IMG/VR virus record: IMGVR_UViG_3300045988_127881
Reading direction: 5' to 3' (one strand)
Length of the DNA: 64,000 nt
Source of the DNA: a virus
This document shows, piece after piece, positions 1 to 64,000 of the stretch. Both the position numbers and the translations under genes were made by a program. Under the pieces are notes generated by a model. The model did no database searches, had not been told where the DNA came from, and saw only the letters and a list, made by a program, of their open reading frames with translations. Position 1 is the first letter of the stretch. The number at the start of each line of letters is the position of its first letter.

Positions 1-2229
1 CACCTTTGACAGGAAGTTCAGATAGCCATATCGCGAAATTTGGTTCAACAGAATAGTGCTTGAAGTCCCTTCGCCTGTCGACGCGTCCATCATTGTTGGC
101 AACTGCCCGACACTTCTGTTGACGCTTACAGCCTTCTTGTCATCTTGCAATGATATTTCTACCAGGGGTATCAGACTGTCTTCTGACTCTGTTATCTTCA
201 AATTGCTTATAAATATACTCGACGCGATACCTAAATCCGAAGCTTCGTCAATCTCCATTCTGTCGCCCTCTTTTATGTTTGTGTAGATACTTTTCGCGCC
301 TAAACTTACATTCGCATCATGCTGCCTGGCTATCCACAAATTATCTACCACTGGTGTATACGAGAATTTTGTCTTGTCGTTCTCCTTTAGGTAGAGCAAC
401 GCGTATTTGAGCAAGCGTTGCGAAGCTGCCTTATAGTACACGTCGGGCATCTTGATATTCAGTATCACAAACTCGTCGCCACCTGCTATCGGACTTTGAG
501 AGTTCGGATATAGAATATTCAAATCGTTGTCCGATTTCCTTATTATCGTCAGCTTGTACTTGTTGCCATCTCGTATGCAGTTTTTTATGTCAAATGTACG
601 GCCAACACACTTCCCACTTTTCAAATAGATGTTTGGCGTTTCCGAACCCGTGCGGTAGTCCCAAATATTAAAGCCTAAGTCCTTTATCCACACAAAGGTT
701 TCTGAAGCTTGCCCTGTATTATAGTCGCTGTCGCCGTTGTCCTCTATTTTTGACGCGTTGGCAACTTGGTTTAACTTGCCGTTGTCGCCATCGTCCAATA
801 CAGGATATATGCCAGCCTTGTTCAAATCTTCTACCGTCATATCCTCTATTGACGGATAAACGTTGTAGTCGGTCACTTCGTTGTCAGTGCCATCAATGTA
901 CACACTGCCCTCTCTAAGACCAGCTATCTTCTTTTGAGGGCTTTCTATGTACACGTCATTGCTCGTCACTATAAGTTTGTAGCCCTCATAAGCCTTGTCC
1001 ACATAACCGCAGTCTGTCTCTCCAACACCATTCGGAAACCCTGGGAGCATAAGCCTCGTGATTGCCATGTTATTTGGATAATTGGCCGATGTTATTTCGC
1101 CCTTGTGGTTTTTTACTATATAGTTGTAGTTCAAGGTTGAAGTACCTCCGAATGACAAGGTGACTCTCCCTCCCGACTTGTATTTTAGCATGTAGTCATA
1201 GAAACTCTTGTCTCTTACAGCATAACTATAAGTTTTCTTTCCATCGTTCTCTGATGCGAATACGGTGGCATATACCACTTTGTTTCCATCGTAGGTTATC
1301 GAAAGTATAGGGTTCGCATATCTGTCAAACTGCATCATATCCTCATTTCGAGGAGCATGCTTAACATTACAACTATATGACAATCCGTCTTGTGCCCATT
1401 TGTCGTGTAATGTTATCTTTATTACATTATTATACTCAAAAAATAATAGCTCAATATCCGTCGGAACTACATACTCTCGCATTATTTTCATGCACAGGTA
1501 TTTGTAGTAGTTTGTTGGCACATTGGTAGTGTTACCAAAAGCACGCAAACGGGTTATTACTTTCTGATTGGTGTCGGAAGTGCGAGTTATCGACAACAAC
1601 CCACGGCCTATGCCACAACTGAACACATGGTCTATATTATTTGACGTAGTGCCTATCGTGACTGTCCTGCCGCGGATAATGAAATTTGTCTTGAAAGTGG
1701 TGTTTACAAGCAACAGCGCGTCCCAAACGGACTGATTGCTGATACTTATTTGTATGTCCTTGCGAGAATCTTCATAGGTCTTGTCTATCTGGATAGTCCA
1801 CACATTCTCACCATAAACCCTGTCAAGGTTGGCTTGTATTCTCTCTGCAAGGTTCTTTACCCCCTCGCAGTAAAACGAAAAGGTGGGGAGCGCGGTCCAG
1901 TGTATGTTGTTGTCCTTCTTCACCACGTCAAGGAAGTCGCATCTCACAAGCTCGTCTGACACGGACATGAACTGCACGTTTTCATACGCAAAGGCATTCT
2001 TTGAACCGTTCCTCGAGCATTGCTTCTTCGACGATGGCAACACGTTGAGATAAAAACGTTCAAGTCGGTAATCTATATAATCACCGATTTCAAAATTTAT
2101 AGGCGCATGGCTCTCAAACGTGATAGTCAAGGAGCAGCTGCCCATGTATTCGCCGTTGTATTCAACTCTCTTGGTAGTCGCCTTTACCGTCTTGCCGTCA
2201 GAGCTGTATACCTTCCACTCTCTTGTCAT
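1..2229 (-). CDS. Tail-associated / baseplate hub protein (Tal-like), 3' end cut by window edge
   Basis: Own minus-strand translation. ATG at 2229 (ATGA overlap with the stop of 2226..2747) stays open 743 codons to position 1 (MTREWKVYSSDGKTVKATTKRVEYNGEYMG...). Missing from the ORF track because there is no stop in the window. Follows the Dit-like gene. Confidence 0.5.
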   Translation of the reverse strand, partial: MTREWKVYSSDGKTVKATTKRVEYNGEYMGSCSLTITFESHAPINFEIGDYIDYRLERFYLNVLPSSKKQCSRNGSKNAFAYENVQFMSVSDELVRCDFLDVVKKDNNIHWTALPTFSFYCEGVKNLAERIQANLDRVYGENVWTIQIDKTYEDSRKDIQISISNQSVWDALLLVNTTFKTNFIIRGRTVTIGTTSNNIDHVFSCGIGRGLLSITRTSDTNQKVITRLRAFGNTTNVPTNYYKYLCMKIMREYVVPTDIELLFFEYNNVIKITLHDKWAQDGLSYSCNVKHAPRNEDMMQFDRYANPILSITYDGNKVVYATVFASENDGKKTYSYAVRDKSFYDYMLKYKSGGRVTLSFGGTSTLNYNYIVKNHKGEITSANYPNNMAITRLMLPGFPNGVGETDCGYVDKAYEGYKLIVTSNDVYIESPQKKIAGLREGSVYIDGTDNEVTDYNVYPSIEDMTVEDLNKAGIYPVLDDGDNGKLNQVANASKIEDNGDSDYNTGQASETFVWIKDLGFNIWDYRTGSETPNIYLKSGKCVGRTFDIKNCIRDGNKYKLTIIRKSDNDLNILYPNSQSPIAGGDEFVILNIKMPDVYYKAASQRLLKYALLYLKENDKTKFSYTPVVDNLWIARQHDANVSLGAKSIYTNIKEGDRMEIDEASDLGIASSIFISNLKITESEDSLIPLVEISLQDDKKAVSVNRSVGQLPTMMDASTGEGTSSTILLNQISRYGYLNFLSKV

Positions 2230-2747
2230 ATCTTGTCTGTGATTATATTGTTGCCCTTGTCGTCTGTTATCAGATTGCCGTTCTCGTCTACAATATAGGT
2301 GTAGAAGTCCTCGTACATTCTCTCATACTTGGTCAAGTGGAACTTCAACGTGTATTCTACAATATCTCCAGCCACAGGGTCTGAAAACGTGTCTATATCT
2401 GAAATGCCCATGAAATAGCAAGCACCCCAACCTTCTTCCGCATAAGAGCAATAGACTGCAAGAAAGCCGCTGCGCAGATAATTCAAAAGTTGTATCTCCG
2501 TGTTTGTCCATGAGCCTTCCGTGCCTTTGTAGCACAATTTGACCTCAAAATCCGCGCCTCCGAAATGCAAACCGTCGGTGGGTATGTATACGTCCTCTCC
2601 TTCGGTGTCTTTCCACTCGTTTTTAGGCAGCTCTTTCGTCTCCCACGATGGCATAGTCACCTCCAAAACGCCAGAACTGAAGTTCTTGGCGAGGCTCTTC
2701 CGTATTTTCTTGGTGTTTACCACCAACAGGTCGTATTTCGCAGTCAT
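2226..2747 (-). CDS. Distal tail protein (Dit-like), putative
   Basis: ORF track, 173 aa. NEWKDTEGEDVYIPTDG pattern and size are reminiscent of siphovirus Dit. Translationally coupled to the large tail ORF downstream. Confidence 0.4.
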   Translation of the reverse strand: MTAKYDLLVVNTKKIRKSLAKNFSSGVLEVTMPSWETKELPKNEWKDTEGEDVYIPTDGLHFGGADFEVKLCYKGTEGSWTNTEIQLLNYLRSGFLAVYCSYAEEGWGACYFMGISDIDTFSDPVAGDIVEYTLKFHLTKYERMYEDFYTYIVDENGNLITDDKGNNIITDKI

Positions 2748-2823
2748 ATCATTCTCTTTTTACGCAAAATGCCCGATTTGGTGGCACTTCTGTTTCACCA
2801 AAACGGACATCTTAACCACTTTG

Positions 2824-2831
2824 CAAATATA
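2824..2831 (-). promoter_or_regulatory. -7 box TATATTTG upstream of the Dit-like gene
   Basis: Plus strand reads CAAATATA, which is TAnnTTTG on the minus strand, 77 nt upstream of the ATG at 2747. No clean -33 TTTG at the expected spacing. Confidence 0.35.
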
Positions 2832-2867
2832 CAAATTACATTGAATATATGCAATCAGACGGAATAA

Positions 2868-3311
2868 TTATACATTCTCAGAAATCTCCTCGTTGACTTC
2901 TTCTTTCGTCTTTACTTCGTCAATTATTTTCTTGTTCTCTTCGTCAGTGACTTCCTCTGACTCTCTTGTTTTCATGTAGTGGTCCACAATCTTCAAGATG
3001 TCTTCTGTAACGTCTGCATCAACAATGTTTGAAGCACAATAAACCGATGTCACAAAGGCTACTGCGGCATTTAAGTCATCTTCGGTACGTCCCTCACCGA
3101 ACACGCATGAGTACAACAGGGTGTGTCCCATCGTGCCAGGAGCATAGCCTATATACCACTGCTTCGACACGGCATATACGGTGATGACACCCGTCTCTTC
3201 GTCAAGCATGTACAGGAAATTGTCAATCTGCACGTTCTTAACCTCTTTCTTCTCGGCATTTGCTGCCTCATTCTTCTCGGCATTTACTGCCTCGTTCTTT
3301 TCTTCTGTCAT
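2868..3311 (-). CDS. Hypothetical acidic protein (147 aa) with N-terminal EKNEA-NA repeat
   Basis: ORF track. Lies 28 nt downstream of the primase gene on the same strand. Confidence 0.6.
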   Translation of the reverse strand: MTEEKNEAVNAEKNEAANAEKKEVKNVQIDNFLYMLDEETGVITVYAVSKQWYIGYAPGTMGHTLLYSCVFGEGRTEDDLNAAVAFVTSVYCASNIVDADVTEDILKIVDHYMKTRESEEVTDEENKKIIDEVKTKEEVNEEISENV

Positions 3312-3338
3312 TTCTTCTTTATTTTATAGTTAAACAAA

Positions 3339-4820
3339 TCATACACCATCGCCTGCGACATCTTCAAATTCTGCGTCATCTTGCAGCTTCCATGCCTCCA
3401 GTGACAGCTCATTGGCTGTATAGGCTTCCACCTCTTCGCTGAAGCCGTACACCTTGTATTCTATCCCTGTCGCTGACCTCCTTCTGTTCTGGCCGCCAAA
3501 GCCCAGCCTTGTCATGGCCCTGCCAAAGGCAACTTGCGTCACGTCCTCAAAACTATTCTCATTGCAGAATATTTCAAGGCTCTTTCTCATTGCGGCAGAG
3601 GCAACCCATCTCGGACGCTCGCCCTCAGCTCTCGGTGATGATGAAAGATGAAGGTGCATGACCCAGGCCAAAAGTGGGTTGCTCATACCGATGGACATCA
3701 ATTTCTGACGCTCGCCGTTCTCACTCCTCGGGAACTTGTAGCCATGAAGCTTCAAATATCTGCCACCCCTCACTATCCAGTTCAGTATGCCAGGGTATTC
3801 TTCTTTCAGTTCCTCACCAAGGCTCTTGTTCTGCAAATGCTCTGGTATCGTCTCATTGAATATCAAATACAGGAAACGTCTGAAAAAGCCATAGCTCTTG
3901 TCACTCGTCACTGGCAGATTGTTGAAGTTGAATATCTGCCATGGCACATTGGTTATTGTGAACACATTGCCCCTCAAAAATCTCGCGTGCTGCTCCTCGC
4001 CACTAATATAGCTCTTGAAAGCAGCCTCCTTGCCAAACAGTTCCCTCTCACTTACCTCACCACTGTAATTTATATATTTGCCCACAAGCTGGCACCTGGC
4101 ACGCATGCCCTCATCACCATCTTTCAATATCGCACCAATACCCATGGTACTGATATTTTCCGCACCATAAACACCACGCACTACATCGTTTATCACGCTC
4201 TTGCCATTAGAACCATTGCCATACAAGGCCAAACAGTTCTCCACCTTAGCACCCATCTCACGCCTGTTCATGGTCGTCAAGCCCAAAAACATCTGCAACA
4301 ACAACCTGCTGTTCTTCTCTGGCAACACCTGCTTCAAAAAACTCTTCCACAACGGACAATCTGCCTTTGGGTCAAAATCGTAGTCGTGCAAATAAACCAC
4401 GTCCCACTGCTTGCCAAAAGGACGTATGTCACCCGTCGTCATGTCTACAACACCATTGCGGAAAGCACGTATGTTGAACCTCGGGTGCAACTCTCGCTCC
4501 ATCTTTACAGCCAAACGTACCTGCTCACGCAACATGCCCATCTTCGAGCGGACACCTGCATGGACACTCATGCGCTCTGTCAACTTCACCAAACTCCAAT
4601 ACAACAAGTCTGAATCCACTGGCTCGTATATCTTGCCGTTAAAACAATAATAACGACCACCAAACCACGCAAACATACTGTGAGCATACGTCTGGTATAT
4701 CTCAAAACCTAACATGGCAGCACGAGCGGCGTAATTCTCACTCGCAGAACATGCTAACTCCCACCTCGGAGCATCACTGTTCTCTACCAAGTCTATCAAC
4801 AACATTTCTCTATCTATCAT
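3339..4820 (-). CDS. Phage/plasmid primase, P4 family / D5-like NTPase
   Basis: 493 aa. Walker A LYGNGSNGKS. Overall layout matches the P4-primase C-terminal / D5 helicase family. Confidence 0.8.
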   Translation of the reverse strand: MIDREMLLIDLVENSDAPRWELACSASENYAARAAMLGFEIYQTYAHSMFAWFGGRYYCFNGKIYEPVDSDLLYWSLVKLTERMSVHAGVRSKMGMLREQVRLAVKMERELHPRFNIRAFRNGVVDMTTGDIRPFGKQWDVVYLHDYDFDPKADCPLWKSFLKQVLPEKNSRLLLQMFLGLTTMNRREMGAKVENCLALYGNGSNGKSVINDVVRGVYGAENISTMGIGAILKDGDEGMRARCQLVGKYINYSGEVSERELFGKEAAFKSYISGEEQHARFLRGNVFTITNVPWQIFNFNNLPVTSDKSYGFFRRFLYLIFNETIPEHLQNKSLGEELKEEYPGILNWIVRGGRYLKLHGYKFPRSENGERQKLMSIGMSNPLLAWVMHLHLSSSPRAEGERPRWVASAAMRKSLEIFCNENSFEDVTQVAFGRAMTRLGFGGQNRRRSATGIEYKVYGFSEEVEAYTANELSLEAWKLQDDAEFEDVAGDGV

Positions 4821-5087
4821 ACGTTAAATCCTTTAACATATCAACTTTTCTGCCAAAACAGCTGACAAATACCGATTTTTCGAGCTTTTTCTGCCTCCAA
4901 AAAACACCATTTTTCAACCATCTCGCAATTATTCAAAATGGAACACTTCTGCCAACATTGTTCGGAATTTCGGAACACTTTGACACTCAAATTATTCCCA
5001 TTTCCGCACTGAATGTTTAATAGTACCCACCCCGTTAATACCTCGCACTTTCCTTGCAAGCCAAAATATAACTCATGGATAACTATG

Positions 5088-5095
5088 CAAATATA
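5088..5095 (-). promoter_or_regulatory. Candidate -7 box TATATTTG for the primase operon
   Basis: Plus strand reads CAAATATA. About 270 nt upstream of the primase ATG. Confidence 0.3.
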
Positions 5096-5572
5096 CATAT
5101 TTTATTCAAAACGCCCAAATATCAATGATTTAGAGTTTTTGACATATACACTAAAACATACACTAATATGCTCCTCAACTTACATTTCGTTGTTTTTTAC
5201 TATGAGTGTACCTTTTTATAAAATGAACGATTTACCCGAAAATCAAGAAAACACAAAACACAAGAAAAAATAGAAATATATAAGGTACGAAAAATTAAAA
5301 AAAATAGACGGGAGGTGACCATTCTTTCGATATTTCCGCACAAAAGGGGGTTGTACGGGGTATTTTGCTATGTTTTATCCCGTTTTGAATTGTCGTAACA
5401 CCTTGGAAGTCAGATATTTGCTATATTATACGCATAATATAGCGCAAAGCGCACTTTGTCGCTTGTGGAGGGCCGCAAATGTCAGTGACAGACAAACACA
5501 AAGCACACCAACAAACAACACGACACGCCCAAAACACGGCTAAAATACACGTGTCTTTGTGCTTGTGCTTTC

Positions 5573-5630
5573 CTCTCTTTGTCTGTCTGTCTCTTTGTCT
5601 CTTTGTCTCTTTGTCTCTTTGTCTGTCTGT
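5573..5630. repeat. 8-bp tandem repeat GTCT(C/G)T(T/C)T, about 7 units
   Basis: Units are in register from 5581 to 5628: GTCTGTCT, GTCTCTTT x4, GTCTGTCT. Part of an imperfect inverted repeat with 5487..5506. Confidence 0.9.
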
Positions 5631-5740
5631 TTTTCCTTTCGTACCCGTCCCGTTTTGCCTGAATGCACGTGTTAACAACCAGTTAAATTCATACATAGAA
5701 CGTTAAATGCAAGGATGTAGGGAAATTAGTTGCTTGTTTA

Positions 5741-5772
5741 TTTGGTTGTATATTTATTTAGTTGTATCTTTG
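5741..5772 (+). promoter_or_regulatory. Bacteroidota-type promoter for the plus-strand small-gene block
   Basis: -33 TTTG at 5741..5744 and -7 TATCTTTG at 5765..5772, 20 nt apart. Confidence 0.5.
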
Positions 5773-5835
5773 TAATACAAAATAAGGGTTGAGGCGTCAA
5801 CCGCTGCAAAGTATTGCAGTCTTGGGAGTAAAAAA

Positions 5836-5867
5836 GTGCCTTTGGTGGTTGCCGCCACCAAAGGCAC
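5836..5867 (+). other. 13-bp perfect hairpin in the 5' leader
   Basis: GTGCCTTTGGTGG / CCACCAAAGGCAC. Two smaller hairpins lie upstream at 5786..5801 and 5803..5818. No U-tract. Confidence 0.7.
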
Positions 5868-5965
5868 GGAAAACTACCGAATCGGCAGCGTATTAGCATA
5901 CGCGTGCAAAGGTAGTATTTATTTCCGAATCTTTGATATTATTAATAACTAAATACTACAAGATC

Positions 5966-6484
5966 ATGGATAATGTAAAGACTTTAGGCGCTCTCAAGAG
6001 AGGTGCAATAACCGAGTTAAACGAATTTTTTGCAAAACCTACAGAAGTATTTAAGGCGCTCCGAGAGATAGCAAAAGATAAAGAGTCTAATTTGTACGCG
6101 ATTCTTTGCGAGTTAGGCGTAAAACCCTCTAAAATCGGTTTTAATTCGTTTGGTAGGTTTTGCGTCTCATTCGGCGGAAACGCTGAGATAGTTTGCGAAG
6201 CAATAAAACGCACGAATGGTATAACATACAAAAGCTATACTATATGTGACAGACAACCAAAAAAGTATATTGATTTACTCGTGCAATTACTCAAAGAAAA
6301 GAGAAAGCGAGAAAGCTATGCTACAAGGTGGCAAAAACACTTTGAGGCACGCGCCGCAAAGGAAGACAAAGCGAACGAAAAGCGTGTAAAAGCACTTGAA
6401 AAAATGGTGTCTGAACTCGTAAAATGCGGTTTGCCCGCTGAAATTGCAAGGGCGAACGCTGTAAACATTTTGAAAATCGCCTGA
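5966..6484 (+). CDS. Hypothetical protein (172 aa)
   Basis: ORF track 5933..6484 uses a TTG start. First ATG is at 5966 (MDNVKTLGALKRG...). Confidence 0.6.
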   Translation: MDNVKTLGALKRGAITELNEFFAKPTEVFKALREIAKDKESNLYAILCELGVKPSKIGFNSFGRFCVSFGGNAEIVCEAIKRTNGITYKSYTICDRQPKKYIDLLVQLLKEKRKRESYATRWQKHFEARAAKEDKANEKRVKALEKMVSELVKCGLPAEIARANAVNILKIA

Positions 6485-6489
6485 ACTTG

Positions 6490-6521
6490 TAGACCTCCCA
6501 AAAATGGGAGGTCTATTTTTT
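6490..6521 (+). terminator. Intrinsic terminator
   Basis: TAGACCTCCCA-AAAA-TGGGAGGTCTA followed by T6. Confidence 0.75.
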
Positions 6522-6522
6522 G

Positions 6523-7237
6523 CCCTTTATGGTACACGGATTCCGTTCGATTCGGAGTAAGGGCACAACATATTTAAGCACTTACAAAGTGCTTAAAGGC
6601 GTGCAAAATGCACGCTGCACGACTACAAACCGCGATTTGTTGGCAGTTGGCCGCGTTGGCTGATAACTTACAAAGTGCGTGCAAAGTGGGACAAATAGCC
6701 GCGTTGGCTACCTACTTATGCACAACCTTTGGCAAATTGTATGGAGGTTGTACGGCAAATTCGCTCTTTGACTTATTGGACAAAAAAATATTGGTTTGCC
6801 TGTAATGTATACAGGCGTGCACGCACTCGCTTAAATAGTTCGGGGTGCGTGCCGAATCCTCGTAACTATTCGCGTGCTATTTTAGTGCGTTGCCGGCCGT
6901 TTTAAATAGGTTGAATCTAAATACATTAATTACGGACGCATCCGTGATTGATTCGGGTAATTTTGACGGCTTTATACCTTCCTATTTTGTACACAAAATC
7001 CGAAAGGAACAAAAGTGCACGCGCCCAGTTTGGGCCGTATGGTAAAAATAGGGCAAAACTTTTCCCTCGTGTAGGGGTTTTTGGCCGTGCCTTTATGGCA
7101 AGGAACGGACAAACAGCGGAAATACAAAGAGAAACGAGTAATTTTTTTTTGGTGGAATGGTTAACCACCTGACGTAACACGTACGCACGCGAAAATTCGT
7201 GTGTACGTGCAAGTATTAACCAATAAAAAATAAAAAT
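6523..7237. other. 715-bp non-coding, hairpin- and repeat-rich region (ncRNA or iteron/origin candidate)
   Basis: Only implausible ORFs. Duplicated 12-13-mers (6580/6666, 6650/6698), GCGTGCAAA x3, and at least 8 hairpins. Confidence 0.6.
7216..7237 (+). promoter_or_regulatory. Array leader motif, degenerate copy
   Basis: TTAACCAATAAAAAATAAAAAT directly before the ATG at 7238. Confidence 0.6.
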
Positions 7238-7477
7238 ATGTCTTTTTGGTGTTATGACAAAAAAGCAATTTCTTGTATGCGTGAAAACGCAAACAAGATA
7301 GAATTTATTTTGCTGCCTCTTGGCGGCAACTTTGACAGCCATGTTAACAACGTTATTACTAACGTTGAGAATTTTGGCTGCACATACGACAGCACAAACG
7401 AAATTTTAGAGGACTTCGTTTGGGAAGCAAAGAGATACGTTGAGTATGTTATTAAAACGTACTACAAAAACGTATAA
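7238..7477 (+). CDS. Hypothetical small protein (79 aa)
   Basis: ORF track. Leader motif upstream and hairpin downstream. Confidence 0.6.
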   Translation: MSFWCYDKKAISCMRENANKIEFILLPLGGNFDSHVNNVITNVENFGCTYDSTNEILEDFVWEAKRYVEYVIKTYYKNV

Positions 7478-7481
7478 CGAT

Positions 7482-7542
7482 GACGCAAGCAATTTGTTTT
7501 GCTTGCGTCAACTTTATTATCAACCCTATAAAACCAATAAAA
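7482..7542 (+). promoter_or_regulatory. Inter-cassette unit: hairpin plus leader motif
   Basis: Hairpin 7482..7509 (GACGCAAGCAA/TTGCTTGCGTC). Leader 7518..7542 TATCAACCCTATAAAACCAATAAAA. Confidence 0.8.
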
Positions 7543-7812
7543 ATGAAAGCTATTGAACTGTTGAAAAGAGTCACAAAACACGATTCGGAATGTCATGTTT
7601 GCTATATCTATGATATGGCAGATATGGATGTAGTAAGCGGAACTTTTGACAAAAAAGCTGAATATTTACTCACAGAAAAACCATTCCGTGATGCTTTTGG
7701 CATACATGTGACTTCAGATTGCGCCTTATACGGCGCAATTTACAGCGAAACGCTGTGCGCTCCCAAAGAGCCAGAGAATAAACTATGGTTTGCGTACATC
7801 ATTGAGGACTAA
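7543..7812 (+). CDS. Hypothetical small protein (89 aa)
   Basis: Track ORF 7480..7812 runs through the hairpin and leader. ATG at 7543 follows the leader motif (MKAIELLKRV...). Confidence 0.6.
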   Translation: MKAIELLKRVTKHDSECHVCYIYDMADMDVVSGTFDKKAEYLLTEKPFRDAFGIHVTSDCALYGAIYSETLCAPKEPENKLWFAYIIED

Positions 7813-7817
7813 AAGGT

Positions 7818-7868
7818 ATTCGGGTGTTTGACGCGCCCGAATGCTACGAAAACCAAAAAACCAATGAT
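7818..7868 (+). promoter_or_regulatory. Inter-cassette unit: hairpin plus leader motif
   Basis: Hairpin 7818..7842 (ATTCGGG/CCCGAAT). Leader 7848..7868 GAAAACCAAAAAACCAATGAT. Confidence 0.7.
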
Positions 7869-8018
7869 ATGAAAGATTTAGTACTTCTTATTTCTGTAAT
7901 AGCATTTGCAATCAGTTTGTTATGCTGTAATTTCCTCGCCATTGTGGCAAGTTTAATCCCGTTTTTCAGTGCCTTCATACCAGAGTTGTATGATGGCGCA
8001 AAAGAGGAAATGCCGTAA
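7869..8018 (+). CDS. Small membrane protein (49 aa)
   Basis: ATG at 7869 after the leader. MKDLVLLISVIAFAISLLCCNFLAIVASLIPFF is hydrophobic. Confidence 0.5.
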   Translation: MKDLVLLISVIAFAISLLCCNFLAIVASLIPFFSAFIPELYDGAKEEMP

Positions 8019-8020
8019 TT

Positions 8021-8082
8021 CTATCGCCTGCAATTTGGTTTGTAGGCGATAGCTTTTTATCAACCCTATAAAACCAATAAAA
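8021..8082 (+). promoter_or_regulatory. Inter-cassette unit: hairpin plus leader motif
   Basis: Hairpin 8021..8052. Leader 8058..8082 is identical to 7518..7542, and identity continues into the first codons. Confidence 0.8.
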
Positions 8083-8505
8083 ATGAAAGCTACATTAAAA
8101 TTCAGTTTCGGCAATGTTGTAATGTCTTCACGCTTAGTTGATGGCGATTATCAATTTAATGGAGACGACTCCCGATTTAACCATCACTACCGCTTTCAGG
8201 TAAGAATCCAATTTAATGAGAATGTAAGATATTTCTCTTATTGGACCTCATTCGAGGACTGGAGAAACGGGAAAGAACAACTTGACGAGTCCGACTACAT
8301 GAACGCATTAAATTGCGTATTGTCGGACTCATACGCTGCACAGTGTTCATTTAAGGACTTTTGCAGCGAGTTCGGTTATAGTGATGATAGCATCAAAGCC
8401 TTGAAAACATACAAGGAATGTAAGCGAAATGCTGAAAGACTTAATAAACTATTCAGCGGTTTGGATTTATTGTCGGTCCAAAACGAACTCGAAGAAATGA
8501 TGTAA
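8083..8505 (+). CDS. Hypothetical protein (140 aa)
   Basis: ORF track. Leader motif directly upstream. Confidence 0.65.
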   Translation: MKATLKFSFGNVVMSSRLVDGDYQFNGDDSRFNHHYRFQVRIQFNENVRYFSYWTSFEDWRNGKEQLDESDYMNALNCVLSDSYAAQCSFKDFCSEFGYSDDSIKALKTYKECKRNAERLNKLFSGLDLLSVQNELEEMM

Positions 8506-8509
8506 AAAA

Positions 8510-8568
8510 CCGACACACCTCTTGCAAGGTGTGTCGGTACATTGTTTAACCCACTTAAAACCAATAAG
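8510..8568 (+). promoter_or_regulatory. Inter-cassette unit: hairpin plus leader motif
   Basis: Hairpin 8510..8537 (CCGACACACCT/AGGTGTGTCGG). Leader 8545..8568 TTTAACCCACTTAAAACCAATAAG. Confidence 0.8.
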
Positions 8569-8814
8569 ATGAAGATTTTCAGTGAACAAAGTTTGCGCCA
8601 TTTCGATTTTTGGGGTGGTGCTCAGGAAAATGCAAATGAATTGTCATGGGAACAATTCGACAACCTTGAATCAATTCTCGAAGATGCCTATCCCGATGGC
8701 ATTGACGCAACCGACTTGAATGACATGATGTGGTTCGAGTTCGACACCATCAAAGAATGGTTAGGAATCGAGGACGAAGAAGACGAGGACGAAGAAGACG
8801 AAGAAGAAGACTAA
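8569..8814 (+). CDS. Small acidic protein with poly-E/D tail (81 aa)
   Basis: ATG at 8569 after the leader. Ends in GIEDEEDEDEEDEEED. Confidence 0.65.
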   Translation: MKIFSEQSLRHFDFWGGAQENANELSWEQFDNLESILEDAYPDGIDATDLNDMMWFEFDTIKEWLGIEDEEDEDEEDEEED

Positions 8815-8817
8815 AAA

Positions 8818-8879
8818 CAGGGTGCGCATTGTCGAAAGTGCGCACCCTGCAATTTATAAACCAATTAAAACCAAATATT
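8818..8879 (+). promoter_or_regulatory. Inter-cassette unit: hairpin plus leader motif
   Basis: Hairpin 8818..8849 (CAGGGTGCGCA/TGCGCACCCTG, loop contains ATTGTCG). Leader 8855..8879. Confidence 0.8.
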
Positions 8880-9194
8880 ATGACATACGTAGTTAATAAC
8901 AGCGAATGCGGAGACAAGAATTTCAAAGTGTACCTGTGGACAGGCGCAGGCTACAATGTAGCCATGTTTGAAGTCTTCGCATTTAACGAAGGACACGCAT
9001 TGGAGTGCGTATTAGCATATTGCGAGGAAAAAGCCCTTTGTGGGCTGTATACCACAGAAGAACAAATAGACGAAGACCTTACAGACGAAGAACGGGACGA
9101 ACTTTATTACTACATCGACCCCACAATGGAAGATAAAAAGGCATTCTCTGCATACGTCCTTCTTGAAAATCTTATGATTGAAAAGGTTGCGTAA
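8880..9194 (+). CDS. Hypothetical acidic protein (104 aa)
   Basis: Track ORF 8730..9194 starts inside the previous gene. ATG at 8880 follows the leader (MTYVVNNSECGDK...). Confidence 0.6.
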   Translation: MTYVVNNSECGDKNFKVYLWTGAGYNVAMFEVFAFNEGHALECVLAYCEEKALCGLYTTEEQIDEDLTDEERDELYYYIDPTMEDKKAFSAYVLLENLMIEKVA

Positions 9195-9218
9195 TGCAAC
9201 ATGCGTAGTGTTTAGTAG

Positions 9219-9276
9219 GCTGTGCGGCTTTATTGTCGCACAGCTAACTTTTTAACCACTAAAAACAAAACCAATT
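9219..9276 (+). promoter_or_regulatory. Inter-cassette unit: hairpin plus leader motif
   Basis: Hairpin 9219..9244 (GCTGTGCG/CGCACAGC). Leader 9251..9276 TTTAACCACTAAAAACAAAACCAATT. Confidence 0.8.
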
Positions 9277-9765
9277 ATGAAAAATTTATCAGAACTCAGC
9301 ACAAGCGAACTGCTCAACGTAATAGAGGATAACGAAACCCTGTCAAACAGGCTTTACGAACTCATAGAGCAATCCGCTATGGGTTGGGTAGGCGAAAAGT
9401 TAGAAGTAATTAGAAACTCTCTTAAAGATTGGAGCATAGGTTTCTATAATTACAACTTCCTCGATGTCGTTGACTACGAAAAGTTTGTGGACTCACTCGT
9501 AGAGTATAAAGGCATTTTCGGCCTGTCAGACAAGGCTGACAAACTATTGTCGCACTGTCTGAAACTGCGATGGAGCAACCTTTTCGATTACTATGCCGAA
9601 AGGCTAAAGGATTTAATCCTCGATGAGGAATTTAACAGCGAAACGGATATAGACTACAACAATATGGAGTACTACACCGAAATCTACGCTGACCAATTCG
9701 ATGATTACCTAATCAATGACGATGGCGAAATCATACAACAAACCATTGTCGGGCATGTCGCATAA
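9277..9765 (+). CDS. Hypothetical acidic protein (162 aa)
   Basis: ORF track. Leader motif upstream. Confidence 0.65.
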   Translation: MKNLSELSTSELLNVIEDNETLSNRLYELIEQSAMGWVGEKLEVIRNSLKDWSIGFYNYNFLDVVDYEKFVDSLVEYKGIFGLSDKADKLLSHCLKLRWSNLFDYYAERLKDLILDEEFNSETDIDYNNMEYYTEIYADQFDDYLINDDGEIIQQTIVGHVA

Positions 9766-9769
9766 CAAT

Positions 9770-9833
9770 GCTTGGGCGTATTTATACACGCCCAAGCAAC
9801 ACAATTTTTTAACCCACTTAAAACCAATAAATT
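9770..9833 (+). promoter_or_regulatory. Inter-cassette unit: hairpin plus leader motif
   Basis: Hairpin 9770..9797 (GCTTGGGCGT/ACGCCCAAGC). Leader 9808..9833. Confidence 0.8.
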
Positions 9834-10589
9834 ATGAGAATGTACAGCGACGCGAAAGGATTCACAATGATTGACGGAACTCTTACAGAAGTGACATTAA
9901 AAAAATTGATTGTCACCCGTCAAAGTGTCGAAGACGAGGAATACGAAGTAACAACCATTTTCCAAGGTCCTGACGGCAAAGAGCACAGCTCTCAAATCCC
10001 TATACAGATGTATAGTAGTGTCGAGGATTACGAAAAAGGAGAACAGGCGTGCTATGAAGTTTGTAGCTCGCCTTTCTACATCCGTCCCGACGGATTCCGA
10101 GGCATTGACGAAGCATGGATTTTCGTTGACGGAGAACCTGTGACAATAGACATCAGACCTTTGGAAGTAGTTTACGACTACGAACAAAGAACTTGGACTT
10201 GTGAAGGCGTTCCTCAAACGAATATCTTCCGTACTAAAGAAGAATGCCTGTCTTTCAACGAGTATGACGTAAAACATGCCGACGGCAGCGTTACAAAGCG
10301 TGTCGGTATCAACAAACTCGTAATGCTCGACAACGACCAAATGGCGTTATTCGACACGCTGAAACAGACAATTCAGCAACTCAAAGACAACAATGTATTG
10401 TTGATGCCTGACTACGATGGCGACATAAGAGCATTTAACCTCCGTAATGTCAAAGAATGGGACTGCGATTATGACGAACCCGAAGAAGGAGAAGGCTTTG
10501 AAGAAGTGTCACGCGAACACGATTCCTTCCAAGGAATCAGCATTCCAGCATATTCCTTGGATTGCCACCTCTGCATGAAGCGTAAGTAA
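9834..10589 (+). CDS. Hypothetical protein (251 aa), paralog of 12336..13118
   Basis: ORF track. Shares the KEECLS(F/Y)NEY...AFNLRNV / AYNVRDC...(M/I)KRK C-terminal pattern with 12336..13118. Confidence 0.7.
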   Translation: MRMYSDAKGFTMIDGTLTEVTLKKLIVTRQSVEDEEYEVTTIFQGPDGKEHSSQIPIQMYSSVEDYEKGEQACYEVCSSPFYIRPDGFRGIDEAWIFVDGEPVTIDIRPLEVVYDYEQRTWTCEGVPQTNIFRTKEECLSFNEYDVKHADGSVTKRVGINKLVMLDNDQMALFDTLKQTIQQLKDNNVLLMPDYDGDIRAFNLRNVKEWDCDYDEPEEGEGFEEVSREHDSFQGISIPAYSLDCHLCMKRK

Positions 10590-10594
10590 CCACA

Positions 10595-10656
10595 TTCCCC
10601 ACGTCCATTGTCGGGCGTGGGGAAACGTATTATCAACCACTTAAAACCAATTTACA
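10595..10656 (+). promoter_or_regulatory. Inter-cassette unit: hairpin plus leader motif
   Basis: Hairpin 10595..10624 (TTCCCCACG/CGTGGGGAA). Leader 10631..10656. Confidence 0.8.
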
Positions 10657-11016
10657 ATGAAACAGAATAAAAACAAAGTGCCTGTTTATTATGCGTATGT
10701 GGCCTCATCTCCTTTCAATGGCGAAAGATTCGACCTCGAAACGCTGAATTATGACAGCCTTTTGCAACGCATGATTCCTCGTGACAAAGGAAACATTTGC
10801 CTTAATTTCGTTTTCAGCAAGCTGCGCAAATGCGACAAAATAATGTCGGAAAATGAAAGGTACGCTCTCATAATAAACAATGCACCTTTCGGAGTTAGGC
10901 TCGATTTATATCGCAAAATAACGGAAAAGGAAATAAAGGAAACTATTCAGCGAGTGGGTGTCACCCGTTTCGCCATCAAAGAAGTACAAGATATTGCAAA
11001 ATCAATGGGACTTTAA
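10657..11016 (+). CDS. Hypothetical protein (119 aa)
   Basis: ORF track. Leader motif upstream. Confidence 0.65.
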   Translation: MKQNKNKVPVYYAYVASSPFNGERFDLETLNYDSLLQRMIPRDKGNICLNFVFSKLRKCDKIMSENERYALIINNAPFGVRLDLYRKITEKEIKETIQRVGVTRFAIKEVQDIAKSMGL

Positions 11017-11021
11017 GCACA

Positions 11022-11084
11022 TTTGCCGTGTGGTCGTAAAACTACACGGCAAACCATTTTCAACCACCTAAAACCAATCCAAAA
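11022..11084 (+). promoter_or_regulatory. Inter-cassette unit: hairpin plus leader motif
   Basis: Hairpin 11022..11053 (TTTGCCGTGT/ACACGGCAAA). Leader 11057..11084. Confidence 0.8.
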
Positions 11085-11879
11085 ATGAAAAAGTACAAAT
11101 TAACTGACGAAACAACTATTGCCCTTGGTGTTACACTTTATAGAATTGTAGCACTAATTGACTTTGCTGACGTGAAAAAAGGCGACAAAGGAGGATTTGT
11201 AAAATCTGAAGAAAACCTTTCACAAAATGGCGATTGTTGGGTCTATGGAGATGCTAAGGTATTTGACAGAGCCAAAGTCTTTGAAGATGCCAAGGTATAT
11301 AGCAAAGCTGAGGTATATGGCGATGCCGAGGTATATGGCAAAGCTCGAGTCGATAACAAAGCTCGAGTCTTTGGCAATGCTTTTGTCTTTGGCAATGCTT
11401 ATGTCTTTAGCTATGCTGAAGTCTGTGACTATGCTATTGTCTGTGAAGATGCTGCCGTACATGGCTATGCTGCTGTCTTTGGCGAAGCTACAATAGGCGA
11501 CAGCGCTCGTGTATGGGGCAATGCTGAAGTTTATGGCAACTCTGAAATATGTGACAATGCTCATGTAGGTGACAATGCTGAAATCTGTGGCAATACTAAA
11601 GTCTTTGGAGATGCTGGAGTCTTTGGAGATGCTGAAATCTATGGCGATGCTGAAATAAGTGGTCAAAGTGACTACATAGTATTCAAAAATTGGTGGAGCA
11701 GCGGACGTTACTTCACTTGGACACGAAGCAACAACAAATGGAAAGTTGGTGACTTCTATGGAACTGGCGAAGAATTGATAAGGAAAGCCTATGCCGATAG
11801 CAAAATGAGCGGAAAAGAGTACGAACGCATCGTGAAATATGTTGAGAGTATACTCAATGATGATGCTATTTCTATCTGA
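11085..11879 (+). CDS. Beta-helix hexapeptide-repeat protein (264 aa), paralog of 50089..50832
   Basis: About 24 consecutive 6-aa repeats (V[FY]G[DN]A[KE]-like) between conserved N- and C-terminal domains (YIVFKNWWSSGRYFTWTRSNN...). Confidence 0.75.
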   Translation: MKKYKLTDETTIALGVTLYRIVALIDFADVKKGDKGGFVKSEENLSQNGDCWVYGDAKVFDRAKVFEDAKVYSKAEVYGDAEVYGKARVDNKARVFGNAFVFGNAYVFSYAEVCDYAIVCEDAAVHGYAAVFGEATIGDSARVWGNAEVYGNSEICDNAHVGDNAEICGNTKVFGDAGVFGDAEIYGDAEISGQSDYIVFKNWWSSGRYFTWTRSNNKWKVGDFYGTGEELIRKAYADSKMSGKEYERIVKYVESILNDDAISI

Positions 11880-11911
11880 TTTTGCTAATCTTATGAAATG
11901 AAGGAATCTTA

Positions 11912-11979
11912 TTGCGTATCACTTTTGTCGGTGATACGCAAACTTTGTATAACCTATTAAACCAATAAAGCAAAACAAC
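11912..11979 (+). promoter_or_regulatory. Inter-cassette unit: hairpin plus leader motif
   Basis: Hairpin 11912..11941 (TTGCGTATCAC/GTGATACGCAA). Leader 11948..11970 TATAACCTATTAAACCAATAAAG. Confidence 0.75.
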
Positions 11980-12201
11980 ATGAAAGCAAAAGAATTTTTG
12001 AAAGACCTGCTTCGATTGGATTTGGTCACTGGCTCAACCTATATGAAGTCATCATACGAATTGAAGATAATCAGTGGCGAGCTAAAGCCAAGGTCGCTGT
12101 ATTATTTCTCATTCAAAAAAAGTGACTTGAAGGCCGAGCCTGACGTAACGCTTACTTTAGGAGGTGGAGATGTCCAGTACCTCTGGAAAATTGAGTCGTG
12201 A
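11980..12201 (+). CDS. Hypothetical small protein (73 aa)
   Basis: ORF track. Confidence 0.55.
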   Translation: MKAKEFLKDLLRLDLVTGSTYMKSSYELKIISGELKPRSLYYFSFKKSDLKAEPDVTLTLGGGDVQYLWKIES

Positions 12202-12272
12202 AACACGCGGGAACGTTTCTTGCAACGCCTGCCGCATTTGCAAGGAATGTAATTTTTCAACAACTAACCTTA

Positions 12273-12335
12273 TTGTCGTGTGGTCTTAACATCACACGAC
12301 AAACCATTTTATTAACCACTAAAAACAAACCAATT
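12273..12335 (+). promoter_or_regulatory. Inter-cassette unit: hairpin plus leader motif
   Basis: Hairpin 12273..12302 (TTGTCGTGTG/CACACGACAA). Leader 12311..12335. Confidence 0.8.
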
Positions 12336-13118
12336 ATGATGACCTACAACGAAAACTCATGCGAAATTTTCTCTACTAATGAAGCTTTCTTCTTCGACGA
12401 AGAAAAAGCTCAGTTACTACAAGTTCTACTTGTAGAAACTCATTTCATACGCGATAGCAAGTCCCTGGGAACAGTCCATGCACGAACCTACGCAAAAGTC
12501 GTGGACAGCGATAAAATTATCGAAATTGAAGAAACCGAGGTCTATGCGTCAAGGCTCGATTTTGAAAGAGGGAAACGTCTTGCATGCAGCACAAACAACC
12601 CGTTCAAATGTCTTGCTGCCTCGTATGGAAGTGACGTGGTTTGGACATTCCAGCACGGGTGTCCTGTTTCACAAAAAGTGTCGGATATAAAAGTTGTCAA
12701 ATACGACTACGATTATGACCGATTCACAAGTACCGAATTACCCGACAGAGAACACATCTACCCAACAAAAGAAGAATGCCTCTCTTACAACGAATACGAA
12801 ATTGTCGACGAGGAAGGAACTCGCACAATAAAAGGTTGTAATGCACTCATTCAATTAACAAGAGAACAGGAGGAACTTGTAAAGCAGTTCGAGCAACTTT
12901 GCAAAAAAATGCAAGACGAGGGTATTTTGCTCGCAAGTAATTGCTGCGAAGCATTCAGAGCATACAACGTGCGCGATTGTCAAGATTACGAGTTCTACTT
13001 CACAAACGAAGCATCTGAAGATTTTGAGCAATGCGACCGAGATTGCGGACGATACGTAAACGCACAAAACATCTACGAGAGCGGAGACGATTTTGAACTC
13101 TACATCAAACGCAAGTAA
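12336..13118 (+). CDS. Hypothetical protein (260 aa), paralog of 9834..10589
   Basis: Track ORF 12198..13118 reads through the hairpin and leader. ATG at 12336 follows the leader (MMTYNENSCEIF...). Confidence 0.65.
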   Translation: MMTYNENSCEIFSTNEAFFFDEEKAQLLQVLLVETHFIRDSKSLGTVHARTYAKVVDSDKIIEIEETEVYASRLDFERGKRLACSTNNPFKCLAASYGSDVVWTFQHGCPVSQKVSDIKVVKYDYDYDRFTSTELPDREHIYPTKEECLSYNEYEIVDEEGTRTIKGCNALIQLTREQEELVKQFEQLCKKMQDEGILLASNCCEAFRAYNVRDCQDYEFYFTNEASEDFEQCDRDCGRYVNAQNIYESGDDFELYIKRK

Positions 13119-13124
13119 TCCAAT

Positions 13125-13179
13125 CCTGCCAAGTCGCTAAACACTTGGCAGGTACACAAACCAACAAAAACCAATTATT
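13125..13179 (+). promoter_or_regulatory. Inter-cassette unit: hairpin plus leader motif
   Basis: Hairpin 13125..13152 (CCTGCCAAGT/ACTTGGCAGG). Leader 13156..13179. Confidence 0.8.
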
Positions 13180-13479
13180 ATGAAAGAAACTCTGTTAAAG
13201 ACACTCCGTTTGAACAATCGCGACTATCTGAAAATTCTACATAGGACAAAACAGACTATTATTGATTATGTCGCAAGCAAAGGCAATAACTACGAGTTCA
13301 AAAAATACTACGGCCACTTAATGACAAGGCATAGTAAGGAAACTTTCGTAATCCGAAGAATATCCGTAAATAGAGGAATAGCAAACGTATATAGCGACTA
13401 CAATTATTGGTTCTACTTAGATGACTTCGATTTACAAAATCTGAACAAAATAATTGAGGCGCTATCAATAGACGAGTGA
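13180..13479 (+). CDS. Hypothetical small protein (99 aa), first of three tandem paralogs
   Basis: ORF track. C-terminal pattern is shared with 13543..13857 and 13932..14240. Confidence 0.6.
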   Translation: MKETLLKTLRLNNRDYLKILHRTKQTIIDYVASKGNNYEFKKYYGHLMTRHSKETFVIRRISVNRGIANVYSDYNYWFYLDDFDLQNLNKIIEALSIDE

Positions 13480-13484
13480 TTAAA

Positions 13485-13542
13485 ATGCAGCATAATTTTG
13501 TTATGTGCTGCATACCTCACAACCCAACTAAAACCAATTAAC
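13485..13542 (+). promoter_or_regulatory. Inter-cassette unit: hairpin plus leader motif
   Basis: Hairpin 13485..13513 (ATGCAGCA/TGCTGCAT). Leader 13518..13542. Confidence 0.8.
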
Positions 13543-13857
13543 ATGAAAAGTTTATTAGAACTATCCGAAGAACATCGTCAGATGCTTAACGACATCTCCG
13601 ACAAGGACATGTGCGCCATCGAAACGTTCTTGCAACATCGCGAAAGGAACACCTACTATTTCCGTACAGCTGTCAAACTGCACGACATTGTCAACAATCT
13701 CACATTCAAGGCCATCGGGGTAGGTATCACACACAAAGGGACTTTATCCGCTATAATTGACGAATATTATAGCATAGACCTCATGCAATTCGACTACCTG
13801 TCAATTAACCGGGTCTTAATGCAAATCGGCATGGAAACAGACAACAAGGTGAGCTGA
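13543..13857 (+). CDS. Hypothetical small protein (104 aa), tandem paralog
   Basis: ATG at 13543 after the leader (MKSLLELSEEHRQ...). Confidence 0.6.
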   Translation: MKSLLELSEEHRQMLNDISDKDMCAIETFLQHRERNTYYFRTAVKLHDIVNNLTFKAIGVGITHKGTLSAIIDEYYSIDLMQFDYLSINRVLMQIGMETDNKVS

Positions 13858-13895
13858 TACAAGGCAGCGCGAGGGGTTCGACTCTCCTCACACCT
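13847..13895 (+). ncRNA. Mini tRNA-like element (acceptor-like stem plus canonical T arm only)
   Basis: AGGTGAG...CACACCT closing stem (6 of 7 pairs). T arm is AGGGG-TTCGACT-CTCCT. Overlaps the stop codon of the previous ORF and occupies the usual inter-cassette hairpin position. Confidence 0.3.
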
Positions 13896-13897
13896 GC

Positions 13898-13931
13898 AAA
13901 ACCAACAAACCAACTTAAAAAAACCAACGCA
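13898..13931 (+). promoter_or_regulatory. Array leader motif, extended copy
   Basis: AAAACCAACAAACCAACTTAAAAAAACCAACGCA before the ATG at 13932. Confidence 0.7.
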
Positions 13932-14240
13932 ATGGATAAAAATATTGCCAGCAATACACTTACAGACAAGTTAAGGAATGACGCAATCTCATCTATCAAT
14001 GAATATTGCAAAGAACTTGACTTCGACGGAGTTCTCCGCCTCAACAATCCTATACAAGGCTACAACGTCCACACAAATGAGCCTATTACCATTGTGGGTG
14101 TCCGTATCGGCACAGACAACGCTGCATTAAGTGTTGAAGCGAAAGGATATATCATTGATTATGCCTACGAATTACAGGACGCTGACATCAACTCGCTACT
14201 TTCCATTTCAGTAGCTATTATGGACGGACTTACTTATTAA
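13932..14240 (+). CDS. Hypothetical small protein (102 aa), tandem paralog
   Basis: ORF track. Confidence 0.6.
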   Translation: MDKNIASNTLTDKLRNDAISSINEYCKELDFDGVLRLNNPIQGYNVHTNEPITIVGVRIGTDNAALSVEAKGYIIDYAYELQDADINSLLSISVAIMDGLTY

Positions 14241-14353
14241 AATCTCTCCTAATGTGGCATTTGGTTGACACATTGGGGCATCTCAAACCAACTAAAATCA
14301 CGTACAACGCCAAAAATGGCATTGTCGCACACCCTCCGTATTACAAAAACAAC

Positions 14354-14361
14354 TATATTTG
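14354..14361 (+). promoter_or_regulatory. Candidate internal -7 box TATATTTG
   Basis: Matches TAnnTTTG in the 228-nt gap 14241..14468. No clean -33. Confidence 0.35.
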
Positions 14362-14447
14362 CAATTAGTACAGATAAAGAACAACGCTGATAATATTTTT
14401 CATTCTATCATTAGTGGTGCGGATTTACTTCCATGCCACTAACCATG

Positions 14448-14468
14448 TTTAACCAATTAAAACCAATA
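14448..14468 (+). promoter_or_regulatory. Array leader motif copy
   Basis: TTTAACCAATTAAAACCAATA before the ATG at 14469. Confidence 0.8.
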
Positions 14469-15215
14469 ATGAGATATTTTTTTTATTACGCGTCTGTTGC
14501 CTATATACAGGATACCTATAACAAAAGGTTCTTGGATAAATTTAGAAGTGAAGGAGATTATCGTAAGCTACTACTAATAGCTGAGACCTATGACTCATAC
14601 GGTGCCATAGACTTGAAATACACCTATAAAAGTGCTACGCATAACAATGGTGACACTTTGCTGATAGAAGATGAGCATTACGCTTTGACGTATAATTCTT
14701 CAAATGGCGGCACCTATGAGTTGTTTCGCAAGGAGACAGGAATAGGACTCCGTAACTATATTGCTCAAAACGGATTACCTTCTGAGGTATCAAAGGACAT
14801 TGAAGAGTTGGCAAAATCGCACTCAGAACCGACCCCAAAAATTAAGGCAAAGGAAATCGTTAGCGCCATTTTCAAGTACGGGCTGTTAAGCGCATACGAG
14901 GCGTGCGAGCTAAAAGAGGAGTACAAAACCCTATCCGACAAAAAGAAAAAGTATAAAGGCTGGACCACTGAGGAGAAATACCTTAGTGATAACTGCATCA
15001 CGCCCATAGCTTACGGCATGATTGTTTGTGGCGCACTATGCGCCATCTGTTTCCTTGCTTGCATTGGCTCTGTATTTCTCATCTCCGCCTGTGGGTGGGG
15101 TGGTGCAGTAGTCTATGCTGCACTTCTTTTCATCGTCCTTTACATAGCCTCTATTTACTTCTACCAGAGGTTCTATTGGTACGAAATGCCTAAGTATAAC
15201 ATCGAAAACAGATAA
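14469..15215 (+). CDS. Membrane-anchored hypothetical protein (248 aa)
   Basis: ATG at 14469 after the leader. C-terminal hydrophobic segments (IAYGMIVCGALCAICFLACIGSVFLISACGWGGAVVYAALLFIVLYIASIYF). Confidence 0.6.
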   Translation: MRYFFYYASVAYIQDTYNKRFLDKFRSEGDYRKLLLIAETYDSYGAIDLKYTYKSATHNNGDTLLIEDEHYALTYNSSNGGTYELFRKETGIGLRNYIAQNGLPSEVSKDIEELAKSHSEPTPKIKAKEIVSAIFKYGLLSAYEACELKEEYKTLSDKKKKYKGWTTEEKYLSDNCITPIAYGMIVCGALCAICFLACIGSVFLISACGWGGAVVYAALLFIVLYIASIYFYQRFYWYEMPKYNIENR

Positions 15216-15226
15216 CACACACCATC

Positions 15227-15439
15227 ATGACTATAATTGCTATTATTTGCGTCCTTATTATTGCAGCTCTCTTTTTCGGGGGTCTCTGGTATATTGCAGC
15301 ACTCATCATCGGCATTCCGCTCGCCTATGGCTTGCACAAGCTTCTCATGATGTTCTTCGCTGACTATTTCAAGAAGAAACTTCAGAAATACTGCGAAAAG
15401 AAAGGACTGACTTTCGACCTTGACGAACTGCCCGACTAA
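15227..15439 (+). CDS. Small membrane protein (70 aa)
   Basis: ORF track. Two hydrophobic helices. Confidence 0.55.
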   Translation: MTIIAIICVLIIAALFFGGLWYIAALIIGIPLAYGLHKLLMMFFADYFKKKLQKYCEKKGLTFDLDELPD

Positions 15440-15456
15440 ACCTGTGTCGAGAAAAG

Positions 15457-15508
15457 CCATCACTTGTGTTGTTACAAGTGATGGTACTATTACCAATAAA
15501 ACCAATTT
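15457..15508 (+). promoter_or_regulatory. Inter-cassette unit: hairpin plus leader motif
   Basis: Hairpin 15457..15484 (CCATCACTTGT/ACAAGTGATGG). Leader 15488..15508 TATTACCAATAAAACCAATTT. Confidence 0.8.
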
Positions 15509-16354
15509 ATGAAAACAACCCTTTATGAAGCATACAGGAAAAAATACCCTAACTATGCAGATAAAACCAAAGAAAGGTTCGTAACCTCCACAGGGTGCGA
15601 TTTTACTTGGGGTAACATGACCAAGTCTAACCTTTACGACTATGTCAGCTATCTAAAGACGGTCATGGCAAAGTCGTCAGCACGCACAATGTGCGCAATG
15701 CTAAAATCTGTCTTGCGCACCTACGAAGATGAGATTACGCTACCAAAAAATTGGGAAGATTCCATCTACGTCAAAAAGGAGGCTTCTCAGCAAGTATTCC
15801 TCTCCGACGACGAAATCAAAATGGTTTCTAACTACAACCCAACAACCGAAAAAGAGCGCATCGTGAAAACAATGTTTCTCTTGGGTTGCCTTACAGGGGC
15901 AAGACACTCCGACTTCTTGAAGTTCTCTAAAGCAAATATCACGCAGGAGGGCTTTTTAAGATACGTGTCCATCAAGACGCACATCGAGGCTATTGTCCCC
16001 ATAGCACCAATGGTTAACAGGCTGATTGACGACTTGTCTGCCATCAAAGACACTTCTATGGCCGACACCACATTCAACCGAATATTACGGGATATTTGCC
16101 AAAGTGTGGGCATCGACTCCGAATGCACGCTTTACAGGAGGGGCGAATTTTCCACGTCCAACAAATGTTGCTTTGTGTCATCACACGCTGCACGCAGGTC
16201 TTTCGCCACAAATCTCTACCTTAGAGGGGCTGACCTTTACTCCATCTCCAAAATGATGGGACATTCCTCTGTCGACATGACAGCTGGATATATTTGTTGC
16301 GGACTACGAAACCTCTCACCCGAAGTTAAAGATTACTTTGAACAATTTTGTTGA
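15509..16354 (+). CDS. Tyrosine recombinase (281 aa, no arm-binding N-domain); second recombinase in the window
   Basis: Catalytic signature TGARHSD ... SHAARRSF ... GHSSVDMTAGYI (R, H-x-x-R, H, Y). Confidence 0.85.
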   Translation: MKTTLYEAYRKKYPNYADKTKERFVTSTGCDFTWGNMTKSNLYDYVSYLKTVMAKSSARTMCAMLKSVLRTYEDEITLPKNWEDSIYVKKEASQQVFLSDDEIKMVSNYNPTTEKERIVKTMFLLGCLTGARHSDFLKFSKANITQEGFLRYVSIKTHIEAIVPIAPMVNRLIDDLSAIKDTSMADTTFNRILRDICQSVGIDSECTLYRRGEFSTSNKCCFVSSHAARRSFATNLYLRGADLYSISKMMGHSSVDMTAGYICCGLRNLSPEVKDYFEQFC

Positions 16355-16374
16355 ACCATAAACTTATAAACAAT

Positions 16375-16650
16375 ATGTTGACATCAGACCTTAAAGCAAA
16401 AGAGGCTATCTACGAGGTCGTAGAGCCTCGCTATTTTGAGAAAAGTGTTTCGCTCTCCGAGGAGGACGAGCAAGGTTCTATATACGATTTCTTGAAAGGA
16501 ATCGGCACAGAAGAATACACTGAATGGCTCGCCGAGCACGAGAGCGACTACTATTTTCAGGTAGTCCGCGTAGACGGCTCTTTTTACGCTGTCGCCTATG
16601 AAGATTATACAACACCTGCATGGGCAGTCGAAATAGAACCTGTAAAATAG
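16375..16650 (+). CDS. Hypothetical acidic protein (91 aa)
   Basis: First ATG at 16375 within track ORF 16348..16650. Confidence 0.55.
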   Translation: MLTSDLKAKEAIYEVVEPRYFEKSVSLSEEDEQGSIYDFLKGIGTEEYTEWLAEHESDYYFQVVRVDGSFYAVAYEDYTTPAWAVEIEPVK

Positions 16651-16656
16651 TGTAAT

Positions 16657-17037
16657 ATGGACAGACAACTAATGTTTTATTTCGGAACGAACGGGAGCAG
16701 TGATTATGTCCCCATTCCTGTTCGAGAGGGGGACATCTTGCCACTTTACCCTGAACACGATGCATGGGAAAATTTAGAACGCACCTTGTCCAATTTAGCA
16801 ATAAAAAAATATACTTTTTTCCGTGGCTATTTTCTGGGCACAGAGTGGACACTGTATCTCAAACCATGGTCGGTAGATGATGGAAGATGCGGAAGTTTTA
16901 CATCTCTATTCTGGGAGGGGGCGCACACCATTGAAGAAATTGAAGCTTTTATAAAGAAAACTCCATTTTTGCAGCGTCAGTTTAGTAAGCCTATTGATAC
17001 AAATAGATTTTGGACGGTGAACCATGCTGGCACTTAA
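16657..17037 (+). CDS. Hypothetical protein (126 aa)
   Basis: ORF track. Confidence 0.6.
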   Translation: MDRQLMFYFGTNGSSDYVPIPVREGDILPLYPEHDAWENLERTLSNLAIKKYTFFRGYFLGTEWTLYLKPWSVDDGRCGSFTSLFWEGAHTIEEIEAFIKKTPFLQRQFSKPIDTNRFWTVNHAGT

Positions 17038-17039
17038 AA

Positions 17040-17066
17040 AAGCCCCACCGTCACGGGGTGGGGCTT
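17040..17066 (+). terminator. GC-rich hairpin terminator
   Basis: AGCCCCACC / GGTGGGGCT directly after the stop at 17037. Confidence 0.6.
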
Positions 17067-17103
17067 ACCACGAGATTTAACTCTCGACTCTTTATCTACA
17101 ATA

Positions 17104-17183
17104 GTAGAAATTATGCTCATTAGAGCGTTTCAATCCTCAACCCTTGATAGGGTTGACAACGCAAAGGTAAGCATAATTTCTAC
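17104..17183. repeat. Perfect 14-bp inverted repeat enclosing the CRISPR-repeat-like unit
   Basis: GTAGAAATTATGCT (17104..17117) and AGCATAATTTCTAC (17170..17183). Confidence 0.9.
17127..17160 (-). CRISPR. Solitary CRISPR repeat-like unit, type I-C-like architecture (no array, no cas)
   Basis: Minus strand reads GTTGTCAACCCTATCAAGGGTTGAGGATTGAAAC: 8-bp stem, 4-nt loop and a GGATTGAAAC tail, as in I-C repeats recalled from memory. Confidence 0.5.
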
Positions 17184-17230
17184 AAGTTGTATCAATCAAA
17201 TCAATTTTATCACTAAAAAAATCAGAAATT

Positions 17231-17812
17231 ATGACGACCAATTTATCTTTATCAAAGGTCTTTGACACACTCGTAAAACGCGAAGATGGCATATTGCTTT
17301 GCAAACACAGCGAAATCTATTGTGGTGCATTCGGCTCTCAACTCTGCGATTGGGATATTCTTATCAAAGATGACTACGGCCAGCTTTGTCACCCCAACGA
17401 ACAACTCAACTATTCTGATGCCTGGTTAGAGGACATGTACGAAAAAGTCGAGCCAGGCGACGAGGACGACGATACGCTCTATATGAACACCGATTTTGGC
17501 GAAGATAAAATACCCGTTCGCAAACTTCACGAAATCCCATCAGACATATTGCAGACTTTCGTCGATGTCGAACATGGCATCAATCGTGACGAAATCTGCA
17601 TTACAGACGATGAGGTTTTGCATGGCAAGGTATACCAAGCACCATGCTGCATACAGCAGTCGTACCCAAATCGTCCATACGAAGATGCCTTCCTTTTCGT
17701 AGGTGAGGACGGAGAAGAAATCTACATCAATCGCACATGCCCATTCTTTGAAGATGAAAGCAGAGATGTGTTTGAAGAAATAACAAAAGAGGAATTTGAA
17801 ACATTCTGCTAA
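17231..17812 (+). CDS. Hypothetical acidic protein (193 aa)
   Basis: ORF track. Confidence 0.65.
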   Translation: MTTNLSLSKVFDTLVKREDGILLCKHSEIYCGAFGSQLCDWDILIKDDYGQLCHPNEQLNYSDAWLEDMYEKVEPGDEDDDTLYMNTDFGEDKIPVRKLHEIPSDILQTFVDVEHGINRDEICITDDEVLHGKVYQAPCCIQQSYPNRPYEDAFLFVGEDGEEIYINRTCPFFEDESRDVFEEITKEEFETFC

Positions 17813-17829
17813 TATTAAAACCGGCAAAC

Positions 17830-18114
17830 ATGAACGATAATATTATCACCCAGTTAGGGTACAAAATTGAAATGAGCATTAGCGGTTATTACCGCCTAAT
17901 GAAAAACAATGAGGTCATCTATGACGACTCTGCCTGTGACGACCTGAACGAAGATTATGACACCGCATCATCTTTCTTTGAAAGCTACCTTAATGAGTAT
18001 GCAAAAGTATACGAATATAAAGGGCACAATGTCGTGGAAGATGAGAAATTCTACCACATCGGAAAAGAGAGCTTCAACAAGTCAGAGTGGACTCTTGACG
18101 AAGCAATAGATTAA
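17830..18114 (+). CDS. Hypothetical acidic protein (94 aa)
   Basis: ORF track. Confidence 0.6.
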   Translation: MNDNIITQLGYKIEMSISGYYRLMKNNEVIYDDSACDDLNEDYDTASSFFESYLNEYAKVYEYKGHNVVEDEKFYHIGKESFNKSEWTLDEAID

Positions 18115-18153
18115 GTAACAAACGCTGCGCTATCGGCATGACGGGCAACTATT

Positions 18154-18660
18154 ATGGCATACTTAAATAAGGCACAGTACGATTACAGGAGAGAGTCGGC
18201 AGCAGCACGCAATATCAGTAACGAAGAAATTGCAGTGCAGAATGGCATGACAGAGAAACAGGCCGAACTTATCAGCGAACTTGCAGCACAACGCCACGAG
18301 ATGCACTGCAACATAGATAGACTCGTGTGCGACGGCTCTTATGACAAGATAGGCGAAACACTCGCGTTAACAAACGAAGAGATAAAGATGTCGGGGCTGC
18401 CACCCGTATGCGGATTGGACGATTTGTCTCACTGTCTATCAGAGACAATGGCTTACATCGATATAGACGACCTTGATTTGCTGTTCGAGACTGTACAGTT
18501 CCCCGATGATGATGACGAGAGAGAGCAAAAAATCGCGGAAGAATCCGAGAGAATATATGACGAGTGGGAAAACCTGAATGGCAATATAGAGAAATATCTC
18601 GCCATGATTGATAAAAAGTACGGCACTTCTTGGTGTCCTACTGGTGCTTTGAGGGTCTAA
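18154..18660 (+). CDS. Hypothetical acidic protein (168 aa)
   Basis: ORF track. Confidence 0.65.
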   Translation: MAYLNKAQYDYRRESAAARNISNEEIAVQNGMTEKQAELISELAAQRHEMHCNIDRLVCDGSYDKIGETLALTNEEIKMSGLPPVCGLDDLSHCLSETMAYIDIDDLDLLFETVQFPDDDDEREQKIAEESERIYDEWENLNGNIEKYLAMIDKKYGTSWCPTGALRV

Positions 18661-18675
18661 ATCATCAAAATAAGT

Positions 18676-18702
18676 AACTCGGTGGCCTGCTACCACCGAG
18701 TT
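18676..18702. terminator. Hairpin between convergent genes
   Basis: AACTCGGTGG / CCACCGAGTT between 18660(+) and 18710(-). Confidence 0.6.
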
Positions 18703-18709
18703 CCACACT

Positions 18710-19228
18710 TCAACCATTCTGCCTGCGCTTGTGCTTTACGTAAAGTGGGCAGTCCTTACACGTCAACGGCAAGTAGGTGTGCACAGTCTTTTCCTCCTTG
18801 TCCACCTCGTCTTTTTTCATCTGAGTAAGGTCGGCATATTTCATCAATATGTCTGCACGCTTCGGGTCATTCGCTGGCATCTTGAAAGCTATACGCACAA
18901 GTTCGCTCATCACATCTTCCTTGCTCATCTGTCTGGCGGCATCTATGCTGTCAAATTCTTCCTGTATGGCATTATCCACAGCCTTGCTCGCCTCCTTGTC
19001 CGCTTTCTTCTTTGCCTTCATTATGTAGTTGGCAAAAACCTCCCTGTCTACTATTTCTTTCATTTTTTGCTTGTGCCATTCGTCACTATATGCAGCACCA
19101 GGGCCGTATATCAGCACATAGGCATCTTGCTCTTTCCAGCCCATCAAAGTCAAGTCGGCCATAGCCCTCTCGCGCGCGTCAAGCCCTATTTTGCCGTTTG
19201 CGGTCTTAAATCCTTTCGTATAATCCAT
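18710..19228 (-). CDS. Possible small terminase subunit-like protein (172 aa)
   Basis: Pattern ...YSDEWHKQKMKEIVDREVFANYI ... SKEDVMSELVRIAF...KRADILMKYADL resembles Terminase_2-type TerS by eye. No TerS lies next to terL. Confidence 0.35.
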   Translation of the reverse strand: MDYTKGFKTANGKIGLDARERAMADLTLMGWKEQDAYVLIYGPGAAYSDEWHKQKMKEIVDREVFANYIMKAKKKADKEASKAVDNAIQEEFDSIDAARQMSKEDVMSELVRIAFKMPANDPKRADILMKYADLTQMKKDEVDKEEKTVHTYLPLTCKDCPLYVKHKRRQNG

Positions 19229-19281
19229 ATTTCAAAAAATAAAGTAGTACTTTTGTAGCGTCAATCTTCATTGACACCAAA

Positions 19282-19303
19282 ATTTATTGGTTTTTTTTGT
19301 TAA
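19282..19303 (-). promoter_or_regulatory. Leader-motif-like copy on the minus strand
   Basis: Minus strand reads TTAACAAAAAAAACCAATAAAT, 54 nt upstream of the ATG at 19228. Confidence 0.5.
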
Positions 19304-19307
19304 TAGT

Positions 19308-19336
19308 AGCCCAGGCTAAAAGCCTGGGCTTTTTTT
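19308..19336. terminator. Hairpin terminator at the end of the tape measure gene
   Basis: AGCCCAGGC / GCCTGGGCT. The T-run lies on the plus strand and the A-run on the minus strand. Confidence 0.6.
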
Positions 19337-22300
19337 ATGTCTTAATGCGAACAGCCTTTCCACCATTACCCAATGTCAGCACACTGTTCAAGGCCGATTG
19401 TATGTTCTTTGCAGCCTCAGCGTTCGAGCGTGTATTAGCTTCTATCAGCTTCGCTTGTTGCACAATGGCATTAAGCTGCTTCAGCTGCTGCTCTGCAAGC
19501 ACATTCATCTGCGGAAAGGCTACCTCTACCACCTGTTTAAGCATGTCTCTGCTCATGCTCACATCTGCACGAATGGCGTTGATGTACGACGCAAGCAGCG
19601 AACCCGTCTCTTCTGTTAAACCTTTGATTGACGACGACATTGACGAAGAACTGCCAGAACTTGACAGCGCACCATCGGTACGTTCATTCACACCATCGCG
19701 CACCTTTTTTGAGTCTTCCACAAGCCTTGGCCCTACGTTGTCTCGGAAATCCACAATAAGGTCTATCACTTTATTTATAGAGTCGGGGTCATTCAAGTCG
19801 TAAGCCGCCTCTACCGCCTTCGACAACTTCTCCAGTTCTGGCATAATAATAGCTTGCGCAATTACATTCTTCGTTATGGTGTCAAGCAAATCGTTCACGC
19901 TGTTCGCAAACACCTCTGCCGCGTCTTGTCCATTCTTGAAGGCATCAACCAAGGCAGAAGACAAACTATTGGCAAAACTCGTAAAATCAATGCCGTATAT
20001 TTCTTTAAGCACATTCGATTTGAACTCGTTAATCTGTTCTGTTATTTCTTCAGCTTGCTTTTGGTAATCATCTGCTTTTGCTTTATCACCACTCTTGCCG
20101 TTCCTTTCTGTGTCGGCAGCGTCCAGAAGCTTATTCCTTTGCTGAACCAGTAGAGCATATTGAGCACCCAAGGCAGTTATATTCTTTGCCTTGTCATATC
20201 CCTCTTTCTTTAGTTCTTCACCATCATCTTTGTATTTTTTCTCCATGTGCGGTACGCCGTTTCCACCAAACGTAAATACCATATCATACCTTCTACTTGC
20301 CTCTACCATCTGCTTCCCGTCATTTTCACTTATGCCTTTTAGCATTTCGCTTACATCATTATAACGACCAACGTGGCTCTTTTCGTAATTTGCGGCAAGT
20401 TCCTGTGGACTTGTATAAATACCATACTTATTTACAATCTTGCCAAAATTTTCGGCTGCACTCCCTGATGTTTCAGATTCATAGGCATACCTTTCAGCCC
20501 TTTCGTGGGTTATTGCCCCAAACAAGTTAAAAAATGCAGATGCTGCACTTGTGAGAGAAGCAGCACCACCCAAAAAGTCACCACTCAAAAAGCTACCTGC
20601 TGCATCAGTTAAGTTTCCACCAACAGCACTTACAGTTTGGAGACCTTTTGCAAATTTATAAAAAGTAGAAGACTCACCTTTATACACACCTCCAGACATC
20701 TCCATAAGATTGTCTGCAATGCTACCTAATTTAGAAAATTCTTCCGCCACTTTTGAAAATGTATCAGAAGTATCATTTATAAGCTTCAAAAACCTCATGG
20801 CGGCGGCCAGGTGTTTCTCGGCGGCCTTCTTCTCTTTCTTCTTAGTGTCCTCGTCGTCTTTTAATTTTTTATGTTGTTCACTAAGAGAACTATCATTCCC
20901 AATCTGTTCGCCATATCTGAACTCAAAATCCTTCCTTTTCTCTGATGAATTAGCATAATCCACATTAGCTTTCTCGTACTTGGCCTTGTAGTGGTCCACA
21001 GACCATTGCGCTGCACCCTTTCTGCCTTCAAGGAAAAACTTACGGCTCTTAGTCGTATCGTTCTCCTTCTTTTCCTTCTGCTCGTCAAGCTTCTGCAAGT
21101 TGTCGTAATAGTCCTTTGCCGACATCTTGCCATCTTGAAACGCCTTGTCCAAATAGCCCCTTATCGTACTGTACACCGATTGCATGGTCTGTTCCGACAT
21201 CGACAGCACAGCCTGGAAGAACGTCATGTAGTCGCTGCCCTTCTGAAATTCCTCCCATTCCAATTTGCCAAGCTCTTCAAGGGCCTGCTTGTTACGCTCG
21301 CCAACAAGACGCGCTACCACGTCGGGCGGAAGCTTCTCGCCCATTTTCTCATTTAGCTTCGCAAATCTGGTTTCAAGTTTTTTTATAAGCTTTTCCTGCG
21401 TCTTGTATTCTTTTGTCTCTGGCTTCAAAAAATCAAGCCGTTCTTTTGCATAATCAAGACTTGTCTTTGTCTCGTCATATTGCGCTTTTAATTCATTATA
21501 CCCTCGTCCTTGCTCACGAATAGTTGCAACATCTTTCTGTTTCTTTTTCTCTACCGCATTTACCTTTTCGGCATAGTCTCGCGAACTCTTATACAAATCC
21601 GTAAACAGCTTGTCATTCTCACTCTTTATTTCCTTGTTGGCCTTCTGATAAGCCTCCACCAATTTCAGCACAGGACTGTATGCCTCGGCATTGTACCCAT
21701 ACGCTTTCTTTATCTCTTCCGTGTTCATTCTTAACACATCGTCCCATGCTTCCACACCCGAAGGCGTATTGTGAGACATGACAAACCCCAATCTCTCATA
21801 CATATCGTCCGCCATGTTCGTATGGTCATAATGGCCGTAGTCTTGACCGAACGCAAACCTTCCAGCGAGTTCTTTCGTAAACCCACCTTCTTGCAGCGTC
21901 TTGAATCTCGACCAAGCATCGCCAGCCCTGTCCAAGGCAGCCTCCAAGGTCTTCACTTGCTCGTCAAGCTTGTCCTTGTCCACTTGGAACGATATGTCAA
22001 ATTTTTCTCGCTCTATTTCGTCTATCAGCTTTTTCAGTGCGTCGCTTTTAGGCTTTATGCTGCCCTTCAACTTCACAAGCATCTTCTTATAGGCTGCCAC
22101 AAATTCCTCTCGGGTCTTTGCGGCATCGGGTATGAAATCTTTCTTGAACAGACCGCTATCCTTGATTTTATTCAAAGCACCCACGTCGCCATACAAGTCA
22201 CGAAGCTTCTCAAACACGTCTTTCACACGCTTCAGCTGGTTGTATTCTTCTTGCTTCTTTTTCTCATATTCTCTTAGCTGCTTCTCTTCTTCTCTTTGTC

Positions 22301-25300
22301 GCTTTTCCCTGGCTCTTCGCGCTTTTTCCGCAGCCTGGTTGTCTTTCTTGTTTAATTTTGCTTCTGTCTCCGACAATGCCCAAGGATTTACTCTTCTGAG
22401 TGCTTCCTTGTTCATCTCAATGTTATTCTCTATATTCTTTATTAGCTGGTCATTCCTTTTATTCTTCGCTGTTACAGTTTTCAGATACCGCAATCTTTCC
22501 GTGTCACGCTCTATGTTCGCCTGCCAGCCTTTTATCATTTCGTCTGTGCTCATGGCAGGGTCTGTCGGGCGTAGTAAAAAGTATTTCGCAGAGTCACCTT
22601 TTCCAGAAGGAAAGGCCGTGTCAAAAGTCTCTTGTGCATTACTTTTTACTGCTGTCTGTGGCGTGTTCAGCATATTGAACTGTATACCAATCCTAATCAT
22701 CAACTCGCTCGATGCAGCATTACACATCTGTCGCAGCTTAGCCTTGTAACCGTCAAACTGTTGCGGCAACTCGTCTATCATTCTGTTTATGGCTTCCTTT
22801 TGCGACTGACTGAAACCCTTCGACAGGTCTTTCCCCTCAAAGAGCTTCTTCGTCTTTTCTTGCATCAAGTCCATCAGTGCGTCCATCGCTGTGCTTTGCT
22901 GCTGCCATGTCGCATCACTCGAGGCCCTATACCTGCTTTCCATTTCAGCTATCATGGCCTGTGTTTCCTCCGCACCAAGCTTATGAAGGTTCGCATAATC
23001 CTGTATGTACGACACCATCTGCATGTGTCCAGCGTCAGTCAATGCGGTTATTTTCTGACCGTTATTCAATGTTTCGGTCACAACAGCACTCGAGTCGGAG
23101 TTTAACTGCGCCATTATGACAGCTGATGCCGAGGCCATGTCTGCGGCGAACACATCGTATGCTTGCTTGCTATCATGAATAGCATCTGACAGGTCTTCCA
23201 TAGAACCACCTAATTCAAACTCCCTGGTAGGATGATGAGTGGTGTTTGGATATTTCTGATTGAAATCATATATTGACTGCACAAACCCCTTTGAGTCACC
23301 AATACCTTTATAATATTCAAGTTCGCGCCTCAATTCCGCCAAGTCTTTCTTATATTGACTCGGCCCGTTTTTCTGTTTTAATTTTGCCCAATATGAATCT
23401 TGTTCGTTAAACCATTTGTCCATGTCGTCTTGCGACACCTTTGCCGACTCTTTCTCCACATCTCGCAGAGATTTAACGTATTCCTTAACGTTCTGATGCA
23501 ACTGGTCATCTGGTCCCCAGTCGTCTGTCTCGTCGTCTATCGCGTCCGACACCGATGCGGCATTATACTTTACCTTGTTCGCAGCTTCGGCAGCTTCTTC
23601 TGCTATTTTCTTCAGATATTTCAACCTTTTCGCCATGTCTGTTATAGAGTCCGCATGGTTCAAGGCAAAATCCACATTTATTGGCGAGTTGCGCAACTGC
23701 TCGGTATAGGCGTTCACAAGGTCTGCTATTTGCGTTTCATTCTTTGAACTTATCGCTATTTCAATCGGGTTCGCGTCAACAAAGTCTTTCAGTTCCTTGT
23801 AAGCTTGCTTGAAGCCCTCCATGCTGTCTTTCGCATGGTCTTCACGCATGTTCTCGTCTTCCTTGTAGTTCGACCACAAACTAAATGCTGCTGTCAAGGC
23901 AAGCATCGGCCACATCGAAACAAGCATCGCTTTGATGGCAGAGCCTGCCATAAGGGCAGTATTCCAAATGCCTGTAAGAGCCATTTTTGACTTTGTCCAA
24001 AGCATCTTCATTCCAACACCACACTTGGCAAGGCTAAACGACATCTGATTAAATTCCTTGTTCAGAGCAATCATCTTGGTTCTCCACTGCTCAGCATGAG
24101 TTATATACGTCTTTATCCAATCCTTGTCTTTGGCACTTATTATCCGCTCACCTGTCTTGGGGTCATATTGCGGTGCGCCCATATATAACGGGGTAAGGCT
24201 GGCGGCACTCTGACCCTTCAGTATCAGTCTGCGAGCCTCTCGGCCAGCCGCTCTCCGCTCTCTGTGCGTCATGCCACTGTACCACGAGCCATCTGCTCTG
24301 TAAAAGCCCTGACTGACATTCTTCTTGTTCATCGCAACAACAAGCTCGTTATACGCCTCAGTCTGTGCTCTAACAGCCATGGTCTGCTGGTTTATCATGG
24401 CCGAAGTCGAAGCCGCACGCTGGCTCATAAATGCAGCCACACGCCCCTTGGCCGCGAGCAAACCGTATGCTGCGACCGCACCAATTATCACGTTTCCGTA
24501 CAATTTCCAGTTTAATATCGCTTTCGTCAGCAAGGAAATTGCACCTTTCAACACACCCTTGTTCGATGTCTCTAATTCCGAGTAGGCTATCTCTATACTA
24601 TCTTTCAGGTTCGACCACTTGCCAGCTACGCTGTCGCTAAGCTTCTCCTGCATCTTATAAAACTTGCCGCCCTCGCTCGTGTACTTGTCTATTATCTCCT
24701 TTACATCTTCAAAGCGCACTTGCTTTTCCGACACCATGTTATACACATCGCCTGCCGATATTTGCTGGCCTCTCTCCTTGGTGTATTTGTTGGCCAATTC
24801 TTGCACAAGGGGTATACCTGCCTCCGTAAATTGGCGCAACTCAGGGCCTTTCAAGAACTTTGCAGTAAACACCTGGCCGTAGGCAAGGATTACACGGCCC
24901 ATGTCCACACCGATACCTGCCGACAAGTCTGCCAGCCGCTTTGTCGTGTCGTATATGTCTTTATATTCAAATCCGAATGATGCAAGTTGCTTCGTGAAAT
25001 TCGTCAGTTCACCAAAGGTAAAGGGCGATTGCACTGCAAGGTTCTGTATCTTTGAATACATCGTATCGGCCTTCAATTTGCTGCCGAACAAAGCTCCGAG
25101 CGCAATCTTCTGCTTTTCAAACTCGCCACCTATCTGTATCAGATTGTCCAAAAACTGCTTTGCGCCATATATTGAGAATATGTTCTGCAACTGGTCACGG
25201 AGCCAGCCGCCTCTGCTGCCAACATTCTGCATCTCGCTTACAATGTTGCGCAGGTCTCTCGCATATCCGCCAGCATTCAGCTTGCTCAATTTTATGTTCG

Positions 25301-26771
25301 ATGCCACCTTGTCTATCTGACGCATCTTGGCATTCAGCGCATCTACCGCACTGTTCAACTTGCTGAGTGTCGCAGGGTCGGCCTTTGTGCCATTTATCGA
25401 GTTCTGTCTTATCTCGGATTTGTACCGTCGCACTTCTGCTATCAGAGGCGTAAGCTCTTTGTAAGTAGTGCGTCTTGCCGCACTACCAATCGGGAAACTG
25501 CTGTTGACCTTGTGTCTGTAGCCAAAAGCCCTCGACAATAGCTCAGAACTATTTTGCAATGGCATACGCAACGCAGCTCTGTTTGCTTCCATACGCGCAG
25601 CCACACGCGCCTGCTTCGCGCTTTCCGCATTCAGAGCCTTTATCTGCGTAGTGGCCGACGAAGCTGCCTTGTTTATCTGATTATAAAGCAAAGGCGCACG
25701 CGTCCCCTTGTTCTCAACCATTTTGGCATTTTCAAGGGTATGAACGTAACGGCTGAGTGCCGACTGCGCGTTCTTCAACTCTGGCGTCAACTGGCCGCCC
25801 TTTGAGGTGTACGCACTTATCTTGGCCAAAGTTTCTTTTGCCTTGGCCAGTGCGTCTGCATTCTTAAAGGCATTCTTTATGTCAGCTTCTCTGTTCGAAT
25901 GTTGTATGGCTCTCTCTTTTTCCCATGCCTTATAGCGCAATGAACCTTTCTCTGGCAAATTCCTTACCGTCATCACACGGTAGGGGTTCATCAGCATTTG
26001 TCTAATGCCATCTATATATCTTTGCTGCCCGCTCATGCTGTTTAATGCAGCCACACGTTTGTCAAGCATTGCCTGCATATTGGCACGCTTGCGTCCCTTC
26101 ACGCTATTTACATAGCGTTGCATCTCCGCTATTTCTTTAGCCTCTTTGTTAAATGCAGCAAGATTTCGCCCCTTTTGCGGAGACAAAAGAATTTCTCTAT
26201 TGAGATTTTTATAGCTCGACGACCACCCGCTCCTTGTCACCACCTTTTCTTTCCAGCTTCCAGAAAGATAAGTTGAACTTGCACTGCTTTTCGCACTCGG
26301 TCTTGCGGCTTGTCTTGCAGGCTGCGCAGCTGGCTCGCTGCGCTGGCTTTTCTTGCCCGTGTCTTGCGTTGTCTTAACCTTGATGGTTTCTCCTACTGCC
26401 GACTGTACAGCCTTCTTGATGCCCGACGTGTCTACGGCCACCTTTGCCACATACGACCCCTTGTTTATGGCTGATTGTATGTCAGCGGCCAATGACGAAG
26501 CGTTGGCCTTTACTGCTGCGGTAAATTTACCCTTGCTAATAGCACTGTTTATATCGGCAACAATAGCTTTCGTGTCGGCCTTCACTGTCAACTTTAGCTC
26601 CGTTCCTTTCTTCGACGAAACAGCACTTAGTGCAGAGTTCAAGCCATTAACATCTATCTTGGGTGATATGGCTACATTCAGCTTCCGTATCTTGTCCTCA
26701 ATAGATTTTATTCCTGCTGAAGTGCTATCCTTTATCTGTACTTCATAAAAAAGATTTCCGAGATTTGCCAT
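19335..26771 (-). CDS. Tail tape measure protein (2478 aa)
   Basis: Uninterrupted giant ORF, helix- and coiled-coil-rich with central hydrophobic segments. Lies downstream of the chaperone pair. Confidence 0.9.
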   Translation of the reverse strand: MANLGNLFYEVQIKDSTSAGIKSIEDKIRKLNVAISPKIDVNGLNSALSAVSSKKGTELKLTVKADTKAIVADINSAISKGKFTAAVKANASSLAADIQSAINKGSYVAKVAVDTSGIKKAVQSAVGETIKVKTTQDTGKKSQRSEPAAQPARQAARPSAKSSASSTYLSGSWKEKVVTRSGWSSSYKNLNREILLSPQKGRNLAAFNKEAKEIAEMQRYVNSVKGRKRANMQAMLDKRVAALNSMSGQQRYIDGIRQMLMNPYRVMTVRNLPEKGSLRYKAWEKERAIQHSNREADIKNAFKNADALAKAKETLAKISAYTSKGGQLTPELKNAQSALSRYVHTLENAKMVENKGTRAPLLYNQINKAASSATTQIKALNAESAKQARVAARMEANRAALRMPLQNSSELLSRAFGYRHKVNSSFPIGSAARRTTYKELTPLIAEVRRYKSEIRQNSINGTKADPATLSKLNSAVDALNAKMRQIDKVASNIKLSKLNAGGYARDLRNIVSEMQNVGSRGGWLRDQLQNIFSIYGAKQFLDNLIQIGGEFEKQKIALGALFGSKLKADTMYSKIQNLAVQSPFTFGELTNFTKQLASFGFEYKDIYDTTKRLADLSAGIGVDMGRVILAYGQVFTAKFLKGPELRQFTEAGIPLVQELANKYTKERGQQISAGDVYNMVSEKQVRFEDVKEIIDKYTSEGGKFYKMQEKLSDSVAGKWSNLKDSIEIAYSELETSNKGVLKGAISLLTKAILNWKLYGNVIIGAVAAYGLLAAKGRVAAFMSQRAASTSAMINQQTMAVRAQTEAYNELVVAMNKKNVSQGFYRADGSWYSGMTHRERRAAGREARRLILKGQSAASLTPLYMGAPQYDPKTGERIISAKDKDWIKTYITHAEQWRTKMIALNKEFNQMSFSLAKCGVGMKMLWTKSKMALTGIWNTALMAGSAIKAMLVSMWPMLALTAAFSLWSNYKEDENMREDHAKDSMEGFKQAYKELKDFVDANPIEIAISSKNETQIADLVNAYTEQLRNSPINVDFALNHADSITDMAKRLKYLKKIAEEAAEAANKVKYNAASVSDAIDDETDDWGPDDQLHQNVKEYVKSLRDVEKESAKVSQDDMDKWFNEQDSYWAKLKQKNGPSQYKKDLAELRRELEYYKGIGDSKGFVQSIYDFNQKYPNTTHHPTREFELGGSMEDLSDAIHDSKQAYDVFAADMASASAVIMAQLNSDSSAVVTETLNNGQKITALTDAGHMQMVSYIQDYANLHKLGAEETQAMIAEMESRYRASSDATWQQQSTAMDALMDLMQEKTKKLFEGKDLSKGFSQSQKEAINRMIDELPQQFDGYKAKLRQMCNAASSELMIRIGIQFNMLNTPQTAVKSNAQETFDTAFPSGKGDSAKYFLLRPTDPAMSTDEMIKGWQANIERDTERLRYLKTVTAKNKRNDQLIKNIENNIEMNKEALRRVNPWALSETEAKLNKKDNQAAEKARRAREKRQREEEKQLREYEKKKQEEYNQLKRVKDVFEKLRDLYGDVGALNKIKDSGLFKKDFIPDAAKTREEFVAAYKKMLVKLKGSIKPKSDALKKLIDEIEREKFDISFQVDKDKLDEQVKTLEAALDRAGDAWSRFKTLQEGGFTKELAGRFAFGQDYGHYDHTNMADDMYERLGFVMSHNTPSGVEAWDDVLRMNTEEIKKAYGYNAEAYSPVLKLVEAYQKANKEIKSENDKLFTDLYKSSRDYAEKVNAVEKKKQKDVATIREQGRGYNELKAQYDETKTSLDYAKERLDFLKPETKEYKTQEKLIKKLETRFAKLNEKMGEKLPPDVVARLVGERNKQALEELGKLEWEEFQKGSDYMTFFQAVLSMSEQTMQSVYSTIRGYLDKAFQDGKMSAKDYYDNLQKLDEQKEKKENDTTKSRKFFLEGRKGAAQWSVDHYKAKYEKANVDYANSSEKRKDFEFRYGEQIGNDSSLSEQHKKLKDDEDTKKKEKKAAEKHLAAAMRFLKLINDTSDTFSKVAEEFSKLGSIADNLMEMSGGVYKGESSTFYKFAKGLQTVSAVGGNLTDAAGSFLSGDFLGGAASLTSAASAFFNLFGAITHERAERYAYESETSGSAAENFGKIVNKYGIYTSPQELAANYEKSHVGRYNDVSEMLKGISENDGKQMVEASRRYDMVFTFGGNGVPHMEKKYKDDGEELKKEGYDKAKNITALGAQYALLVQQRNKLLDAADTERNGKSGDKAKADDYQKQAEEITEQINEFKSNVLKEIYGIDFTSFANSLSSALVDAFKNGQDAAEVFANSVNDLLDTITKNVIAQAIIMPELEKLSKAVEAAYDLNDPDSINKVIDLIVDFRDNVGPRLVEDSKKVRDGVNERTDGALSSSGSSSSMSSSIKGLTEETGSLLASYINAIRADVSMSRDMLKQVVEVAFPQMNVLAEQQLKQLNAIVQQAKLIEANTRSNAEAAKNIQSALNSVLTLGNGGKAVRIKT

Positions 26772-27178
26772 TATTTATATTCGTTTAAGTCTAAATTTAC
26801 CTTGTTGCCTTTCTTTCCATACTTGTTCTTCCAACGCCTCATGGCATCGTTTACTTCGCCAGCTCGAGGCTTCTTCGCACCATCTTTCTTGTCTTTCTTG
26901 GTGTTGTATATTATTATCGGGCAGTCCGAAGTGAGCAATTCTATCTGAGCGAGTGTCATGCCATAGTAGTAGTTCCACATCGGCACGTTTATAAGCCCCC
27001 AAAAGAAACTCTTGCTCGCCACCAAGTCTGGGTGCTTCTCGCCTAAAGACCACGCTGCACCTGGTTCTGTTCGCGAAGGATACGTTCGGTCTCCTTCCTC
27101 GTCATCGCCATCATCGTGTCCTTTATCCCTATCATCAATGTGGTAAGCAGAAAGTAATTCTCTGCACCCAGTTTTTTT
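26771..27178 (-). CDS. Tail assembly chaperone -1 frameshift extension (GT-like) or independent 84-aa ORF
   Basis: The -1 frame is open from 27178 to the stop at 26771 (own translation). ATGA-type overlap with the TMP start. Confidence 0.45.
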   Translation of the reverse strand, partial: KKTGCRELLSAYHIDDRDKGHDDGDDEEGDRTYPSRTEPGAAWSLGEKHPDLVASKSFFWGLINVPMWNYYYGMTLAQIELLTSDCPIIIYNTKKDKKDGAKKPRAGEVNDAMRRWKNKYGKKGNKVNLDLNEYK

Positions 27179-27501
27179 TTACACATCATCATCAAGGGCG
27201 AATACTCTTCTTCTGTGTACTGCTTCACATAGTAGAACCATCGCCACACAAGCCAATACCACAACTTGATTGACCAATAACCGTTGAGCACTATTATCGC
27301 TGCGCACTTGGCACTCACCTTCGACTCACTACTCTCGTTCAGTAGTATGTCTGTCATGATGTCTCTCACGCACCCTCTTATCCAGCGCAACTTTATTTTC
27401 TTCTTTCTTAAATACACCACATCGGCCTTGTCGTGCATCACCGCTTTTTGCAGTGACTGCATCTCTTCGTCGGGCTGCTCTAATATCTTTTTCTTAGCCA
27501 T
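27043..27501 (-). CDS. Tail assembly chaperone (G-like), putative
   Basis: 152 aa. Position between the major tail gene and TMP. Contains the A9 slippery tract. Confidence 0.45.
   Translation of the reverse strand: MAKKKILEQPDEEMQSLQKAVMHDKADVVYLRKKKIKLRWIRGCVRDIMTDILLNESSESKVSAKCAAIIVLNGYWSIKLWYWLVWRWFYYVKQYTEEEYSPLMMMCKKKLGAENYFLLTTLMIGIKDTMMAMTRKETERILREQNQVQRGL
27172..27180 (-). promoter_or_regulatory. Slippery A9 tract (candidate -1 programmed frameshift site)
   Basis: Minus strand reads TGT AAA AAA AAA CTG. The -1 frame opens immediately after a TAA at 27181..27179. Confidence 0.5.
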
Positions 27502-27627
27502 ATCGTCAAATAAAAAATTAGCCCAAACAGGGAGACTTGCGCCGCCCCATTCGGGCTAAGATTTACAACTTAGTTTGTCGCGTTTTAGTGCCTTCCGTTT
27601 CTTTCTTTTCGTCAGACGTTCCTTCAA

Positions 27628-28212
27628 CTACTTTTTTTTTAACAACAGAATTTCGTAACCCTCCGAACTTGGACGAGGTGTCACAACCACCTTGAAGTAA
27701 GCAGGGTTGTCACCATCTGAAGCGTTAAAACTTGACACAATGTGAGCATAGGGCAACACAATGATAGTCGACTTGTCCTCTGACTTGAATATGAGAGAAC
27801 CAAGCACAACTTTCGGGTCGAGGTCGTATGCGTCACCCTCATAAACAACCGTTGCATCTTCGGTCTTTTCGGAGAGTACACCTTCTCCAGATGTTATTGC
27901 ATCTGAGTTTTGCTTGTTCAGAAGCAGGTCGTTAACTGCGCCGTCAATACTTGCCACATTAAACGAAATGTCTGAGTCACCTCTCTTTGTCTTCTGCGAC
28001 CAAATCTTACCGTTAATGAGCTTGATTTGGGTCACGTCAGGTTCGCCAGTGTTGAATCCTACGCTATTCTCAATAATTGGCAACTCAAGGTCTACCGTAA
28101 GCGCGGTTTTTAGGTCTGCTGCTTTCAACTCGCCAGCCTTGAAGAAAACTTGATTTACGCTCGAGAATATCGTACCAAGATTGTCAATATTCTTTGTTAC
28201 TGTTAAAGCCAT
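27628..28212 (-). CDS. Major tail protein, putative (194 aa)
   Basis: ATG at 28212 (MALTVTKNIDNLGTIF...) within track ORF 27628..28293. Assigned by position. Confidence 0.5.
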   Translation of the reverse strand: MALTVTKNIDNLGTIFSSVNQVFFKAGELKAADLKTALTVDLELPIIENSVGFNTGEPDVTQIKLINGKIWSQKTKRGDSDISFNVASIDGAVNDLLLNKQNSDAITSGEGVLSEKTEDATVVYEGDAYDLDPKVVLGSLIFKSEDKSTIIVLPYAHIVSSFNASDGDNPAYFKVVVTPRPSSEGYEILLLKKK

Positions 28213-28231
28213 AATATTTATTATTAAAAGT

Positions 28232-28768
28232 TTATACTCTGATTCTTTTCCAAACAATCTTGTTAAGCATCGAGGGGGTCTTGTTGTACGCATTGGTTAA
28301 CACGCTCGCATCACCACCTTCCAAAAACATGTAATACTCCACACCAATAGTCATTACCATCGACAAGCCTTTGCTGATGGCCTTGAACGACTTCAAAAAG
28401 GTCAGGGCTGTCTTGGTCGCATATTCATTTGTCGCGTCCACCTTGCCTTTCACCGCACGCGGACGGCCCTCAAAAGGACGCTTCAAATATACACGCTTGC
28501 CTAAACGTATCTTCTTGCCTAAAGCCTTGCGACCTGCCACCATCTCGCCATTGGCATACTCTTGCAGCACACCATTGTTGTAAATGCCTATCGTAAACGA
28601 GGTTTGAGCATTACCTGTGAAACCTGTCCATTCCTTCCGCTCAATAGCATACGAAATCAATAATATGCCGCAATTATAAAGGCATCTTATCATCGACTGA
28701 AAGAGCTTGTCATGCGCACGCTTCATTCCGTCTCTGAACACTGACAGATTATCTGATTGGCAACTCAT
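28232..28768 (-). CDS. Tail completion / head-tail joining protein, putative
   Basis: ORF track, 178 aa. Assigned by synteny. Confidence 0.35.
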   Translation of the reverse strand: MSCQSDNLSVFRDGMKRAHDKLFQSMIRCLYNCGILLISYAIERKEWTGFTGNAQTSFTIGIYNNGVLQEYANGEMVAGRKALGKKIRLGKRVYLKRPFEGRPRAVKGKVDATNEYATKTALTFLKSFKAISKGLSMVMTIGVEYYMFLEGGDASVLTNAYNKTPSMLNKIVWKRIRV

Positions 28769-28775
28769 GCTTCTT

Positions 28776-29102
28776 CTAATTCTTCGGAAGACAGAAGTAT
28801 ACAGTAGTACCCAAGTTCGTAGGGTATGAGTCCGTGGCTATCGCACCGCTAATAGTGCCGACAAGGTCTTCCACGTCTATCAATACACCTGTCGATATGC
28901 CTCTTATCTGCCCTGGTATCGAAAGCGCATAGTCTGCACGCTGCACACCATCGTTCCCTGTAAAGGTTCTGATTGATGTGTTGCCGTATTTCCTGCAAGG
29001 GCCTTCGTAGATTATCTCTTGCTCGCCCTTGCTGAAATTCGACACGCCACGCATTCTGTACACCTTGCAGGTGTGAGGCCACCTCGGATTTTCTACTGCC
29101 AT
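28776..29102 (-). CDS. Head-tail joining (head closure) protein, putative
   Basis: ATG at 29102 (MAVENPRWPHTCKVYRM...). Assigned by synteny. Confidence 0.35.
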   Translation of the reverse strand: MAVENPRWPHTCKVYRMRGVSNFSKGEQEIIYEGPCRKYGNTSIRTFTGNDGVQRADYALSIPGQIRGISTGVLIDVEDLVGTISGAIATDSYPTNLGTTVYFCLPKN

Positions 29103-29506
29103 AATCTGTCTGTTGTGTTTATCACCATGTGAGCTTGTACTACCCACACCGTAAAGCCGTTTCCATCATCTCCCTTAAACAAAAGCCTCGGACTCGTTAT
29201 CGAATATCTTTCTTCTACTATCGGGAATAGGCCCAAAAGGTTGTCCAGCATCTCTTGCAACTCGTCGGTCGCCGATATGCCGCCCTCTCTGTTCCTTACA
29301 ATCAGGTCAAACCTTACTTCTGTGTTCTGATAAGCCCCCTGGTTCTGTATTTCCGCAGGAAGGCTTACTACTGATATACTGTCTTTCTGCTCGCCTATAC
29401 CGATAGGGCGATGCTCTGCGTAGGTGCAAGCTCCAACTTTCGCTTCGCTCAATTTTACGCACAACATCTCTAATATATCCTTTATGTAATACCTTACCTG
29501 CTTCAT
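29093..29506 (-). CDS. Head-tail adaptor, putative
   Basis: ATG at 29506 (MKQVRYYIKDILE...). Assigned by synteny. Confidence 0.35.
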   Translation of the reverse strand: MKQVRYYIKDILEMLCVKLSEAKVGACTYAEHRPIGIGEQKDSISVVSLPAEIQNQGAYQNTEVRFDLIVRNREGGISATDELQEMLDNLLGLFPIVEERYSITSPRLLFKGDDGNGFTVWVVQAHMVINTTDRLWQ

Positions 29507-29520
29507 ACATTTCTTATTCT

Positions 29521-29880
29521 CTATCTGCGTGCAATGCCCCAACTCTTGACCACCACCTTGCTTGATGTCGTGTTCTCGCCATACAACTTGTATATGTCAT
29601 TGGCCATCTGGCGGAGATTACGCTTGTCAAAAGCCGAACTCTGAGTGCCGCCTTCCTTGTGCTTCCACACACCGTCTGCGTCCTCAACTGAACCTTGCAC
29701 ACTCGGAGTCGAAGCACACCACATGTACAGGTCTGCCCTACACAAATCCTTTGTGCGCTTGTCAAGCGTCGAAACATCTGTTTCGGGTGCTACTTCGCGG
29801 TCTATCAATATGCTCGTTATGGCATTATCCTTAACCTCAAAGCCTACCACGCCATGTAAGTATTCTTCTATCGTCGTCAT
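29521..29880 (-). CDS. Head-tail connector (gp6-like), putative
   Basis: ORF track, 119 aa, directly after the capsid gene. Confidence 0.4.
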   Translation of the reverse strand: MTTIEEYLHGVVGFEVKDNAITSILIDREVAPETDVSTLDKRTKDLCRADLYMWCASTPSVQGSVEDADGVWKHKEGGTQSSAFDKRNLRQMANDIYKLYGENTTSSKVVVKSWGIARR

Positions 29881-29882
29881 AA

Positions 29883-31058
29883 CTATGCTGTCACTGTGTA
29901 AATTTGCATATAGCGCGGCATCTGTGGCACAAGCAAAATAGATGTTTCGCTCTGCACGTACATTGTCTTGGTCGCAGAGTTGTATCTTTGGGTGAGCAAT
30001 GTGCGGTTGCCGTCAAACCATGCCACGCGCTCGGCAGGGTCGTCCATTGTCAACTGCTGTACCGACTTGATTGTACCAATCTGTCCGTCGGGAACGAACG
30101 ACACATTGCAGGGGGCAAAGTTCTCAATCGACACGGGCTTCAACGACTTGCTGTCTGCGTCATACTTGTCAACGGCAGCCACACTGTCACGGGTCACAAT
30201 CTTGCAGCCAATGATGCGCTCAATCTGCGACTTCAGCACGTCATCTGTCAGGTTCTTTGCAGCTACAATGGCACTCTCGTCTGTCACCATGGGGTTCAAG
30301 GCCAAACCAATGCGCTTCAAAACCTTTGAGTGTGTCAGCAAGTCGTCGAACAAGTCTTGCGACATCTCAAAGTGACCTGCTGGATAACCATTCTTGCGCA
30401 TCATCTTGACCTTGTTCTTCAAATACTGCAATGGGTCTGACGCAGCACCCTCATTTGCCTGCACATGCTCGCTCTTTGTCCACCAACGCTCGGTGGTCTT
30501 CAGCTCGTCCATGTTCTCGGCTGGAATGCCAAAGTCAAAGGTCAAACCTGTCAAACCTTGGGGGTTGTTCTCTGCGTCAATGGTGAACTTGCCAGTCGAG
30601 CAAATGCGCATACGCTGGTGGGTGCGCGCATTCACATTGGCTTGGAGCAACTGGTCTGTACTCTCAAACATCAAGTTCAGAATGGCGTCGCGCGACTCGC
30701 CTGTCAAAGCGGCTTGGCCAAATTTCTTCACAGCAAGCATGCGCTCACGCAATATCTTGCGGTTCATCGCATAACGCGCTTTCTGAGTCGGAATTTTATT
30801 TGACCCAATAACGAAACCGCCAAGACTGCGGTCATAAGCATCACTCTCCGAGTCTACATAGGTAGGCAGCGTGGTAATGCCCAAATTAACTTCAAGCTGC
30901 TCGTAGGTGTAGTCCAACTGCACCTCGGGGTCCCATGCAAAGCCGTCGGTCTGCTCCTTGTTGTACTTGGTCTTGAACTTGTCAACAAACTGCTGAAAAG
31001 TCACGTCGCCAAGGCCAAAGGCAAGCAACTCGTAATAATTACCTGGTCTTGTATTCAT
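29883..31058 (-). CDS. Major capsid protein (lambda gpE-like by order and size)
   Basis: 391 aa. Gene order is scaffold, decoration, capsid. Confidence 0.7.
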   Translation of the reverse strand: MNTRPGNYYELLAFGLGDVTFQQFVDKFKTKYNKEQTDGFAWDPEVQLDYTYEQLEVNLGITTLPTYVDSESDAYDRSLGGFVIGSNKIPTQKARYAMNRKILRERMLAVKKFGQAALTGESRDAILNLMFESTDQLLQANVNARTHQRMRICSTGKFTIDAENNPQGLTGLTFDFGIPAENMDELKTTERWWTKSEHVQANEGAASDPLQYLKNKVKMMRKNGYPAGHFEMSQDLFDDLLTHSKVLKRIGLALNPMVTDESAIVAAKNLTDDVLKSQIERIIGCKIVTRDSVAAVDKYDADSKSLKPVSIENFAPCNVSFVPDGQIGTIKSVQQLTMDDPAERVAWFDGNRTLLTQRYNSATKTMYVQSETSILLVPQMPRYMQIYTVTA

Positions 31059-31076
31059 AAGATTATCCTGTTTTTG

Positions 31077-31490
31077 TTATTTTTCTTTGATAGCATGTAT
31101 CTCGGAAAGTACGGCCCACACCTCCGAAGGAACTTCTTCGGCAAGGCGGTCTGCATAAATCTTGCCACCATATACAACGGTGGCAGTTGCATAGGTCGTA
31201 CCCTTTTCTACCCAAATGTCGTTTTCAAGCAAACCATTGATGGTCTTTGGCTCTACCGTGCCACCTGTGTTTGTGGCAGTCTTTACATCTGTCGCCTTTA
31301 CAATCTTTGCCTGATGCTTCGCATGGTCAAACACAACCATCGAACCTGCTGGAATAACGTCATTCTCATCAAAATCCGACAGGTTGGTCACGCTACCACC
31401 ACCAGGCCATTTGCCTGTCACTTCGTACCATACATTCTTGCCGCTACCAAACTCTTTCTTGGACGAGCCGAAAGTATTAAAGCTACTCAT
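31077..31490 (-). CDS. Head decoration protein (gpD-like), putative
   Basis: ATG at 31490 (MSSFNTFGSSKKEF...), 137 aa, between the scaffold and capsid genes. Confidence 0.45.
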   Translation of the reverse strand: MSSFNTFGSSKKEFGSGKNVWYEVTGKWPGGGSVTNLSDFDENDVIPAGSMVVFDHAKHQAKIVKATDVKTATNTGGTVEPKTINGLLENDIWVEKGTTYATATVVYGGKIYADRLAEEVPSEVWAVLSEIHAIKEK

Positions 31491-31512
31491 AGTGTTAAAT
31501 AATATTAAGTTA

Positions 31513-32175
31513 CTACTCTGCTTTCGGGAATTTTCCCTCTGCTGCTTTTCTGTCAAAGAATGCGTCAAGGGCCTTGCTGCCAGTGTCGTTGCCATCAGTG
31601 CCATTGCCTGAATTGCCGCGCGGCGTAGCTCCGTCACCAAAGCATGACTTGTAATTCGCATCATAAGCCTTTAGGCTTTCTTCAACAGCATCTTCTACGG
31701 ACTTCGCTGTGTCAAATTCTTTCTGACCAAGGGTCTGTTTCAAGATGTATTCGTTCTCTGCACCTTTTGAACGCATCTCGGACATAAGCCTTGCCTTGTA
31801 ATCTTTCTGGCCTTGCTTCTTGTCTGCCTCGTCAAGCCTTGCTTTCAACGCAGCATTGTCTTCGCGGATTTGCTTCATAAGCTCCAATATTTCATTGGTG
31901 TCACCTTCACCGCCATCTTTCTTTAGCTTATTAACAACTTTCTTCAGGTTATTACCCTCTTTCCATTTCTCAATGCCGCTTGATATTTCATGGCTTAACT
32001 GCCCCTCCATCGTTTTCAATATCGAGGCATGGGCTTCCAAAAACGCGTCATCTACTTGTGAGTCGTCACCCACTAATTTCAACGTGTTCTCTGCATAAGC
32101 ACTTAGCGTTCGCTCACTAAGGCTGGTTTTTCCAACTTTAGCAATTAGCTTTTCCAAAAGTTCTTCTTTTGTCAT
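31513..32175 (-). CDS. Scaffolding protein, putative
   Basis: 220 aa, charged and helical, first gene of the head operon. Confidence 0.5.
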   Translation of the reverse strand: MTKEELLEKLIAKVGKTSLSERTLSAYAENTLKLVGDDSQVDDAFLEAHASILKTMEGQLSHEISSGIEKWKEGNNLKKVVNKLKKDGGEGDTNEILELMKQIREDNAALKARLDEADKKQGQKDYKARLMSEMRSKGAENEYILKQTLGQKEFDTAKSVEDAVEESLKAYDANYKSCFGDGATPRGNSGNGTDGNDTGSKALDAFFDRKAAEGKFPKAE

Positions 32176-32209
32176 ATCGGTCTATTTAGAACGTGTATTT
32201 TGTCTTTTG

Positions 32210-32217
32210 CAAATGTA
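32210..32217 (-). promoter_or_regulatory. -7 box TACATTTG for the head/tail operon
   Basis: Plus strand reads CAAATGTA, 35 nt upstream of the ATG at 32175. Confidence 0.45.
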
Positions 32218-32255
32218 TAAATATCCATCGATATGCGCAATAATTTGCATAAATA

Positions 32256-32287
32256 TTTGATACAACGTTTGATTTTGGCTATTTTTG
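32256..32287 (+). promoter_or_regulatory. Bacteroidota-type promoter for the terL operon
   Basis: -33 TTTG at 32256..32259 and -7 TATTTTTG at 32280..32287, 20 nt apart. Confidence 0.55.
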
Positions 32288-32304
32288 CGCATATATTTAT
32301 ATAT

Positions 32305-33933
32305 ATGCAAGAGTTAGAAGATTTCAAAACTGTACAAGGCAACAATATTTACTCTTATGAGTTTATTCAACAAATGAGAGCAAAGGAGGCTGACAGCACT
32401 TCAAGCAAAAACGTATTTGCACAAGCTGGCTGCCAAGAAAAATTCCTCGCAACTCACGCCGATTTAACCATTTTTGGCGGTTCTCGCGGCGGTGGAAAAA
32501 GCTTCGCCTTGTTGATTGAAACACTGAAAGATGTCTACAACCCTTACTTTAATGCGGTTATTCTGCGTGAGGAGAAGCCCGATTTGGAAAACCTTATTGA
32601 CGAGTCTAACAAGATTTTCGAGCAATATGGTAAATACAACCGCTCTAAAGATGATATGACGTGGAATTTCCATGCTGGCGGCAAACTGCACTTTGGCATC
32701 TACTCACAGGCTTTCTCCGACTTCCAGAAAAAATACCAAGGCAAGCAGTACGCATACATTGGGATTGACGAGATTACGCACATGCCGTACAAAAAGTTCA
32801 AATATCTCATGACGGACAACCGAAACGCACACGGCATAAGGAACAGGGTATATGGCACGTGTAACCCCGACCCCGACTCTTGGGTGAGAAAATTCATCGA
32901 TTGGTGGATTGGCGACGACGGTTTCCCAATTCCCGAACGCGACGGGGTTATCAGATATTGCTTCATGGAGGGGAACACGCCTAACTCTATTATATGGGGC
33001 GACACACCCGACGAGGTCTATCTGCAATGTAAAAGGACCATTGACGGACTATGGAAACCTGCATACGCAAAATTGGGGTTTGACAAACTGACCATGTTCA
33101 TCAAGTCGGTCTGCTTCATCTATGGCAAACTCGAAGAGAACATCAAATTGCTGTCGTCTGACCCTAACTATATCGCAAACCTTGCACAACAGGACGAGGA
33201 ACAGCGTGGGCGTGACCTGAGTGGCAACTGGGACATTCGTGCTGGTGGCGATGACATCATCTCACGCACTTGCATGGAAAGGTTTTACAGCCTGCCACAA
33301 AACATCGAGGACCAGGGGCGCAAAAGGGTGTCATGCGACGTGGCTTTTACAGGTGGCGACTCGCTCGTCATGTGGCTTTGGAACGGTTGGCATATTGAAG
33401 ATGTCTTCGTGTGCAGAAACGATGCCAAAATGGCGGTGGACCTCGTCAAGGCTAAACTGAAGGAATGGGGCGTAATGGAGGAGAACATGACGTATGACTT
33501 GAACGGACTCGGGCAGGTGTTCAAGGGCTTCTTCCCGAGCGCAGTGCCTTTCAACAACATGGCCGCACCACTTCCGAGATGTAGCGAAGAGAGGACTGTG
33601 ATAAAGTCGCTCTTCGGTAATCTTAAATCGGAGTGCGCATATATGTTTGCGGCAAAACTGAAAGCGGACGAACTCTCTATCAACCCCAACTTGCTTGACA
33701 GAAAATATAATGGCGACGGATTTGAGAAAATGCCACTGAAACAAATCTTGTTGAGGGAAAGAAAGGCCATCAGACAAGATGCCGACTCTTCTGACAGAAG
33801 CTTCACACTGATAAATAAAAAGCGAATGAAAACGTATGTGGGACATTCTCCCGACTACATTGAAGCTATGTTTATGGTAATGATATTCGAACTCGTTAAA
33901 CGTAAAATACGCAAAAACCTATGGATTCTATAA
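32305..33933 (+). CDS. terL: Terminase large subunit
   Basis: Walker A GGSRGGGKS. The ATG at 32305 lies downstream of the promoter, whereas the track start 32233 lies upstream of it. Confidence 0.85.
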   Translation: MQELEDFKTVQGNNIYSYEFIQQMRAKEADSTSSKNVFAQAGCQEKFLATHADLTIFGGSRGGGKSFALLIETLKDVYNPYFNAVILREEKPDLENLIDESNKIFEQYGKYNRSKDDMTWNFHAGGKLHFGIYSQAFSDFQKKYQGKQYAYIGIDEITHMPYKKFKYLMTDNRNAHGIRNRVYGTCNPDPDSWVRKFIDWWIGDDGFPIPERDGVIRYCFMEGNTPNSIIWGDTPDEVYLQCKRTIDGLWKPAYAKLGFDKLTMFIKSVCFIYGKLEENIKLLSSDPNYIANLAQQDEEQRGRDLSGNWDIRAGGDDIISRTCMERFYSLPQNIEDQGRKRVSCDVAFTGGDSLVMWLWNGWHIEDVFVCRNDAKMAVDLVKAKLKEWGVMEENMTYDLNGLGQVFKGFFPSAVPFNNMAAPLPRCSEERTVIKSLFGNLKSECAYMFAAKLKADELSINPNLLDRKYNGDGFEKMPLKQILLRERKAIRQDADSSDRSFTLINKKRMKTYVGHSPDYIEAMFMVMIFELVKRKIRKNLWIL

Positions 33934-35414
33934 AGCAACTACTCGTAAAGAAGCCTTTTGTCAGAATTAAGGCAGAGTCGCCAACACAATCAGTATTGTC
34001 AGCTCCAAGCACCGACCTCTCGCCAAGGGCGGTCAATGACGGACGGAACTTGTTTGACATCTACACACAAGACGACTTCCTGCGCGAATACTACCCAACA
34101 GGACATAAAATATACGATAGGCATTATTACCCCGACAGAGTAAGGAAAGACCCCGAAACGGGGAAGGTCTATATCGAGTATGTCATCAGATGCGCTTTCT
34201 CTTTCCAGCAAGTCATTGCTCTTAAACACACCATTACGCTTTGTGGCAATGACATTCAGTTCTCGCTCTCAACAGACAATCCGTCCGAAACAGACAATGC
34301 CAACTTCTACGAATTTCAACGAGGGTGGGAAACGCACGACATGGAAATCGCATGGTATGAGGCTGCACGCTCTGCAAAAATCACGGGTGACGCCGCTTTT
34401 GTGGGCTACATGCACAAAGGAGCTTTCCGCTGGAAGGTTCTCTCTTATCTTAATGGCGACACACTTTTCCCTCACTACGACAACGTCACTGGAGAACTGG
34501 ACTTGTTCGTGCGCAGATACAATGACGAGGACGAGGAGGGAAATGTCATGGTGCATTGGGCCGAAGTTTGGGACGATACTTATATTTACAGATTCAAGGA
34601 AAACTGTTCTGGCGTAGCTGGCACAATCAACAAAATCAAGAATAAATTCGGACTTGACGGATATTCGCTTGTGTCTAAAGAGCCGCACAACTTCCCATTC
34701 ATTCCTGTGTCTTATATCAGAACAAGTGGCCCTTGCTGGCAATTCTCACAGGACACCATCGACCAGTACGAACTCTCGTTCTCTTATATGTCGCAGAACA
34801 ACCTCGCTTTCGCATTCCCTATCATGTACATGAAGGGTGATGAAATTGAAATTAGCGGCGAGCCTATGACCGATTCTGTCAAAGTCATCACAATGGACGC
34901 CAACTCTGAGGCTGGCTTCCTAAATCCGCCCGATGGTTCAGAGTTCTTCAAAATGCAACTTACCAAGTTGTACGACTTGATTCTGGAACAAAGCTCTATA
35001 CCAAAAATTCCAGAGCCTAAATCGGGTGACTTGCCAGGAGTTGCTGTAAAGTTACTTTTCTCGCAGTCTATCGAACGCGCAATGGAGGACGCACAACTTT
35101 ACAAACCTTTCTTGAATGGCATCGTAAAAATCTTCAAGCATGGTTATGGAGTGGAATGTGAGAGAATTTCCGCTTTCACCAAAATGAATGTGTCGTTTTA
35201 CATCGAGCCTTACGTACACATGAACAACTCCGAACTTGTCAACAATCTCGCAACTGCCGTACAAAACGGGTTCTTGTCAAAGGAGACCGCCTCCGAAAAG
35301 ATACGAATGTATTCTACTGCACAAGAATACGACAGAATTATCAGAGAGTTCAAGCAAGAGCAGCAACAGGACATCTTGGCCAATATGCAACAACCCATAA
35401 AAGAAACCGCATAG
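33921..35414 (+). CDS. Portal protein
   Basis: 497 aa. Overlaps the terL stop. Followed by a Mu F / gp7-like gene. Confidence 0.75.
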   Translation: MDSIKQLLVKKPFVRIKAESPTQSVLSAPSTDLSPRAVNDGRNLFDIYTQDDFLREYYPTGHKIYDRHYYPDRVRKDPETGKVYIEYVIRCAFSFQQVIALKHTITLCGNDIQFSLSTDNPSETDNANFYEFQRGWETHDMEIAWYEAARSAKITGDAAFVGYMHKGAFRWKVLSYLNGDTLFPHYDNVTGELDLFVRRYNDEDEEGNVMVHWAEVWDDTYIYRFKENCSGVAGTINKIKNKFGLDGYSLVSKEPHNFPFIPVSYIRTSGPCWQFSQDTIDQYELSFSYMSQNNLAFAFPIMYMKGDEIEISGEPMTDSVKVITMDANSEAGFLNPPDGSEFFKMQLTKLYDLILEQSSIPKIPEPKSGDLPGVAVKLLFSQSIERAMEDAQLYKPFLNGIVKIFKHGYGVECERISAFTKMNVSFYIEPYVHMNNSELVNNLATAVQNGFLSKETASEKIRMYSTAQEYDRIIREFKQEQQQDILANMQQPIKETA

Positions 35415-35418
35415 CGCA

Positions 35419-36204
35419 ATGCAAGAACCGTACACCAAAGAGGAACTGAAACGCGCATACGACTTCATCGAAGAACGTCTGATGCTCCAACGTGGCATTT
35501 CCTCTAAAGTCAAGGAACTAATGTACTTGGCCGCACTCTCAATAGCGAAAATTGCGGCCAAGTACAACATAAGCCCACAATCTTTCAAGTTCGCCCTCAA
35601 TAGCACACTAAACAAAGAGGTTGACAATGTCATTTCCCAATTAGTGGAAAAGATTGTTGGTGCCACATGCACAATAGCAACTTATGGCACAAACGAAAAA
35701 GAGAGAAATAGAACACTTCTATATGTAAAACAGAACACTTATGGAAGCAACATAGAACAGAGGGTGCGAGCATACGCAAAACAATACAAAACTGAGATTG
35801 AAATATCCTTGGCAGCGTCACTGTTCTTGGGCAAGAAACCACAAGAAACCGCAAACATCATAAAGTCCAACATAACCGCATTGCAAGGTTCTATACTCTT
35901 TGAAACGGCGCGTAAGGAAAAATTCAGAGCTTTAAGCGATTACGACAAACCAACCAAGACAGGCTTTTACAAATCATCATATAGCAACATAGACAGAGCG
36001 GTTACAGACATTGTAGCCCGAAGCAGACAACAGTTATTCTACGAAAGGGAGAAAGCAGCCATGTGGTATGTAATGCGAGGCAGTTCATATCCATGCGACC
36101 TGTGCGACAGCCAAGTCGGGTTACACAGTTCAGCATCAGACCTACCCCCATACCACCCCCATTGCGTTTGCATGGCAATCCCGATAAAAACCAAAACGAT
36201 ATGA
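35419..36204 (+). CDS. Head morphogenesis protein (SPP1 gp7 / Mu F-like)
   Basis: C-terminal PPYHPHCVCMAIP motif. Lies after the portal gene. Confidence 0.7.
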   Translation: MQEPYTKEELKRAYDFIEERLMLQRGISSKVKELMYLAALSIAKIAAKYNISPQSFKFALNSTLNKEVDNVISQLVEKIVGATCTIATYGTNEKERNRTLLYVKQNTYGSNIEQRVRAYAKQYKTEIEISLAASLFLGKKPQETANIIKSNITALQGSILFETARKEKFRALSDYDKPTKTGFYKSSYSNIDRAVTDIVARSRQQLFYEREKAAMWYVMRGSSYPCDLCDSQVGLHSSASDLPPYHPHCVCMAIPIKTKTI

Positions 36205-36704
36205 ACAAATCAGAAATTTTCAGAAATCTTGCACGCAGTCAAGGATTGTGTGACCAGTGGTATTCAGAGTGGGGCAGAAACCTCACAGACGAAGAACTTA
36301 TAGAAAAGGCATTAGCAGGAATGCACTTCTTGTACCACCACAACTATCCCGATGCCGACATGATTAGGGGTTTGTTTGACAGAGATTTTCTCAACGAGCA
36401 CAACTTCTACATCGACCAGGAAGTACATCTCCTAAATCCCGCATTTGGTCGCAAGACCATGCGTATGTTATTAGCAGGCAGTTGCACGGGAGAAATCATC
36501 TTCACCGACTACGGTATTGGTGATGTATTCTTATTGCACGACAGTAACGTAACCATTGTATGCCAGGGTCACAGCAGAGTATTCGTCAACCTCTGTGGCA
36601 ATGCCCATGCCAAGATAATTCAAGAGGACGCGTCAACGGTCTACGTTTATCACAAGGACAACGCCACCTTCGACCACACGGGAGAAGTCAAGATACGCGA
36701 ATAG
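36201..36704 (+). CDS. Hypothetical protein (167 aa)
   Basis: ATGA overlap start at 36201 (MNKSEIFRNLARSQG...). Confidence 0.6.
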   Translation: MNKSEIFRNLARSQGLCDQWYSEWGRNLTDEELIEKALAGMHFLYHHNYPDADMIRGLFDRDFLNEHNFYIDQEVHLLNPAFGRKTMRMLLAGSCTGEIIFTDYGIGDVFLLHDSNVTIVCQGHSRVFVNLCGNAHAKIIQEDASTVYVYHKDNATFDHTGEVKIRE

Positions 36705-36957
36705 CGGTTCATTCCGTGTATCTAAAAATCGCACGCATTTTTGAAAATGCGTGCGATTTTGCGTGCTATTTGTTGTGTTTTCTTGTGATATATTTCACAA
36801 TCAAAAATCATAAACGCTTGATAATCAGCACTCTATTGTGTTATATCTACACAACTAAAAACATACATCGAGTCCTATCAGGCGCACAAACAGTGCTGAT
36901 TATCAGTAAGTTACGACTTATGCGTGCGAAAATGCGTGCGATTTTAACGGGTATGGG
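36705..36957. other. attP candidate region next to the integrase gene
   Basis: AAAATGCGTGCGATTTT occurs at 36744..36760 and 36929..36945, plus an inverted copy at 36725..36741. A 14-bp inverted repeat TGATAATCAGCACT sits at 36819..36832 and 36892..36905. Confidence 0.5.
36725..36760. repeat. 17-bp-arm perfect palindrome (terminator and/or integrase arm sites)
   Basis: AAAATCGCACGCATTTT-TG-AAAATGCGTGCGATTTT. Confidence 0.9.
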
Positions 36958-38172
36958 CTACTTGTTAAACAAGGCCATAGCTGTTTTTTTTGCTTCGTCC
37001 GCTATGTCTATATAAGGCTGCATACTCTTATAATCGGAGTGTCCAGTCCACTTCATCACAACGTTTGGGGCAATTCCAAGCATCAGCGCATTACAGATAA
37101 ATGTACGCCTTCCGCTGTGCGTGCCAATCATCTCCCACTTTTCTTTCGTCTCTACATATTTCTTCCCTCCTATATAATATATATCCGTCAATTTTTCGTT
37201 TATGCCGCATTGACGGCAAACCTCCTTGACATATACGTTCATTTTTTGGTTGGAGATAACGGGTAGGGCCTTCTCTGTATCGTTGTCCGCATAACGCTGT
37301 AAGATTGTGCGAGAGTAGTTGTTCAGCTCTATTGTTATCTTATCATTTGTTTTCTGTGTTGTTATGTGTATTGCGTCATCGTATATATCTGTTTTTCTTA
37401 GTGCTGCGGCATCGGAATAGCGCAATGAAGTGAAGCAGCAGAAGCAAAAAACATCGCGTGTGCGTGACAGGTAAGGCTGCTCAAACGTATGATTATATAC
37501 TTTCATTAACTCCTCCCACGTTAAGAACACCACATTTCGGTTAGAACGTTTGAGGTGCGTCTTGTGGGCCGTAAAGGAAATGTCTGTTAATAGGCCCTTT
37601 GCAACAAGCCAACGAAAGAACCACTTCGACATTGAGATTTTCTTTTTTGTCGTTTCGTTTTGGTGCCCGAGGTCCGATTGGAATACCGCAAACTTGTCAA
37701 GCGTATCAGAATTTATTTTGTCAATACTCATCTCGGCATCGAACATCTTCCATTCTTGCAATATCCGTTGATGCTTCCGATATACGCTGCCGCTCCAGTT
37801 ACAGATGCTTTTCTGTTCACGTATATACCTCTCGTACAATTCAAAGAAACCCTCCTTTTGTGCAGTTCCCTTCTCTCGCTTGAACTCCTTGTCAAGCGCA
37901 GCCTTGAAGTCCTCTATTGAAGGCGTTTCCTTGAATAAGCTGGAAATTGATTGAATTGTCTCCTCATACCTCTGTATCTCTGCATTTATCTTAATTGCAG
38001 GTGTAAATTTCTTCCCGTGCGTTGTGTTTCGTTTGCACCGCTGCATAGTCATGTCCCATTTGCTCTTGTCAACACTAAACCCGAGAGAATAAGAGAACTT
38101 ACGCTTATTATATGTAATGAACACGCGGAGAGAGCCGCGCGCATCAACTGCAAATGTGTATACGTATTTCAT
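36958..38172 (-). CDS. int: Phage integrase (tyrosine recombinase with N-terminal arm-type domain)
   Basis: 404 aa. SLRYSD ... GTHSGRRTF ... GHSDYKSMQPYIDI catalytic signature. Confidence 0.9.
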   Translation of the reverse strand: MKYVYTFAVDARGSLRVFITYNKRKFSYSLGFSVDKSKWDMTMQRCKRNTTHGKKFTPAIKINAEIQRYEETIQSISSLFKETPSIEDFKAALDKEFKREKGTAQKEGFFELYERYIREQKSICNWSGSVYRKHQRILQEWKMFDAEMSIDKINSDTLDKFAVFQSDLGHQNETTKKKISMSKWFFRWLVAKGLLTDISFTAHKTHLKRSNRNVVFLTWEELMKVYNHTFEQPYLSRTRDVFCFCCFTSLRYSDAAALRKTDIYDDAIHITTQKTNDKITIELNNYSRTILQRYADNDTEKALPVISNQKMNVYVKEVCRQCGINEKLTDIYYIGGKKYVETKEKWEMIGTHSGRRTFICNALMLGIAPNVVMKWTGHSDYKSMQPYIDIADEAKKTAMALFNK

Positions 38173-38225
38173 AGCTTTTTTAATTATGGCGAAATCGCCA
38201 ATTATAGACTTTAACTTCCTTATTC

Positions 38226-38954
38226 TTAATCTCCCAGCCTTATAGAGTAAACTATCCTATACAAGCGGATAACCTTTGTCTTGGCTATTTTCTGCGTCTC
38301 AAAGGAGCTATTTTCATTGATTATTCTGCATTCGTAGTAATCTCCCCTATCATATATTCTTCGCAGAAGAAAGCCAAAATCGTTGGTGTCTATTATCATG
38401 GAAGCACCTTGTATGATGTCAGAGCCGCGCTCCGTATGGGCAAGTGCGAGTACGTCGCCCTCCTTATATAGCGGCTTCATTGCGTCTTGCCTTACCATAT
38501 AATAGAAATCAAAATTATTATAAGGAGGAATGGCGGTCATGCTGTCAAGCTGCATTGTATGGCCGTCAGTATTTAGAATCTTGTATACGTCAGTGTTAGG
38601 CTGCGAGGTCAGGTATTTAGGAACTATTGGTTTAGAGTGACTGTCTGTGCTTTTTTGCGCTTGTGCGTTCGCTATAATTGTATTATTTCCTGTGTTGCTG
38701 TTGCCTACAATATTGTTGTTGCCAGTGATATTCTGTGATGGCGCATGGCGAAGCATCTCGCCCTCGCCTGTCAGAACCCATGACATATTTAGGTCGGGAA
38801 AGGCGGATTGAATTTGCAACTGGCGAGCCTTAGTTATAGATAACGATTTACCAACAAACCCATTAGGGAGGTCTGCTTCTATCTCAAACTGTCTTATAGA
38901 CTTAAATCCTTTCTTTTTAGCAAATAGCGAAAGTCTTTCACCTATTGGTTTCAT
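38226..38954 (-). CDS. CI-type repressor: N-terminal HTH plus S24 (LexA-like) domain with substituted catalytic dyad
   Basis: WVLTGEGEM after the HTH. C-terminus aligns by eye to LexA: QDAMKP vs G(D/M)SMxx, GDVLALAH vs GDLLAVH, LLRRIY vs VKRLKK, INENSSF vs LPENSEF. Confidence 0.75.
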   Translation of the reverse strand: MKPIGERLSLFAKKKGFKSIRQFEIEADLPNGFVGKSLSITKARQLQIQSAFPDLNMSWVLTGEGEMLRHAPSQNITGNNNIVGNSNTGNNTIIANAQAQKSTDSHSKPIVPKYLTSQPNTDVYKILNTDGHTMQLDSMTAIPPYNNFDFYYMVRQDAMKPLYKEGDVLALAHTERGSDIIQGASMIIDTNDFGFLLRRIYDRGDYYECRIINENSSFETQKIAKTKVIRLYRIVYSIRLGD

Positions 38955-39037
38955 AGTTGTATGCTATATTTATGTAATGCGTTGTTTACAAATACGTACA
39001 TTACAGGTTAATAAATATTATTTTAGCGCATTTCTTT

Positions 39038-39078
39038 AGCATATAGCTTTGTTTGTGTAGCTATATGCTATATCTTTG
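39038..39078 (+). promoter_or_regulatory. Early promoter with overlapping inverted-repeat operator
   Basis: -33 TTTG at 39048..39051 and -7 TATCTTTG at 39071..39078. Inverted repeat AGCATATAGCT (39038..39048) / AGCTATATGCT (39059..39069). Confidence 0.55.
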
Positions 39079-39197
39079 CACTCGTAACGAAACAAGTAAC
39101 GACAAATGTTTGCCACAAAGATACGAACAAACTTGTTATGTTGCAAGTGGTATTTGACTTATTGGACAAGAAAAGAGAAGAGAACTCTATAAAACGA

Positions 39198-39267
39198 TGG
39201 CACATTAGGTAATGGCCGCAAGGTCAGGGCTTTGCAATAGTGCTGGGGTTCGATGCCCCGTGTGCCA
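39198..39267 (+). ncRNA. tRNA-like element 1 (70 nt), non-canonical body
   Basis: Perfect 7-bp acceptor stem TGGCACA/TGTGCCA. T arm TGGGG-TTCGATG-CCCCG. Only a weak anticodon-like arm (loop TTGCAAT, GCA). No normal D arm; GGCC-GCAA-GGTC hairpin instead. Confidence 0.45.
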
Positions 39268-39294
39268 CTAATATTAACTAAAACCTCTAAGAAC

Positions 39295-39582
39295 ATGACA
39301 GATTTAGAGAAATATATCACCGAGTGTATTGAAAGAAATGAAGATTACCAAGCCGATTATAGCGGCTGTGTCGAAGCTGAATACGGCAACATTTATATAA
39401 GTTGTCACTTCAGTATTCAGAGCGAAGGCTACTACGAAGATGACTACTTCAACGGAACTGGTGCTTTCGTGGAGACGTATTACTACTTTTGTATCGATGA
39501 TATAACCGCCTACGACGAAAACGATAACGAAGTAAGCGTGGACATAGAAGCTATTGAGGACTATATCAATAAAGAACACTGA
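39295..39582 (+). CDS. Hypothetical acidic protein (95 aa)
   Basis: ATG at 39295. The track start 39253 overlaps the tRNA-like element. Confidence 0.6.
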   Translation: MTDLEKYITECIERNEDYQADYSGCVEAEYGNIYISCHFSIQSEGYYEDDYFNGTGAFVETYYYFCIDDITAYDENDNEVSVDIEAIEDYINKEH

Positions 39583-39610
39583 CTTTATAAATCACACTAA
39601 AACAGCGATT

Positions 39611-40060
39611 ATGACAAAAGAACAAACCGAACAGATTAAAGAACTCGAGCTACGAGTGCTCGAGGATTACAAAGAAATGGAAGGCTTCTTTGCCGACGTG
39701 AACAGACTCACGATTGACGGCAAGCCTACACAAGAGTCTGAATTAGCAAAAGACGCATTGGACAAATTGGAAGATGCCTATATTGCTATTCAGAAACTCA
39801 GAAGCACATTCGGTGACAACTACTACTTGAACCTGTCTGCCGAAGAAAAAAAACAGATTAGGAAGAACAAGGCAAAAATGAAAGTTAAGGTGGCTCGTGG
39901 AGTTGCCAGCAAAATTGCAAATCAGTTTGGCTGCTCTAACTCAAAGGTTTTTGGGGCACTGCACTTCCAAAGTAACAGCGCAATCTCCAAAGCAATTAGG
40001 GAAGCAGCATTGAAATACTACAACGGAAGAATAATAAGGGCTGAAAGCTTTTTGAAATAA
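39611..40060 (+). CDS. Hypothetical protein (149 aa), possible C-terminal HTH
   Basis: ATG at 39611 (MTKEQTEQIKELE...). Confidence 0.6.
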   Translation: MTKEQTEQIKELELRVLEDYKEMEGFFADVNRLTIDGKPTQESELAKDALDKLEDAYIAIQKLRSTFGDNYYLNLSAEEKKQIRKNKAKMKVKVARGVASKIANQFGCSNSKVFGALHFQSNSAISKAIREAALKYYNGRIIRAESFLK

Positions 40061-40148
40061 TCATAAGAGGGGCGTCATCGTGCAAAGCGTTGCATGAGAA
40101 ATAAAGCTGCAATCTGTACACTATTTGTTTTCCATACGCCCCTCTCAT

Positions 40149-40223
40149 TCTGGTGATAGCAGGTTAAATGGATAGGCCGAATATCCTTGTCGGGCATTAG
40201 CGAGTTCGATTCTCGCCACCAGA
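40149..40223 (+). ncRNA. tRNA-like element 2 (75 nt), non-canonical body
   Basis: Perfect acceptor stem TCTGGTG/CACCAGA. T arm GCGAG-TTCGATT-CTCGC. Internal 5-bp/7-nt hairpin GGATA-GGCCGAA-TATCC is displaced from the anticodon-arm position. No D stem. Confidence 0.45.
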
Positions 40224-40242
40224 ACAATAAAAAATAAATATT

Positions 40243-40467
40243 ATGAAATGGTTATGCTTTTCGCTCATAGTAGTGCTTGACTTCATAGCCTGCACAATGA
40301 TGAGCGTGTCCGCAGGACACAGTAGTTTTACAATTTACGACCTTATACCTTTTTGTGGTATTTCGCTCTTTTTAGCCACCGCTGTTATGGCGGTGTGCTT
40401 ATATCAAACTGGAATGCTACCGAATACTATACAAAAACTAATAAAGAAATCTCTTGAAGATTGCTGA
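40243..40467 (+). CDS. Small membrane protein (74 aa)
   Basis: ORF track. Two hydrophobic helices. Confidence 0.6.
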   Translation: MKWLCFSLIVVLDFIACTMMSVSAGHSSFTIYDLIPFCGISLFLATAVMAVCLYQTGMLPNTIQKLIKKSLEDC

Positions 40468-40468
40468 C

Positions 40469-40681
40469 ATGATGGACAAAAAACAAACAGACAAAGTAAA
40501 AACAATAATGCGGAAAGCTTACGAAGTCTACAATGAGATAGACGCATTGATAGACGCGATTAAGGGCTATTCTGACTATGAGGAAGTTGAAGAACTGAAA
40601 TCTGCACGCGACACAGCTTGCGATGTTGTAGACGCTCTCCAATACATACAAGAGAACTATGGCGAAAACGATTATAGGTAA
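40469..40681 (+). CDS. Hypothetical small protein (70 aa)
   Basis: ATG at 40469. The track start 40454 is a TTG. Confidence 0.55.
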   Translation: MMDKKQTDKVKTIMRKAYEVYNEIDALIDAIKGYSDYEEVEELKSARDTACDVVDALQYIQENYGENDYR

Positions 40682-40781
40682 CATATACTGAGTTCTTTAA
40701 GGTTATGGGCAATTAACCCAGTCGCGAGATTGCACGCCCTTTGTTTTTAGTGTGACAGGCCGCTACTATGCGGCCTCACAA

Positions 40782-40929
40782 GCAGGTGATAGGCCGTTAA
40801 TCGGATAGACGGCAGAAGATAGTACATTGAACTCGCTACCATTATGATGCTGGATAGCCCTTGGTAGCGCGTTCTTTTTTTTGCGAAACGTTAGGACATT
40901 AGCTGGTTCGACTCCAGCCACCTGCGCCA
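40782..40929 (+). ncRNA. tRNA-like element 3 (148 nt) with encoded CCA and a roughly 90-nt insertion in place of the anticodon domain
   Basis: Acceptor stem GCAGGTG/CACCTGC, then G, then CCA. D-like arm GCCG-13 nt-CGGC. T arm GCTGG-TTCGACT-CCAGC. Inner 8-bp hairpin CGCTACCA/TGGTAGCG. Shares GTGATAG, GGATAG and CATTAGC blocks with element 2. Confidence 0.45.
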
Positions 40930-40965
40930 AATAAAAGAAAGAGAAACAAAATAGAAAAATAAATC

Positions 40966-41556
40966 ATGGAAAAGAAAGAGGCAAAACCAATGACCTTTAT
41001 TGAAAAGGTCGTATCTGTGCAACGAGATTTGAAAGCCCCCAAGGGACAATATAACAAGTTCGGCAAATACCGATACCGTTCGGCCGAGGATATTCTGAAT
41101 TCGGTAAAACCTCTCCTTGCGAGTGTGGGCCTTGTGCTGACGCTCGAAGATGAAGTCTGCCTGATTGGCGCAAGATATTACATAAAGGCAACCGCAGTGC
41201 TGACAGACGGCACACATAACCTGGTAAAGAGTGCCTATGCGCGCGAGGACGAAGTTCACAAGGGCAGCGATGGCGCGCAAATCACAGGCGCGGCAAGCTC
41301 ATACGCACGAAAGTACGCCCTAAACGGGCTGTTCTGCATAGACGACGCAAAGGACGCAGACGCAACAAATGACGGCACCGCACAAGCCAACAACAACCAA
41401 CATGAGGAGCGCGTGCAGCTGGCAATACAAGAGGTTGACAATGCAAAGAGTAGAAAGTCACTCACGGACATTTGGAACAATTATTCTGACTTGCAGTCTG
41501 ACGCACGCTTCTCACAAGCAGTTGCAAATGCAAGCAAAAACTACCCCAAGCCATGA
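40966..41556 (+). CDS. erf: ERF-family single-strand annealing protein
   Basis: 196 aa. ...YRYRSAEDILNSVKPLLASVGL ... GAASSYARKYALNGLFCIDDAKDAD pattern. Confidence 0.6.
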   Translation: MEKKEAKPMTFIEKVVSVQRDLKAPKGQYNKFGKYRYRSAEDILNSVKPLLASVGLVLTLEDEVCLIGARYYIKATAVLTDGTHNLVKSAYAREDEVHKGSDGAQITGAASSYARKYALNGLFCIDDAKDADATNDGTAQANNNQHEERVQLAIQEVDNAKSRKSLTDIWNNYSDLQSDARFSQAVANASKNYPKP

Positions 41557-42431
41557 TACTAAAATATTCAAGAGTTGATTACGACCCCGTTAGCCACACC
41601 TACACACTGGACGGGAAACAATTAAGCGGCATTACTGGCGTAATCAAGGACAAGTTGTTCCCGTCCTATTACAAGGACGTTCCAGAGGACGTGTTGAACA
41701 AAGCCGCAGAACGCGGCCACCGCATACACACTGCAATAGAGCTATTTGACACGTGCGACATTCCAACCGAAGATTGCGATGAACTAAAAGGCTACATTGA
41801 AGAAATCTTCTCACACGACTTTATTGGCCGACACATGGCAAGCGAATATGTGGTGAGCGACAATGAAAAGTATGCCAGTGCCATTGACAAGGTTTATGCC
41901 GACGGCATGGGCGGCGTGATATTGGCAGACATCAAGACAACTTACAAACTTGACACGGATTATGTGTCGTGGCAGCTGTCTGTGTATGCCTATTTCTTCA
42001 GTATGCTCAACCCTGGCATTCCTGTAAGCGGTGCTTATGCCATCTGGCTAAGACGTGACAAACATAAGGTCGTGGAAGTTCCGCTGCGCCCTGTGGAAGA
42101 TGTGCTCAAATTGTTATATGGCGACGAAGCACCAAAAAATGATTGTGGCTTCGGTGAGCTGTCTTTTACAGAGGATTACTTGCTTCAGTTAAAGAACGAA
42201 GCAGAAGAAGCCACAGCAAAGTACGAGCAAGCAAAGCAAGAGGCTCTTGCACTGCTCACGAAGAAAGGAATGAAGAATATACGCGGCTCGCACCTGATAA
42301 TAACACGAAGGGCTGACAGCGAGCGCAAAACATTCGACACCAAGAAGTTTAATACCGACCACCCAGAGCTATATGCGGAATATCTTAAAACCGCCATAAC
42401 AAAAGGTGGCATAACAGTCAAGGCTATATGA
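41553..42431 (+). CDS. PD-(D/E)XK-type exonuclease, putative
   Basis: 292 aa. ...ASAIDKVY...VILADIKT... motif. Paired with the SSAP gene. Confidence 0.5.
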   Translation: MILKYSRVDYDPVSHTYTLDGKQLSGITGVIKDKLFPSYYKDVPEDVLNKAAERGHRIHTAIELFDTCDIPTEDCDELKGYIEEIFSHDFIGRHMASEYVVSDNEKYASAIDKVYADGMGGVILADIKTTYKLDTDYVSWQLSVYAYFFSMLNPGIPVSGAYAIWLRRDKHKVVEVPLRPVEDVLKLLYGDEAPKNDCGFGELSFTEDYLLQLKNEAEEATAKYEQAKQEALALLTKKGMKNIRGSHLIITRRADSERKTFDTKKFNTDHPELYAEYLKTAITKGGITVKAI

Positions 42432-42682
42432 CACAGACATTTGTAAGCATTCCGCTGGAGGATTGGCAACGCATGGTGTCAATTCTTGAAAGAGTGGAAG
42501 AACGCTTGAAGCCAGAAGATAAGTGGATAGGCACGAAAGAGGCTTGTGATATGCTTGGCATCACACCAAACACATGGATAAACTACCGAAAGAAATTCAA
42601 AGTGAAGTGTTCGCAGGTAGGACGAAATGTGTTGGTGTTGAAGTCTGACGTTGAGCGACTGCTAAGAAAGCGAGAGCTATGA
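42428..42682 (+). CDS. Small HTH DNA-binding protein (excisionase/MerR-like)
   Basis: 84 aa. WIGTKEACDMLGITPNTWINYRKK. Confidence 0.55.
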   Translation: MTQTFVSIPLEDWQRMVSILERVEERLKPEDKWIGTKEACDMLGITPNTWINYRKKFKVKCSQVGRNVLVLKSDVERLLRKREL

Positions 42683-42708
42683 ACGAACGCGTGGAGTATG
42701 TTGTTAGG

Positions 42709-43176
42709 CTATTCTTCCTTGGGGTATTCGGAATTTTCCTCATAGTCTATTTTCTTTTTACGTTCAAGGGGACTTCGATGCCTCCGAAATGCAAAGACAA
42801 CCTCATTGATAAACCTCGGGATAGCGAAAAGGAAAGGCCCGCAGAGAAAAGCCACAAAGACACTATTTATATCATTGTGGTGAGTGAATACGCACAGAAA
42901 AGACACGTAAACAACTGAATACATCTCGTATGATTTGGCAGAAAAAACCTTGTTGCACATAAAATAGTCTGTAACAAACACCATCACAAGGTATGCTATC
43001 ACAATAGATGATGACAGCATCAACGACAGCATGATTTGCGTTGGGAATATGTACGAAGCAAATTTTTCAAAAGTGAAAAATAACGCGGTGTATGCTGGTA
43101 TAACACCTATGGCAAATGCAAACAAAATCTTTTTCTGCATTCTCGTAGCTGAGTTTAATAACGTATTGAAATCCAT
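42709..43176 (-). CDS. Multi-pass membrane protein on the opposite strand within the early operon (moron; superinfection-exclusion candidate)
   Basis: ATG at 43176 (MDFNTLLNSATRMQKKILF...). About 4 hydrophobic helices. Own TATATTTG box. Confidence 0.55.
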   Translation of the reverse strand: MDFNTLLNSATRMQKKILFAFAIGVIPAYTALFFTFEKFASYIFPTQIMLSLMLSSSIVIAYLVMVFVTDYFMCNKVFSAKSYEMYSVVYVSFLCVFTHHNDINSVFVAFLCGPFLFAIPRFINEVVFAFRRHRSPLERKKKIDYEENSEYPKEE

Positions 43177-43197
43177 TTGAATTTTAGTTTGGCACTG

Positions 43198-43205
43198 CAA
43201 ATATA
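43198..43205 (-). promoter_or_regulatory. -7 box TATATTTG for the membrane moron, flanked by 13-bp direct repeats
   Basis: Plus strand reads CAAATATA. ATTTTAGTTTGGC occurs at 43181..43193 and 43241..43253. Confidence 0.45.
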
Positions 43206-43298
43206 AAAACAAATAACAGCACCTCGCCCATTCCCATAAGATTTTAGTTTGGCGACAATTTCTTTCGGGTGGGGTGCTTTCTTAATAAACCTACAATT

Positions 43299-43694
43299 AT
43301 GAACCAATGCTTTTTTATCGGCAACCTCGTTGCCAACGCCGCGCAGAAGAATGCTAACGGCAACAACTTTATCACTTTCACCATTGCAGTGAACAGAAAG
43401 TACAAGGACAAGGAAACCGTACTGTTCGTGGAGTGCATTAAAAATGGTGATAATGCAAATCTCCTCCCATACTTGCAGAAGGGCAAAAAGGTGGCCGTCT
43501 GCGGCCGCGTGTCGTGCCATGCCTACACCGACAACCAGGGCCAGTCGCGCGCATCTCTTGATTTGTCTGTTTTCGAGCTTGAACTTGTAAGCAGTTCAAA
43601 CACAACGCAATCACCGCAGCAAACGGCAGTCCATGCACAAACGCCAAGCAATCCGTTCCCTACGAGCCAGCAAAGTGACGGACTCCCATTCTGA
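43299..43694 (+). CDS. ssb: Single-stranded DNA-binding protein
   Basis: OB-fold-like N-terminus (FFIGNLVANA...). C-terminal tail ends in DGLPF. Confidence 0.85.
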   Translation: MNQCFFIGNLVANAAQKNANGNNFITFTIAVNRKYKDKETVLFVECIKNGDNANLLPYLQKGKKVAVCGRVSCHAYTDNQGQSRASLDLSVFELELVSSSNTTQSPQQTAVHAQTPSNPFPTSQQSDGLPF

Positions 43695-44134
43695 TGAAGT
43701 ACGATGTAAGCAACCCATTGCATAGGGAACAGGCGAGGGAGCGACTTGAAGCATTGCTCGGCAAGGAGCATGGCATCATAGAATTGTCGGAGGTCAAACC
43801 GCAGCGCAGCATCAAGCAAAACAAGTACCTGCACTTGCTGTTGGGATTTTTCGCTTCCGAATATGGTGAAACAATAGACTACGTAAAAGAGCAATACTTC
43901 AAGCTCGCTGCCAACCGTTCAATATTCGTGAGAGAACGAGATGACAAGTTGGCTGGCCGTGTTTCCTACCTGCGCTCCACACGCGACCTTGACAAGGGGG
44001 AAATGCAGATAGCAATAGAACGTTTCCGTAATTGGTCAAGCATTAACGCAGGCATTTACCTCCCATCGGCAGACGAGCACCGACTGCTTGAACTTGCAGA
44101 AATAGAAATAAGCAGAAACAAGAATTTCCTATGA
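43694..44134 (+). CDS. NinB-like recombination protein, putative
   Basis: RSIKQNKYLHLLLG resembles the lambda NinB RSLDQNRKLWACLG. Confidence 0.45.
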   Translation: MKYDVSNPLHREQARERLEALLGKEHGIIELSEVKPQRSIKQNKYLHLLLGFFASEYGETIDYVKEQYFKLAANRSIFVRERDDKLAGRVSYLRSTRDLDKGEMQIAIERFRNWSSINAGIYLPSADEHRLLELAEIEISRNKNFL

Positions 44135-44961
44135 ACGAGATACAAATTTTCAACAGCCCACAATTTGGCGAGATACGCACCGCAACTGACGACAACAACG
44201 AGCCTTTATTCTGTGCAGCTGATGTGTGCAAGGCTCTCGGATATGCTAATCCACGGAAAGCGATAGCAGACCATTCAGAACAAGAGGACGTAACGAAACG
44301 TGACACCCCTACACAAGGCGGCATTCAGATGATGACTTTCGTCAACGAGAGCGGACTTTATTCCCTCATCTTCGGCAGTAAGTTGGAGAGCGCAAAACAG
44401 TTCAAACGCTGGGTTACAAGCGAAGTCCTTCCCGAAATCCGCAAAAACGGAGGATATATCAGAGGTAATGTGGACGAGACACCAGAAGAACTTATGGCAC
44501 GAGCCTTGGCTGTTGCGAAGCAAACACTTGAAAGAGTGGAGCGCGAACGTCAACAACTCGCCAACACCAACGAAACCCAACGCATACAATTAGGCATTCA
44601 GGACGCAGAGATTAGAAAAGCTGCTCCAAAGGTGGAGTATTACGACAAGGTGATGCAGTCCAACTGCACCATGACAACCACTCAAATTGCTAACGGACTC
44701 GGAATGCCATGCCACAGACTGAACAAGCTGCTGCGAGATGCTGGCATTCAGTACAAGCAAAGCGGACAATGGTTGTTGCGCTCGCCATACACCGACTTCG
44801 GACTGCACGCAGTACGCACACAAACGTACACCCATGCAGACGGCTCAATAGGCACAAGCCAGTACACCGTATGGAACGAACGAGGCAAACGCTTCATTTC
44901 GGCACTTGTTGACAACAACTGGAACGTAAAACAAGCAATCAAAGTATTAAGCGATTTTTAG
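44131..44961 (+). CDS. Antirepressor (Bro-N plus KilA-C domains)
   Basis: FGEIRT...EPLFCAADVCKALGY ... GLYSLIFGSKLESAKQFKRWVTSEVLPEIRKNG. Confidence 0.8.
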   Translation: MNEIQIFNSPQFGEIRTATDDNNEPLFCAADVCKALGYANPRKAIADHSEQEDVTKRDTPTQGGIQMMTFVNESGLYSLIFGSKLESAKQFKRWVTSEVLPEIRKNGGYIRGNVDETPEELMARALAVAKQTLERVERERQQLANTNETQRIQLGIQDAEIRKAAPKVEYYDKVMQSNCTMTTTQIANGLGMPCHRLNKLLRDAGIQYKQSGQWLLRSPYTDFGLHAVRTQTYTHADGSIGTSQYTVWNERGKRFISALVDNNWNVKQAIKVLSDF

Positions 44962-44962
44962 T

Positions 44963-45202
44963 ATGAATTTTATTGACAAAATATTTATTCTGTTCCGAGA
45001 GCGGAGAGCGCAAAGCAAGGCCAAGCAGTCCGAAATGCTGTGCGGCCAACTGTCAGAGCGCATTCAGGTAAAGGAGTTCCAAGGCCGTATGTACATAGCG
45101 GTCGATGGAGTGCCAATGATAGACACGGAGGACCTGCGGACTGGAGTTGTAGACGAACTTTCCGAAATACGCAACACCATCATAAAATACAAAATGCGTT
45201 GA
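44963..45202 (+). CDS. Hypothetical small protein (79 aa)
   Basis: ORF track. Confidence 0.55.
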   Translation: MNFIDKIFILFRERRAQSKAKQSEMLCGQLSERIQVKEFQGRMYIAVDGVPMIDTEDLRTGVVDELSEIRNTIIKYKMR

Positions 45203-45203
45203 T

Positions 45204-45650
45204 ATGCCATACTACATCAAGAAAGAAAGTGCGAAAAAGAAACCACGCAAGAGCGGAACACGCACACTCATCAACAAACTTGACAAGATTTTCAGCCTCT
45301 ACATAAGGTTGAGGGATAGCAAGCCATTTGGCTACAAGGCTTTCAAGTGCATATCATGCGGACAGATAAAGCCTTTCGCCAAGGCAGACTGCGGACACTA
45401 CTACTCACGCTCCAAAATGTCCACGAGGTACGACGAGGATAATTGTAATAGCGAATGCAATTTTTGCAACAGATTCAAATCAGACCATCTGGACGGTTAC
45501 AGAGAGAACTTGATACGCAAGATAGGCCAAAGCAGATTCGACTTGTTGCGGTCACACTCCAACCAAGTTAAGAAGTGGTCAGAGTTCGAGTTGCAGCAAC
45601 TAATCAAGTACTACTCGGCACTTGTTGACAAAATGTTAGAAGAAAAATGA
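45204..45650 (+). CDS. ninG: NinG-family recombination protein
   Basis: LDKIFSLYIRLRD...CISCG...CGHYYSR...CNSECNFCN pattern. Confidence 0.8.
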   Translation: MPYYIKKESAKKKPRKSGTRTLINKLDKIFSLYIRLRDSKPFGYKAFKCISCGQIKPFAKADCGHYYSRSKMSTRYDEDNCNSECNFCNRFKSDHLDGYRENLIRKIGQSRFDLLRSHSNQVKKWSEFELQQLIKYYSALVDKMLEEK

Positions 45651-45856
45651 AACTATACCAGACACCGACAGAAAAGAAACGACAAAGGGAACATTCCAAA
45701 ATATTCAGATTGTACTGCAAGCTGCAAGACAGCACAGATTTGTCGAACAATCAGATATACAGCCACATTGCGTTTAAGCTTGGCTATTCGGTCAGCGGTG
45801 TGCGCAAAGTGGTCACACGCATCAAAACCGAAAGACAATGTGCAATGGATGGATAA
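45647..45856 (+). CDS. Hypothetical small protein (69 aa)
   Basis: ORF track. ATGA overlap with ninG. Confidence 0.5.
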   Translation: MKLYQTPTEKKRQREHSKIFRLYCKLQDSTDLSNNQIYSHIAFKLGYSVSGVRKVVTRIKTERQCAMDG

Positions 45857-46680
45857 AGCTACACCGCAAAATTCTTGATTGGGAATGGTTCACTTCACCA
45901 AGCACCCTGCAACTGTTCATTTACTTGTTGTTAAGGGCAAACAAGGAGGATAAAAAATGGCGAGGCATACTAATAAAAAGGGGGCAGCTCGTCACCTCGG
46001 TAGCCACCATTAGCGAAGAAACCAAATTAAGCACGCAACAAGTGCGCACTTCGCTCAATCGCCTAAAATCAACAAACGAAATAACAAGCAAAACAACAAA
46101 CAGATTTACGCTCGTAACTGTCTGTAAATACGAGAGTTACCAACTTTACGAGGAGGTAGAGCAACAAACAAAACAACAAGCACTTCAACAAACAAATAAC
46201 AAACAGATAACAAACAAACAACAACAACTAAAGAATAATAAGAATATAAGAAATAATAAGAAAGAATCTATACTCACTAACGTTCGTATAGATGAGAAAG
46301 CTACGGACGCTCCTGTCGTCGCTACAACCACAACAGACGATATGGAACTTCGGAAAGAAAAATTTTATCAGTCTTTAGTGCCTTACGTCGCAAAGTATGG
46401 CAAGGACATGGTTCGGGCTTTCTACGACTATTGGACGGAAAAAACGTATGGAGGACGAAAAATGCGGTTCGAGAAGCAACAAGCATTTGAAATCTCAAAA
46501 CGTCTTGCCACATGGCAGAAACATGATTTAAGCTATGCAAACAGAGATAACACAAGAATTGGTCAGTCGGGCAGCACTCGCGCAGAGCGAGATGCAGAGT
46601 TCCTTGCCCATGTCAGAGAAAAAATGTCGCGCACTGACGAAGACGCAAGCGACATACCTTTTGCGCTACGCGACTGCTGA
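45838..46680 (+). CDS. Replication initiator / replisome organiser (winged-helix N-domain)
   Basis: WIKLHRKILDWEWF...LLLRAN...RGQLVTS...LSTQQVRTSLNRLK. Internal Q/N/K low-complexity tract. Confidence 0.65.
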   Translation: MCNGWIKLHRKILDWEWFTSPSTLQLFIYLLLRANKEDKKWRGILIKRGQLVTSVATISEETKLSTQQVRTSLNRLKSTNEITSKTTNRFTLVTVCKYESYQLYEEVEQQTKQQALQQTNNKQITNKQQQLKNNKNIRNNKKESILTNVRIDEKATDAPVVATTTTDDMELRKEKFYQSLVPYVAKYGKDMVRAFYDYWTEKTYGGRKMRFEKQQAFEISKRLATWQKHDLSYANRDNTRIGQSGSTRAERDAEFLAHVREKMSRTDEDASDIPFALRDC

Positions 46681-47203
46681 AAACGTGATAGCATCATTTT
46701 CGCCAGACAAGCAAGTGAATTTTGCACGCTATCCGCAGAAATGCCTCGTCGGGAACTGCCCCACACTGGTTGATGTCCGCTGCATCTGGGGTGGACGGTT
46801 CGCAGAGTTGTGGCTGGAGTGCCAGCTGAAAGACCTCTCAGAGTATGCAGGGGCAAAAGAGAAACCCGACACGCTGCAAATCGAGGAAACCGCAAGGGTC
46901 ATAGCAGGCGAGTTCTACTACCTCAAACTTTCAGAGTTCATGTTGTTCTTCGCCCACTTCAAGGCTGGGCGGTATGGCAAGTTCTACGGCAGCGTCGACC
47001 CCCTCGTGATAACAGAAGCCTTGCAAAAGTTCAAACTATGGCGGTTCGATGCCCTGAACAGAGTGCATGAGGCGGCAGAACGGGAAAAGCGGAACGCGAA
47101 ACCAGCAAACGACCCAGATTGCTGCACATGGGCAGAATGGCAAGAACTGCGGTGGTTGTTCAACATGGGCTACGAACGCGGAAAGGACGGGAAAATAAAA
47201 TGA
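46610..47203 (+). CDS. Replication-associated hypothetical protein
   Basis: Track ORF 46535..47203. Start is uncertain (ATG at 46535, 46592 or 46610). Overlaps the initiator 3' end. Confidence 0.5.
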   Translation: MSEKKCRALTKTQATYLLRYATAENVIASFSPDKQVNFARYPQKCLVGNCPTLVDVRCIWGGRFAELWLECQLKDLSEYAGAKEKPDTLQIEETARVIAGEFYYLKLSEFMLFFAHFKAGRYGKFYGSVDPLVITEALQKFKLWRFDALNRVHEAAEREKRNAKPANDPDCCTWAEWQELRWLFNMGYERGKDGKIK

Positions 47204-47385
47204 GGAAAGTCTTGGTCTATTGGACTTGCAACCGCATTGCAAAACGCAAAATCCAAAAACGTTTCAATCTCATTGAGCACACTTCTGTCAACGGAGAAAC
47301 AGAATGCACGGTGCATGACGCAGATTGGGAGCTATTCAAGGAGACATCAAAACGCGGATTTTTCAAAATTCGACACAAAACATAG
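47200..47385 (+). CDS. Hypothetical small protein (61 aa)
   Basis: ATGA overlap start at 47200 (MRKVLVYWTCNRIAKRK...). Confidence 0.5.
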   Translation: MRKVLVYWTCNRIAKRKIQKRFNLIEHTSVNGETECTVHDADWELFKETSKRGFFKIRHKT

Positions 47386-47518
47386 AAGATGACATCGTTT
47401 CGTACGTCAAAACAACCTTGGAATGGTTATTTATCTTCGTTCTGACGGCATTTCATACGTAAATCGTATAAGTTATCACACAAAGACAAAATAAAGCATT
47501 AAACGCAAAATTTAGAAG

Positions 47519-48322
47519 ATGACAAAACAACCGATAAACCCCATCACATCACAATTCTCTAATCCCTTTTTCGGCAAAAGTCTGAAAAGACGCATTGGCT
47601 CGCCTCTCTACACAACCTACAAGAATGGCATTAACGAGCTGGAGGAGCGCGACAGGCGATGCAGAGAAGAACCGACAAGCAAGGAGAGCCGCATATTTGG
47701 CGATGTGTTCTACTTGAACATGATGCGCAAAGAACTTGCTAACGAGAAGCTGCGCAGTGCGCTGTGTACTATCAGCCAGAGCAAGTACTACCGACACGAC
47801 ATTAAGAAGGGCGTGAAAGAACTTCAGATTAAGATAGCAAGGTGGGACAGTGATATAGCTCGCTGCATAGCTACCGACAGCTTGATTGACATGTATGACG
47901 GTCTCGCAGAATGGACGAGCGAACACTTTGAACATCTGTGGCAACCGTTTTACTACTCGGTGATGCAGGTGCTTACACGGAATGGCGTTAAGGACGCTCC
48001 CGTGATGGCGGCTCTTGAATGTGCGCTGCCGCTGTATGAGTATGCCAACGGCCGCTTGCTGATGGACATTGCACAGACAGCAATGGACTGCCCTGCCACA
48101 AAGCTGCTTGGCGTGATGGTGGAGGAGGATATTTACCGCATGGCCGACAGACTACGCACAAGACTGGCTGGCATTGTGACTGGCAAGGACGAGGAGATTG
48201 ACCTTAATGCCGACACAAACGTCAACACAGCTGGCGTCAATCTGCTTAACGCATTGAGCAACACGGAGCAGATGAAGGGCTGGCTACAAGATTATTTTGA
48301 ATATCGCGATAGTGCGAAATAA
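47519..48322 (+). CDS. Hypothetical protein (267 aa)
   Basis: ORF track. Confidence 0.7.
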   Translation: MTKQPINPITSQFSNPFFGKSLKRRIGSPLYTTYKNGINELEERDRRCREEPTSKESRIFGDVFYLNMMRKELANEKLRSALCTISQSKYYRHDIKKGVKELQIKIARWDSDIARCIATDSLIDMYDGLAEWTSEHFEHLWQPFYYSVMQVLTRNGVKDAPVMAALECALPLYEYANGRLLMDIAQTAMDCPATKLLGVMVEEDIYRMADRLRTRLAGIVTGKDEEIDLNADTNVNTAGVNLLNALSNTEQMKGWLQDYFEYRDSAK

Positions 48323-48334
48323 ATTGACAAACAA

Positions 48335-48499
48335 ATGACGATAGAAGAAAGAGTACTGCACTACACAAGACGTAATTCCTACGGGAGATTGATATTCCCT
48401 CATTGCGTGAGAGCGCACATTGACGAGATAATGCTTTATGCGCCTTGGGCGTTGAGTGCAACAGAATTGAATAACATTAAGAGAGGTATTATGCGATGA
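48335..48499 (+). CDS. Hypothetical small protein (54 aa)
   Basis: Own translation (MTIEERVLHYTRRNSYG...). Below the track cutoff. The track's minus-strand ORFs here look spurious. Confidence 0.4.
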   Translation: MTIEERVLHYTRRNSYGRLIFPHCVRAHIDEIMLYAPWALSATELNNIKRGIMR

Positions 48500-48672
48500 A
48501 TGAGCCAGTGTGTAAAAACTGCAAGTACTATGTGGGGAAGACGAACTATCTTCCAGACGGATATTATTGCAAGTATGCCTTCAAACCTTATGCTAACAAG
48601 TGGTGCAACTGCATTGATGATTGCGAATACAACGACAGGGTAGCACGTGAATGCAATAGCACAAATACCTGA
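48496..48672 (+). CDS. Cys-rich small protein (58 aa)
   Basis: Own translation (MNEPVCKNCKYYVGK...CNCIDDCEY...). ATGA overlap with the previous ORF. Confidence 0.4.
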   Translation: MNEPVCKNCKYYVGKTNYLPDGYYCKYAFKPYANKWCNCIDDCEYNDRVARECNSTNT

Positions 48673-48837
48673 CCGTTGCAAAAAATGCAATAGTCGAGGT
48701 CATAACACAATGTACGAAGCAAGAAGTATGCATTAGTTGCAATGCAACACACTGATGCACTTTTCTGAGAATTGATAAACAAACAACAATCACAGTTGCC
48801 AGAAAAAGTGGTAACAACAAAAAAAACAAATAAAGAA

Positions 48838-49134
48838 ATGGAAACAAACATTGGAAAGAAAGTCATTATCCGCGGCGACCGCAGCGGAGTAGAGTTTGGA
48901 ACATTGATAGCGCAAAACGGTCAAGAGGTTACGCTTCACAACGCTCGTAGAATATGGTACTGGGACGGAGCAGCATCTATTTCACAGCTCGCCGTAGATG
49001 GCACGTCTAACCCAAGAGAATGCAAGTTTACTGTCGCGGTAGAGAGTATTACCATTCTTGACGCAATAGAGATAATTTCTTGCACTGACAAAGCGATAAA
49101 ACCAATAGAAGGTGTACCAACATGGAAACGTTAG
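48838..49134 (+). CDS. Hypothetical protein (98 aa)
   Basis: ATG at 48838 (METNIGKKVIIRGDRSGVEFG...). Confidence 0.6.
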   Translation: METNIGKKVIIRGDRSGVEFGTLIAQNGQEVTLHNARRIWYWDGAASISQLAVDGTSNPRECKFTVAVESITILDAIEIISCTDKAIKPIEGVPTWKR

Positions 49135-49886
49135 AAACGCGCATAAAAGAATTTTTGAGCACAACCTGTGGCGATGGTTCTGGCCTTGGCTCTGGCTGTG
49201 GCTTTTTCGATAGCAGTGGCTGTGGTTATGGCGATGGCTCTGGTTATGGCTCTGGTTAGGGCTATGGCTCTGGCCGTGGCTTTGGCGATGGCTCTGGCTA
49301 TATCTGTGGCGATGGCGATGGCTCTGGCAACGGCAAGGGCTTTGGTTCTGATGATGGCTGTGGCTATGGCTCTGGCAATGGCTTTGAGTCTCGCAGAGGC
49401 GTAAAGGAACTGAATGGAGAAAATGTCCATCTCGTAGATGGTATTCAAGCCATTATAAAATCAGTTCACGGCAACATTGCACAAGTTTTTATCCTAAACA
49501 GCGACCTTACTTTGCATCCTTGCTACATTGTCAAAGAACAAAATAAATTCGCTCATGGCGACACCTTGCACGATGCTTTCACATCTCTGCAAGAGAAACT
49601 CGAGAGAATCTATGACGAGAGCACCGAAGAGGAGCGAATAGAGGCGTTTGTTAAAAAATTTCCAAACTACGACACGCCTTATTCCAACCGCGACCTTTTC
49701 GATTATCACCACGTCCTCACTGGCTCATGTCGCATGGGTAGAGAGAGCTTTTGCAAGGATAAGGGCATAAACCTTGATGACAGCACCACAGTCCGCGAGT
49801 TCGTATCTCTGACAAAGGATAGCTATGGCTCAGGAACTATTCGTAGGCTACCGCAGGCTTATGGAGTAAACTGGCAAAAAGAATGA
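49122..49886 (+). pseudogene. Gly-rich-repeat protein gene with one in-frame TAG (49257..49259): pseudogene or read-through
   Basis: Own translation from the ATG at 49122: METLETRIKEFLSTTCGDGSGLGSGCGFFDSSGCGYGDGSGYGSG-TAG-GYGSGRGFGDGSGY... It continues in the same frame into track ORF 49512..49886. No ATG or GTG start lies between the TAG and 49512. Confidence 0.6.
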
Positions 49887-49892
49887 CAGAAT

Positions 49893-50084
49893 ATGACGGA
49901 AAAAGAAAAGATTAAAATGCTGCTTAAGATGCGCAACAAGATTGCGAGCCTTGGCATGGACTACAAGTGCAGCTGCACGTTCGTTGAGAACAGACTGACA
50001 GACCCGAATGTCGCAAAGACGTTTGATGCGCTGAGAGAGGCACTGGAGAACCAGTTACGTAAACAATTCAAATTTAATATATAG
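49893..50084 (+). CDS. Hypothetical small protein (63 aa)
   Basis: ORF track. Confidence 0.55.
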   Translation: MTEKEKIKMLLKMRNKIASLGMDYKCSCTFVENRLTDPNVAKTFDALREALENQLRKQFKFNI

Positions 50085-50088
50085 CTAT

Positions 50089-50832
50089 ATGGAGAAATAC
50101 AGATTAACTGATGAGACCATAGACTTTTGCGATGCAACGTTATATAGAATCGAAGCTCTTAGGAACTTTGGTTCAATAAAAGCTGGTGACAAAGGTGGAT
50201 TTGTGCAATCATATCATAATCTATCACAAGAAGGAGATTGCTGGATCCATGGCGAAGCTAAGGTCTTTGGTAACGCTAAAGTCTATGAGAATGCACAAGT
50301 ATTTGGCAGAGCAGAAGTCTGTGGCTACGCTTCTGTCAAAGGCGACGCTTTTGTCTTTGGCATAGCAAAAGTTTATGGTAGCGCTTTTGTCAAAGGCAAC
50401 GCTTTTGTCTTTGGCAGAGTAGAAGTTTATGACTGGGCTAAAGTCTATGGGAAAGCACAAGTATTTGGCGATGCTAAAGTCTATGGGAAAGCACAAGTAT
50501 TTGGCGATGCTAAAGTCTATGGTAACGCTTTTGTACATGGTGACGCAGAAGTCTATGATAAAGCAGAAGTCTTTGGCGTGGCATCAGTCTATGGTAACGC
50601 TTTTGTTAAAGGCGACGCTATAATTAAAACAGGCCGAGATTATATAGTTTTCAAAAATTGGTGGAGCAGTGACCGCTATTTTACATGGACACGAAGCAAC
50701 AATATGTGGAACGTTGGTTGTTTCTATGGCACTGGTAAAGAACTCATCAAGAAAGCCTATGCGGATAGTGAAGATAGCGGAAAAGAATATGAACGAGTAG
50801 TGAGATATGTGGAGAGCATTCTTGCAGACTAA
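50089..50832 (+). CDS. Beta-helix hexapeptide-repeat protein (247 aa), paralog of 11085..11879
   Basis: Same N- and C-terminal domains (YIVFKNWWSSDRYFTWTRSNN...EYERVVRYVESIL) and 6-aa repeats. Confidence 0.75.
   Translation: MEKYRLTDETIDFCDATLYRIEALRNFGSIKAGDKGGFVQSYHNLSQEGDCWIHGEAKVFGNAKVYENAQVFGRAEVCGYASVKGDAFVFGIAKVYGSAFVKGNAFVFGRVEVYDWAKVYGKAQVFGDAKVYGKAQVFGDAKVYGNAFVHGDAEVYDKAEVFGVASVYGNAFVKGDAIIKTGRDYIVFKNWWSSDRYFTWTRSNNMWNVGCFYGTGKELIKKAYADSEDSGKEYERVVRYVESILAD
50437..50522 (+). repeat. Perfect 36-bp tandem duplication (2.4 copies) inside the repeat protein gene
   Basis: GCTAAAGTCTATGGGAAAGCACAAGTATTTGGCGAT at 50437..50472 and 50473..50508, then a partial copy. Confidence 0.9.
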
Positions 50833-50851
50833 CGAAAATTTATAAAAAACT

Positions 50852-51166
50852 ATGACTACAACATTCTACAATTACACACCCCACTCGATAACGCTTAACA
50901 GCGGAGAGAAGTATGACAGTGTCGGAGTGGCACGAGTTCAGAACACTTTCAGCGAGGTTGATGATAACGGCATTTGCTCGGTAAGCTATGGCGACATAAC
51001 TGGGCTTCCAGAGCCTAAAGACGGCTGCATATACATCGTGAGTGCTTTGGTGCTTGCGGCAGCTAAAGCGGCTGGTCGAACGGATTGTGTTGCGCCTGCA
51101 ACGGGCCACCCTGATTGTCTGCGCAAGGACGGGTTTATAGTTTCTGTCCCGTGTTTTATCAGATAA
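50852..51166 (+). CDS. Hypothetical protein (104 aa)
   Basis: ORF track. Confidence 0.6.
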   Translation: MTTTFYNYTPHSITLNSGEKYDSVGVARVQNTFSEVDDNGICSVSYGDITGLPEPKDGCIYIVSALVLAAAKAAGRTDCVAPATGHPDCLRKDGFIVSVPCFIR

Positions 51167-51193
51167 CATTATTAACACCAAAAACCAAACAAT

Positions 51194-51394
51194 ATGCAGG
51201 TAGAAATAAGCGCAATGATTGAGGATTACGATATTCTCGCTTACGTATCAGAGAAAAAACAGGCTAAAGTAATTGACAACATCTTCTGTGAGTGTTCCGA
51301 AGAGAGTAGAATAGAATTTCTTCACGGTCTTGAAGATTATTATTTTGTCGATGAACTGGAAGCACGTGGATATACGATAACTAAAAACGAATAA
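51194..51394 (+). CDS. Hypothetical small acidic protein (66 aa)
   Basis: ORF track. Confidence 0.55.
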   Translation: MQVEISAMIEDYDILAYVSEKKQAKVIDNIFCECSEESRIEFLHGLEDYYFVDELEARGYTITKNE

Positions 51395-51398
51395 AACA

Positions 51399-51842
51399 AT
51401 GAACATAGCAGAAATATTAAAAGATTGCCCAAGTGGTACAAGGCTTTACAGTCCAATATATGGTGAATTAAGTTTAGTAAATGCTGTGCCTGGTCACATT
51501 TATCCTATATGTTGCCGTACAAGGAGAGGAAACGCAGTTGATTTTACAGAAGATGGTCTGTTGAACACAACAGACGCAGAACCTACGCTTTTCCCATCAA
51601 AAGACCAACGTGATTGGAGCAAGTTTGTAGTGATTGAACAAGATACTAATACCCGACCTAAACCTCAGTTTAAGCCTTTTGAAAAAGTGCTTGTCCGTGA
51701 TGGTGACCAATATGAATGGCAATGCAATTTTTTCAGTGGTATGGACAAAGAAAACTTTTATTTGTGTGTTAGTGCACGTTGGGAGCAGTGCATTCCCTAC
51801 GAAGGCAACGAACATCTTTTAGGAACTACAAATAAACCCTAA
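51399..51842 (+). CDS. Hypothetical protein (147 aa)
   Basis: ORF track. Confidence 0.6.
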   Translation: MNIAEILKDCPSGTRLYSPIYGELSLVNAVPGHIYPICCRTRRGNAVDFTEDGLLNTTDAEPTLFPSKDQRDWSKFVVIEQDTNTRPKPQFKPFEKVLVRDGDQYEWQCNFFSGMDKENFYLCVSARWEQCIPYEGNEHLLGTTNKP

Positions 51843-51872
51843 TTAAACAATGAAACTAATTGACGAAGAACG

Positions 51873-52094
51873 ATGGAATCATATCAAATGAAAATCAAAC
51901 TACGGTCAAGTAGGTTATGGTCTGGAATGGATAAATTGCCAGAACTTGACGGCGCAATCCTCGCAGTGAGCGATGACGATAGATATAGGTGTTATGAAAA
52001 AGTGGAAGCACGTGACTTTGAAGAGCTAATTAACGAAGGCTATATTATGTGGTGCTATGTGTATGACTTGGTGCAGGCCGCTTATGATATGTAG
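51873..52094 (+). CDS. Hypothetical small protein (73 aa)
   Basis: ORF track. Confidence 0.5.
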   Translation: MESYQMKIKLRSSRLWSGMDKLPELDGAILAVSDDDRYRCYEKVEARDFEELINEGYIMWCYVYDLVQAAYDM

Positions 52095-52132
52095 CTATTA
52101 GACACTATAACAACTTAAGAATAAGAAATAAC

Positions 52133-52687
52133 ATGACACGAACAACATTCAAGAAAATTCCGTTTGACCTTGAGTTGGCGAAGAAGATTAGCAACAAGGA
52201 AGTTAAAGGAAGGATAGTGACAGAGGACAATCTTACTGCAAGGATAGTTTGCTTTGATATGAAGTTTGGAGTAGATAAAATTCTCGCAGTCCTTGTTGAT
52301 TGTGGTGGCAATTATGAAATATGGGTAAGGTGTAACTTAGATGGTACTTGCCGTGATGACAGAAAAGAAGATAAATTCAATCTCCACATCGAAGTCCCAA
52401 CCTACTACCGCGACTACTCCAACTTTGTTCCTCAAAGATGGCAGACTTGTTTGGTGAGAGATTATTCTTTAGATATATGGAGAGTAGCAGTATGTAGCGG
52501 AAAAGATGCTTATGGTAGACCACTCTTTTACTCGGAAAGAAATACTGATGGCTGTTGCGGTTGGTATCATTATCTCCCACTTTCTAAGGTAACCGAGCGT
52601 CTGATTGGTATAAGCAAGAGCTACGAAGAACTGATAAAAGAACTTGATGCAGAATCAACTGCAACAACTAAAAACGAGCAACAATGA
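52133..52687 (+). CDS. Hypothetical protein (184 aa), tandem paralog A
   Basis: MTRTTFKKIPFDLELAKKISNKEVKGRIVTEDNLTARIVCFD is shared with the next ORF. Confidence 0.7.
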   Translation: MTRTTFKKIPFDLELAKKISNKEVKGRIVTEDNLTARIVCFDMKFGVDKILAVLVDCGGNYEIWVRCNLDGTCRDDRKEDKFNLHIEVPTYYRDYSNFVPQRWQTCLVRDYSLDIWRVAVCSGKDAYGRPLFYSERNTDGCCGWYHYLPLSKVTERLIGISKSYEELIKELDAESTATTKNEQQ

Positions 52688-53211
52688 CACGAACAACATT
52701 TAAGAAAGTTCCATTCGACATCGAATTGGCGAAGAAGATTACCAACAAGGAAGTTAAAGGAAGGATAGTGACAGAGGACAATCTTACTGCAAGGATAGTT
52801 TGCTTTGATTATAACTTTGGTGGGAAAAAAGACAACATTGTAGCTATTATTGAGCATACAGGATATGAAGGCGTCTTAACGTGTTTCGCTGATGGTTTAT
52901 ATCATTATGATTTTTTTAATAAAAAATACGCCCTACACATCGAAGTCCCCACCTTCTACCGCGACTACTCAAACTTTGTGCCGTGCAAGTGGCAGCCATG
53001 TCTTGTAAGAGATGTTGATGATGACCCTTGGAATGTTATGGTCTGTGTTGGAGAGAAAACTGATGGTGATGCGCTATTTTACGGTCCAGGACGCCAAAAA
53101 TACACTTGGGGAGAAGTCCTCCCCCTATCCAAAATTACCGAACGCTTGGTGGGCACAAGAAAGAGCTACGAGCAGTTGATTAAAGAGCTTGACGGAAATG
53201 GGCAAGATTAA
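52684..53211 (+). CDS. Hypothetical protein (175 aa), tandem paralog B
   Basis: Near-identical first roughly 40 aa to 52133..52687. ATGA overlap. Confidence 0.7.
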   Translation: MTRTTFKKVPFDIELAKKITNKEVKGRIVTEDNLTARIVCFDYNFGGKKDNIVAIIEHTGYEGVLTCFADGLYHYDFFNKKYALHIEVPTFYRDYSNFVPCKWQPCLVRDVDDDPWNVMVCVGEKTDGDALFYGPGRQKYTWGEVLPLSKITERLVGTRKSYEQLIKELDGNGQD

Positions 53212-53368
53212 AGCATGTGACGGGCAAGGCTGCAAGGAGCGCAAGGCTTGCCTGCGATTTGCTCTGTCGCATACAGAGAGTGACAGACACAACATTCACA
53301 AGGCTTGCTATTTCGCAAGTCCGAACGGGCGAGACTGCCCGATAATGATTAAACAAAGAACAATATGA
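53198..53368 (+). CDS. Cys-rich small protein (56 aa)
   Basis: Own translation (MGKIKACDGQGCKERKACLRF...). Overlaps both neighbours by a few nt. Confidence 0.35.
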   Translation: MGKIKACDGQGCKERKACLRFALSHTESDRHNIHKACYFASPNGRDCPIMIKQRTI

Positions 53369-53673
53369 AAGAGGACATGACTGCACTTGTGCTAAGACAC
53401 ATACCAGAACGTGTTCCGCGCACCAAAGCGGAGCTTGCCGACATCTATCTGACCGAGTCGAATAAAATTGAAACAGACCGCATGAAGTCGCGTGAGAGAA
53501 AACGTGACGATGACGAGGTGGTCAAGAGCCGCTACGACTCGGTGATTGCCGACAAGGAGGCACTACTCACCGAACTGCAAAACGAGATAGAGAAACTTAG
53601 ACATGAGATGTCTGGGAAACTCTTATATGCCAGTTTGGAAGAGGAGCTCAGGAACCTGGAACTTGCCGACTGA
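53365..53673 (+). CDS. Hypothetical coiled-coil protein (102 aa)
   Basis: ORF track. Confidence 0.6.
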   Translation: MKEDMTALVLRHIPERVPRTKAELADIYLTESNKIETDRMKSRERKRDDDEVVKSRYDSVIADKEALLTELQNEIEKLRHEMSGKLLYASLEEELRNLELAD

Positions 53674-53764
53674 CGGAAGGTGCTTGATATGTGGTTTGAG
53701 ACAATGCGAAACAGAATAGAAAAAGAACAAGGAAACAGCAAATAACAAAAAAAACGAATAAATT

Positions 53765-54076
53765 ATGACGAAACTTTTTGTAGAAGAATTGAAGGATATG
53801 TATGCAGTGTTAGACAATGCCATACAAAACTCTGACCATACGGATTTTGAGCAGTGCTATTCGGCACTTGCTGAATTGTGCGAGCGCGCTCTGTGCGGCT
53901 TATATAAATACAAGGGAGTGGCCTCTGTGCATGACCTAATAGAGATGTTCAAAAGAGACATGAAATATGTGCAGGGACTCATGAGCAAGGAGGAGGAGAA
54001 AGCTTACCTTGAAGATGAGGCAAAGCGAGCATACAAGCTTTTGGATAAGGACAAAGAAGAGGAGGGTAAGGAATGA
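53765..54076 (+). CDS. Hypothetical protein (103 aa)
   Basis: ORF track. Confidence 0.6.
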   Translation: MTKLFVEELKDMYAVLDNAIQNSDHTDFEQCYSALAELCERALCGLYKYKGVASVHDLIEMFKRDMKYVQGLMSKEEEKAYLEDEAKRAYKLLDKDKEEEGKE

Positions 54077-54276
54077 TAGCGATGATTTTTGCCGCTGTGG
54101 CGTTTATCTGTGGTATGTTCGTTGCTTACCTTGCTGGCAAGTATATTGGCAGAGAGAACGGATATTACGAGGGCCACAGCGAGGCTTACAGAGAACTTGA
54201 ACACATAATTGACAATTACATTGAAAATCTAAACAAGGAATTTGATGCAAAGAACACTTCAACAAAGGGCGCGTGA
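54073..54276 (+). CDS. Small membrane-anchored protein (67 aa)
   Basis: ORF track. N-terminal TM segment MIAMIFAAVAFICGMFVAYLAG. Confidence 0.55.
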   Translation: MIAMIFAAVAFICGMFVAYLAGKYIGRENGYYEGHSEAYRELEHIIDNYIENLNKEFDAKNTSTKGA

Positions 54277-54397
54277 GGCTGCCGACCGCATTCGCTGTGA
54301 CGAGTGTGGCGAGCAAAGCACTTGCACGCCACTGATGGCAAAGGCTTGCCTTAAAGGTTTTATTCGCGGTTATGTTGCCGCAAACACAAAAAAGTAA
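54245..54397 (+). CDS. Cys-rich small protein (50 aa)
   Basis: Own translation (MQRTLQQRAREAADRIRCDECGEQSTC...). Confidence 0.3.
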   Translation: MQRTLQQRAREAADRIRCDECGEQSTCTPLMAKACLKGFIRGYVAANTKK

Positions 54398-54402
54398 AAG
54401 AC

Positions 54403-54510
54403 ATGATAAAGCCTGAGATGATATTAGATTACGGCATGAGTATTGCGCTTGTAATAGCCTTTATCTACATGACCTATCGCGTGATTAAAAAAATATTCGA
54501 TGAAGAATGA
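54403..54510 (+). CDS. Mini membrane peptide (35 aa)
   Basis: Own translation (MIKPEMILDYGMSIALVIAFIYMTYRVIKKIFDEE). Confidence 0.3.
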   Translation: MIKPEMILDYGMSIALVIAFIYMTYRVIKKIFDEE

Positions 54511-54602
54511 AACTACTGATAGTAATAGCACTAATGTTGTTCGTGTATTGGCTGTGGAAGGACATCAACCGTCATGACGGGCCACCGATTGCGAGCAGCT
54601 AA
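54507..54602 (+). CDS. Mini membrane peptide (31 aa)
   Basis: Own translation (MKLLIVIALMLFVYWLWKDINRHDGPPIASS). ATGA overlap. Confidence 0.3.
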   Translation: MKLLIVIALMLFVYWLWKDINRHDGPPIASS

Positions 54603-54846
54603 TCAACGACATACCCCACTTACCAACCTCATATTTTTTCACTTCATAAATATAAATGGTTTTGTTTAGTTGGATTTGTTTTTAATTGCCCGAGGTCGGG
54701 TAACACTCGGTCCGTGTCCGAGGTGGGGTACTTATAAGCCCTCTCTGCAACGCCACAATTTAATAACTTAAACTTAACGGATTTACTTTTAATGGTGCAG
54801 TGGTGTCGGCAGCGCGTGGTTCGTGGCCACGGAGGGCGCAATTTTA

Positions 54847-55023
54847 ATGAGAAATAATATGACTACAAAACAAGTTATTCACGCCCTGCATCTGCACCAG
54901 AAATGGCGCAGAGGGGCAATAAGCGAGATGCCATTAACGGCAAAGGAATATGGACAAGCCTTGGACGAGGCAATAAGACTGCTTAGACAATATGACAAAC
55001 AGCAAGACGGGGCAGTGCGGTGA
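54847..55023 (+). CDS. Hypothetical small protein (58 aa)
   Basis: ATG at 54847. The track start 54823 is non-ATG and overlaps a structured region. Confidence 0.5.
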   Translation: MRNNMTTKQVIHALHLHQKWRRGAISEMPLTAKEYGQALDEAIRLLRQYDKQQDGAVR

Positions 55024-55149
55024 GTGCCTGAGGTTCGCCAAGGGCAGATGCCCGAAATTCTTTTCCAACTCTGTGCGGACAGCGTGTAATGGCTTCACAC
55101 AGAGCAAATCAGTAACTAAAAATACACACTTCGATAAAGTATAAACATT

Positions 55150-55509
55150 ATGACATTCGACGAATACCAAGAACTTGCAATGACTTTCTGCACAAAGGAG
55201 AGTAACAATTTACCATACATGATACTCGGCCTTAACGAGGAAGTAGGAGAACTGACAGGAAAGCTTGCAAAAGCAGTGCGCAAGGGACTGCTAAAGCCTG
55301 ACCTTACCTTTGACGAGGACAACGTGAGTGAAGAACTTTTTGAGCTAATGGACAACCTTACGAAGGAAAGTGGCGATGTGCTATGGATGCTCGCTGGGTT
55401 ACACTCCGTTCTTAACAAACGACTCGAAACTACTGCGCATCTGAATATCCACAAACTTACAAGCCGCAAAAACAGAGGTGTCATCGTCGGGGAGGGCGAT
55501 AACAGATGA
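55150..55509 (+). CDS. mazG: MazG-like nucleotide pyrophosphohydrolase
   Basis: 119 aa. LGLNEEVGELTGKLAK ... ESGDVLWMLAGL motifs. Confidence 0.75.
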   Translation: MTFDEYQELAMTFCTKESNNLPYMILGLNEEVGELTGKLAKAVRKGLLKPDLTFDEDNVSEELFELMDNLTKESGDVLWMLAGLHSVLNKRLETTAHLNIHKLTSRKNRGVIVGEGDNR

Positions 55510-55521
55510 GCAAAGATTGGA

Positions 55522-56124
55522 ATGGAGGATTTAATTCCATTTTTCAAATGTCTCGGCGCAAGCTCGCACACTGAAAAGGAACGCGAGCCTAACGACTACT
55601 ATGCCACAAGCCCTGAAGCAATAGACCTGCTGTTTGATAGCAACAATTTCGTTAGGCCAAGATTTGTTTGGGAGTGCGCATGCGGTGAGGGACATCTTGC
55701 AAAACGACTTGCCGATTTTGGCTGCAACGTCTATTCGTCAGACCTCGTTGATAGGGGATTCGGCACAGGTGGCGTTGACTTCCTTAAACAGGTTGAAATG
55801 CCATTCCGTAACGTTGGAAGATGTATTATCACTAATCCGCCGTACAAATACGCTATGGAGTTTGTGCTTCATGCGCTTGACTTGCTTAAAGACGGGGAAC
55901 GAGCTGTGTTCTTCCTAAAGACAAGTGCGCTTGAAGGTAAGAAAAGATACGAAAGATTATTCAAGCCATTTCCTCCTAAAATGATTTACCAATTCAAAGG
56001 GAGAGTCATCTGCGCAAAAAATGGCGATTTTGAAAGCATGAAGAAGGTCGGCAGTGCGGTTAGCTATGCCTGGTTTGAATGGGTCAAAGGTTATAATGGT
56101 GTCACTAATATATGCTGGATATAA
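55522..56124 (+). CDS. DNA N6-adenine methyltransferase (orphan)
   Basis: SAM-binding motif ECACGEGH and catalytic motif ITNPPY. Confidence 0.8.
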   Translation: MEDLIPFFKCLGASSHTEKEREPNDYYATSPEAIDLLFDSNNFVRPRFVWECACGEGHLAKRLADFGCNVYSSDLVDRGFGTGGVDFLKQVEMPFRNVGRCIITNPPYKYAMEFVLHALDLLKDGERAVFFLKTSALEGKKRYERLFKPFPPKMIYQFKGRVICAKNGDFESMKKVGSAVSYAWFEWVKGYNGVTNICWI

Positions 56125-56141
56125 TAAAAAACATAGTTCAA

Positions 56142-56387
56142 ATGAAAAAGGAAAAACACGAAATTAGCAACAATGAGCTTTTACACAAATGTGTAGACAA
56201 CTTCGATGCGGAACACGTCAACTTCATCTTGGAAGCAGCACTGTTAAACGTATCAAGCTTGAAACAAGGAATGGACGACAGCCAACTCCTCATTGTCGTA
56301 AATTCTGTATCAGAATTGGCAATAGAACTTGCAAATGCAGAAAACAGAATTACGACTATAAAAAGATTGCTTAATTCAACGAAGTAA
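56142..56387 (+). CDS. Hypothetical small protein (81 aa)
   Basis: ATG at 56142. An alternative ATG at 56112 lies inside the methyltransferase 3' end. Confidence 0.5.
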   Translation: MKKEKHEISNNELLHKCVDNFDAEHVNFILEAALLNVSSLKQGMDDSQLLIVVNSVSELAIELANAENRITTIKRLLNSTK

Positions 56388-56396
56388 TAATTGCGT

Positions 56397-57386
56397 ATGA
56401 AAAATTCCGAATTAGAATTTAAGCTAAAGGAAGTTCTACCTAAATTCAGTGCGCAATTCCAACAAAAAATGCTGCACAGCATCGAATTGCTACGTAAGGC
56501 TGAACGGCTTGCCAAGTCCTATGACAAAGAAAATGGATACTTCCTCGCTTTTAGCGGAGGAAAGGACAGCCAATGTCTTTACCACATTGCGAAGTTGGCT
56601 GGCGTGCAATTTCAAGCGCACATGAACCTTACAAGCGTCGACCCTCCCGAAGTAATCCGTTTTGTTCGGGAACAATACCCTGACGTGGAACTTGCCAAAC
56701 CACACGACAGTATTTTTAATGTGGCTATAAGGCGTAAAATCTTGCCTACCATGCGTGTGAGGTGGTGCTGCGAGGAATACAAGGAAATGGCTGGGGCTGG
56801 AAAGGTTACACTTATCGGCATAAGAAAAGCTGAGTCGGTACGAAGAGCTAAACGCAATGAAGTCGAAATCAACAACCACTCTTTTAGTGGCACACTTGAC
56901 GAACTTGAAGATTACCGAAAACAAAAAACCGCGAAGGCCAAGCAACGAAAAGCACAAAAGAATGGCGGGGGCGTGACCATAGTCAATGCCGACGGCGAGC
57001 GTGTCCTTGGTTGTATCAGAGGCAAGGAGTCGCTGCTTATTTCGCCTATCATTGAATGGACTGACAAGGAGGTTTGGCTATTCCTTAACACGCTCGGCAT
57101 AGCCCATTGCGAACTTTACGACCAAGGCTTTAACCGTATAGGCTGCATTATCTGCCCTATGAGTTCTCCAAAGCAACGAGCAAAAGAAATGATGCGTTGG
57201 CCTCATGTAAAGCGCAACTGGATTAAAGCCATCAAAGCTATCCGTGCTGGGGGGGGGTATTTCAAAAAGAATATATCTGGTGGAACATCAAACGCGACCT
57301 CATTCCGTGCGACAATCGCAGAGGATTGCTCAGGAAACAAACCGCACAAGAAATCAACCCAAAGAAGCCACACATGGGTTTTCTGA
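56397..57386 (+). CDS. PAPS reductase-like PP-loop protein
   Basis: PP-loop FSGGKDS and Cys cluster IGCIICP. ATG at 56397. A G9 tract near the 3' end may alter the C-terminus. Confidence 0.75.
   Translation: MKNSELEFKLKEVLPKFSAQFQQKMLHSIELLRKAERLAKSYDKENGYFLAFSGGKDSQCLYHIAKLAGVQFQAHMNLTSVDPPEVIRFVREQYPDVELAKPHDSIFNVAIRRKILPTMRVRWCCEEYKEMAGAGKVTLIGIRKAESVRRAKRNEVEINNHSFSGTLDELEDYRKQKTAKAKQRKAQKNGGGVTIVNADGERVLGCIRGKESLLISPIIEWTDKEVWLFLNTLGIAHCELYDQGFNRIGCIICPMSSPKQRAKEMMRWPHVKRNWIKAIKAIRAGGGYFKKNISGGTSNATSFRATIAEDCSGNKPHKKSTQRSHTWVF
57249..57257 (+). repeat. G9 homopolymer inside the PAPS-reductase-like gene
   Basis: GCTGGGGGGGGGTAT. An alternative frame downstream stays open to 57528. Confidence 0.9.
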
Positions 57387-57544
57387 TAGCTCCTCGCCTG
57401 ACAGCTTGACAGAGGAGCAACAAAACGAAATAGCTGAAAACATCTTTGATTGGTGGGTCTCTGGCAAATCATACAAACAATGGTATGCAGATAAATTTAT
57501 ACACCTCCATATAAATTTTAATGACTGAATACACACATTATAGC

Positions 57545-57575
57545 AAAAAGCGTGACAGAACGTCACGCTTTTTTT
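57545..57575. terminator. Bidirectional intrinsic terminator between the early (+) and late (-) blocks
   Basis: A5-GCGTGAC-AGAAC-GTCACGC-T7. Confidence 0.75.
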
Positions 57576-57577
57576 GT

Positions 57578-57934
57578 TTATTCAAAACTCTCCATATACC
57601 GCCATATCTTGTTGCAGGGCGCATCTTCGTCCTCGAAGAAAAACGCATGACCCGTCTCTATAATCAAGTCTGGCGTCAACGTCTTGCACAAGTCGGCATA
57701 AGCAGCGTTAAACGCTACATACTTGTCGTAATCCGTCACACAAGGCTTAAACTGCAACCCTTTCGTGGCTTCAAGCACCTGCTCCAGGCTCCAGTGCGGC
57801 CCATGATGCTCCGCGCCGTCTTTAGTAGTGTAGTATATGCGGCTGACAGCCTTCTCTGCACTTTCCTTATCGAAGTGCTTGCACTTGCCACCACCCTTGC
57901 AAAATACCATATATAATCTTCCCATAATCATCAT
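57578..57934 (-). CDS. Hypothetical protein (118 aa)
   Basis: ORF track. Confidence 0.6.
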   Translation of the reverse strand: MMIMGRLYMVFCKGGGKCKHFDKESAEKAVSRIYYTTKDGAEHHGPHWSLEQVLEATKGLQFKPCVTDYDKYVAFNAAYADLCKTLTPDLIIETGHAFFFEDEDAPCNKIWRYMESFE

Positions 57935-58413
57935 TTCTTAAATTCGTTGATAAAATCACGAAGTACAGCACCAAGACTCTTCACCTCGTTTTCTATCCCC
58001 TCAATCCGCTTGTCTTGCGCCCGTTTCTCGGCAAAGGCTGGATTAAGTTCCTCCAACAACTGGTTACAATTTGTAACCGTTTGCTTGTGACGCTCAACCT
58101 GTGACAAAGCGTCCTCGCTTGCAGCCTTTAGTGCTTCCACCTCTCTTAGTATTCCTTCCTTGTCGGTTGACAGCACAAGATGCCCTGCATACGTTATTGT
58201 TGCAGTTTCGGGGATTGTGTAGGTCTTGGTCGCACCATCTGCCTCAATGGTTATGTCTACCACAAGGCCCGTAGGCTGCGCGCCGAAAGCCTTGGCTTGG
58301 TTATTGTCGTAGCGCGGAACTGCAACACTCACGGCCTTGCCTTGATAATATCTTGCGCCCTCCTTGTCAAGAAAGTAAATCGGGTAGCCTATTTTTACGT
58401 CTTTGAATAGCAT
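57931..58413 (-). CDS. Hypothetical protein with C-terminal coiled coil (160 aa)
   Basis: ATG at 58413 (MLFKDVKIGYPIYF...). The track start lies in hairpin 58428..58460. Confidence 0.6.
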   Translation of the reverse strand: MLFKDVKIGYPIYFLDKEGARYYQGKAVSVAVPRYDNNQAKAFGAQPTGLVVDITIEADGATKTYTIPETATITYAGHLVLSTDKEGILREVEALKAASEDALSQVERHKQTVTNCNQLLEELNPAFAEKRAQDKRIEGIENEVKSLGAVLRDFINEFKK

Positions 58414-58576
58414 GATTTCAATCGTTAGTAGCACGTGGGGCAATTACTTCCCCACGTGCTTGTTATTACTTCTCTTTCGACCTCTTCCGCGACCTCACGA
58501 AAAAGCTATTGTCCACCTTTTCGTTGGCGTCAGCAATATGGTCATCAGTGGCTATTTCCGTTTTGGAAACACCTCC

Positions 58577-59413
58577 TCATGTCGTTGCAGTTGTAGTCTT
58601 GCTAAGGGCTGCAATCAGTGCGGCAGTCTGGTTCTGCTGCGACAGCTCCAATCTCGCGTCTTGATACTTGCGGTCTATGTCGGCATACCAATGGTTGTTC
58701 AAGGCATCAATTATGCGCTGCGTGTTGTCCTGTCCTGCACGAATAACATCGCACTTGTCTTGTGACATCTGATAGCCAACAGAGCTAAATCCGCGCTCCA
58801 CAGACGAGTTCACAAAATTGAGGCTCTGCTGCAAGGAATTGGTCTGTCCTTGTATTGCGAGCTGGCTCTCGTAGCCCATCTTTGTGATGCTATTCTGCGT
58901 GTTGCAGCAACAATTCTGAATTGCCTGAATAACTGCCGCATCACCTCTTTCCGCTGCGTTGATTACGCGCTCGGCCGAGAAACCAACCTTGCCACCAACT
59001 TGGTCAATAGCGGAACGAACAGCGCACACGCCTTGCTGCAACTGGTTGAAGTCGCAATTAAGGTTCGCGCCCAGTGTGGTCAAGGCATCGTTATTGCCCT
59101 TGATTGCCTGCATCAGCAGGTCGGAGTTGTGGTTGTCAGCCATCTGCGAGCGCAGCGACTGAATTTGGCCCTGTATCTCGGCATCTTGCAGACCATTGCG
59201 GTTGTTGCCAAACCCGAAGCCATTGCCACCGAACATGGCAAGGAAAATAAGATACAAGAACGGATTGTTAAGCCACTGGTTTGCACCTCCAAGGCCACCA
59301 TTCATCATGGCTGCCAAGGCCATAGGGTCATTGCCCTTGTTGTTCGCCATTGCCGCATAAGCAAGCGCATCATTACCTCTGTCGCAACAGATTACTTTCT
59401 CTACATTGTCCAT
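58577..59413 (-). CDS. Hypothetical N/Q/G-rich protein with one hydrophobic segment (278 aa)
   Basis: ATG at 59413 (MDNVEKVICCDRGND...). NNPFLYLIFLAMFGGNGFGFG segment. Confidence 0.6.
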   Translation of the reverse strand: MDNVEKVICCDRGNDALAYAAMANNKGNDPMALAAMMNGGLGGANQWLNNPFLYLIFLAMFGGNGFGFGNNRNGLQDAEIQGQIQSLRSQMADNHNSDLLMQAIKGNNDALTTLGANLNCDFNQLQQGVCAVRSAIDQVGGKVGFSAERVINAAERGDAAVIQAIQNCCCNTQNSITKMGYESQLAIQGQTNSLQQSLNFVNSSVERGFSSVGYQMSQDKCDVIRAGQDNTQRIIDALNNHWYADIDRKYQDARLELSQQNQTAALIAALSKTTTATT

Positions 59414-59473
59414 AATTATGAATGTATTAAGTCGGTCGGGGAATATCCCCCGATACCGCAAAGATGGTGACAA

Positions 59474-59537
59474 GTTGCTTGTGAGTTGCTTGTGAGTTTT
59501 GTTAGTTGTTTGTGAGTTGCTTGTGAATTGTTTGTCC
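59474..59537. repeat. 11-bp tandem repeat GTTGCTTGTGA, about 6 units
   Basis: Units at 59474, 59485, 59496 (9 nt), 59505, 59516 and 59527, upstream of the gene starting at 59413. Confidence 0.9.
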
Positions 59538-59554
59538 TATCCACCAATAAAGCA

Positions 59555-59581
59555 AAAGGCCACCCCATTCGGGTGGCCTTT
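59555..59581. terminator. Hairpin terminator after the HTH-ImmA gene pair
   Basis: AAAGGCCACCC-CATTC-GGGTGGCCTTT. Confidence 0.7.
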
Positions 59582-59593
59582 GTTCATTCATAA

Positions 59594-60079
59594 TCATTTT
59601 ACATCTTCTGGTCCTTTATATCCTCTCTTGATATTCTCTTCGAGTAATGTTTGGTAAAGGTCAAACGTACTACCATCGCGTTTAAGCCAATCATGCAAAA
59701 TTTGGATAAATTCCTGCATTGCAGGTAAAAATGCTTGCCTACTGTCAGCACCACGTATGCCGTCACGCCCTTTCCTGTGTCCTGTAAGAAATGTATTTTT
59801 CTCTTCGCGTAACATAGCATTTCCTTCCTTGTATTCATCACCTTTTGGCAACTTCTCGCGGAGTGTTTTCTCTATGACTTTATAATATAATTCATATTTC
59901 TCATCTGGATTGTCAGTCGGCAACTCAATCAGTTTCTGTAATTCATCTTTAAGGACAACATTATCGTTATCCTTATCAATGAACAAACCGTCAGTCTTTG
60001 CCTTGTCGGCATTAAACAACAGCTCCTCAACTTCTCTTGATTTTTTTTCTTCTGATAGAACTTTGGTCTTATTTGTCAT
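59594..60079 (-). CDS. Hypothetical protein (161 aa), partner of the HTH-ImmA protein (toxin/effector candidate)
   Basis: ORF track. ATGA overlap with the upstream gene. Confidence 0.6.
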   Translation of the reverse strand: MTNKTKVLSEEKKSREVEELLFNADKAKTDGLFIDKDNDNVVLKDELQKLIELPTDNPDEKYELYYKVIEKTLREKLPKGDEYKEGNAMLREEKNTFLTGHRKGRDGIRGADSRQAFLPAMQEFIQILHDWLKRDGSTFDLYQTLLEENIKRGYKGPEDVK

Positions 60080-61266
60080 ATATTCAATTTTTGTTTATAC
60101 GTTTCAGCCACTTCTCTTATCGTTTCAACCTCGAACGGATTTGTATTTACTCTTTCCGTAGCTTTTTCCGACCTCGGTATTAGAGCACTGTATTCTGCCC
60201 AGTTGTTTGTATCATAAGCAATAAGCGCATAAATTAGCGAGGAATGAACGCCCCATTTCTGAGCATACTTTTTTATCATCAGAGGTGCGTGAACATAAGG
60301 CTTTATAAATTGCAATTTTGTTGGCGACAGAATAAAGTCGCGAGCAAATTTATCTGCCGCATTTTCATCTGTCAGAAATAAATCACCTTCGTCAGAACTC
60401 AAATGCACTTTGTTGAGCACAATGTCATCAAAATCAAACAAAACATGGTATAGCTCATGGAATAGAGAAAACCATAAGGTCGGATAGCGTTTGTTCAAGT
60501 CTGATATAACAATACATGGCTTTCCATTATACTCCATTGTTGCGCCACGTACTTGCATTTTGGGTAATGATGGTTGGTAAATCATCGTCACACCAACAGA
60601 ATAAAGGGCACGAGCCACGTGATACAGCCCTGTTTCTACGTCTTGCGAACAAGGACGAATCTTCGGCATTATATCCATAAGCCTATCCCTGTCGTACATA
60701 TTAGGGTTGTCAATATTCTTAAATTGAGCGTAAGCAGAAATCGTCCAGAAGTCACGCATCTTTTGGTCGTAACTCCTTCTTGTCATACTGTATGCTTTCG
60801 TCAGTTCTGAAACGATATCTGCATATTCCTTGATTTGCTTGAAGCCAAAGAAATCGTTTATCCTTTGCACATAATTATTATCAGTAAAGAACCCTATCTT
60901 ATTAAGTGTGTCTATGCTGAAATATTCGCAAAGGACTGCCGTATCACGTACATGGCAAATTTCACTAACATCTTTTGACTGAAGCGTATCAGCATTTGCG
61001 TTAAGGAAATCGTTCATCGAAACGCCGATAAATATAGCAACCTTCAATGTATTCAGAACGCTTGCACCAGTATAATTGCCCTTTATTATTTTATCAAGGG
61101 TCGCAACGTCCATGTCAAGCATCTTCGCTATTTTGGTTTTGCTTAGCCCAACCCTTTCTTGCTTACGAAGGAACAACTCCTCTATTGACAGGCAGGATAT
61201 GTCATCTGTTGCTTCAACAGGTGGCACAAACACCCCCTTCATATACTCTTTGTATAAATCGCTCAT
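60076..61266 (-). CDS. XRE-type HTH fused to an ImmA/IrrE (M78) zinc metallopeptidase
   Basis: HTH LSKTKIAKMLDMDVATLDKIIKG. HExxH motif in WFSLFHELYHVLFD. Confidence 0.8.
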   Translation of the reverse strand: MSDLYKEYMKGVFVPPVEATDDISCLSIEELFLRKQERVGLSKTKIAKMLDMDVATLDKIIKGNYTGASVLNTLKVAIFIGVSMNDFLNANADTLQSKDVSEICHVRDTAVLCEYFSIDTLNKIGFFTDNNYVQRINDFFGFKQIKEYADIVSELTKAYSMTRRSYDQKMRDFWTISAYAQFKNIDNPNMYDRDRLMDIMPKIRPCSQDVETGLYHVARALYSVGVTMIYQPSLPKMQVRGATMEYNGKPCIVISDLNKRYPTLWFSLFHELYHVLFDFDDIVLNKVHLSSDEGDLFLTDENAADKFARDFILSPTKLQFIKPYVHAPLMIKKYAQKWGVHSSLIYALIAYDTNNWAEYSALIPRSEKATERVNTNPFEVETIREVAETYKQKLNI

Positions 61267-61282
61267 AGCCTATTATTTTCTG

Positions 61283-61290
61283 CAAAAATA
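61283..61290 (-). promoter_or_regulatory. -7 box TATTTTTG for the HTH-ImmA pair
   Basis: Plus strand reads CAAAAATA, 17 nt upstream of the ATG at 61266. Confidence 0.4.
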
Positions 61291-61318
61291 CAAATATCCA
61301 TGCGATATAGCAATATTT

Positions 61319-61627
61319 TCACCGATTATTTTCCGCTATTGGCAAGGAAACGGATTTCCTCACCTCCTCCCTCATCACCCGTGCAGCCAGCCCCTTTAGC
61401 CTGTACCTCGCACTATTCTTAAGCGAATTAACCCTCTGCTGACTCATGCCGCTAAGGAATGCAATATCACCCTCGCTCATACCAAGTTCCATCAGCACGT
61501 CAACAAGCACCACGCGCGCAACCACACATCGCTCCGAGCGACAGTTGGCAAGCGCATCAAAGTCAAGGCCGCTGGCTTGCATCACGGCTTCAACTGCACA
61601 ATCAAAAATCTGTTGTAATTGTTCCAT
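61319..61627 (-). CDS. Small HTH protein resembling the DnaA C-terminal domain
   Basis: 102 aa. RSERCVVARVVLVDVLMELGMSEGDIAFLSGMSQQRVNS. Confidence 0.5.
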   Translation of the reverse strand: MEQLQQIFDCAVEAVMQASGLDFDALANCRSERCVVARVVLVDVLMELGMSEGDIAFLSGMSQQRVNSLKNSARYRLKGLAARVMREEVRKSVSLPIAENNR

Positions 61628-61725
61628 TGTTCATAAGTAATTTCGTTGTAAATAAATAAGCACAAAGGCAAGCACGGAACACATCACCATGCGCCCATGC
61701 TTGCCAAACAAACAACCCAACAAAA

Positions 61726-62202
61726 TCACTTATACTTACTATATATGTTGTAATATAACAACACGCATATTACTAAGATAAACAGACCGCCAACGGCCCG
61801 AAGCTTCCATCTTGCAGGAGGCTTCTCAACCTTTGTCACCGCATCACGCACCATAGCCTTGTGGCTTGTGCTGTTCGTGCGGTGTGTGCGGCATGACACA
61901 TGACTGCTCGCACTAAGAGCGTCCTTGTTGTGATACACGCTTCTGTCGCGATACACATACTTAGTCAGCACCTTGCCAGCTGTGTCCACCACAACATAGG
62001 TGGTCATGCGCTCCGCTACACTGTCCACACTTTCCAATTTGGAAACTGTCACAATCGTATCGCGCACCATCACGCTGTCGGTCTTATACACTATCAGCGT
62101 GTCGTGAGTGCGCTCAATGCTCTGCGCAACCTTGCGAGCGCAACTGCTGTGCAAGACAACTGCACAGATAATCACGATTAAAAAACCACTAACTCTACGC
62201 AT
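61726..62202 (-). CDS. Unimolecular spanin candidate (lipoprotein signal plus C-terminal TM)
   Basis: ATG at 62202. MRRVSGFLIVIICAVVLHSSC lipobox-like. C-terminal LRAVGGLFILVICVLLYYNIY. Directly downstream of the endolysin. Confidence 0.45.
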   Translation of the reverse strand: MRRVSGFLIVIICAVVLHSSCARKVAQSIERTHDTLIVYKTDSVMVRDTIVTVSKLESVDSVAERMTTYVVVDTAGKVLTKYVYRDRSVYHNKDALSASSHVSCRTHRTNSTSHKAMVRDAVTKVEKPPARWKLRAVGGLFILVICVLLYYNIYSKYK

Positions 62203-62310
62203 ATTTTTGGTTATATTTGTTACCTTTGCAGTGTTTAATTCCCATATAAAAGAGGCACATCCTAAAGTTGCTCTAAACTGCCGCACGAGTTTTTCCGTGT
62301 GGCAGTTTTT

Positions 62311-62826
62311 TCACACGAACTTGCCATAGGCAAAGTGGTTCACCCGATTTAGCCAGCCATTCAAATTCACCTTTTGGCTCGGATTCTTGGCAACAATAGC
62401 CTTGTAAAAAGCTATCCTGTCCTGCTTCAACGCGCCAAACAACGGCAGCGGACTACGCGTATTTACCGCCTGCAAGGTCTGCTTGCCCATGATGCCGTCG
62501 GCAGTAGTCTTAACTATCCGCTGCAAGTGCGTTACGGCCGTCTTGACTCCGCTGTTATAGGCCCAGTCCACAAGAATAAAGGCCACACTCTTGTCCTGTA
62601 TGTAGTCAGCCTTGCACTTGTCCCAGTAGAATTTCTTAAAAATGTACTCCCACTCCGCATCAGTAATGCGTTTCAAGTCCTCAACCGTCTTGTGCTGTCC
62701 ATACACACTTCGGTAGGTCGCTAATGTCACGCCCTTGTTCGTAGGTCCTCCCTTGTCGGCCTTATTATTAACATAGCCGCCCTCGCGCTCCAGCACAAAT
62801 GCCGCTAATTCTTTCCAACTTTCCAT
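62311..62826 (-). CDS. Endolysin, GH108 lysozyme-like with peptidoglycan-binding domain
   Basis: EREGGYVNNKADKGGPTNKGVT motif typical of GH108. Confidence 0.8.
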   Translation of the reverse strand: MESWKELAAFVLEREGGYVNNKADKGGPTNKGVTLATYRSVYGQHKTVEDLKRITDAEWEYIFKKFYWDKCKADYIQDKSVAFILVDWAYNSGVKTAVTHLQRIVKTTADGIMGKQTLQAVNTRSPLPLFGALKQDRIAFYKAIVAKNPSQKVNLNGWLNRVNHFAYGKFV

Positions 62827-62923
62827 ACGTCTAAACTTATTTTTCTTACCTTTGTAGGTGTTAATATTTTTGTTTTGACATGGTTATGTTGAGGGGTTGG
62901 CGCGTTGTGAAACGCGCCAATTT

Positions 62924-63418
62924 TTATTTCAATTCTTGTTCAATCACATCTCCTATGTCAGCATCTTTCTTCTTGATGTAAGCCACGAACAACCGCTTAA
63001 TAGAGAAACGCTTCTTGATGCCGTGAATGTCGCACACATGACCATAAATGCTGTCGAACTCTATCAGCAATGCTACCGCACCGCCTATTGCTCCGCCTAT
63101 CACGCTGTTGCCTATGCCGAATGGCTCTAAAATGCCTTTAGATAGTAGTAGCCCGAAGATGATAAAGTTGATGTATTCAAGGAACTTCACAATCGTTCTG
63201 CGCAATGCGCGCGAGAGCCTGAAATCTTCCTTACGCACCTTTACACTCGCTGTAAGGCCGCTCCAAAAGTCGGTAAAGACAAGTACGATAATAAAAAGCA
63301 CGAGCCACCGCAGGTCGAACAACACTTGCAGCAATTCTTCGTAAAAAGTGCCAGCAAGCATCGCTCCGCTTGTCACCAGCACAGGACTTCCTCCGCTTGT
63401 GCTTACTGTTCTCAGCAT
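62924..63418 (-). CDS. Holin, putative
   Basis: 164 aa with about 3 TM helices, immediately upstream of the endolysin. Confidence 0.55.
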   Translation of the reverse strand: MLRTVSTSGGSPVLVTSGAMLAGTFYEELLQVLFDLRWLVLFIIVLVFTDFWSGLTASVKVRKEDFRLSRALRRTIVKFLEYINFIIFGLLLSKGILEPFGIGNSVIGGAIGGAVALLIEFDSIYGHVCDIHGIKKRFSIKRLFVAYIKKKDADIGDVIEQELK

Positions 63419-63546
63419 TCACCCTCCTTTCTCCTTATATAGGCTTCTATCTCTCTCGCAACTTCAACTATCTCATCTGGCTTTATGTCGCCGCGAGATG
63501 CTGCTATCTTTACGCACTCAATCCTAATTTCTTGTAGTCTGTTCAT
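63412..63546 (-). CDS. Hypothetical small protein (44 aa)
   Basis: Own translation (MNRLQEIRIECVKIAASRGD...). Overlaps neighbouring stop and start codons. Confidence 0.35.
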   Translation of the reverse strand: MNRLQEIRIECVKIAASRGDIKPDEIVEVAREIEAYIRRKEGEC

Positions 63547-63998
63547 TATAATCCGAGTTTTGCTTTTATCTTGTTCAATAGTTCTTTGTCCGCTGCCGTC
63601 ATCACACCAGCCTTTGCAGTTGTCGCAGCCGAAATGCTTAATGTGCGCGTGCCGCCCGTGGTAAAGATGGGTGTCACCACCTTTACCTCGGTCGCGGTAG
63701 AGTTCTGCTCGCGCAGTTCAAAAGCGTCAAGGCGTGCATATATGTCGCGACGCATTAGGCCATTACTTCCCGTCCAGGCGTTTGGCAGCTGCACCTGGCT
63801 GTAATTCTCCTGTGCCTCGTCATTGTTCGCGCCCCAATGCTTGAAGCGCAGAAACAGGTTGAAGTCGTTGTGCTTGTATATCCAAAACTTTGATGTGATA
63901 ATAGTCTTAGCATCTTGGTCCTTACCTTGCGAGTATACGTAATTGGCCTTTGTTCCAGATGTGCTGCTCTGCACTGTCGGGGGCTTGATTTGCGCCAT
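63546..63998 (-). CDS. Tail fibre-associated protein, putative
   Basis: 150 aa. C-terminal ATTAKAGVMTAADKELLNKI resembles a motif common in phage fibre proteins. Confidence 0.4.
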   Translation of the reverse strand: MAQIKPPTVQSSTSGTKANYVYSQGKDQDAKTIITSKFWIYKHNDFNLFLRFKHWGANNDEAQENYSQVQLPNAWTGSNGLMRRDIYARLDAFELREQNSTATEVKVVTPIFTTGGTRTLSISAATTAKAGVMTAADKELLNKIKAKLGL

Positions 63999-64000
63999 AG

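Follow-up and report, generated by a model that had tools for sequence, protein, structure and literature searches.

The closest known analogue of the gene cassettes described here is the PeSL element of T4-like phages, for which homologous recombination at the shared elements has been proposed (PMC2839356, PMC4122927). The cassette build of the present array is new; unlike in true PeSLs, a promoter is not evident in the leader, because it contains no Bacteroides TAnnTTTG −7 box. The phage that carries the array is LoVEphage-like, and its gene order can be compared with those of LoVEphage, Dulem virus 40 and Porphyromonas phages.

The window is the whole stretch of 64,000 nucleotides that was analyzed, from a phage genome of approximately 68 kb that is present here in its excised form. 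Relatives connect window positions 1 and 63988, and the approximately 4 kb of the genome that they carry between window positions 1 and 64000 lie outside the window. As the original prediction described, the tail operon is split: the tape measure protein (TMP) gene and the Dit-like/Tal-like pair (2747..1), all on the minus strand, are 16.5 kb apart. In this interval, a 1.1 kb divergent control region separates an SF3 helicase from approximately 25 small plus-strand ORFs with an arm-less Xer-like recombinase, and these are followed by a TerS-like gene of 172 aa. We consider, with a probability of about 0.8, that 2748..19334 is inherited vertically as an integral part of its phage, a temperate, LoVEphage-like siphovirus of Bacteroidota, and forms the phage's own replication, packaging and early-gene module, which consists of three functional units. 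Among the LoVEphage-like Bacteroides phages, which are common in the gut, one branch shares this placement of the module. The features are as follows.

1..2229, minus strand: Tal-like distal tail/baseplate hub gene, N-terminal 743 aa only, continuing beyond the window edge (phrog_19846, 8.5e-34)
2226..2747, minus strand: Dit-like gene, 173 aa, always directly upstream of Tal (synteny and homology)
2818..2845, minus strand: Bacteroidota-type promoter-like box in front of Dit/Tal, with TATATTTG at 2831..2824
2868..3311, minus strand: acidic protein, 147 aa, downstream of the helicase
3339..4820, minus strand: D5_N and SF3 helicase, a P4-family "primase C-terminal" protein (PF08706, PF19263; phrog_864, 3.6e-48)
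4821..5965: divergent control region and candidate origin
5966..7477, plus strand: promoter-proximal operon ORFs of 172, 65 and 79 aa with long structured spacers
7478..15508, plus strand: cassette array, ORFs of 49-264 aa, including the paralogues 9834..10589 and 12336..13118
15509..16354, plus strand: arm-less Xer-like tyrosine recombinase, 281 aa, preceded by a hairpin and leader (PF00589)
16375..18660, plus strand: six tightly packed distal ORFs without hairpin/leader punctuation, varying among close relatives
18710..19228, minus strand: candidate small terminase subunit, 172 aa, directly downstream of TMP (predicted fold)
about 19308..19330: GC hairpin (GCCCAGGCT / AGCCTGGGC) between TMP and the 172-aa gene, T-run on the plus strand
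19335..26771, minus strand: tape measure protein, 2478 aa (PF20155 TMP_3, 5.7e-18; phrog_9959, 1.2e-65)

The identity of the TMP gene was borne out by both family matches. The hairpin, which was said to end this gene, is indeed present five bases beyond the TMP stop; however, its T-run is on the plus-strand side, so that a role as intrinsic terminator is more plausible for plus-strand transcription than for the transcript of TMP. The Tal-like ORF is homologous to "tail protein" annotations in LoVEphage (45% identity, tblastn), in Dulem virus 40 and in Porphyromonas phages, where it shows 25% identity (tblastn) to a "tail" gene placed after TMP and a 173-aa gene. The Dit-like product is 31% identical (4.5e-15) to that of the 172-aa gene located ahead of Tal in LoVEphage, and is homologous to the genes at the same position in Dulem 40 and in the relative L029. 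The family searches gave no match for it, and the fold search was run on an AF2 model with a pLDDT of 47, which is too poor for use. In Porphyromonas phage013a, a 173-aa gene lies between TMP and the Tal homologue, with no detectable similarity to the Dit-like gene of the window (E 0.26). The earlier label is thus kept as Dit-like, by position and homology only.

Insertions recur at the TMP|Dit junction, which holds 0, 1, approximately 7 or approximately 30 genes in different relatives. In the more distant relatives outside the branch, Dit/Tal follow TMP after 0 or 1 gene: none in the Porphyromonas phage and one moron in L009 and L029. LoVEphage has a moron insert of approximately 7 genes (3.2 kb). 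A homologue of the junction gene of LoVEphage, L009 and L029 is found elsewhere in the window, next to the main integrase region.

36201..36704, plus strand: "GLCxQW..W" moron, 167 aa, between MuF and attP/Int (tblastn, 32% identity, 2e-26)
36958..38172, minus strand: main integrase, 404 aa, with arm-binding domain (phrog_1)

The tail genes are split because the helicase/recombinase module sits at the TMP|Dit junction in this branch. The TAnnTTTG box ahead of Dit/Tal was confirmed on the minus strand at 2824..2831, and the junction would tolerate insertions because Dit/Tal has its own promoter.

One of the two proposed readings was that the block is a nested mobile element or a PICI/P4-like satellite. 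Such an element would sit in the tail operon of a helper and use its own recombinase, helicase/origin and TerS for excision, replication and the hijacking of packaging. The recombinase, P4-type helicase and TerS-like gene do resemble the hallmark gene set of satellites, and the phage has a separate integrase (36958..38172) and a separate DnaD-like initiator (45838..46680), both as claimed before. However, each of the 16 close relatives compared (from IMG/VR, ENA and Logan, with mosaic indels inside the array) has the block at this position, and so do excised whole-phage contigs; contig k99_23724 (67.2 kb, excised form) has both the Int|MuF junction and the order TMP, 172-aa gene, array. In the public assembly collection, 1051 indexed blocks contain the 172-aa protein in exactly this form. 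The direct-repeat search gave a longest exact repeat between the block borders of 9 nt, a length reached by 62% of shuffles, so that the 8-mer CACCAAAA noticed earlier is due to chance and no flanking att-like repeat rises above it.

Three anchor genes of the block, which encode the helicase, the short recombinase and the 172-aa protein, recur as orthologues in LoVEphage, in Dulem virus 40 and in dozens of prophages of Bacteroidota, where they have diverged about as far as TerL, MCP and Tal. Between the window and LoVEphage, the identity is 37-52% in tblastx segments and 30% over the full-length alignment for the helicase, 38-53% for the recombinase and 53% for the C-terminus of the 172-aa protein, compared with 54-71% for TerL (tblastx segments), 48-53% for MCP and 45% for Tal. 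The comparison with Dulem 40, which may be misassembled, and the full-length helicase alignment agree with this picture. In a GTDB scan, the Bacteroidota helicase homologues of at least 30% identity with readable flanks were all in phage contexts, in three layouts; the helicase is followed by Dit and Tal in at least 10 diverse loci, and LoVEphage-type relatives have the same module between MuF and the integrase. Among the 66 genome loci, no such homologue was in a stand-alone satellite-like context. The three anchor genes are core genes of the family, whose genomic positions differ between branches. The different position in LoVEphage might suggest mobility; however, the three genes are non-contiguous, and the order in which they follow each other varies from branch to branch, as would not be possible for a discrete element. 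The satellite reading is rejected as highly improbable.

Among the points that would speak against its reading, the original prediction named that the primase and TerS-like genes are the only such genes of the phage. In the window, beyond which lie the remaining approximately 4 kb, the block's helicase and TerS candidate are the only ones found; none of the other ORFs of at least 250 aa resembles either in a scan against PHROGs. The 172-aa gene gave no family match in profile searches, and its earlier TerS-like label is instead supported by the predicted fold. The AF2 model (pLDDT 74) has an N-terminal helix bundle and a long helix, and in the BFVD Foldseek search the annotation "terminase small subunit" is carried by hits 2-5, 8, 11, 14 and 15 (E 2.6e-3 to 6e-2, prob 0.95-1.0), with low TM-scores of 0.3-0.4. 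The top PDB match, the SF6 TerS DNA-binding domain, falls short of significance (E 2.1). In L031-L034 and L046, homologues are located immediately behind TerL-portal-MuF, and no TerS gene was found beside TerL in this phage, LoVEphage or Dulem 40. Judging from the model and these positions, the gene most likely encodes the phage's own small terminase subunit.

The product of 3339..4820 consists of D5_N and DUF5906/SF3 helicase domains (TIGR01613, 115.6 bits, above the cut-off of 108.7) and can be aligned from end to end with the helicases of LoVEphage and Dulem 40. It had been called a primase; domain searches found no primase catalytic domain, and only approximately 70 aa precede D5_N. The 147-aa acidic protein has no family match, and a 44% identical homologue is at the same position in L030. 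The gap upstream of the helicase proved repeat-rich as described, with the following elements.

5082..5109, minus strand: promoter-like box upstream of the helicase
5574..5624: pyrimidine-rich tandem repeat, 8 bp x 6.4
5726..5771: tandem repeat, 16 bp x 2.9
5765, plus strand: TAnnTTTG
5836..5867: hairpin, 13 bp

The boxes at 2818..2845 and 5082..5109 are 82% identical over 28 nt. The L030 equivalent of the region has a purine-rich tract of different sequence. The position, the repeats and the purine tract point to a putative replication origin in 4821..5965.

The whole 16.5 kb could alternatively be a foreign accessory island that only this lineage has recently received, through horizontal transfer, in its tail operon. 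The GC content of the array is 0.42 compared with 0.46 in the structural genes, its GC3 is also lower, the position is branch-specific, and LoVEphage and Dulem 40 lack homologues of the cargo. However, codon usage links the array to the other early region of the phage (RSCU r = 0.81) and the helicase and 172-aa gene to the structural genes (r = 0.75), and a 59% identical paralogue is common to the block and the early region. The anchors are family core genes, and the helicase-Dit-Tal linkage is old and widespread. Recent acquisition of the whole is therefore quite unlikely. The branch-specific position and the hypervariable array agree with the lineage-specific island proposed earlier; nevertheless, the block holds core replication, recombination and probably packaging genes, so that it is not simply an inserted island.

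The array, for which about 30 small ORFs were predicted, has approximately 25 ATG ORFs; those at 5966..7477 gave no family matches. In each cassette, a small ORF is preceded by a conserved AACC..AAAACCAAT leader and, ahead of that, by a perfect hairpin of 10-13 bp whose sequence is unique. The 15 inter-ORF spacers examined (56-134 nt) have one build, in which a stop codon is followed by a stem-loop, the leader and ATG. The stem-loop is a perfect hairpin in 14 of them and a T-arm-like element in one, and the spacer MFE z-scores are −3 to −9. The leader consensus is TT(T)AACC..T(A/T)AAAACCAAT, with the ATG 2-14 nt behind it (2-7 nt in 12 of 13), and matches of its PWM at a score of at least 17 occur on the plus strand only, between 7511 and 15479. 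The identity is 25% in the stem arms compared with 46% in the leader. The contents of the array turn over completely between relatives; the window has in common with L023 and L025 only TMP, the 172-aa gene, the recombinase and the helicase. Among the 16 relatives, 18 of 35 similarity breakpoints are in spacers compared with 21% expected (p = 8e-5), an enrichment to which BLAST segments stopping where conserved leaders begin or end could contribute in part; the other 17 are inside ORFs.

The recombinase has PF00589 and no arm-binding domain, in line with the arm-less enzyme predicted. It aligns end to end with the XerA/C/D models, with scores under their cut-offs, and is a conserved anchor with orthologues in LoVEphage, Dulem 40, L023, L025, L031, L032, L036 and others. 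As the sole conserved gene inside a completely variable one-directional array, it could belong to an integron-like platform, in which structured, attC-like inter-ORF elements are recombined to capture and shuffle small ORFs site-specifically. The hairpins conserve structure rather than sequence, as attC sites do, the breakpoints are enriched at spacers, and the recombinase has weak partial matches to integron-integrase models. However, these matches cover the common catalytic motif only, with no sign of the IntI-specific insertion, and the gene is distal and co-oriented instead of divergent at the promoter end beside an attI-like site. The stems are perfect, whereas attC typically has extrahelical bases; LoVEphage and Dulem 40 have the recombinase without such spacers, and nearly half of the breakpoints are inside ORFs. 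In LoVEphage the recombinase adjoins ParA, which suggests multimer resolution. The integron-like reading is accordingly quite improbable, and the enzyme may serve multimer resolution or cyclisation. Integration of the whole phage is carried out by the 36958..38172 enzyme, whose neighbors are MuF in excised-form contigs or bacterial GH95/M20 genes in integrated ones.

In the phage's own module, as we prefer to read the interval, the 172-aa gene directly after TMP would form the packaging unit. From the 1.1 kb control region, a plus-strand early/accessory operon would run through three leader genes, approximately 15 cassettes, the Xer-like recombinase and six ORFs, and a minus-strand operon would express the SF3 (P4/D5 type) helicase and the 147-aa acidic protein; Dit and Tal would be transcribed behind the second, near-identical promoter box. 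The hairpin of each cassette resembles a terminator, and the conserved leader between it and the small ORF is A-rich. The array would be a hyperplastic region, whose cargo is swapped wholesale between relatives with exchange points clustering at cassette borders, probably because the common leader or hairpin serves as a site of homologous recombination, in the way suggested for PeSLs; the phage's own Erf/exonuclease system may be well suited to this.

Host takeover or counter-defence is the probable role of the cargo. Known anti-defence and defence families gave no match to any array ORF of the window, so that a counter-defence role is suggested by the ArdA encoded in the array of one relative, L025, and by acidity and variability. 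One spacer differs in its structured element.

13858..13931, plus strand: T-arm-like spacer (GGGGTTCGACTCTCC) with an acceptor-like closing stem, replacing the hairpin

Neither ARAGORN nor Rfam called this element. Across 16 such elements, from the window and its relatives, the T-stem shows compensatory covariation in 4 of 6 pairs.

The phage in the window is a temperate siphovirus-type phage of Bacteroidota with a total genome of about 68 kb. Its main features are as follows.

2747..1, minus strand: Dit-like and Tal-like genes
3339..4820, minus strand: SF3 helicase gene
4821..5965: 1.1 kb gap
15509..16354, plus strand: arm-less tyrosine recombinase gene, within a plus-strand array of small ORFs
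18710..19228, minus strand: gene for a 172-aa protein
19335..26771, minus strand: tape measure (TMP) gene, head-tail operon
29883..31058, minus strand: MCP gene, head-tail operon
32233..33933: TerL gene, then portal and a MuF-like gene, transcription divergent from the head-tail operon
36958..38172: main integrase gene, with the CI/S24 repressor next
39.2-57.4 kb, plus strand: early region with Erf, exonuclease, SSB, NinB, Ant, NinG, DnaD-like initiator, methyltransferase and PAPS reductase
after the early region, minus strand: group of genes with the endolysin

In relatives, positions 1 and 63988 of the window are joined by about 4 kb, which indicates that the genome is circularly permuted and that no more than the remainder of Tal and a few tail genes is missing from the window. 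The neighbors of the integrase differ by metagenome contig: MuF is found in the excised form, as in the window, and bacterial GH95 and M20 genes in the integrated form. The integrated copies (L098, L099 and L100, where L-numbers denote sequences retrieved during the analysis) adjoin genes for an M20 peptidase and a GH95-family glycoside hydrolase of 1370 aa, which indicates an attachment site near these genes in a Bacteroidales chromosome. A megablast search with window positions 1-25000 gave no nucleotide-level relative among GenBank phages. In a public assembly collection, exact copies of the 172-aa protein are indexed in 1051 blocks, typically on contigs of 64-68 kb, and the phage clade is very common in human gut metagenomes. 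In the minus-strand group, with the early region on one side and the lysis genes on the other, a 396-aa protein (60076..61266, −) has two PHROG matches, one to a transcriptional regulator and one to a metalloprotease (ImmA/IrrE-like), and might provide an additional regulatory switch.

The canonical tail module of siphoviruses is TMP-Dit-Tal, as in SPP1, TP901-1 and lambda-like phages. The window retains the same gene types in the same one-strand order, whereas 16.5 kb separates TMP from Dit, and most of the roughly 30 genes in between are on the opposite strand; Dit and Tal are transcriptionally coupled to the helicase gene instead of TMP. The split of the tail operon claimed in the original prediction was borne out: TMP, a hairpin 5 bases past its stop codon, the helicase, the arm-less recombinase and the Dit-like and Tal-like genes are all present. 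Also confirmed were the minus-strand TAnnTTTG box at 2824..2831 ahead of this gene pair, the 1.1 kb gap with its repeats, and the existence of a separate integrase and a separate initiator. The hairpin, which had been read as ending the minus-strand TMP gene, has its T-run on the plus-strand side. Dit is marked by an N-terminal beta-sandwich fold and Tal by a gp27-like N-terminal domain. The label "Dit-like" is supported by homology and position but not by fold, as the model has a pLDDT of 47, too poor to be useful, and the fold search gave weak baseplate or tail-tube matches only. The two genes are putatively Dit and Tal by homology to annotated tail proteins and by the order TMP-173 aa-Tal in a Porphyromonas phage. 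The arrangement shows that the coupling of Dit and Tal to TMP can be broken.

One branch of a known and highly prevalent phage family conserves this split of the tail operon, which arose through the placement of a core replication/recombination module at a permissive junction. Close relatives (90-96% nucleotide identity; IMG/VR, ENA and Logan) all hold the block at the same place, with mosaic indels within the plus-strand array. In the intermediate relatives L023 and L025, whose 172-aa gene is 46% identical, the layout is that of the window, with TMP and the 172-aa gene followed by an array on the opposite strand that includes the recombinase, and then the helicase; the window has no array ORF in common with them beyond these four genes. 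In the synteny check proposed with the prediction, TMP adjoins Dit/Tal or is separated from them by one moron in the more distant relatives (Porphyromonas phage013a, L029 and L009).

The nearest isolated phages are LoVEphage (MW660583; Van Espen et al. 2021, PMC8525569) and Dulem virus 40, with Tal proteins 45% and 39% identical, respectively. The window phage shares with LoVEphage and the LoVEphage-like phages (PV4-TP1, BI-TP1 and Dulem virus 40) a temperate siphovirus-type genome of about 70 kb, TerL and portal divergent from the head-tail operon, two tyrosine recombinases with a CI/S24 repressor beside Int, and orthologous TerL, portal, MCP, TMP, Dit-like, Tal, SF3 helicase, short recombinase and 172-aa genes. 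In LoVEphage, too, morons interrupt the TMP/Dit junction over 3.2 kb: Rha, KilA, a 170-aa moron and four further small genes. However, amino acid identity to LoVEphage is only 30-55%, with no nucleotide match, and the helicase orthologue, the 172-aa-gene homologue and the short recombinase (beside ParA) stand together between MuF and the main integrase in LoVEphage, whereas the module of the window stands between TMP and Dit. ParA, a tRNA cluster and a DGR-type reverse transcriptase are LoVEphage features, RecT in LoVEphage contrasts with Erf in the window, and the cassettes of hairpin and AACCAAT-type leader found in the window array are absent from both LoVEphage and Dulem virus 40.

Dulem virus 40 resembles the window in gene order: after the recombinase-array come, divergently, the helicase, then three small genes and the Dit and Tal genes. 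Its TMP lies elsewhere. In this genome (PP511379.1, L020-L022; 58109..67039), TMP has the opposite orientation to the head-tail operon, with the integrase in between, and is more than 20 kb away from Dit/Tal, which is either a genuine large rearrangement or an assembly error.

The window homologue of the TMP/Dit moron sits at MuF/Int, which indicates that the two permissive junctions carry swapped contents in the two branches. A family-wide replication/recombination module at alternative permissive junctions (TMP/Dit or MuF/Int) represents a large-scale relocation within one phage family. The "GLCxQWxxxW" family (138-172 aa) is encoded at 36201..36704 (+) in the window and at L018:10936-11448, L009:11636-12052 and L029:9441-9959. 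The family acts as a roving moron: LoVEphage, L009 and L029 carry its gene immediately behind TMP, in one orientation or the other, L033 and L046 carry it behind the helicase, and in the window it is flanked by MuF and attP.

A GTDB scan with the helicase alignment returned 66 loci, of which the 24 Bacteroidota loci with at least 30% identity were examined; the other 42 are more distant and belong to other phyla. All of the examined homologues with readable flanks lie in LoVEphage-like phages, in three layouts: the helicase with Dit and Tal 1-3 kb downstream (at least 10 loci, in Bacteroides, Muribaculaceae and Porphyromonadaceae), the LoVEphage type, and the 172-aa gene straight after TerL-portal-MuF. 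The corresponding GTDB scan with the 172-aa family alignment found nothing. A helicase match annotated as "Parabacteroides distasonis plasmid 22" (L185, NZ_OY725767.1; PLSDB/RefSeq) was discarded as plasmid evidence: it carries ileS, BamA, a capsule locus and one end of a LoVEphage-like prophage, and looks like a chromosomal contig mislabelled as a plasmid.

Phage satellites such as P4 and PICI/SaPI have their own att sites and autonomous copies, and are excised, replicated and packaged separately on helper induction. The block had been proposed to be such a satellite or another nested mobile element, and it resembles satellites in its tyrosine recombinase, its P4-family helicase by a repeat-bearing non-coding region and its TerS-like gene. 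It differs from them in having neither att sites nor autonomous copies, and in that its genes are dispersed and core to the phage family. In the border comparison, no attL/attR direct repeats above chance bound the block; the longest exact border repeat is 9 nt, a length reached by 62% of shuffles, and the 8-mer noticed earlier at both borders is a chance match. No stand-alone element was found among those of the 24 Bacteroidota helicase loci with at least 30% identity whose flanks were readable, and no repressor/derepression module or capsid-size redirection gene was found. One contig of 67.2 kb has both the excised-form junction and the block, so the excised whole phage includes it. The satellite reading was rejected because the block occupies the same site in all close relatives and because the trio of recombinase, helicase and TerS-like genes belongs to the core of the phage family and has diverged about as much as TerL, MCP and Tal. 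The same trio calls for caution in automated satellite/PICI calling and in the annotation of LoVEphage-like phages.

The other reading offered, a lineage-specific accessory (counter-defence) island, is half right: the placement is branch-specific and the array hypervariable, but the block includes the core replication/recombination module. In the proposed composition check, the codon usage of the array fits the other early region of the phage (r = 0.81), and that of the helicase and 172-aa genes fits the structural genes (r = 0.75).

The gene at 3339..4820 had been called a P4/D5-type primase. Its P4-type D5_N and SF3 helicase part was confirmed, with TIGR01613 at 115.6 bits against a cut-off of 108.7 and PF08706 and PF19263 above the gathering score, but no primase (AEP/Toprim) catalytic domain as in P4 alpha was found with Pfam or NCBIfam. 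Only about 70 residues precede D5_N, and the PHROG matches are confined to the C-terminal parts of primase profiles. No other window ORF of at least 250 aa resembles a helicase or TerS in PHROGs; within the window, this protein is the only helicase of the phage, and the 172-aa protein the only TerS candidate.

TerS proteins are marked by an N-terminal HTH DNA-binding domain and a helical oligomerisation core. The AF2 model of the 172-aa protein (pLDDT 74) gave many BFVD matches named terminase small subunit (probability 0.95-1.0, E 2.6e-3 to 6e-2, TM 0.3-0.4) and no significant match in the PDB. The sequence had no match in Pfam, PHROG, NCBIfam or PDB sequences, and its family profile gave nothing meaningful against PDB sequences. 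No TerS is found beside TerL in the window, LoVEphage or Dulem virus 40; the 172-aa gene is not adjacent to TerL in the window, and its homologues stand straight after TerL-portal-MuF in L031-L034 and L046.

The recombinase (PF00589, 2.3e-13) consists of a core-binding and a catalytic domain only, and its residues 35-264 align to positions 36-254 of the 263-position XerA model. Its scores are far under the equivalog cut-offs, which indicates a Xer-like protein and not XerC/D itself. A resolvase or cyclisation function is the more likely one for this enzyme, given that its LoVEphage orthologue is beside ParA. In LoVEphage (MW660583, 16342..18419), the short recombinase gene directly follows the ParA gene, which points to partition and resolution by a plasmid-like pair of proteins in that branch; the window showed no ParA.

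The 1.1 kb gap contains promoter-like boxes both ways, an 8-bp x 6.4 pyrimidine tract and a 13-bp hairpin; the counterpart of the tract in L030 is a purine tract of different sequence. The gap would act as a divergent control region, and is inferred to be the best candidate origin for the helicase. Leftward transcription would cover the helicase and a 147-aa acidic protein, and then a second promoter box (82% identical) would serve Dit/Tal. Rightward transcription would cover the cassette array, the Xer-like recombinase and six further ORFs, and would converge on the TerS candidate and TMP. The array cargo is probably for host takeover or counter-defence, because ArdA is present in the array of L025, 9/20 array proteins have a pI below 5, and the content is completely turned over. 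None of the array ORFs in the window matches a known defence or anti-defence family. It is a speculation that the array lies beside pac so as to enter the cell first on injection.

The cassette punctuation of this array, including its tRNA-like elements, is the most original part of the region. Fifteen inter-ORF spacers between 7478 and 15508 follow one build, with a stop codon, a stem-loop a few bases on, a T-rich stretch, a conserved leader and ATG. The stem-loop is a perfect 10-13 bp hairpin in 14 of the 15 and a T-arm-like element in the remaining one. The hairpin sequence is different in every spacer, with a mean arm identity of 25% and MFE z-scores of −3 to −9; the unique stems are not registered by the MAFFT alignment, and the stem statistics were computed directly. 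The leader has the consensus TT(T)AACC..T(A/T)AAAACCAAT and ends 2-7 nt before ATG in 12 of 13 cases and 14 nt before it in one, and the hairpin-to-ATG distance is 23-38 nt. Matches to the leader PWM with a score of at least 17 are confined to the plus strand within the array, with none elsewhere in the 64 kb. The same punctuation surrounds entirely different ORFs in L023, L025 and L030. Among 16 close relatives, 18 of the 35 breakpoints (end-points of similarity blocks) fall in spacers, against 21% expected (p = 8e-5).

In PHROG, Pfam, NCBIfam and PADLOC, the array ORFs were almost without matches; those obtained were to phrog_4273, phrog_14286 and phrog_7964 (all of unknown function) and to a hexapeptide repeat. 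The array marks sets of small, rapidly exchanged early ORFs as counter-defence candidates in Bacteroides. The ORFs at 9834..10589 and 12336..13118 (+) are paralogous (32% identity, 3e-23), which points to duplication within the cassette array. The beta-solenoid (hexapeptide-repeat, phrog_7964) ORFs at 11085..11879 in the array and 50089..50832 in the main early region (both +) are paralogues with 59% amino acid identity, and the array of L030 has two more copies.

An exact-pattern scan of IMG/VR for the leader gave mostly single chance matches, with clusters only in known relatives and three other contigs. An unrelated viral contig of 111 kb (L164, IMGVR_UViG_3300027736_000027) has a repeated element ahead of each small gene, ...CGTGTCAAAT..TACTTATATTTA.., then AACCAAT..AAACCAAT, then ATG, which amounts to a promoter-like box and a leader resembling that of the window. 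The AACCAAT-type leader may be a wider feature of Bacteroidota phages.

The closest described counterpart of this punctuation is the PeSL (promoter-early stem-loop). T4-like phages have this composite of terminator and promoter in their hyperplastic regions, where it has been proposed to let modules be shuffled via homologous recombination (Arbiol et al. 2010, PMC2839356; Comeau et al. 2014, PMC4122927). As in PeSL-type hyperplastic regions, a short composite of stem-loop and conserved motif is repeated between small ORFs of unknown function and restricted to variable regions between core genes, and breakpoints of indels and replacements between close relatives coincide with the motifs, the proposed sites of homologous exchange. 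In contrast to PeSLs, the array belongs to a temperate Bacteroidota siphovirus, a conserved Xer-like recombinase is embedded in it, and its stems, which are longer, perfect and each of unique sequence, give way in some spacers to tRNA T-arm-like elements. The conserved part also lies 2-7 nt (14 nt in one case) from ATG with no recognizable promoter, and no TAnnTTTG (Bacteroides promoter) box is found in the leader, which may therefore be a translational leader. The array extends the PeSL concept past T4-like phages to temperate Bacteroidota phages.

A bolder and rather improbable reading is that the array is a dedicated gene-cassette system, a phage-borne functional analogue of the integron, in which small counter-defence ORFs are accompanied by structured elements that serve as RNA processing or stabilizing signals and as DNA exchange sites. 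The punctuation would consist of unique perfect hairpins or tRNA-like acceptor/T-arm minihelices followed by the fixed leader. At the RNA level, the tRNA-like elements might punctuate a polycistronic early transcript, for example through RNase P-type cleavage; at the DNA level, the elements might be exchange sites, possibly for the embedded Xer-like recombinase. An integron has an IntI-type integrase divergent from attI/Pc, heading a cassette array with attC sites. Membership in integrons proper was rejected, as the recombinase is co-oriented and distal in the array, its matches to integron-integrase models are limited to the catalytic motif, and the stems are perfect.

The tRNA-like element replaces the hairpin in one spacer of the window (13858..13931) and in about a third of the spacers of L025. 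These elements have an invariant GGTTCRANTCC T-loop and a covarying stem (4/6 pairs compensatory), and are usually closed by an acceptor-like stem; no Rfam family and no ARAGORN tRNA was found in the spacers of the window and its relatives. The tRNA-like inter-ORF elements that the array provides are directly testable. Outside the block, just ahead of the first early gene, ARAGORN reports a "tRNA-???" with a 4-nt anticodon at 39198..39268 (+), with the acceptor stem GGCACA/TGTGCC and the T-arm GGGGTTCGATGCCCC. A T-arm-like sequence, GCTGGTTCGACTCCAGC, is also found outside the block at 40880..40925 (+), about 40 nt upstream of the Erf gene.

Follow-up and report, generated by a model that had tools for sequence, protein, structure and literature searches.

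The 64-kb window analysed here, which is the whole stretch of viral DNA under study, holds a run of 17 small plus-strand ORFs, all in the same orientation and each preceded by a conserved leader (Table 1). The only ORF of the run without a leader, g15227, begins 11 nt past the preceding stop. Among the accessory cassettes, g11085 encodes a hexapeptide/beta-solenoid protein, and g9834 and g12336 are paralogues. The last leader belongs to a tyrosine recombinase gene, a conserved core gene of this phage group. Outside the array, the phage encodes an ERF single-strand-annealing recombinase, a PD-(D/E)XK nuclease, an S24-type repressor and HTH proteins. The 8-kb region is probably where a LoVEphage-related temperate siphovirus of gut Prevotella/Bacteroidales keeps its plastic set of accessory genes. 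The anti-defence content proposed in a preliminary description of this DNA is only hinted at, by an ArdA gene in the array of one relative; the window's own cassettes are ORFans.

Table 1. Array units, promoters, tRNA-like folds and associated genes in the window.
Feature	Position	Strand	Fold or box	3' flank	Leader	ATG or remark
Unit 1	7178..7237	+	hairpin 7178-7209, 12 bp, loop 8		caagTATTAACCAATaaaaaataaaaat	7238
Unit 2	7481..7542	+	hairpin 7481-7510, 12 bp, loop tttgtt, 30 nt	A-C	..TATCAACCCTATAAAACCAATaaaa	7543
Unit 3	7815..7868	+	hairpin 7815-7845, 13 bp, loop 5	A-C	gAAAACCAAAAAACCAATgat	7869
Unit 4	8021..8082	+	hairpin 8021-8052, 13 bp, loop tttggt		as unit 2, ATGAAAGCTA included	8083
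Unit 5	8509..8568	+	hairpin 8509-8538, 12 bp, loop cttgca, 30 nt, z = -7.3	A-C	attgTTTAACCCACTTAAAACCAATaag	8569
Unit 6	8818..8879	+	hairpin 8818-8849, 13 bp, loop 6		caatttaTAAACCAATTAAAACCAAAtatt	8880
Unit 7	9218..9276	+	hairpin 9218-9245, 11 bp, loop tttatt		aactttTTAACCACTAAAAACAAAACCAATt	9277
Unit 8	9769..9833	+	hairpin 9769-9798, 11 bp, loop 8, 30 nt	A-C	..tttTTAACCCACTTAAAACCAATaaatt	9834
Unit 9	10595..10656	+	hairpin 10595-10624, 12 bp, loop attgtc, 30 nt	A-C	gtatTATCAACCACTTAAAACCAATttaca	10657
Unit 10	11022..11084	+	hairpin 11022-11053, 13 bp, loop 6	ACCA-like	ttttCAACCACCTAAAACCAATccaaaa	11085
Unit 11	11912..11979	+	hairpin 11912-11941, 12 bp, loop tttgtc, 30 nt, z = -7.3	A-C	tttgTATAACCTATTAAACCAATaaagcaaaacaac	11980
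Unit 12	12273..12335	+	hairpin 12273-12302, 12 bp, loop cttaac, 30 nt	ACCA	ttttATTAACCACTAAAAACAAACCAATt	12336
Unit 13	13125..13179	+	hairpin 13125-13152, 10 bp, loop 8	TAC	acAAACCAACAAAAACCAATtatt	13180
Unit 14	13485..13542	+	hairpin 13485-13513, 10 bp, loop 9	A-C	ctcaCAACCCAACTAAAACCAATtaac	13543
Unit 15	13847..13931	+	tRNA-like fold 13847-13895: closing stem GGTGA/(T)CACC, D-like hairpin GCTG-atacaagg-CAGC, T arm AGGGG-TTCGACT-CTCCT		three AACCAAC repeats	13932
Unit 16	14411..14468	+	imperfect hairpin 14411-14442, 9+3 bp, loop tttact, 32 nt		ccatgTTTAACCAATTAAAACCAATa	14469
Unit 17	15456..15508	+	hairpin 15456-15485, 13 bp, loop 4, 30 nt	A-C	tATTACCAATAAAACCAATtt	15509 (recombinase gene)
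Extra unit	19272..19330	-	canonical terminator hairpin 19330-19308		ACTATTAACaaaaaaAACCAATaaattttggtgtca	19271 (21-codon mini-ORF)
Canonical Bacteroidota two-box promoter	5741..5772	+	TTTG-N20-TATCTTTG			upstream of g5966 and array
Divergent partner promoter	5119-5088	-				
-7-box match	6958..6965	+	TAATTTTG			430-nt non-coding stretch right before unit 1
Canonical two-box promoter	39048-39078					upstream of 39198-39294 fold
tRNA-like fold and leader	39198..39294	+	ARAGORN 'tRNA-???'	A-C	ACTAATATTAACTAAAACC / TAATATTAACTAAAACC..	39295
T-arm-like hairpin and leader	40885..40965	+	GCTGG-TTCGACT-CCAGC		A-rich	before ERF gene
17 accessory cassette ORFs	7238..15439	+				49-264 aa, mostly ORFans
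Tyrosine recombinase	15509..16354	+				281 aa, no arm-binding domain
ERF single-strand-annealing recombinase	40966-41556	+				
PD-(D/E)XK nuclease	41553-42431	+				

The leader takes the form T(T/A)AACC(A/C)..TAAAACCAAT; it is A/C-rich, nearly G-free and contains AACCA half-sites about 10-11 nt apart, with two or three tandem copies of the half-site in some units. Both motif and array stand far above chance, which confirms the preliminary description. AAAACCAAT has 15 exact matches in 64 kb against 1.27 ± 1.09 expected from shuffles, 12 of them on the plus strand within 7530-15506, and, when up to 3 mismatches are allowed, the 19-nt consensus TTAACCANTTAAAACCAAT has 10 matches against 0.18 expected, every one inside the array. 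The end of the CCAA(T) core lies 1-13 nt from the ATG in the 17 leader ORFs, and a TAACC box lies 14-25 nt from it, in the form TA(t/c)(t/c)AACC at about 18 nt. The reported 36-nt identity of two leaders can be read directly (7516-7551 and 8056-8091). G accounts for 3.3% of array leaders versus 15.2% for other genes; A occupies positions -13, -12 and -3 in 94%, 88% and 82% of array genes, respectively; and AAA is the second codon in 10/17 array genes versus 5/57 other genes. These features match the positive translation determinants reported for Bacteroidetes. An inverted leader copy is real (19286-19294, minus strand), but it precedes a mini-ORF rather than the ATG of the gene previously called 'TerS-like' (18710-19228, minus strand), a label for which no support was found.

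All 14 hairpins listed earlier were found in place and scored z = -3.5 to -7.3 relative to shuffled sequence; the (A/T)TTGTCG motifs were likewise where stated. To that list are added the tRNA-like fold of unit 15 and the hairpin of unit 16, which fits the class imperfectly. The hairpins had been described as unique to each gene; their stem sequences are indeed unrelated, but they form one structural class: a span of 30 nt, made of a ~12-bp stem and a loop of 6 nt, with A-C and then a T-rich tract on the 3' side. Across 38 intergenic hairpins from four diverged arrays (the window, L132, L127 and L133), likewise unrelated in stem sequence, the span is exactly 30 nt in 24, the stem 12 bp in 22 and the loop 6 nt in 25, and AC directly follows 22. 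Control hairpins elsewhere in the window (n=58) span 23-36 nt, with AC after 7. The 12-bp rule is not universal, because hairpins of the L214 lineage have just 9 bp, with loops of 4-5 nt. Further, the statement that the hairpins lack U-tracts does not hold: a T-rich run begins 2-4 nt past the stem, behind the conserved A-C.

The same signature is found at the ends of host-type tRNA genes. In 26 Bacteroidota tRNA genes (fetched loci), C74 is encoded in all 26, A73 in 15 and CCA in only 3, and trailers are often T-rich. The array hairpins share the A-C (N73-C74) and the T/U-rich trailer, and a plain 30-nt hairpin of ~12 bp is as long as a tRNA's acceptor and T stems stacked together. Judged by sequence, the array hairpins mimic host tRNA gene ends. 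In relatives, tRNA-like folds occupy the same intergenic position, with an acceptor-like stem, a conserved GG in the middle loop and a T arm, GGTTCGAnTCC, that occurs 11 times in L125 and 11 times in L127, always on the plus strand and never on the minus strand. Their closing stem averages 5.5 bp versus 4.0 ± 0.2 in permutations; ARAGORN and Rfam called neither a tRNA nor any known family among them. The window itself holds three tRNA-like folds, of which the one before the ERF gene is the weakest (z = -0.3). Another, with its leader, precedes the first gene of the second early block, from which the leader had been said to be absent. The place of this copy within a 5' UTR, with a canonical promoter ~120 nt upstream of it, is evidence for the module working within a transcript. 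The uniform hairpin class, the tRNA-gene-end signature and the relatives' tRNA-like folds are additions to the preliminary description, which had overlooked the common geometry and the likeness to tRNA.

Comparison of related genomes bears out the earlier suggestion of a cassette-exchange junction organising a hypervariable gene set. Five near-identical genomes differ by entire cassettes; nucleotide identity jumps at the cassette borders, and hybrid junctions lie inside the leader. The unit 8 hairpin is joined to another leader in L001 to L003, and the unit 13 hairpin is fused via a hybrid leader to g13543 in L002 and L004; the unit 2 stem shows a compensatory change in L004. More distant lineages have two cassette families in common only, in changed order. 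Relatives gain, lose and reorder genes precisely at the hairpin/leader units, with the junctions in the leader. As the arms of every hairpin are perfectly matched and no chimeric hairpins were seen, crossovers do not fall inside hairpins. The leader, repeated ~17 times in one orientation, supplies 20-36 nt of homology through which the ERF recombinase could delete, insert or swap cassettes, each presumably moving as leader-gene-hairpin. ERF and the PD-(D/E)XK nuclease are likely the enzyme set for such short-homology exchange.

Canonical two-box promoters lie upstream of the array, and none lies within the units. Checked against the host -7 box TAnnTTTCA (Bacteroidota consensus) and the -33 box, the leader gave no match, in agreement with the preliminary description; -7-box matches do occur at 14354 and 14394, in the 228-nt spacer that unit 16 ends. 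No sigma factor or RNA polymerase was found among the 54 other ORFs of the window. The earlier interpretation is partly supported: its promoter option is weakened by these results, while tRNA-end mimicry, the G-free leader and A at -12/-13 lend support to a processing and translation reading.

Our preferred reading, held tentatively and with slightly less than even confidence, is a two-part intercistronic module, in which a tRNA-end mimic provides an RNA 3' end and the leader serves as translation start and recombination handle. The first part, either a plain ~12-bp helix or a tRNA-like fold with T arm and GG loop, each with A-C and a U-rich trailer behind it, imitates the 3' end of a host tRNA gene and would form and protect the 3' end of the upstream message and release the next one. 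Most likely, host RNase Z and/or RNase P would cut a long polycistronic transcript started at the canonical promoters upstream of the array; termination at the hairpin seems the less likely route. Where the fold is tRNA-like, the stop codon lies directly against the closing stem and would be removed or exposed by an RNase P cut, which favours a 3'-side cut. The second part, the G-free leader, would be the short 5' untranslated region of the following gene, keeping the start site unpaired beside a very stable hairpin and putting A at -3, -12 and -13, as preferred by ribosomes of the Shine-Dalgarno-less Bacteroidota. Against this module stand the conserved C's of AACC/CCAAT, which a need for an unpaired A-rich leader does not explain, the variable leader-ATG spacing and the translation of the phage's other genes without the motif.

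Much less would be asked of the leader if its copies were alike merely through shared ancestry and gene conversion of a recombination handle, with no expression function beyond that of a generic Bacteroidota leader. Leaders are mosaic or hybrid among relatives, the upstream half varies freely (AACCC, AACT, AAACC) while cassettes remain intact, and an ERF protein is encoded. However, lineages with unrelated cassettes and recombinases only 51-68% identical retain the TAACC box, the lack of G and the placement with respect to the ATG, and 12 units have the AAAACCAAT core without a mismatch in spite of 76-90% identity in the flanking coding DNA, which makes this account improbable. We give similarly little credence to the leader as a DNA operator akin to Cluster A mycobacteriophage stoperators, silencing or timing the whole array, its half-sites spaced by one helical turn so as to bind a phage protein dimer. 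The motif is asymmetric, intergenic and in a single orientation relative to transcription, its half-site spacing fits, and the S24-type repressor and HTH proteins are candidate binders; but copies are absent both from the regulatory regions (38955-39190) beside the repressor gene and from the divergent promoters (5.1-5.8 kb), the L214 lineage has one AACCAA per unit, L125 and L127 leaders are without the second half, and the tandem half-sites resemble recombination products.

The co-oriented array terminates at the tyrosine recombinase gene, and its hairpins have core-site geometry, with 12-bp inverted repeats flanking six central nucleotides that include a semi-conserved TTG, as if the recombinase inserted and excised cassettes at folded, attC-like hairpins or at leaders. 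This integron-like role is very unlikely: the protein scores 34 bits against a 265-bit integron-integrase cutoff and falls far under the Xer cutoffs, it is also core in LoVEphage-like phages having no such array, its gene is co-oriented at the distal array end, and the observed junctions lie in the leader, not the hairpin. Further, the hairpin arms differ at every site and have neither R/L boxes nor extrahelical bases. A possible but rather unlikely alternative compares the units to PeSLs, the hairpin being a terminator and the leader a non-canonical promoter, on whose TA(t/c)(t/c)AACC box an alternative sigma factor of the host, or a phage factor not recognised as such, would act, and each cassette a transcription unit of its own (a moron). 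A strong hairpin stands directly 5' of every gene; the T-rich run past the stem could support termination, and each gene would then need its own promoter. The TAACC box leaves room for a start site and has TA..CA ends in common with the host -7 box, and cassettes function at differing positions and orders. Yet the core TTT of that box is unmatched, the -33 box is absent, the window search yielded no polymerase or sigma factor, and in four units the downstream half of the leader, AAAACCAAT, is only 1-2 nt from the ATG, too near for a -10 element. A terminator needs no tRNA-like shape, fixed helix length or N73-C74 tail; the window's canonical terminators, with adjacent T tracts and of a type common in Bacteroides, look different; and the equivalent module at 39.2 kb lies behind a canonical promoter. 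Nevertheless, T4-type PeSLs have been shown to have the same architecture and evolutionary behaviour as the array units.

The array of 17 co-oriented small-ORF cassettes seen in the preliminary description between about 7.2 and 15.5 kb is real. The core AAAACCAAT was counted 15 times, compared with 1.27 +/- 1.09 in shuffled sequence, and 12 of the copies lie on the + strand between 7.5 and 15.5 kb. Similarly, the 19-nt leader consensus, searched with up to three mismatches, gave 10 matches where 0.18 were expected, all of them inside the array. The start codon of the 17 ORFs (49-281 aa), ATG in every case, lies 1-13 nt (mostly 1-6) past the CCAA(T) core. The information profile of the leader consists of the strong core, a weaker box (T/C)AACC(A) about 10 nt upstream and a T-rich stretch before that box; the array leader copies are confined to the + strand of the accessory region. 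G makes up only 3.3% of the 30 nt before array genes, compared with 15.2% before other window genes, and no AGGAG occurs in the leader. Further, A is found at -13, -12 and -3 in 94, 88 and 82% of the array genes, respectively, and AAA is the second codon in 10 of the 17. The positive determinants reported for Bacteroidetes translation are of this very type, together with an unpaired start region.

The viral contigs were scanned with AACCN{3,4}TAAAACCAAT, and the matches listed were mostly chance single ones. One contig with 22 copies (L016) was rejected as a similar system, the copies being a coding repeat. Among the matches listed, similar leaders with AAACCAAT close to the start are found only in L060 and L036. 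In these otherwise unrelated contigs (1195-5729 and 134-3047, respectively, both on the - strand) the motif stands 6-8 nt before many ATGs, often without hairpins, and the start-proximal core may extend beyond this phage group. The array of L214, a prophage in a Prevotella MAG, is similar and has very homogeneous spacers of about 50 nt (700-10000), which read TAA-cctcttatcc, a 9-bp hairpin TCCTCTCTG..CAGGGAGGA, (A/G)(A/G)CTAT(T/A)AACCAA, 12-15 nt and ATG; they contain one AACCAA only and do not follow the 12-bp rule described below. In the window itself, a mini-ORF of 21 codons (19206-19271, -) comes after an inverted leader copy and overlaps the start of a 172-aa ORF (18710-19228). The label 'TerS-like' given earlier to the latter finds no support, as the ORF has no Pfam or PHROG match.

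All 14 hairpins listed in the preliminary description are present and far more stable than shuffles; the 15 array hairpins counted here have 10-13 bp and z values of -3.5 to -7.3. They had been called gene-specific, which holds for their unrelated stem sequences but not for their uniform geometry, which makes them one structural class. The array is thus more structured than was first seen. Window stems are 12 or 13 bp long in 11 of 15 hairpins and the loop has 6 nt in nine. Across the intergenic hairpins of four diverged arrays (those of the window, L132, L127 and L133), the span is exactly 30 nt in 24 of 38, with 12-bp stems in 22, hexaloops (often nTTGnn) in 25 and A-C coming next in 22. Among control hairpins from other parts of the window, spans vary between 23 and 36 nt without a peak, and AC comes next in 7 of 58. 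In the orthologous hairpins of five close genomes, where there is little divergence, 787 pair comparisons showed two double changes, along with single changes that preserve pairing in 15 cases and disrupt it in 13. In L004, one of these near-identical relatives, the hairpin after an extra cassette (3940-3970, cctgccaagtgtttagtgacttggctgg) is the reverse complement, with two mismatches, of the window hairpin at 13125-13152, so that the same stem is used with an inverted loop. In a terminator scan, the T-rich run of the array hairpins begins 2-4 nt past the stem, behind A-C, and seven of them pass a lax + strand scan. Canonical terminators with a T tract are common in Bacteroides, and those of the window, in which the T tract is adjacent (e.g. 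19308-19330 and 17066-17040), differ in form from the array hairpins.

More elaborate structures take the place of many hairpins in two distant loci with the same array architecture, L125 and L127, whose homologues of the small tyrosine recombinase at the distal end of the window array are 62% and 51% identical to it. Most intergenic spacers of these loci hold a T arm, and GGTTCGAnTCC occurs in 11 copies per locus, all on the + strand. The fold is closed by an acceptor-like stem stacked on the T stem; it further has, in the middle, a loop or small hairpin that ends in GG (like G18-G19 of a D-loop), and the T arm, which has a 5-bp stem and a TTCRANY loop closed by G53-C61 and is found in about 25 copies in L125, L127, L133, L132 and L131. 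Plain 12-bp hairpins do not form such a T arm. The closing stem, whose sequence covaries, has a mean of 5.5 bp, compared with 4.0 +/- 0.2 (maximum 4.7) in 500 permutations; a permutation test was used and not a covariance model because a MAFFT alignment of the elements aligned the T arm and GG loop but failed on the 5' closing strand. The upstream gene's stop codon directly adjoins the closing stem, and the element is followed by A-C. In L127 and L133, tRNA-like elements alternate with 12-bp/hexaloop hairpins at equivalent positions, so that either form seems able to stand in for the other. ARAGORN finds no tRNA genes with a full cloverleaf and anticodon arm in the arrays, and its sole call is an aberrant one in the other early block of the window (39-57 kb). 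Rfam searches (E <= 1) with L125, L127 and two window regions returned only the T-arm fragment of the tmRNA model and no match to the tRNA model; the tRNA-like elements belong to no known Rfam family. A further T-arm-like hairpin, GCTGG-TTCGACT-CCAGC, stands with an A-rich leader directly before the ERF gene (40885-40965), and this fold may be due to chance because it is no better than shuffles.

The resemblance extends to the end of host tRNA genes. In tRNA, the acceptor stem (7 bp) is stacked on the T stem (5 bp) to give a helix of 12 bp. All 26 Bacteroidota tRNA genes in the fetched loci (L208-L260) encode C74 and 15 encode A73; full CCA is encoded in only three, and trailers are often T-rich. 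A partial CCA may be a general feature of Bacteroidota tRNA genes, with a bearing on how 3' ends are made. As 12 bp correspond to the stacked acceptor and T stems, a 12-bp helix with N73-C74 and a U-rich trailer reproduces the way in which host tRNA genes end, and the array hairpins carry this signature. Among the enzymes that mature tRNA ends, RNase Z also accepts minihelices. RNase P is described (PMC4919913) as a molecular ruler acting on the acceptor/T-stem part of tRNA.

The complete unit is also found at the head of the other early block. There, a canonical promoter TTTG-N-TATCTTTG (39048-39078, +) faces away from the S24 repressor gene, and about 120 nt past it lies a cloverleaf-like element, followed by A-C, TAATATTAACTAAAACC and the first early ORF (ATG 39295). 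The start chosen by the ORF caller, 39253, falls inside the T arm and is probably wrong. With the whole module in the 5' UTR behind a canonical promoter, it cannot be required as a promoter there and would be harmful as a full terminator.

The window is the genome of a temperate siphovirus-type phage, the principal genes of which are collected in the table together with the tRNA-like folds. Its large terminase is 56% identical to those of Bacteroides phage LoVEphage and the isolates BI-TP1 and PV4-TP1, and the closest genomic relative of the small recombinase (68%) is in an uncultured Prevotella genome. A genome scan with the single recombinase sequence gave no match and an alignment-based scan found the relatives; megablast of the array against GenBank phages gave no match. 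In several Bacteroides genomes (L215, L217, L218, L219, L224 and L229, 10001-12300), a 43%-identical recombinase homologue lies about 1.4 kb from tRNA-Asp(GTC), and in a B. reticulotermitis prophage the arm-domain integrase abuts tRNA-Gly(CCC) (L208 16250-16324).

Principal genes and tRNA-like folds of the window, with positions and strands as far as assigned
Feature	Position	Strand	Remark
tRNA-like fold, unit 15 of the array	13847-13895	+	TTCRANY T arm present
tRNA-like fold	39198-39268	+	TTCRANY T arm present; ARAGORN 'tRNA-???'
Weaker T-arm-like fold	~40885-40925	+	TTCRANY T arm present; z = -0.3
Tape-measure gene	19335-26771	-	2478 aa
Large terminase	32233-33933		
Major capsid, portal and primase genes	within window		
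Arm-domain integrase	36958-38172	-	
S24-type repressor	38226-38954	-	
ERF recombinase and PD-(D/E)XK nuclease	40966-42431		ERF gene 40966-41556

Cassettes are exchanged at the units. The earlier suggestion of a cassette-exchange junction, with content varying among relatives, is borne out by whole-cassette differences in four IMG/VR contigs (L001-L004) with 98-99% identical recombinases. Naming each ORF by its start in the window, L001 lacks g9834 to g11980, L002 and L004 lack g13180, L004 has an additional gene between g8569 and g8880, and L003 has a different gene replacing g7869. Identity at the nucleotide level changes abruptly where one cassette meets the next; in L001, for instance, it goes from 76% to 100%. 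Junctions keep the hairpin that belongs to the upstream gene and have a hybrid leader, as where the 13125 hairpin leads via ..AAACCAAC joined to TAAAACCAATTAAC to g13543, implying that the travelling unit is leader-gene-hairpin and that crossovers fall inside the leader. The two arms match perfectly in all hairpins, and chimeric ones were not seen, which argues that crossovers do not occur within hairpins. ERF-type annealing recombinases act on short, diverged homology. In the more distant lineage of L132 and L207 (68% recombinase identity), only g11085-like and g9277-like genes are shared, in reversed order. Indels are also found past the recombinase, at 16657-17037 and 17830-18660, in stretches without leader units (L001 and L003 lack g16657, and L001 also lacks g17830 and most of g18154), so that mosaicism is not confined to the units.

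Searches of Pfam and PHROGs with the window cassettes returned almost nothing, only a few PHROGs of unknown function, and the cassettes of the window itself are ORFans. What cassettes might do is hinted at only by the array of L125, which contains an ArdA anti-restriction gene (PF07275) and a GP88-family gene (1820-2341). Two paralogue cassettes of the window (9834-10589 and 12336-13118; 32% identity over 175 aa, E = 7e-24) belong to no known family. Hexapeptide/beta-solenoid (bactofilin-like) proteins recur, at 11085-11879 in the window array and 50089-50832 in the other early block; the L132 array has two such genes, 3181-3726 and 7156-8061 (PHROG 7964, function unknown).

The units could in principle act as promoters, as in the PeSLs (promoter-early stem-loops) of T4-type phages. 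Such a model draws on the stable stem-loops and on the plastic ORFan region with bounded indels, and it falls short on the host primary-sigma promoter, which is absent from the units. In Segatella copri, a -7 box TAnnTTTCA (>70% of start sites) and a -33 box AAAnnTTTGG are described, the mean 5' UTR is about 70 nt and a ribosome-binding consensus is absent. Searching for the host boxes TAnnTTTCA/TAnnTTTG and TTTG revealed a canonical two-box promoter upstream of the array (5741-5772, +), with a divergent partner, and no two-box promoters inside units, where a single chance -7 match lies in the loop at 13493. In four units, the core AAAACCAAT is too near the ATG for a -10-like element. A reading of the TTGTCG loop as a -33 box with constant spacing to the TAACC box was discarded, since the two are 13 to about 58 nt apart. 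Further, a search of 54 additional window ORFs for a phage sigma factor or an RNA polymerase gave neither. The unusually long intra-array spacer of 228 nt at 14241-14468 has -7-box matches at 14354 and 14394, a hairpin (14252-14277) and a possible 38-codon ORF (14252-14368), and may be an internal promoter or a decayed cassette.

Collectively, the departure of the leader from host promoter boxes, the negative search for a sigma factor or RNA polymerase, the proximity of the core to the ATG, the low G content, the A positions and the module at 39.2 kb favour an RNA-level role, in processing or 3'-end formation and in translation start, and the PeSL-like promoter model appears unlikely. The molecular roles of the units are those that we infer from sequence. 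We tentatively prefer a model in which each unit would be an intercistronic module made of a tRNA-end mimic and a leader, a reading that falls a little short of being probable. More specific, and rather doubtful, is the proposal that Prevotella/Bacteroidales phages punctuate their accessory transcripts with tRNA 3'-end mimics, at which RNase Z and/or RNase P would cut them into stable single-gene messages. The mimics would range from the full acceptor/D-loop/T-arm fold to a bare 12-bp minihelix with N73-C74; host tRNA-maturation nucleases would cut the polycistronic RNA, and each single-gene message would start with the conserved G-free leader.

The expression signals of Bacteroidota phages, whose hosts lack Shine-Dalgarno sites, are little known. 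The hairpin-AC-leader-ATG arrangement is a compact natural module by which, it appears, any small gene can be expressed wherever it has landed, and the array shows gene-shuffling sites in a group of phages that is related to LoVEphage, a gut phage of high prevalence. It also offers a testable idea, namely that phage mRNA is processed by tRNA-end nucleases, which would be recruited by the hairpins of fixed length and the tRNA-like folds. If the punctuation proposal is true, organelle-style tRNA punctuation would have been reinvented by a bacteriophage in a form portable with each cassette. It would account for the uniform 30-nt hairpins and would provide a processing part usable in Shine-Dalgarno-less Bacteroidota and a multi-gene expression tool for Bacteroides and Prevotella; the cassettes would be a reservoir of host-takeover functions, as the ArdA gene in one relative's array suggests. 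If it is false, the units would still be the first PeSL/SAS-like elements described for Bacteroidota phages.

Several known systems resemble the array in part. Like integrons, it consists of small, co-oriented ORFan cassettes, most of them without a promoter, with a hairpin-forming site after each one and a tyrosine recombinase adjacent. However, the recombinase has no IntI signature (with TIGR02249 it reaches 34 bits, where the cutoff is 265, and matches in the C-terminal 40 aa only) and is far below the curated cutoffs for Xer. The attC core (RYYYAAC/GTTRRRY), imperfect stem and extrahelical bases are absent from the hairpins, whose stems are perfect and share no boxes. Further, recombinase homologues are a conserved core gene in LoVEphage-like contigs and prophages without an array, and the gene is oriented like the cassettes and placed distally in the array, unlike the position and orientation in integrons. 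These scores, the array-less homologues, the position and the crossovers outside hairpins rule out an integron integrase. Lambdoid morons are autonomous small expression units lying between phage genes, and the stoperators of Cluster A mycobacteriophages are asymmetric intergenic motifs oriented with transcription. Unlike these, the units do not each have a canonical promoter, and the motif is absent at repressor-controlled promoters, with no AACCAA-type copies on the repressor side (38955-39190) or at 5088-5772.

In organellar and eukaryotic tRNA punctuation, t-elements and mascRNA, tRNA-like structures that lie between coding regions or behind them set RNA ends via RNase P and RNase Z, and for tRNA-like processing signals the acceptor/T-arm 'top half' suffices. 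The units share with tRNA punctuation the placing of tRNA-like structures between coding regions, most copies here being, as predicted from sequence, a bare 12-bp helix with N73-C74. A literature search found no report of tRNA-like punctuation in phages, and we know of no tRNA-like processing of phage mRNAs or in Bacteroidota.

The SAS/ESAS of Cluster K mycobacteriophages, of unknown function and with a proposed role in translation start (Pope et al. 2011, PMC3203893), are similar as an asymmetric motif a few nt before starts (3-8 nt in SAS, 1-13 nt here), in one orientation, at non-structural genes, with a strong preference for ATG and often with an upstream inverted repeat. However, SAS holds a Shine-Dalgarno core, and ESAS repeats are sequence-conserved, imperfect and thought to be protein-binding DNA (PMC3203893), whereas the units have no such core and their repeats are sequence-unique, perfectly paired and of constant length. 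The PeSLs (Arbiol et al. 2010, PMC2839356; Comeau et al. 2014, PMC4122927) are likewise composites of a stem-loop and an expression signal before ORFans in hyperplastic regions; they bound indels and swaps between close relatives, and recombination between neighbouring copies explains deletion or insertion of single genes. The units match them in evolutionary behaviour and layout but fail the defining promoter test. PeSLs have a perfect host sigma-70 promoter and a Shine-Dalgarno sequence, with promoter and terminator activities shown (PMC2839356; PMC4122927), whereas the leader of the units matches no host promoter box and their hairpins have a fixed tRNA-like geometry, in a Bacteroidota host that does without Shine-Dalgarno sites.

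Follow-up and report, generated by a model that had tools for sequence, protein, structure and literature searches.

The window, the whole 64,000-nt stretch of phage DNA that was analysed, carries terminase, portal, tape-measure and integrase genes and belongs to a phage that occurs in human gut metagenomes. Its large terminase shares 56% identity with the large terminases of Bacteroides and Phocaeicola phages, and we infer a host at the level of the order only (Bacteroidales). The locus of interest is an intergenic gap of 193 nt (17038..17230) flanked by plus-strand genes, in which an earlier note on this DNA had placed a solitary type I-C-like CRISPR repeat, presented on an inverted-repeat stem. 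The sequence elements that it described are present: a 34-mer at 17127..17160 (+), which contains an 8-bp stem (TCAACCCT/AGGGTTGA) with a 4-nt loop and has no second copy in the window when up to three mismatches are tolerated, and a perfect 14-bp inverted repeat with arms at 17104-17117 and 17170-17183. As the note had also stated, no CRISPR array was detected in the window, where the scan for cas and other genes covered about 20 ORFs. None of the neighbouring ORFs matches an entry of PHROG, Pfam or the PDB sequences, and they include no recognisable acr gene or other function. No CRISPR family of Rfam reached its gathering score in the window, nor did any appear at E values up to 1 over its whole length.

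A predicted minus-strand small-RNA cassette

The minus strand from about 17160 to 17036 is most likely a self-contained small-RNA gene of about 120 nt in a temperate Bacteroidales phage, judging from the elements that follow one another along it: a promoter -7 box (TACCTTTG), a I-C-like hairpin with the tail GGATTGAAAC, a type V-A (Cas12a) repeat, a short hairpin and a terminator. The RNA of this strand is predicted to fold into five separate hairpins (z = -6.07). The box (17162..17169, minus strand), read from the sequence, follows the Bacteroidota -7 consensus TAnnTTTG (PMC7366714), and stops 4 nt short of the conserved repeat unit, so that transcription is predicted to start near 17157-17160. 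The first three bases of the 34-mer (17158-17160) are variable among relatives, and the conserved I-C-like unit is 17127-17157. The intrinsic terminator (AAGCCCCACC..GGTGGGGCTT plus a T-run, at about 17036..17066) is directly adjacent to the stop codon at which the convergent plus-strand gene ends. A terminator does adjoin the repeat, as previously claimed, but the call, at 17040-17066, is on the minus strand only, where the T-run also lies.

The same cassette occurs in 21 IMG/VR contigs with 91% mean column identity, and the genes on both sides of it differ among these contigs. A pattern search that crossed the two repeat types returned 51 viral contigs from at least nine metagenomes, with the same order of parts; the unique cassette variants number 45 in all. 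The TA and TTTG of the -7 box are constant among 20 variants while its two middle bases vary. A perfect TAnnTTTG is present on the sense strand of 36 of the 45 unique cassettes and on the antisense strand of none (background 0.05 per 110 nt), and in 26 cassettes the sense-strand box stands 24-26 nt before GATTGAAAC. A run of four T follows downstream in 44/45 cassettes, and the terminator stem of one variant (L137) has a compensatory change of a C-G to an A-U pair. No record with the window's cassette was found among GenBank phages or PLSDB plasmids, and none of ten divergent cassette variants was found in GenBank phages. The cassette was likewise not found in the 9.9 kb examined of Bacteroides phage BF1-TP2, a relative of the L167 contig, and the first 40 kb of LoVEphage contain no V-A-type stem motif and only two isolated matches to the tail (GGATTGAAAC/GAATTGAAAT).

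The proposal that the 14-bp inverted repeat presents the I-C-like repeat on a stem is not supported: its left arm is part of the Cas12a repeat, and its right arm stands on the 5' side of the predicted promoter box. The right arm together with ACAAGTTGTAT (17170..17192, minus strand) reproduces the 3' part of the V-A repeat in inverted and degenerate form; this copy is probably untranscribed on the sense strand and marks the border of the conserved cassette. Changes in the arms are uncompensated, with pairs 12-90, 13-89, 15-87 and 19-83 each broken in a single sequence; 12 of 20 alignment rows differ at column 16, which RNAalifold leaves unpaired; and the inverted copy is missing from more distant cassettes. 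The inverted repeat was rejected both as a selected stem, for want of compensation and because it is lost in relatives, and as a MITE-type element, being present in a single copy per genome and, again, lost in relatives.

Repeat-like units of two CRISPR types

The V-A repeat mimic (17094..17126, minus strand) consists of GCTCTAATGAGCAT followed by AATTTCTACTATTGTAGAT, an exact motif match. The latter 19-mer (minus strand, 17112..17094) recurs without change at the 3' end of hundreds of genuine type V-A arrays, and the motif AATTTCTACNNNNGTAGAT is matched at 17094-17112 (minus strand) with 0 mismatches, the chance expectation being 0.13 at up to two mismatches. A 5' mini-hairpin (GCTC/GAGC) precedes the Cas12a handle stem (UCUAC/GUAGA), and the unit has all parts of a Cas12a handle, namely AAUUUCUAC, a loop of 3-5 nt and GUAGAU at the 3' end; some Cas12a orthologues use the handle AAUUUCUACUAUUGUAGAU. 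At least 120 genome loci have repeats that end in the 19-mer, most of these loci being arrays with a period of 63-66 nt and many lying in Bacteroidales, including Prevotella and Bacteroidaceae; the 19-mer is also identical to the direct repeat of an engineered Cas12a array. Among the phage cassettes it is nearly invariant, with the handle stem unchanged in 21/21 variants. The mimic measures 33 nt in the window, and that of the L128-type variant 36 nt. Compared with 66 host repeat types, its 5' part shares not even the first 6 nt with any (0/66), and in place of the full 36-nt host-like repeat this part keeps the mini-hairpin only. By this sequence comparison, the host-like portion of the unit is the predicted Cas12a-binding 3' part only.

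Directly upstream on the same strand, the I-C-like repeat mimic GTCAACCCTATCAAGGGTTGAGGATTGAAAC (17127..17157) has a stem of 7-8 bp, a 4-nt loop and an 11-nt handle, which is AGGATTGAAAC in the window and TGGATTGAAAC in most relatives. The I-C layout was taken to be a 6-8-bp stem closed by a short loop and followed immediately, on its 3' side, by an 11-nt (T)GGATTGAAA(C/T), with a total length of about 31-37 nt, and the stem, loop and handle of the window unit correspond to it. The resemblance stated by the earlier note holds up, in that the hairpin and (T/A)GGATTGAAAC handle match, in layout, published repeats of Bifidobacterium type I-C and an array repeat of Bacteroides coprophilus; the source of the latter (GTCGCACCCTGCGTGGGTGCGTGGATTGAAAC) states no subtype for it. 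The unit is also single, as had been claimed, but it is hardly solitary, being fused directly to the V-A repeat.

An array-shaped pattern search of metagenomes returned a single array (L142), whose five repeats have a related stem and an identical tail, on a contig without cas genes. A search of 185,579 species genomes with the exact stem-plus-tail pattern found no host array. The best Rfam match of the unit, CRISPR-DR9 on the minus strand, scores 19.3 bits against a gathering score of 45, a test of little power here because the genuine L142 array gets no more than about 18 bits. A type I-B repeat without the hairpin has the tail GGATTGAAAC at its end as well; the assignment to subtype I-C therefore rests on layout, and this part of the cassette could instead mimic a related repeat processed by Cas5 or Cas6. 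An I-C-like hairpin is not an ordinary component of V-A loci, since none stands beside the V-A repeats of the 120 genome loci.

The stems themselves covary. Within the I-C stem, pair 6-19 is AU in 10 sequences and GC in 9, and pair 7-18 is CG in 15 and GC in 4; the covariation score of the I-C stem and V-A mini-hairpin taken together is 0.205, compared with 0.088 for shuffled alignments (0/500 reach the observed score) and at most 0.088 when the pairing partners are slid. The G-U pairs in the stems are valid on the sense strand only and on the plus strand turn into A-C mismatches. Subfamilies that have entirely different stems retain the 12-nt tail GTGGATTGAAAC. Lesions of the I-C tail occur in a few copies (a deletion in L130, a G to T change in L132). 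Other phages have I-C-only cassettes with their own promoter box and terminator, so that the I-C unit stands alone elsewhere, and some cassettes have two I-C units. The Cas12a part is better supported than the I-C part.

Predicted function and alternative readings

The cassette RNA is interpreted as an anti-CRISPR decoy of the Racr/Cracr kind directed against two host systems, to which we assign a probability of roughly 0.6 on the basis of sequence comparison. The predicted RNA would be produced during infection or lysogeny and would mimic the precursors of host crRNAs. Cas12a would bind its own repeat and cut there, and would then stay loaded with a self-folded, non-targeting tail; the freed 5' piece, or the intact RNA, would present the I-C hairpin and handle to Cas5c/Cascade and draw it into non-productive complexes. 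Cutting by Cas12a, with the I-C hairpin being offered to Cascade, would thus allow one transcript to yield two decoys that compete with immune crRNAs. Competing decoys have been demonstrated experimentally for RacrIC1 and RacrVA1-3 (PMC10651486) and for CracrVA1 (bioRxiv 10.1101/2024.10.29.618823). A minus-strand repeat decoy was one of the two possibilities raised by the earlier note, and it fits the promoter, the terminator and the G-U pairs.

The spacer-like tail that follows the V-A repeat (17062..17093, minus strand), delimited by folding and alignment, consists of AAAGA, a hairpin (GTCGAGAGTTAAATCTCG) and TGGTAAGCC, and its first nucleotides after GTAGAT (AAAGAGTCGAG...) might serve as a partial guide for Cas12a. 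As a regulator of the Cracr/CreR type, the cassette would then send Cas12a to silence, without cutting, the cas12a promoter or that of another host defence. This alternative is unlikely, even though a single repeat with a spacer-like tail and a rho-independent terminator has the architecture of CracrVA1 and several subfamilies share an A-rich beginning of the tail. Neither the window nor the 120 V-A genome loci nor any other locus fetched contains a match to the tail comprising TTTV plus a seed of 9-12 nt, and a full-length search of IMG/VR with the tail returned only the cassette itself. In close relatives the leading A-run is displaced by 1-4 nt, and the seed would be displaced with it; the tail hairpin of some members starts directly 3' of GTAGAT. 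Across subfamilies it is the tail hairpin that is conserved rather than the tail sequence, and the hairpin survives a two-sided change from A-U to U-G in L137, L139 and L141. In the other direction, the 1,090 V-A spacers of loci L008-L127 include no convincing match to the window or its relatives, the best being 19-20 nt with one mismatch.

The tail of the window is homologous to a second, degenerate I-C-like repeat of its relatives, in which a hairpin is followed by GGATT or GAATT; this combination is found in six subfamilies (L155, L156, L157, L161, L165 and L167), and L157 aligns with the window, in a comparison by eye, save for a deletion of 2 nt. The cassette might accordingly be read as a functional I-C mini-array with the Cas12a repeat as its single spacer. 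Cas5c would cut at both hairpins to release a crRNA with an 11-nt handle, a guide of 33-38 nt and a 3' hairpin (expected as 5'-(A/U)GGAUUGAAAC, about 35 nt and the hairpin), and Cascade would be sent to V-A repeat DNA in host arrays or in the decoys of rival phages, for cutting or transcriptional silencing. The first I-C repeat and the second hairpin are 33-35 nt apart in L155, L161, L165 and L157 and 38 nt apart in the window, and such distances fall within the usual range of I-C spacers; one cassette (L191) has the same frame around an ordinary-looking 32-nt filler. A working mini-array of this kind is nonetheless improbable. The PAM-proximal 14-17 nt of the supposed guide match 0/66 host V-A repeat types, not even over the first 6 nt, and the 5' part of the V-A unit conserves a hairpin rather than a sequence. 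Viral mini-arrays are recognised by at least two repeats of the same type and a spacer matching related viruses, whereas here the second repeat is decayed in the window and missing in the L152 and L166 groups, and what is inserted is a V-A repeat. Neither the fillers, that of L191 among them, nor the tails have counterparts elsewhere in IMG/VR. A wider and doubtful conjecture is that the element is no passive decoy but a cross-wired I-C mini-array, with the Cas12a repeat in the spacer slot and Cascade aimed at V-A repeats, and that modular RNAs built of repeats of two or three CRISPR types may be more general among Bacteroidales phages. Some of the relatives begin with a AUUGAAAU/C tag, which we take to resemble the tags of Cas6-processed crRNAs. 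If such modular RNAs exist, several systems would be disarmed from one transcript.

It is also improbable that the Cas12a repeat is the only mimic, with the upstream hairpin acting as a 5' stabiliser or processing signal whose similarity to I-C repeats is a matter of inheritance or coincidence. No part of the cassette varies less than the V-A 19-mer, and the I-C tail has the lesions in L130 and L132 noted above; furthermore, no host I-C array with the window's stem was found in genomes, and the Rfam support for the I-C part is below threshold. Against this, GTGGATTGAAAC is kept despite wholly different stems, and a plain stabilising hairpin would not need the tail; moreover, there are cassettes of I-C units only, with their own promoter box and terminator, and cassettes with two I-C units.

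That there is no RNA gene at all, the locus being instead a plus-strand cis element (a terminator, an attenuator or a read-through anti-repeat RNA), a recombination site or a functionless array remnant, is very improbable: the flanking genes are on the plus strand, that strand also folds strongly (z = -9.0, largely through the 14-bp inverted repeat), and the hairpin loop flips between reverse complements, pointing to DNA hairpin or cruciform activity, but the inverted repeat is uncompensated and lost in relatives, and conservation of the cassette is strong in spite of exchanges of the genes beside it. The anti-repeat RNA that the earlier note had considered for plus-strand transcription is disfavoured by the strand bias of the boxes (36/45 sense, 0/45 antisense), by terminators confined to the minus strand and by the A-C mismatches that replace G-U pairs.

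Relation to known RNA anti-CRISPRs and viral repeats

RNA anti-CRISPRs are a recent discovery, and the two-system decoy proposed here recurs, as a cassette, in dozens of uncultured phage contigs. If the reading is correct, phages can stack RNA decoys as modules, the cassette includes a compact natural inhibitor of Cas12a that would be of interest for the control of Cas12a tools, and its targets indicate which CRISPR systems actually limit Bacteroidales phages of the gut.

The closest parallel is with the Racrs, RNA anti-CRISPRs that are solitary repeat units, of which RacrIC1 and RacrVA1-3 inhibit their own systems (Camara-Wilpert et al. 2023, PMC10651486). The window's cassette resembles them as an intergenic repeat copy on a mobile element (a phage), outside arrays and with its own predicted promoter within 250 bp, that mimics a host repeat and would be expected to sequester Cas proteins; SRUFinder also lists, in gut viral genomes, V-A units with the end ...AATTTCTACTATTGTAGAT. 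It differs from them in joining class 1 (I-C) and class 2 (V-A) repeats back to back in one promoter-to-terminator unit, in its inferred host phylum (Bacteroidota), in its predicted promoter of the sigma-ABfr type and in having no recognisable acr gene adjoining, acr genes being frequent neighbours of Racrs. The main text of PMC10651486 mentions neither Bacteroidota units nor units of mixed type, and the searched literature yielded no published RNA anti-CRISPRs from Bacteroidota phages.

CracrVA1 is a V-A repeat-like unit that Cas12a processes to a 19-nt handle plus a guide and that competes with crRNAs (Liu et al., bioRxiv 10.1101/2024.10.29.618823). Like it, and like viral crlRNAs and the host CreR/CreA, the cassette has one V-A unit, a spacer-like tail and a rho-independent terminator; unlike CracrVA1, which requires a 10-nt seed match to the cas12a promoter, it has no target that could be found, and its tail is kept as a hairpin. 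Viral mini-arrays such as those of SPV1 and SPV2 have spacers that match related viruses (reviewed in PMC11656645). The cassette shares with them the succession of a repeat, a short insert and a (degenerate) repeat, on a virus apparently devoid of cas genes, and several of its relatives have two I-C-like repeats; it departs from them in that the insert is a repeat of another CRISPR type and in that insert and tail have no IMG/VR matches. Co-encoded crlRNA units are reported always to be directed at the same CRISPR type, in a study that lists Pseudomonadota, Bacillota and Actinomycetota only (bioRxiv 10.1101/2024.10.29.618823). What appears to be new in this phage is the combination of putative I-C and V-A mimics in a single transcript unit, the published examples having one CRISPR type per locus.

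A minus-strand unit with two repeat copies

The I-C-like CRISPR repeat that the earlier note described as solitary, a 34-mer, is found at 17127..17160 (plus strand), with the 8-bp stem and 4-nt loop ascribed to it, in an intergenic gap of 193 nt as claimed; it occurs once in the window even at three mismatches. The I-C layout stands, but the repeat is not isolated, as a Cas12a (type V-A) repeat adjoins it directly on the minus strand. On this strand, a promoter box (TACCTTTG) fitting the Bacteroidota -7 consensus TAnnTTTG (PMC7366714) lies 4 bases upstream of the conserved repeat unit and is followed by the I-C-like repeat (17157 to 17127, a hairpin and tail), the V-A repeat (17126 to 17094), a short hairpin (17088 to 17071) and a terminator (17066 to 17036). 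The terminator noticed previously, a hairpin (17040-17066), is called on the minus strand only, because that strand carries the T-run. RNA beginning at 17160 is predicted to fold as five separate hairpins that match these parts (z = -6.07). Sequence analysis shows that the cassette is conserved and has the layout of a small transcription unit on one strand: copies of CRISPR repeats of two types, followed by a structured tail and a terminator.

The 34-mer is bracketed, as stated, by a perfect inverted repeat of 14 bp (17104-17117 and 17170-17183), but this does not hold up as a stem presenting it: the left arm is part of the V-A repeat, and relatives do not preserve the inverted repeat, having no compensating change in the left arm for any in the right. 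Read onwards on the minus strand, the left arm becomes AGCATAATTTCTACTATTGTAGAT, whose final 19 bases form the 3' end of a Cas12a repeat. A mismatch-free match to the motif AATTTCTACNNNNGTAGAT lies at 17094-17112 (minus strand); even at two mismatches, only 0.13 matches would be expected by chance. The exact 19-mer is a repeat end at at least 120 genome loci; those listed are mostly arrays with a period of 63-66 nt, many of them in Bacteroidales, Prevotella and Bacteroidaceae, and none of the 120 has an I-C-like hairpin beside its V-A repeats. The same sequence serves as the Cas12a direct repeat of an engineered guide array. The V-A unit is host-like only in its Cas12a-binding 3' part: the first six bases of the 5' part are common to none of 66 host repeat types, and nothing in that part is kept except a small hairpin. 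Five bacterial genome loci (L057, L061, L073, L089 and L093) have one V-A repeat followed, after 30-60 nt, by a terminator-like hairpin, resembling host CreR-type units or prophage units of the RNA anti-CRISPR (Racr) type. More solitary Cas12a-repeat units may exist in GenBank phages (KF114879, KF114880, KX656785, MK170447 and MK496734), among them Leptospira phages LE1 and Lin_34, Methanosarcina virus MetMV and a capybara microvirus, whose intergenic DNA has short matches of high identity to the V-A part.

For the I-C-like copy, no Rfam family reaches its gathering score within the window, and a permissive scan of the gap gives a single weak match, to CRISPR-DR9 on the minus strand (19.3 bits; gathering score 45), in which the model agrees with 12 of 12 tail bases (GAGGAUUGAAAC). 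A genuine five-repeat array on a metagenomic contig (L142, repeat CTTTCAACCCCCTTAATTGGGGGTTGTGGATTGAAAC), with a related stem and an identical tail, itself scores only ~18 bits, so the low score of the phage copy means little. Published type I-C repeats of Bifidobacterium share its layout (a 6-8-bp stem, a short loop and the 11-nt handle TGGATTGAAA(C/T)), as does an array repeat (GTCGCACCCTGCGTGGGTGCGTGGATTGAAAC) from Bacteroides coprophilus, a species of gut Bacteroidales; the source gives no subtype for the latter repeat. The host array sought with the phage's exact stem was not found among species-representative genomes, and the tail by itself also closes a hairpin-less repeat of type I-B; it is therefore the layout, and no cognate host array, that justifies the label "I-C-like".

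The phage and its close relatives

Genes for a large terminase, a portal protein, a tape-measure protein of 2,478 amino acids and an integrase are present in the window. The terminase shares 56% identity with its counterparts in Bacteroides phage LoVEphage, Bacteroides phage BI-TP1 and Phocaeicola phage PV4-TP1; taken with the promoter type, this suggests a temperate phage that infects gut Bacteroidales. Six small plus-strand ORFs (16348-19258), in a run between the integrase (15509-16354) and tape-measure genes, have no PHROG or Pfam matches, and the ORF content of this region differs among related phages. Accessory regions of this kind often house anti-defence genes. Elsewhere (39198-39268, plus strand), ARAGORN predicts a tRNA-like gene whose anticodon has four bases (cagg) and to which no amino acid is assigned.

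Related phages do carry the element: IMG/VR scans with pieces of it recovered the whole cassette from 21 contigs. Contigs of 61-67 kb from human gut metagenomes carry the identical cassette in the same protein-coding neighbourhood. Among relatives the genes on either side vary, and the cassette therefore behaves as an independent module. Its 20 distinct versions align with a mean column identity of 91%. All keep the TA and TTTG of the -7 box around CC, TC or TA, and the V-A 19-mer is invariant except for one loop base in one relative (L005). The short hairpin persists despite changes on both sides of a pair, as does the terminator in L137. The loop of the I-C-like hairpin (17145-17148) alternates between ATCA and TGAT, exact reverse complements, in L002, L003, L007 and other relatives, and is TGAC in L005; stem and tail are unchanged where the loop flips in otherwise near-identical cassettes, which looks like hairpin-loop inversion at the DNA level.

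A diverse family of cassettes

A type-crossing pattern (a GATTGAAAY tail, then a Cas12a handle within 35 nt) matches 51 viral contigs from at least nine metagenomes, giving, with the earlier loci, 45 unique cassettes that differ widely in sequence and share a common order of parts. The I-C-like stem varies (CAACCC, CAGCC, CAAGCC, CAAGTCC, CAGCCC, CAGGC or CGCC, with matching 3' arms); after it, in every case, come (T/A/C)GGATTGAAAC and then, with nothing between, the V-A unit. In an alignment of 21 representatives, 87% of cells are paired in the named structure, and its covariation score of 0.205 is reached by none of 500 shuffles (0.088) and exceeds that of slid partners (at most 0.088); pair 6-19, for example, is AU in ten and GC in nine, and the Cas12a stem does not vary. 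On the opposite strand, eight cells that are G-U would read as A-C mismatches. Upstream, 36 of 45 cassettes have a perfect TAnnTTTG on the sense strand (the window's minus strand), and none has one on the antisense strand; 26 of those 36 have it 24-26 nt before GATTGAAAC, which would place the predicted transcription start at about the repeat copy's first base. A T-run lies downstream in 44 of 45.

In six subfamilies the V-A unit is followed by a hairpin and then GGATT or GAATT, which looks like a second, degenerate I-C repeat; by our reading of the sequences, the window's short hairpin is homologous to the version in L157, bar a 2-nt deletion. Other viral cassettes (L181, L182, L188, L191, L194, L196 and L199) have only the I-C-like unit, which has a TAnnTTTG box and a terminator of its own. 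L191 retains the I-C frame of two hairpins, in which an ordinary filler of 32 nt replaces the V-A repeat; this filler has no other match in IMG/VR and holds scraps of a reverse-complement V-A repeat. Six loci (L152, L154, L159, L168, L171 and L174) have two I-C-like repeats separated by only 20 nt (GGATTTAAAC being the tail of the first), then a truncated V-A repeat (GAAC and TAATTTCTACTATCGTAGAT), a long unstructured tail and a terminator. In six others (L153, L160, L166, L170, L177 and L186), GGAATTGAAAT/C immediately follows the promoter-like box TACCTTTA, so an 8-nt AUUGAAAU/C tag may form the start of the RNA. Tags of this type are those of Cas6-processed (I-B or III) crRNAs, and this one, preceding the I-C and V-A units, could be a third mimic. 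Three viral loci (L189, L193 and L198) have at least two repeats in one array-like stretch, with a common GTGGATTGAAAC tail and quite different stems.

Possible function and comparison with known systems

We favour, at a probability of about 60%, a decoy function in which the cassette RNA imitates host crRNA precursors. Cas12a would bind the handle, cut just upstream of it, and stay loaded with a self-folding tail that has no detectable target; the freed 5' piece would retain the I-C hairpin and handle for Cas5c/Cascade, and both cleavage products would compete with immune crRNAs. This mechanism has been demonstrated experimentally for solitary I-C and V-A repeat units (PMC10651486) and in part for CracrVA1, a guide-dependent Cas12a unit (bioRxiv 10.1101/2024.10.29.618823). 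A guide-dependent repressor of the Cracr kind is less probable: the tail has no PAM-plus-seed match in the window or any fetched locus, and it conserves structure, not seed register. The 33-38-nt spacing and the second I-C-like hairpin might suggest an I-C mini-array whose spacer is the Cas12a repeat, but none of the host V-A repeats matches the would-be guide at its seed end, which makes this reading unlikely. That the I-C-like hairpin is a mere stabiliser is improbable, as this would leave unexplained both the conservation of the 12-nt tail amid changing stems and the existence of I-C-only cassettes. The promoter, terminator and G-U evidence is strand-specific: it agrees with the minus-strand repeat decoy proposed in the earlier note and contradicts its plus-strand anti-repeat alternative, or any other plus-strand or non-RNA function.

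The window's cassette is absent from GenBank phages and PLSDB plasmids, and ten divergent variants are likewise absent from GenBank phages. The joining of class 1 and class 2 repeat copies in one unit appears new, no description of it having been found in the literature searched: the main text of the Racr paper mentions neither mixed-type units nor Bacteroidota (PMC10651486), and in the Cracr study, whose list does not include Bacteroidota, co-encoded units are reported always to address one same type (bioRxiv 10.1101/2024.10.29.618823). Its halves have precedents, as the RNA anti-CRISPR action of solitary repeat units is already known for I-C and V-A (PMC10651486), V-A units of gut viral genomes that end in the window's 19-mer are already in the SRUFinder output, and the published architecture of CracrVA1, a single V-A repeat, a tail and a terminator, is like the V-A half of the window's cassette.
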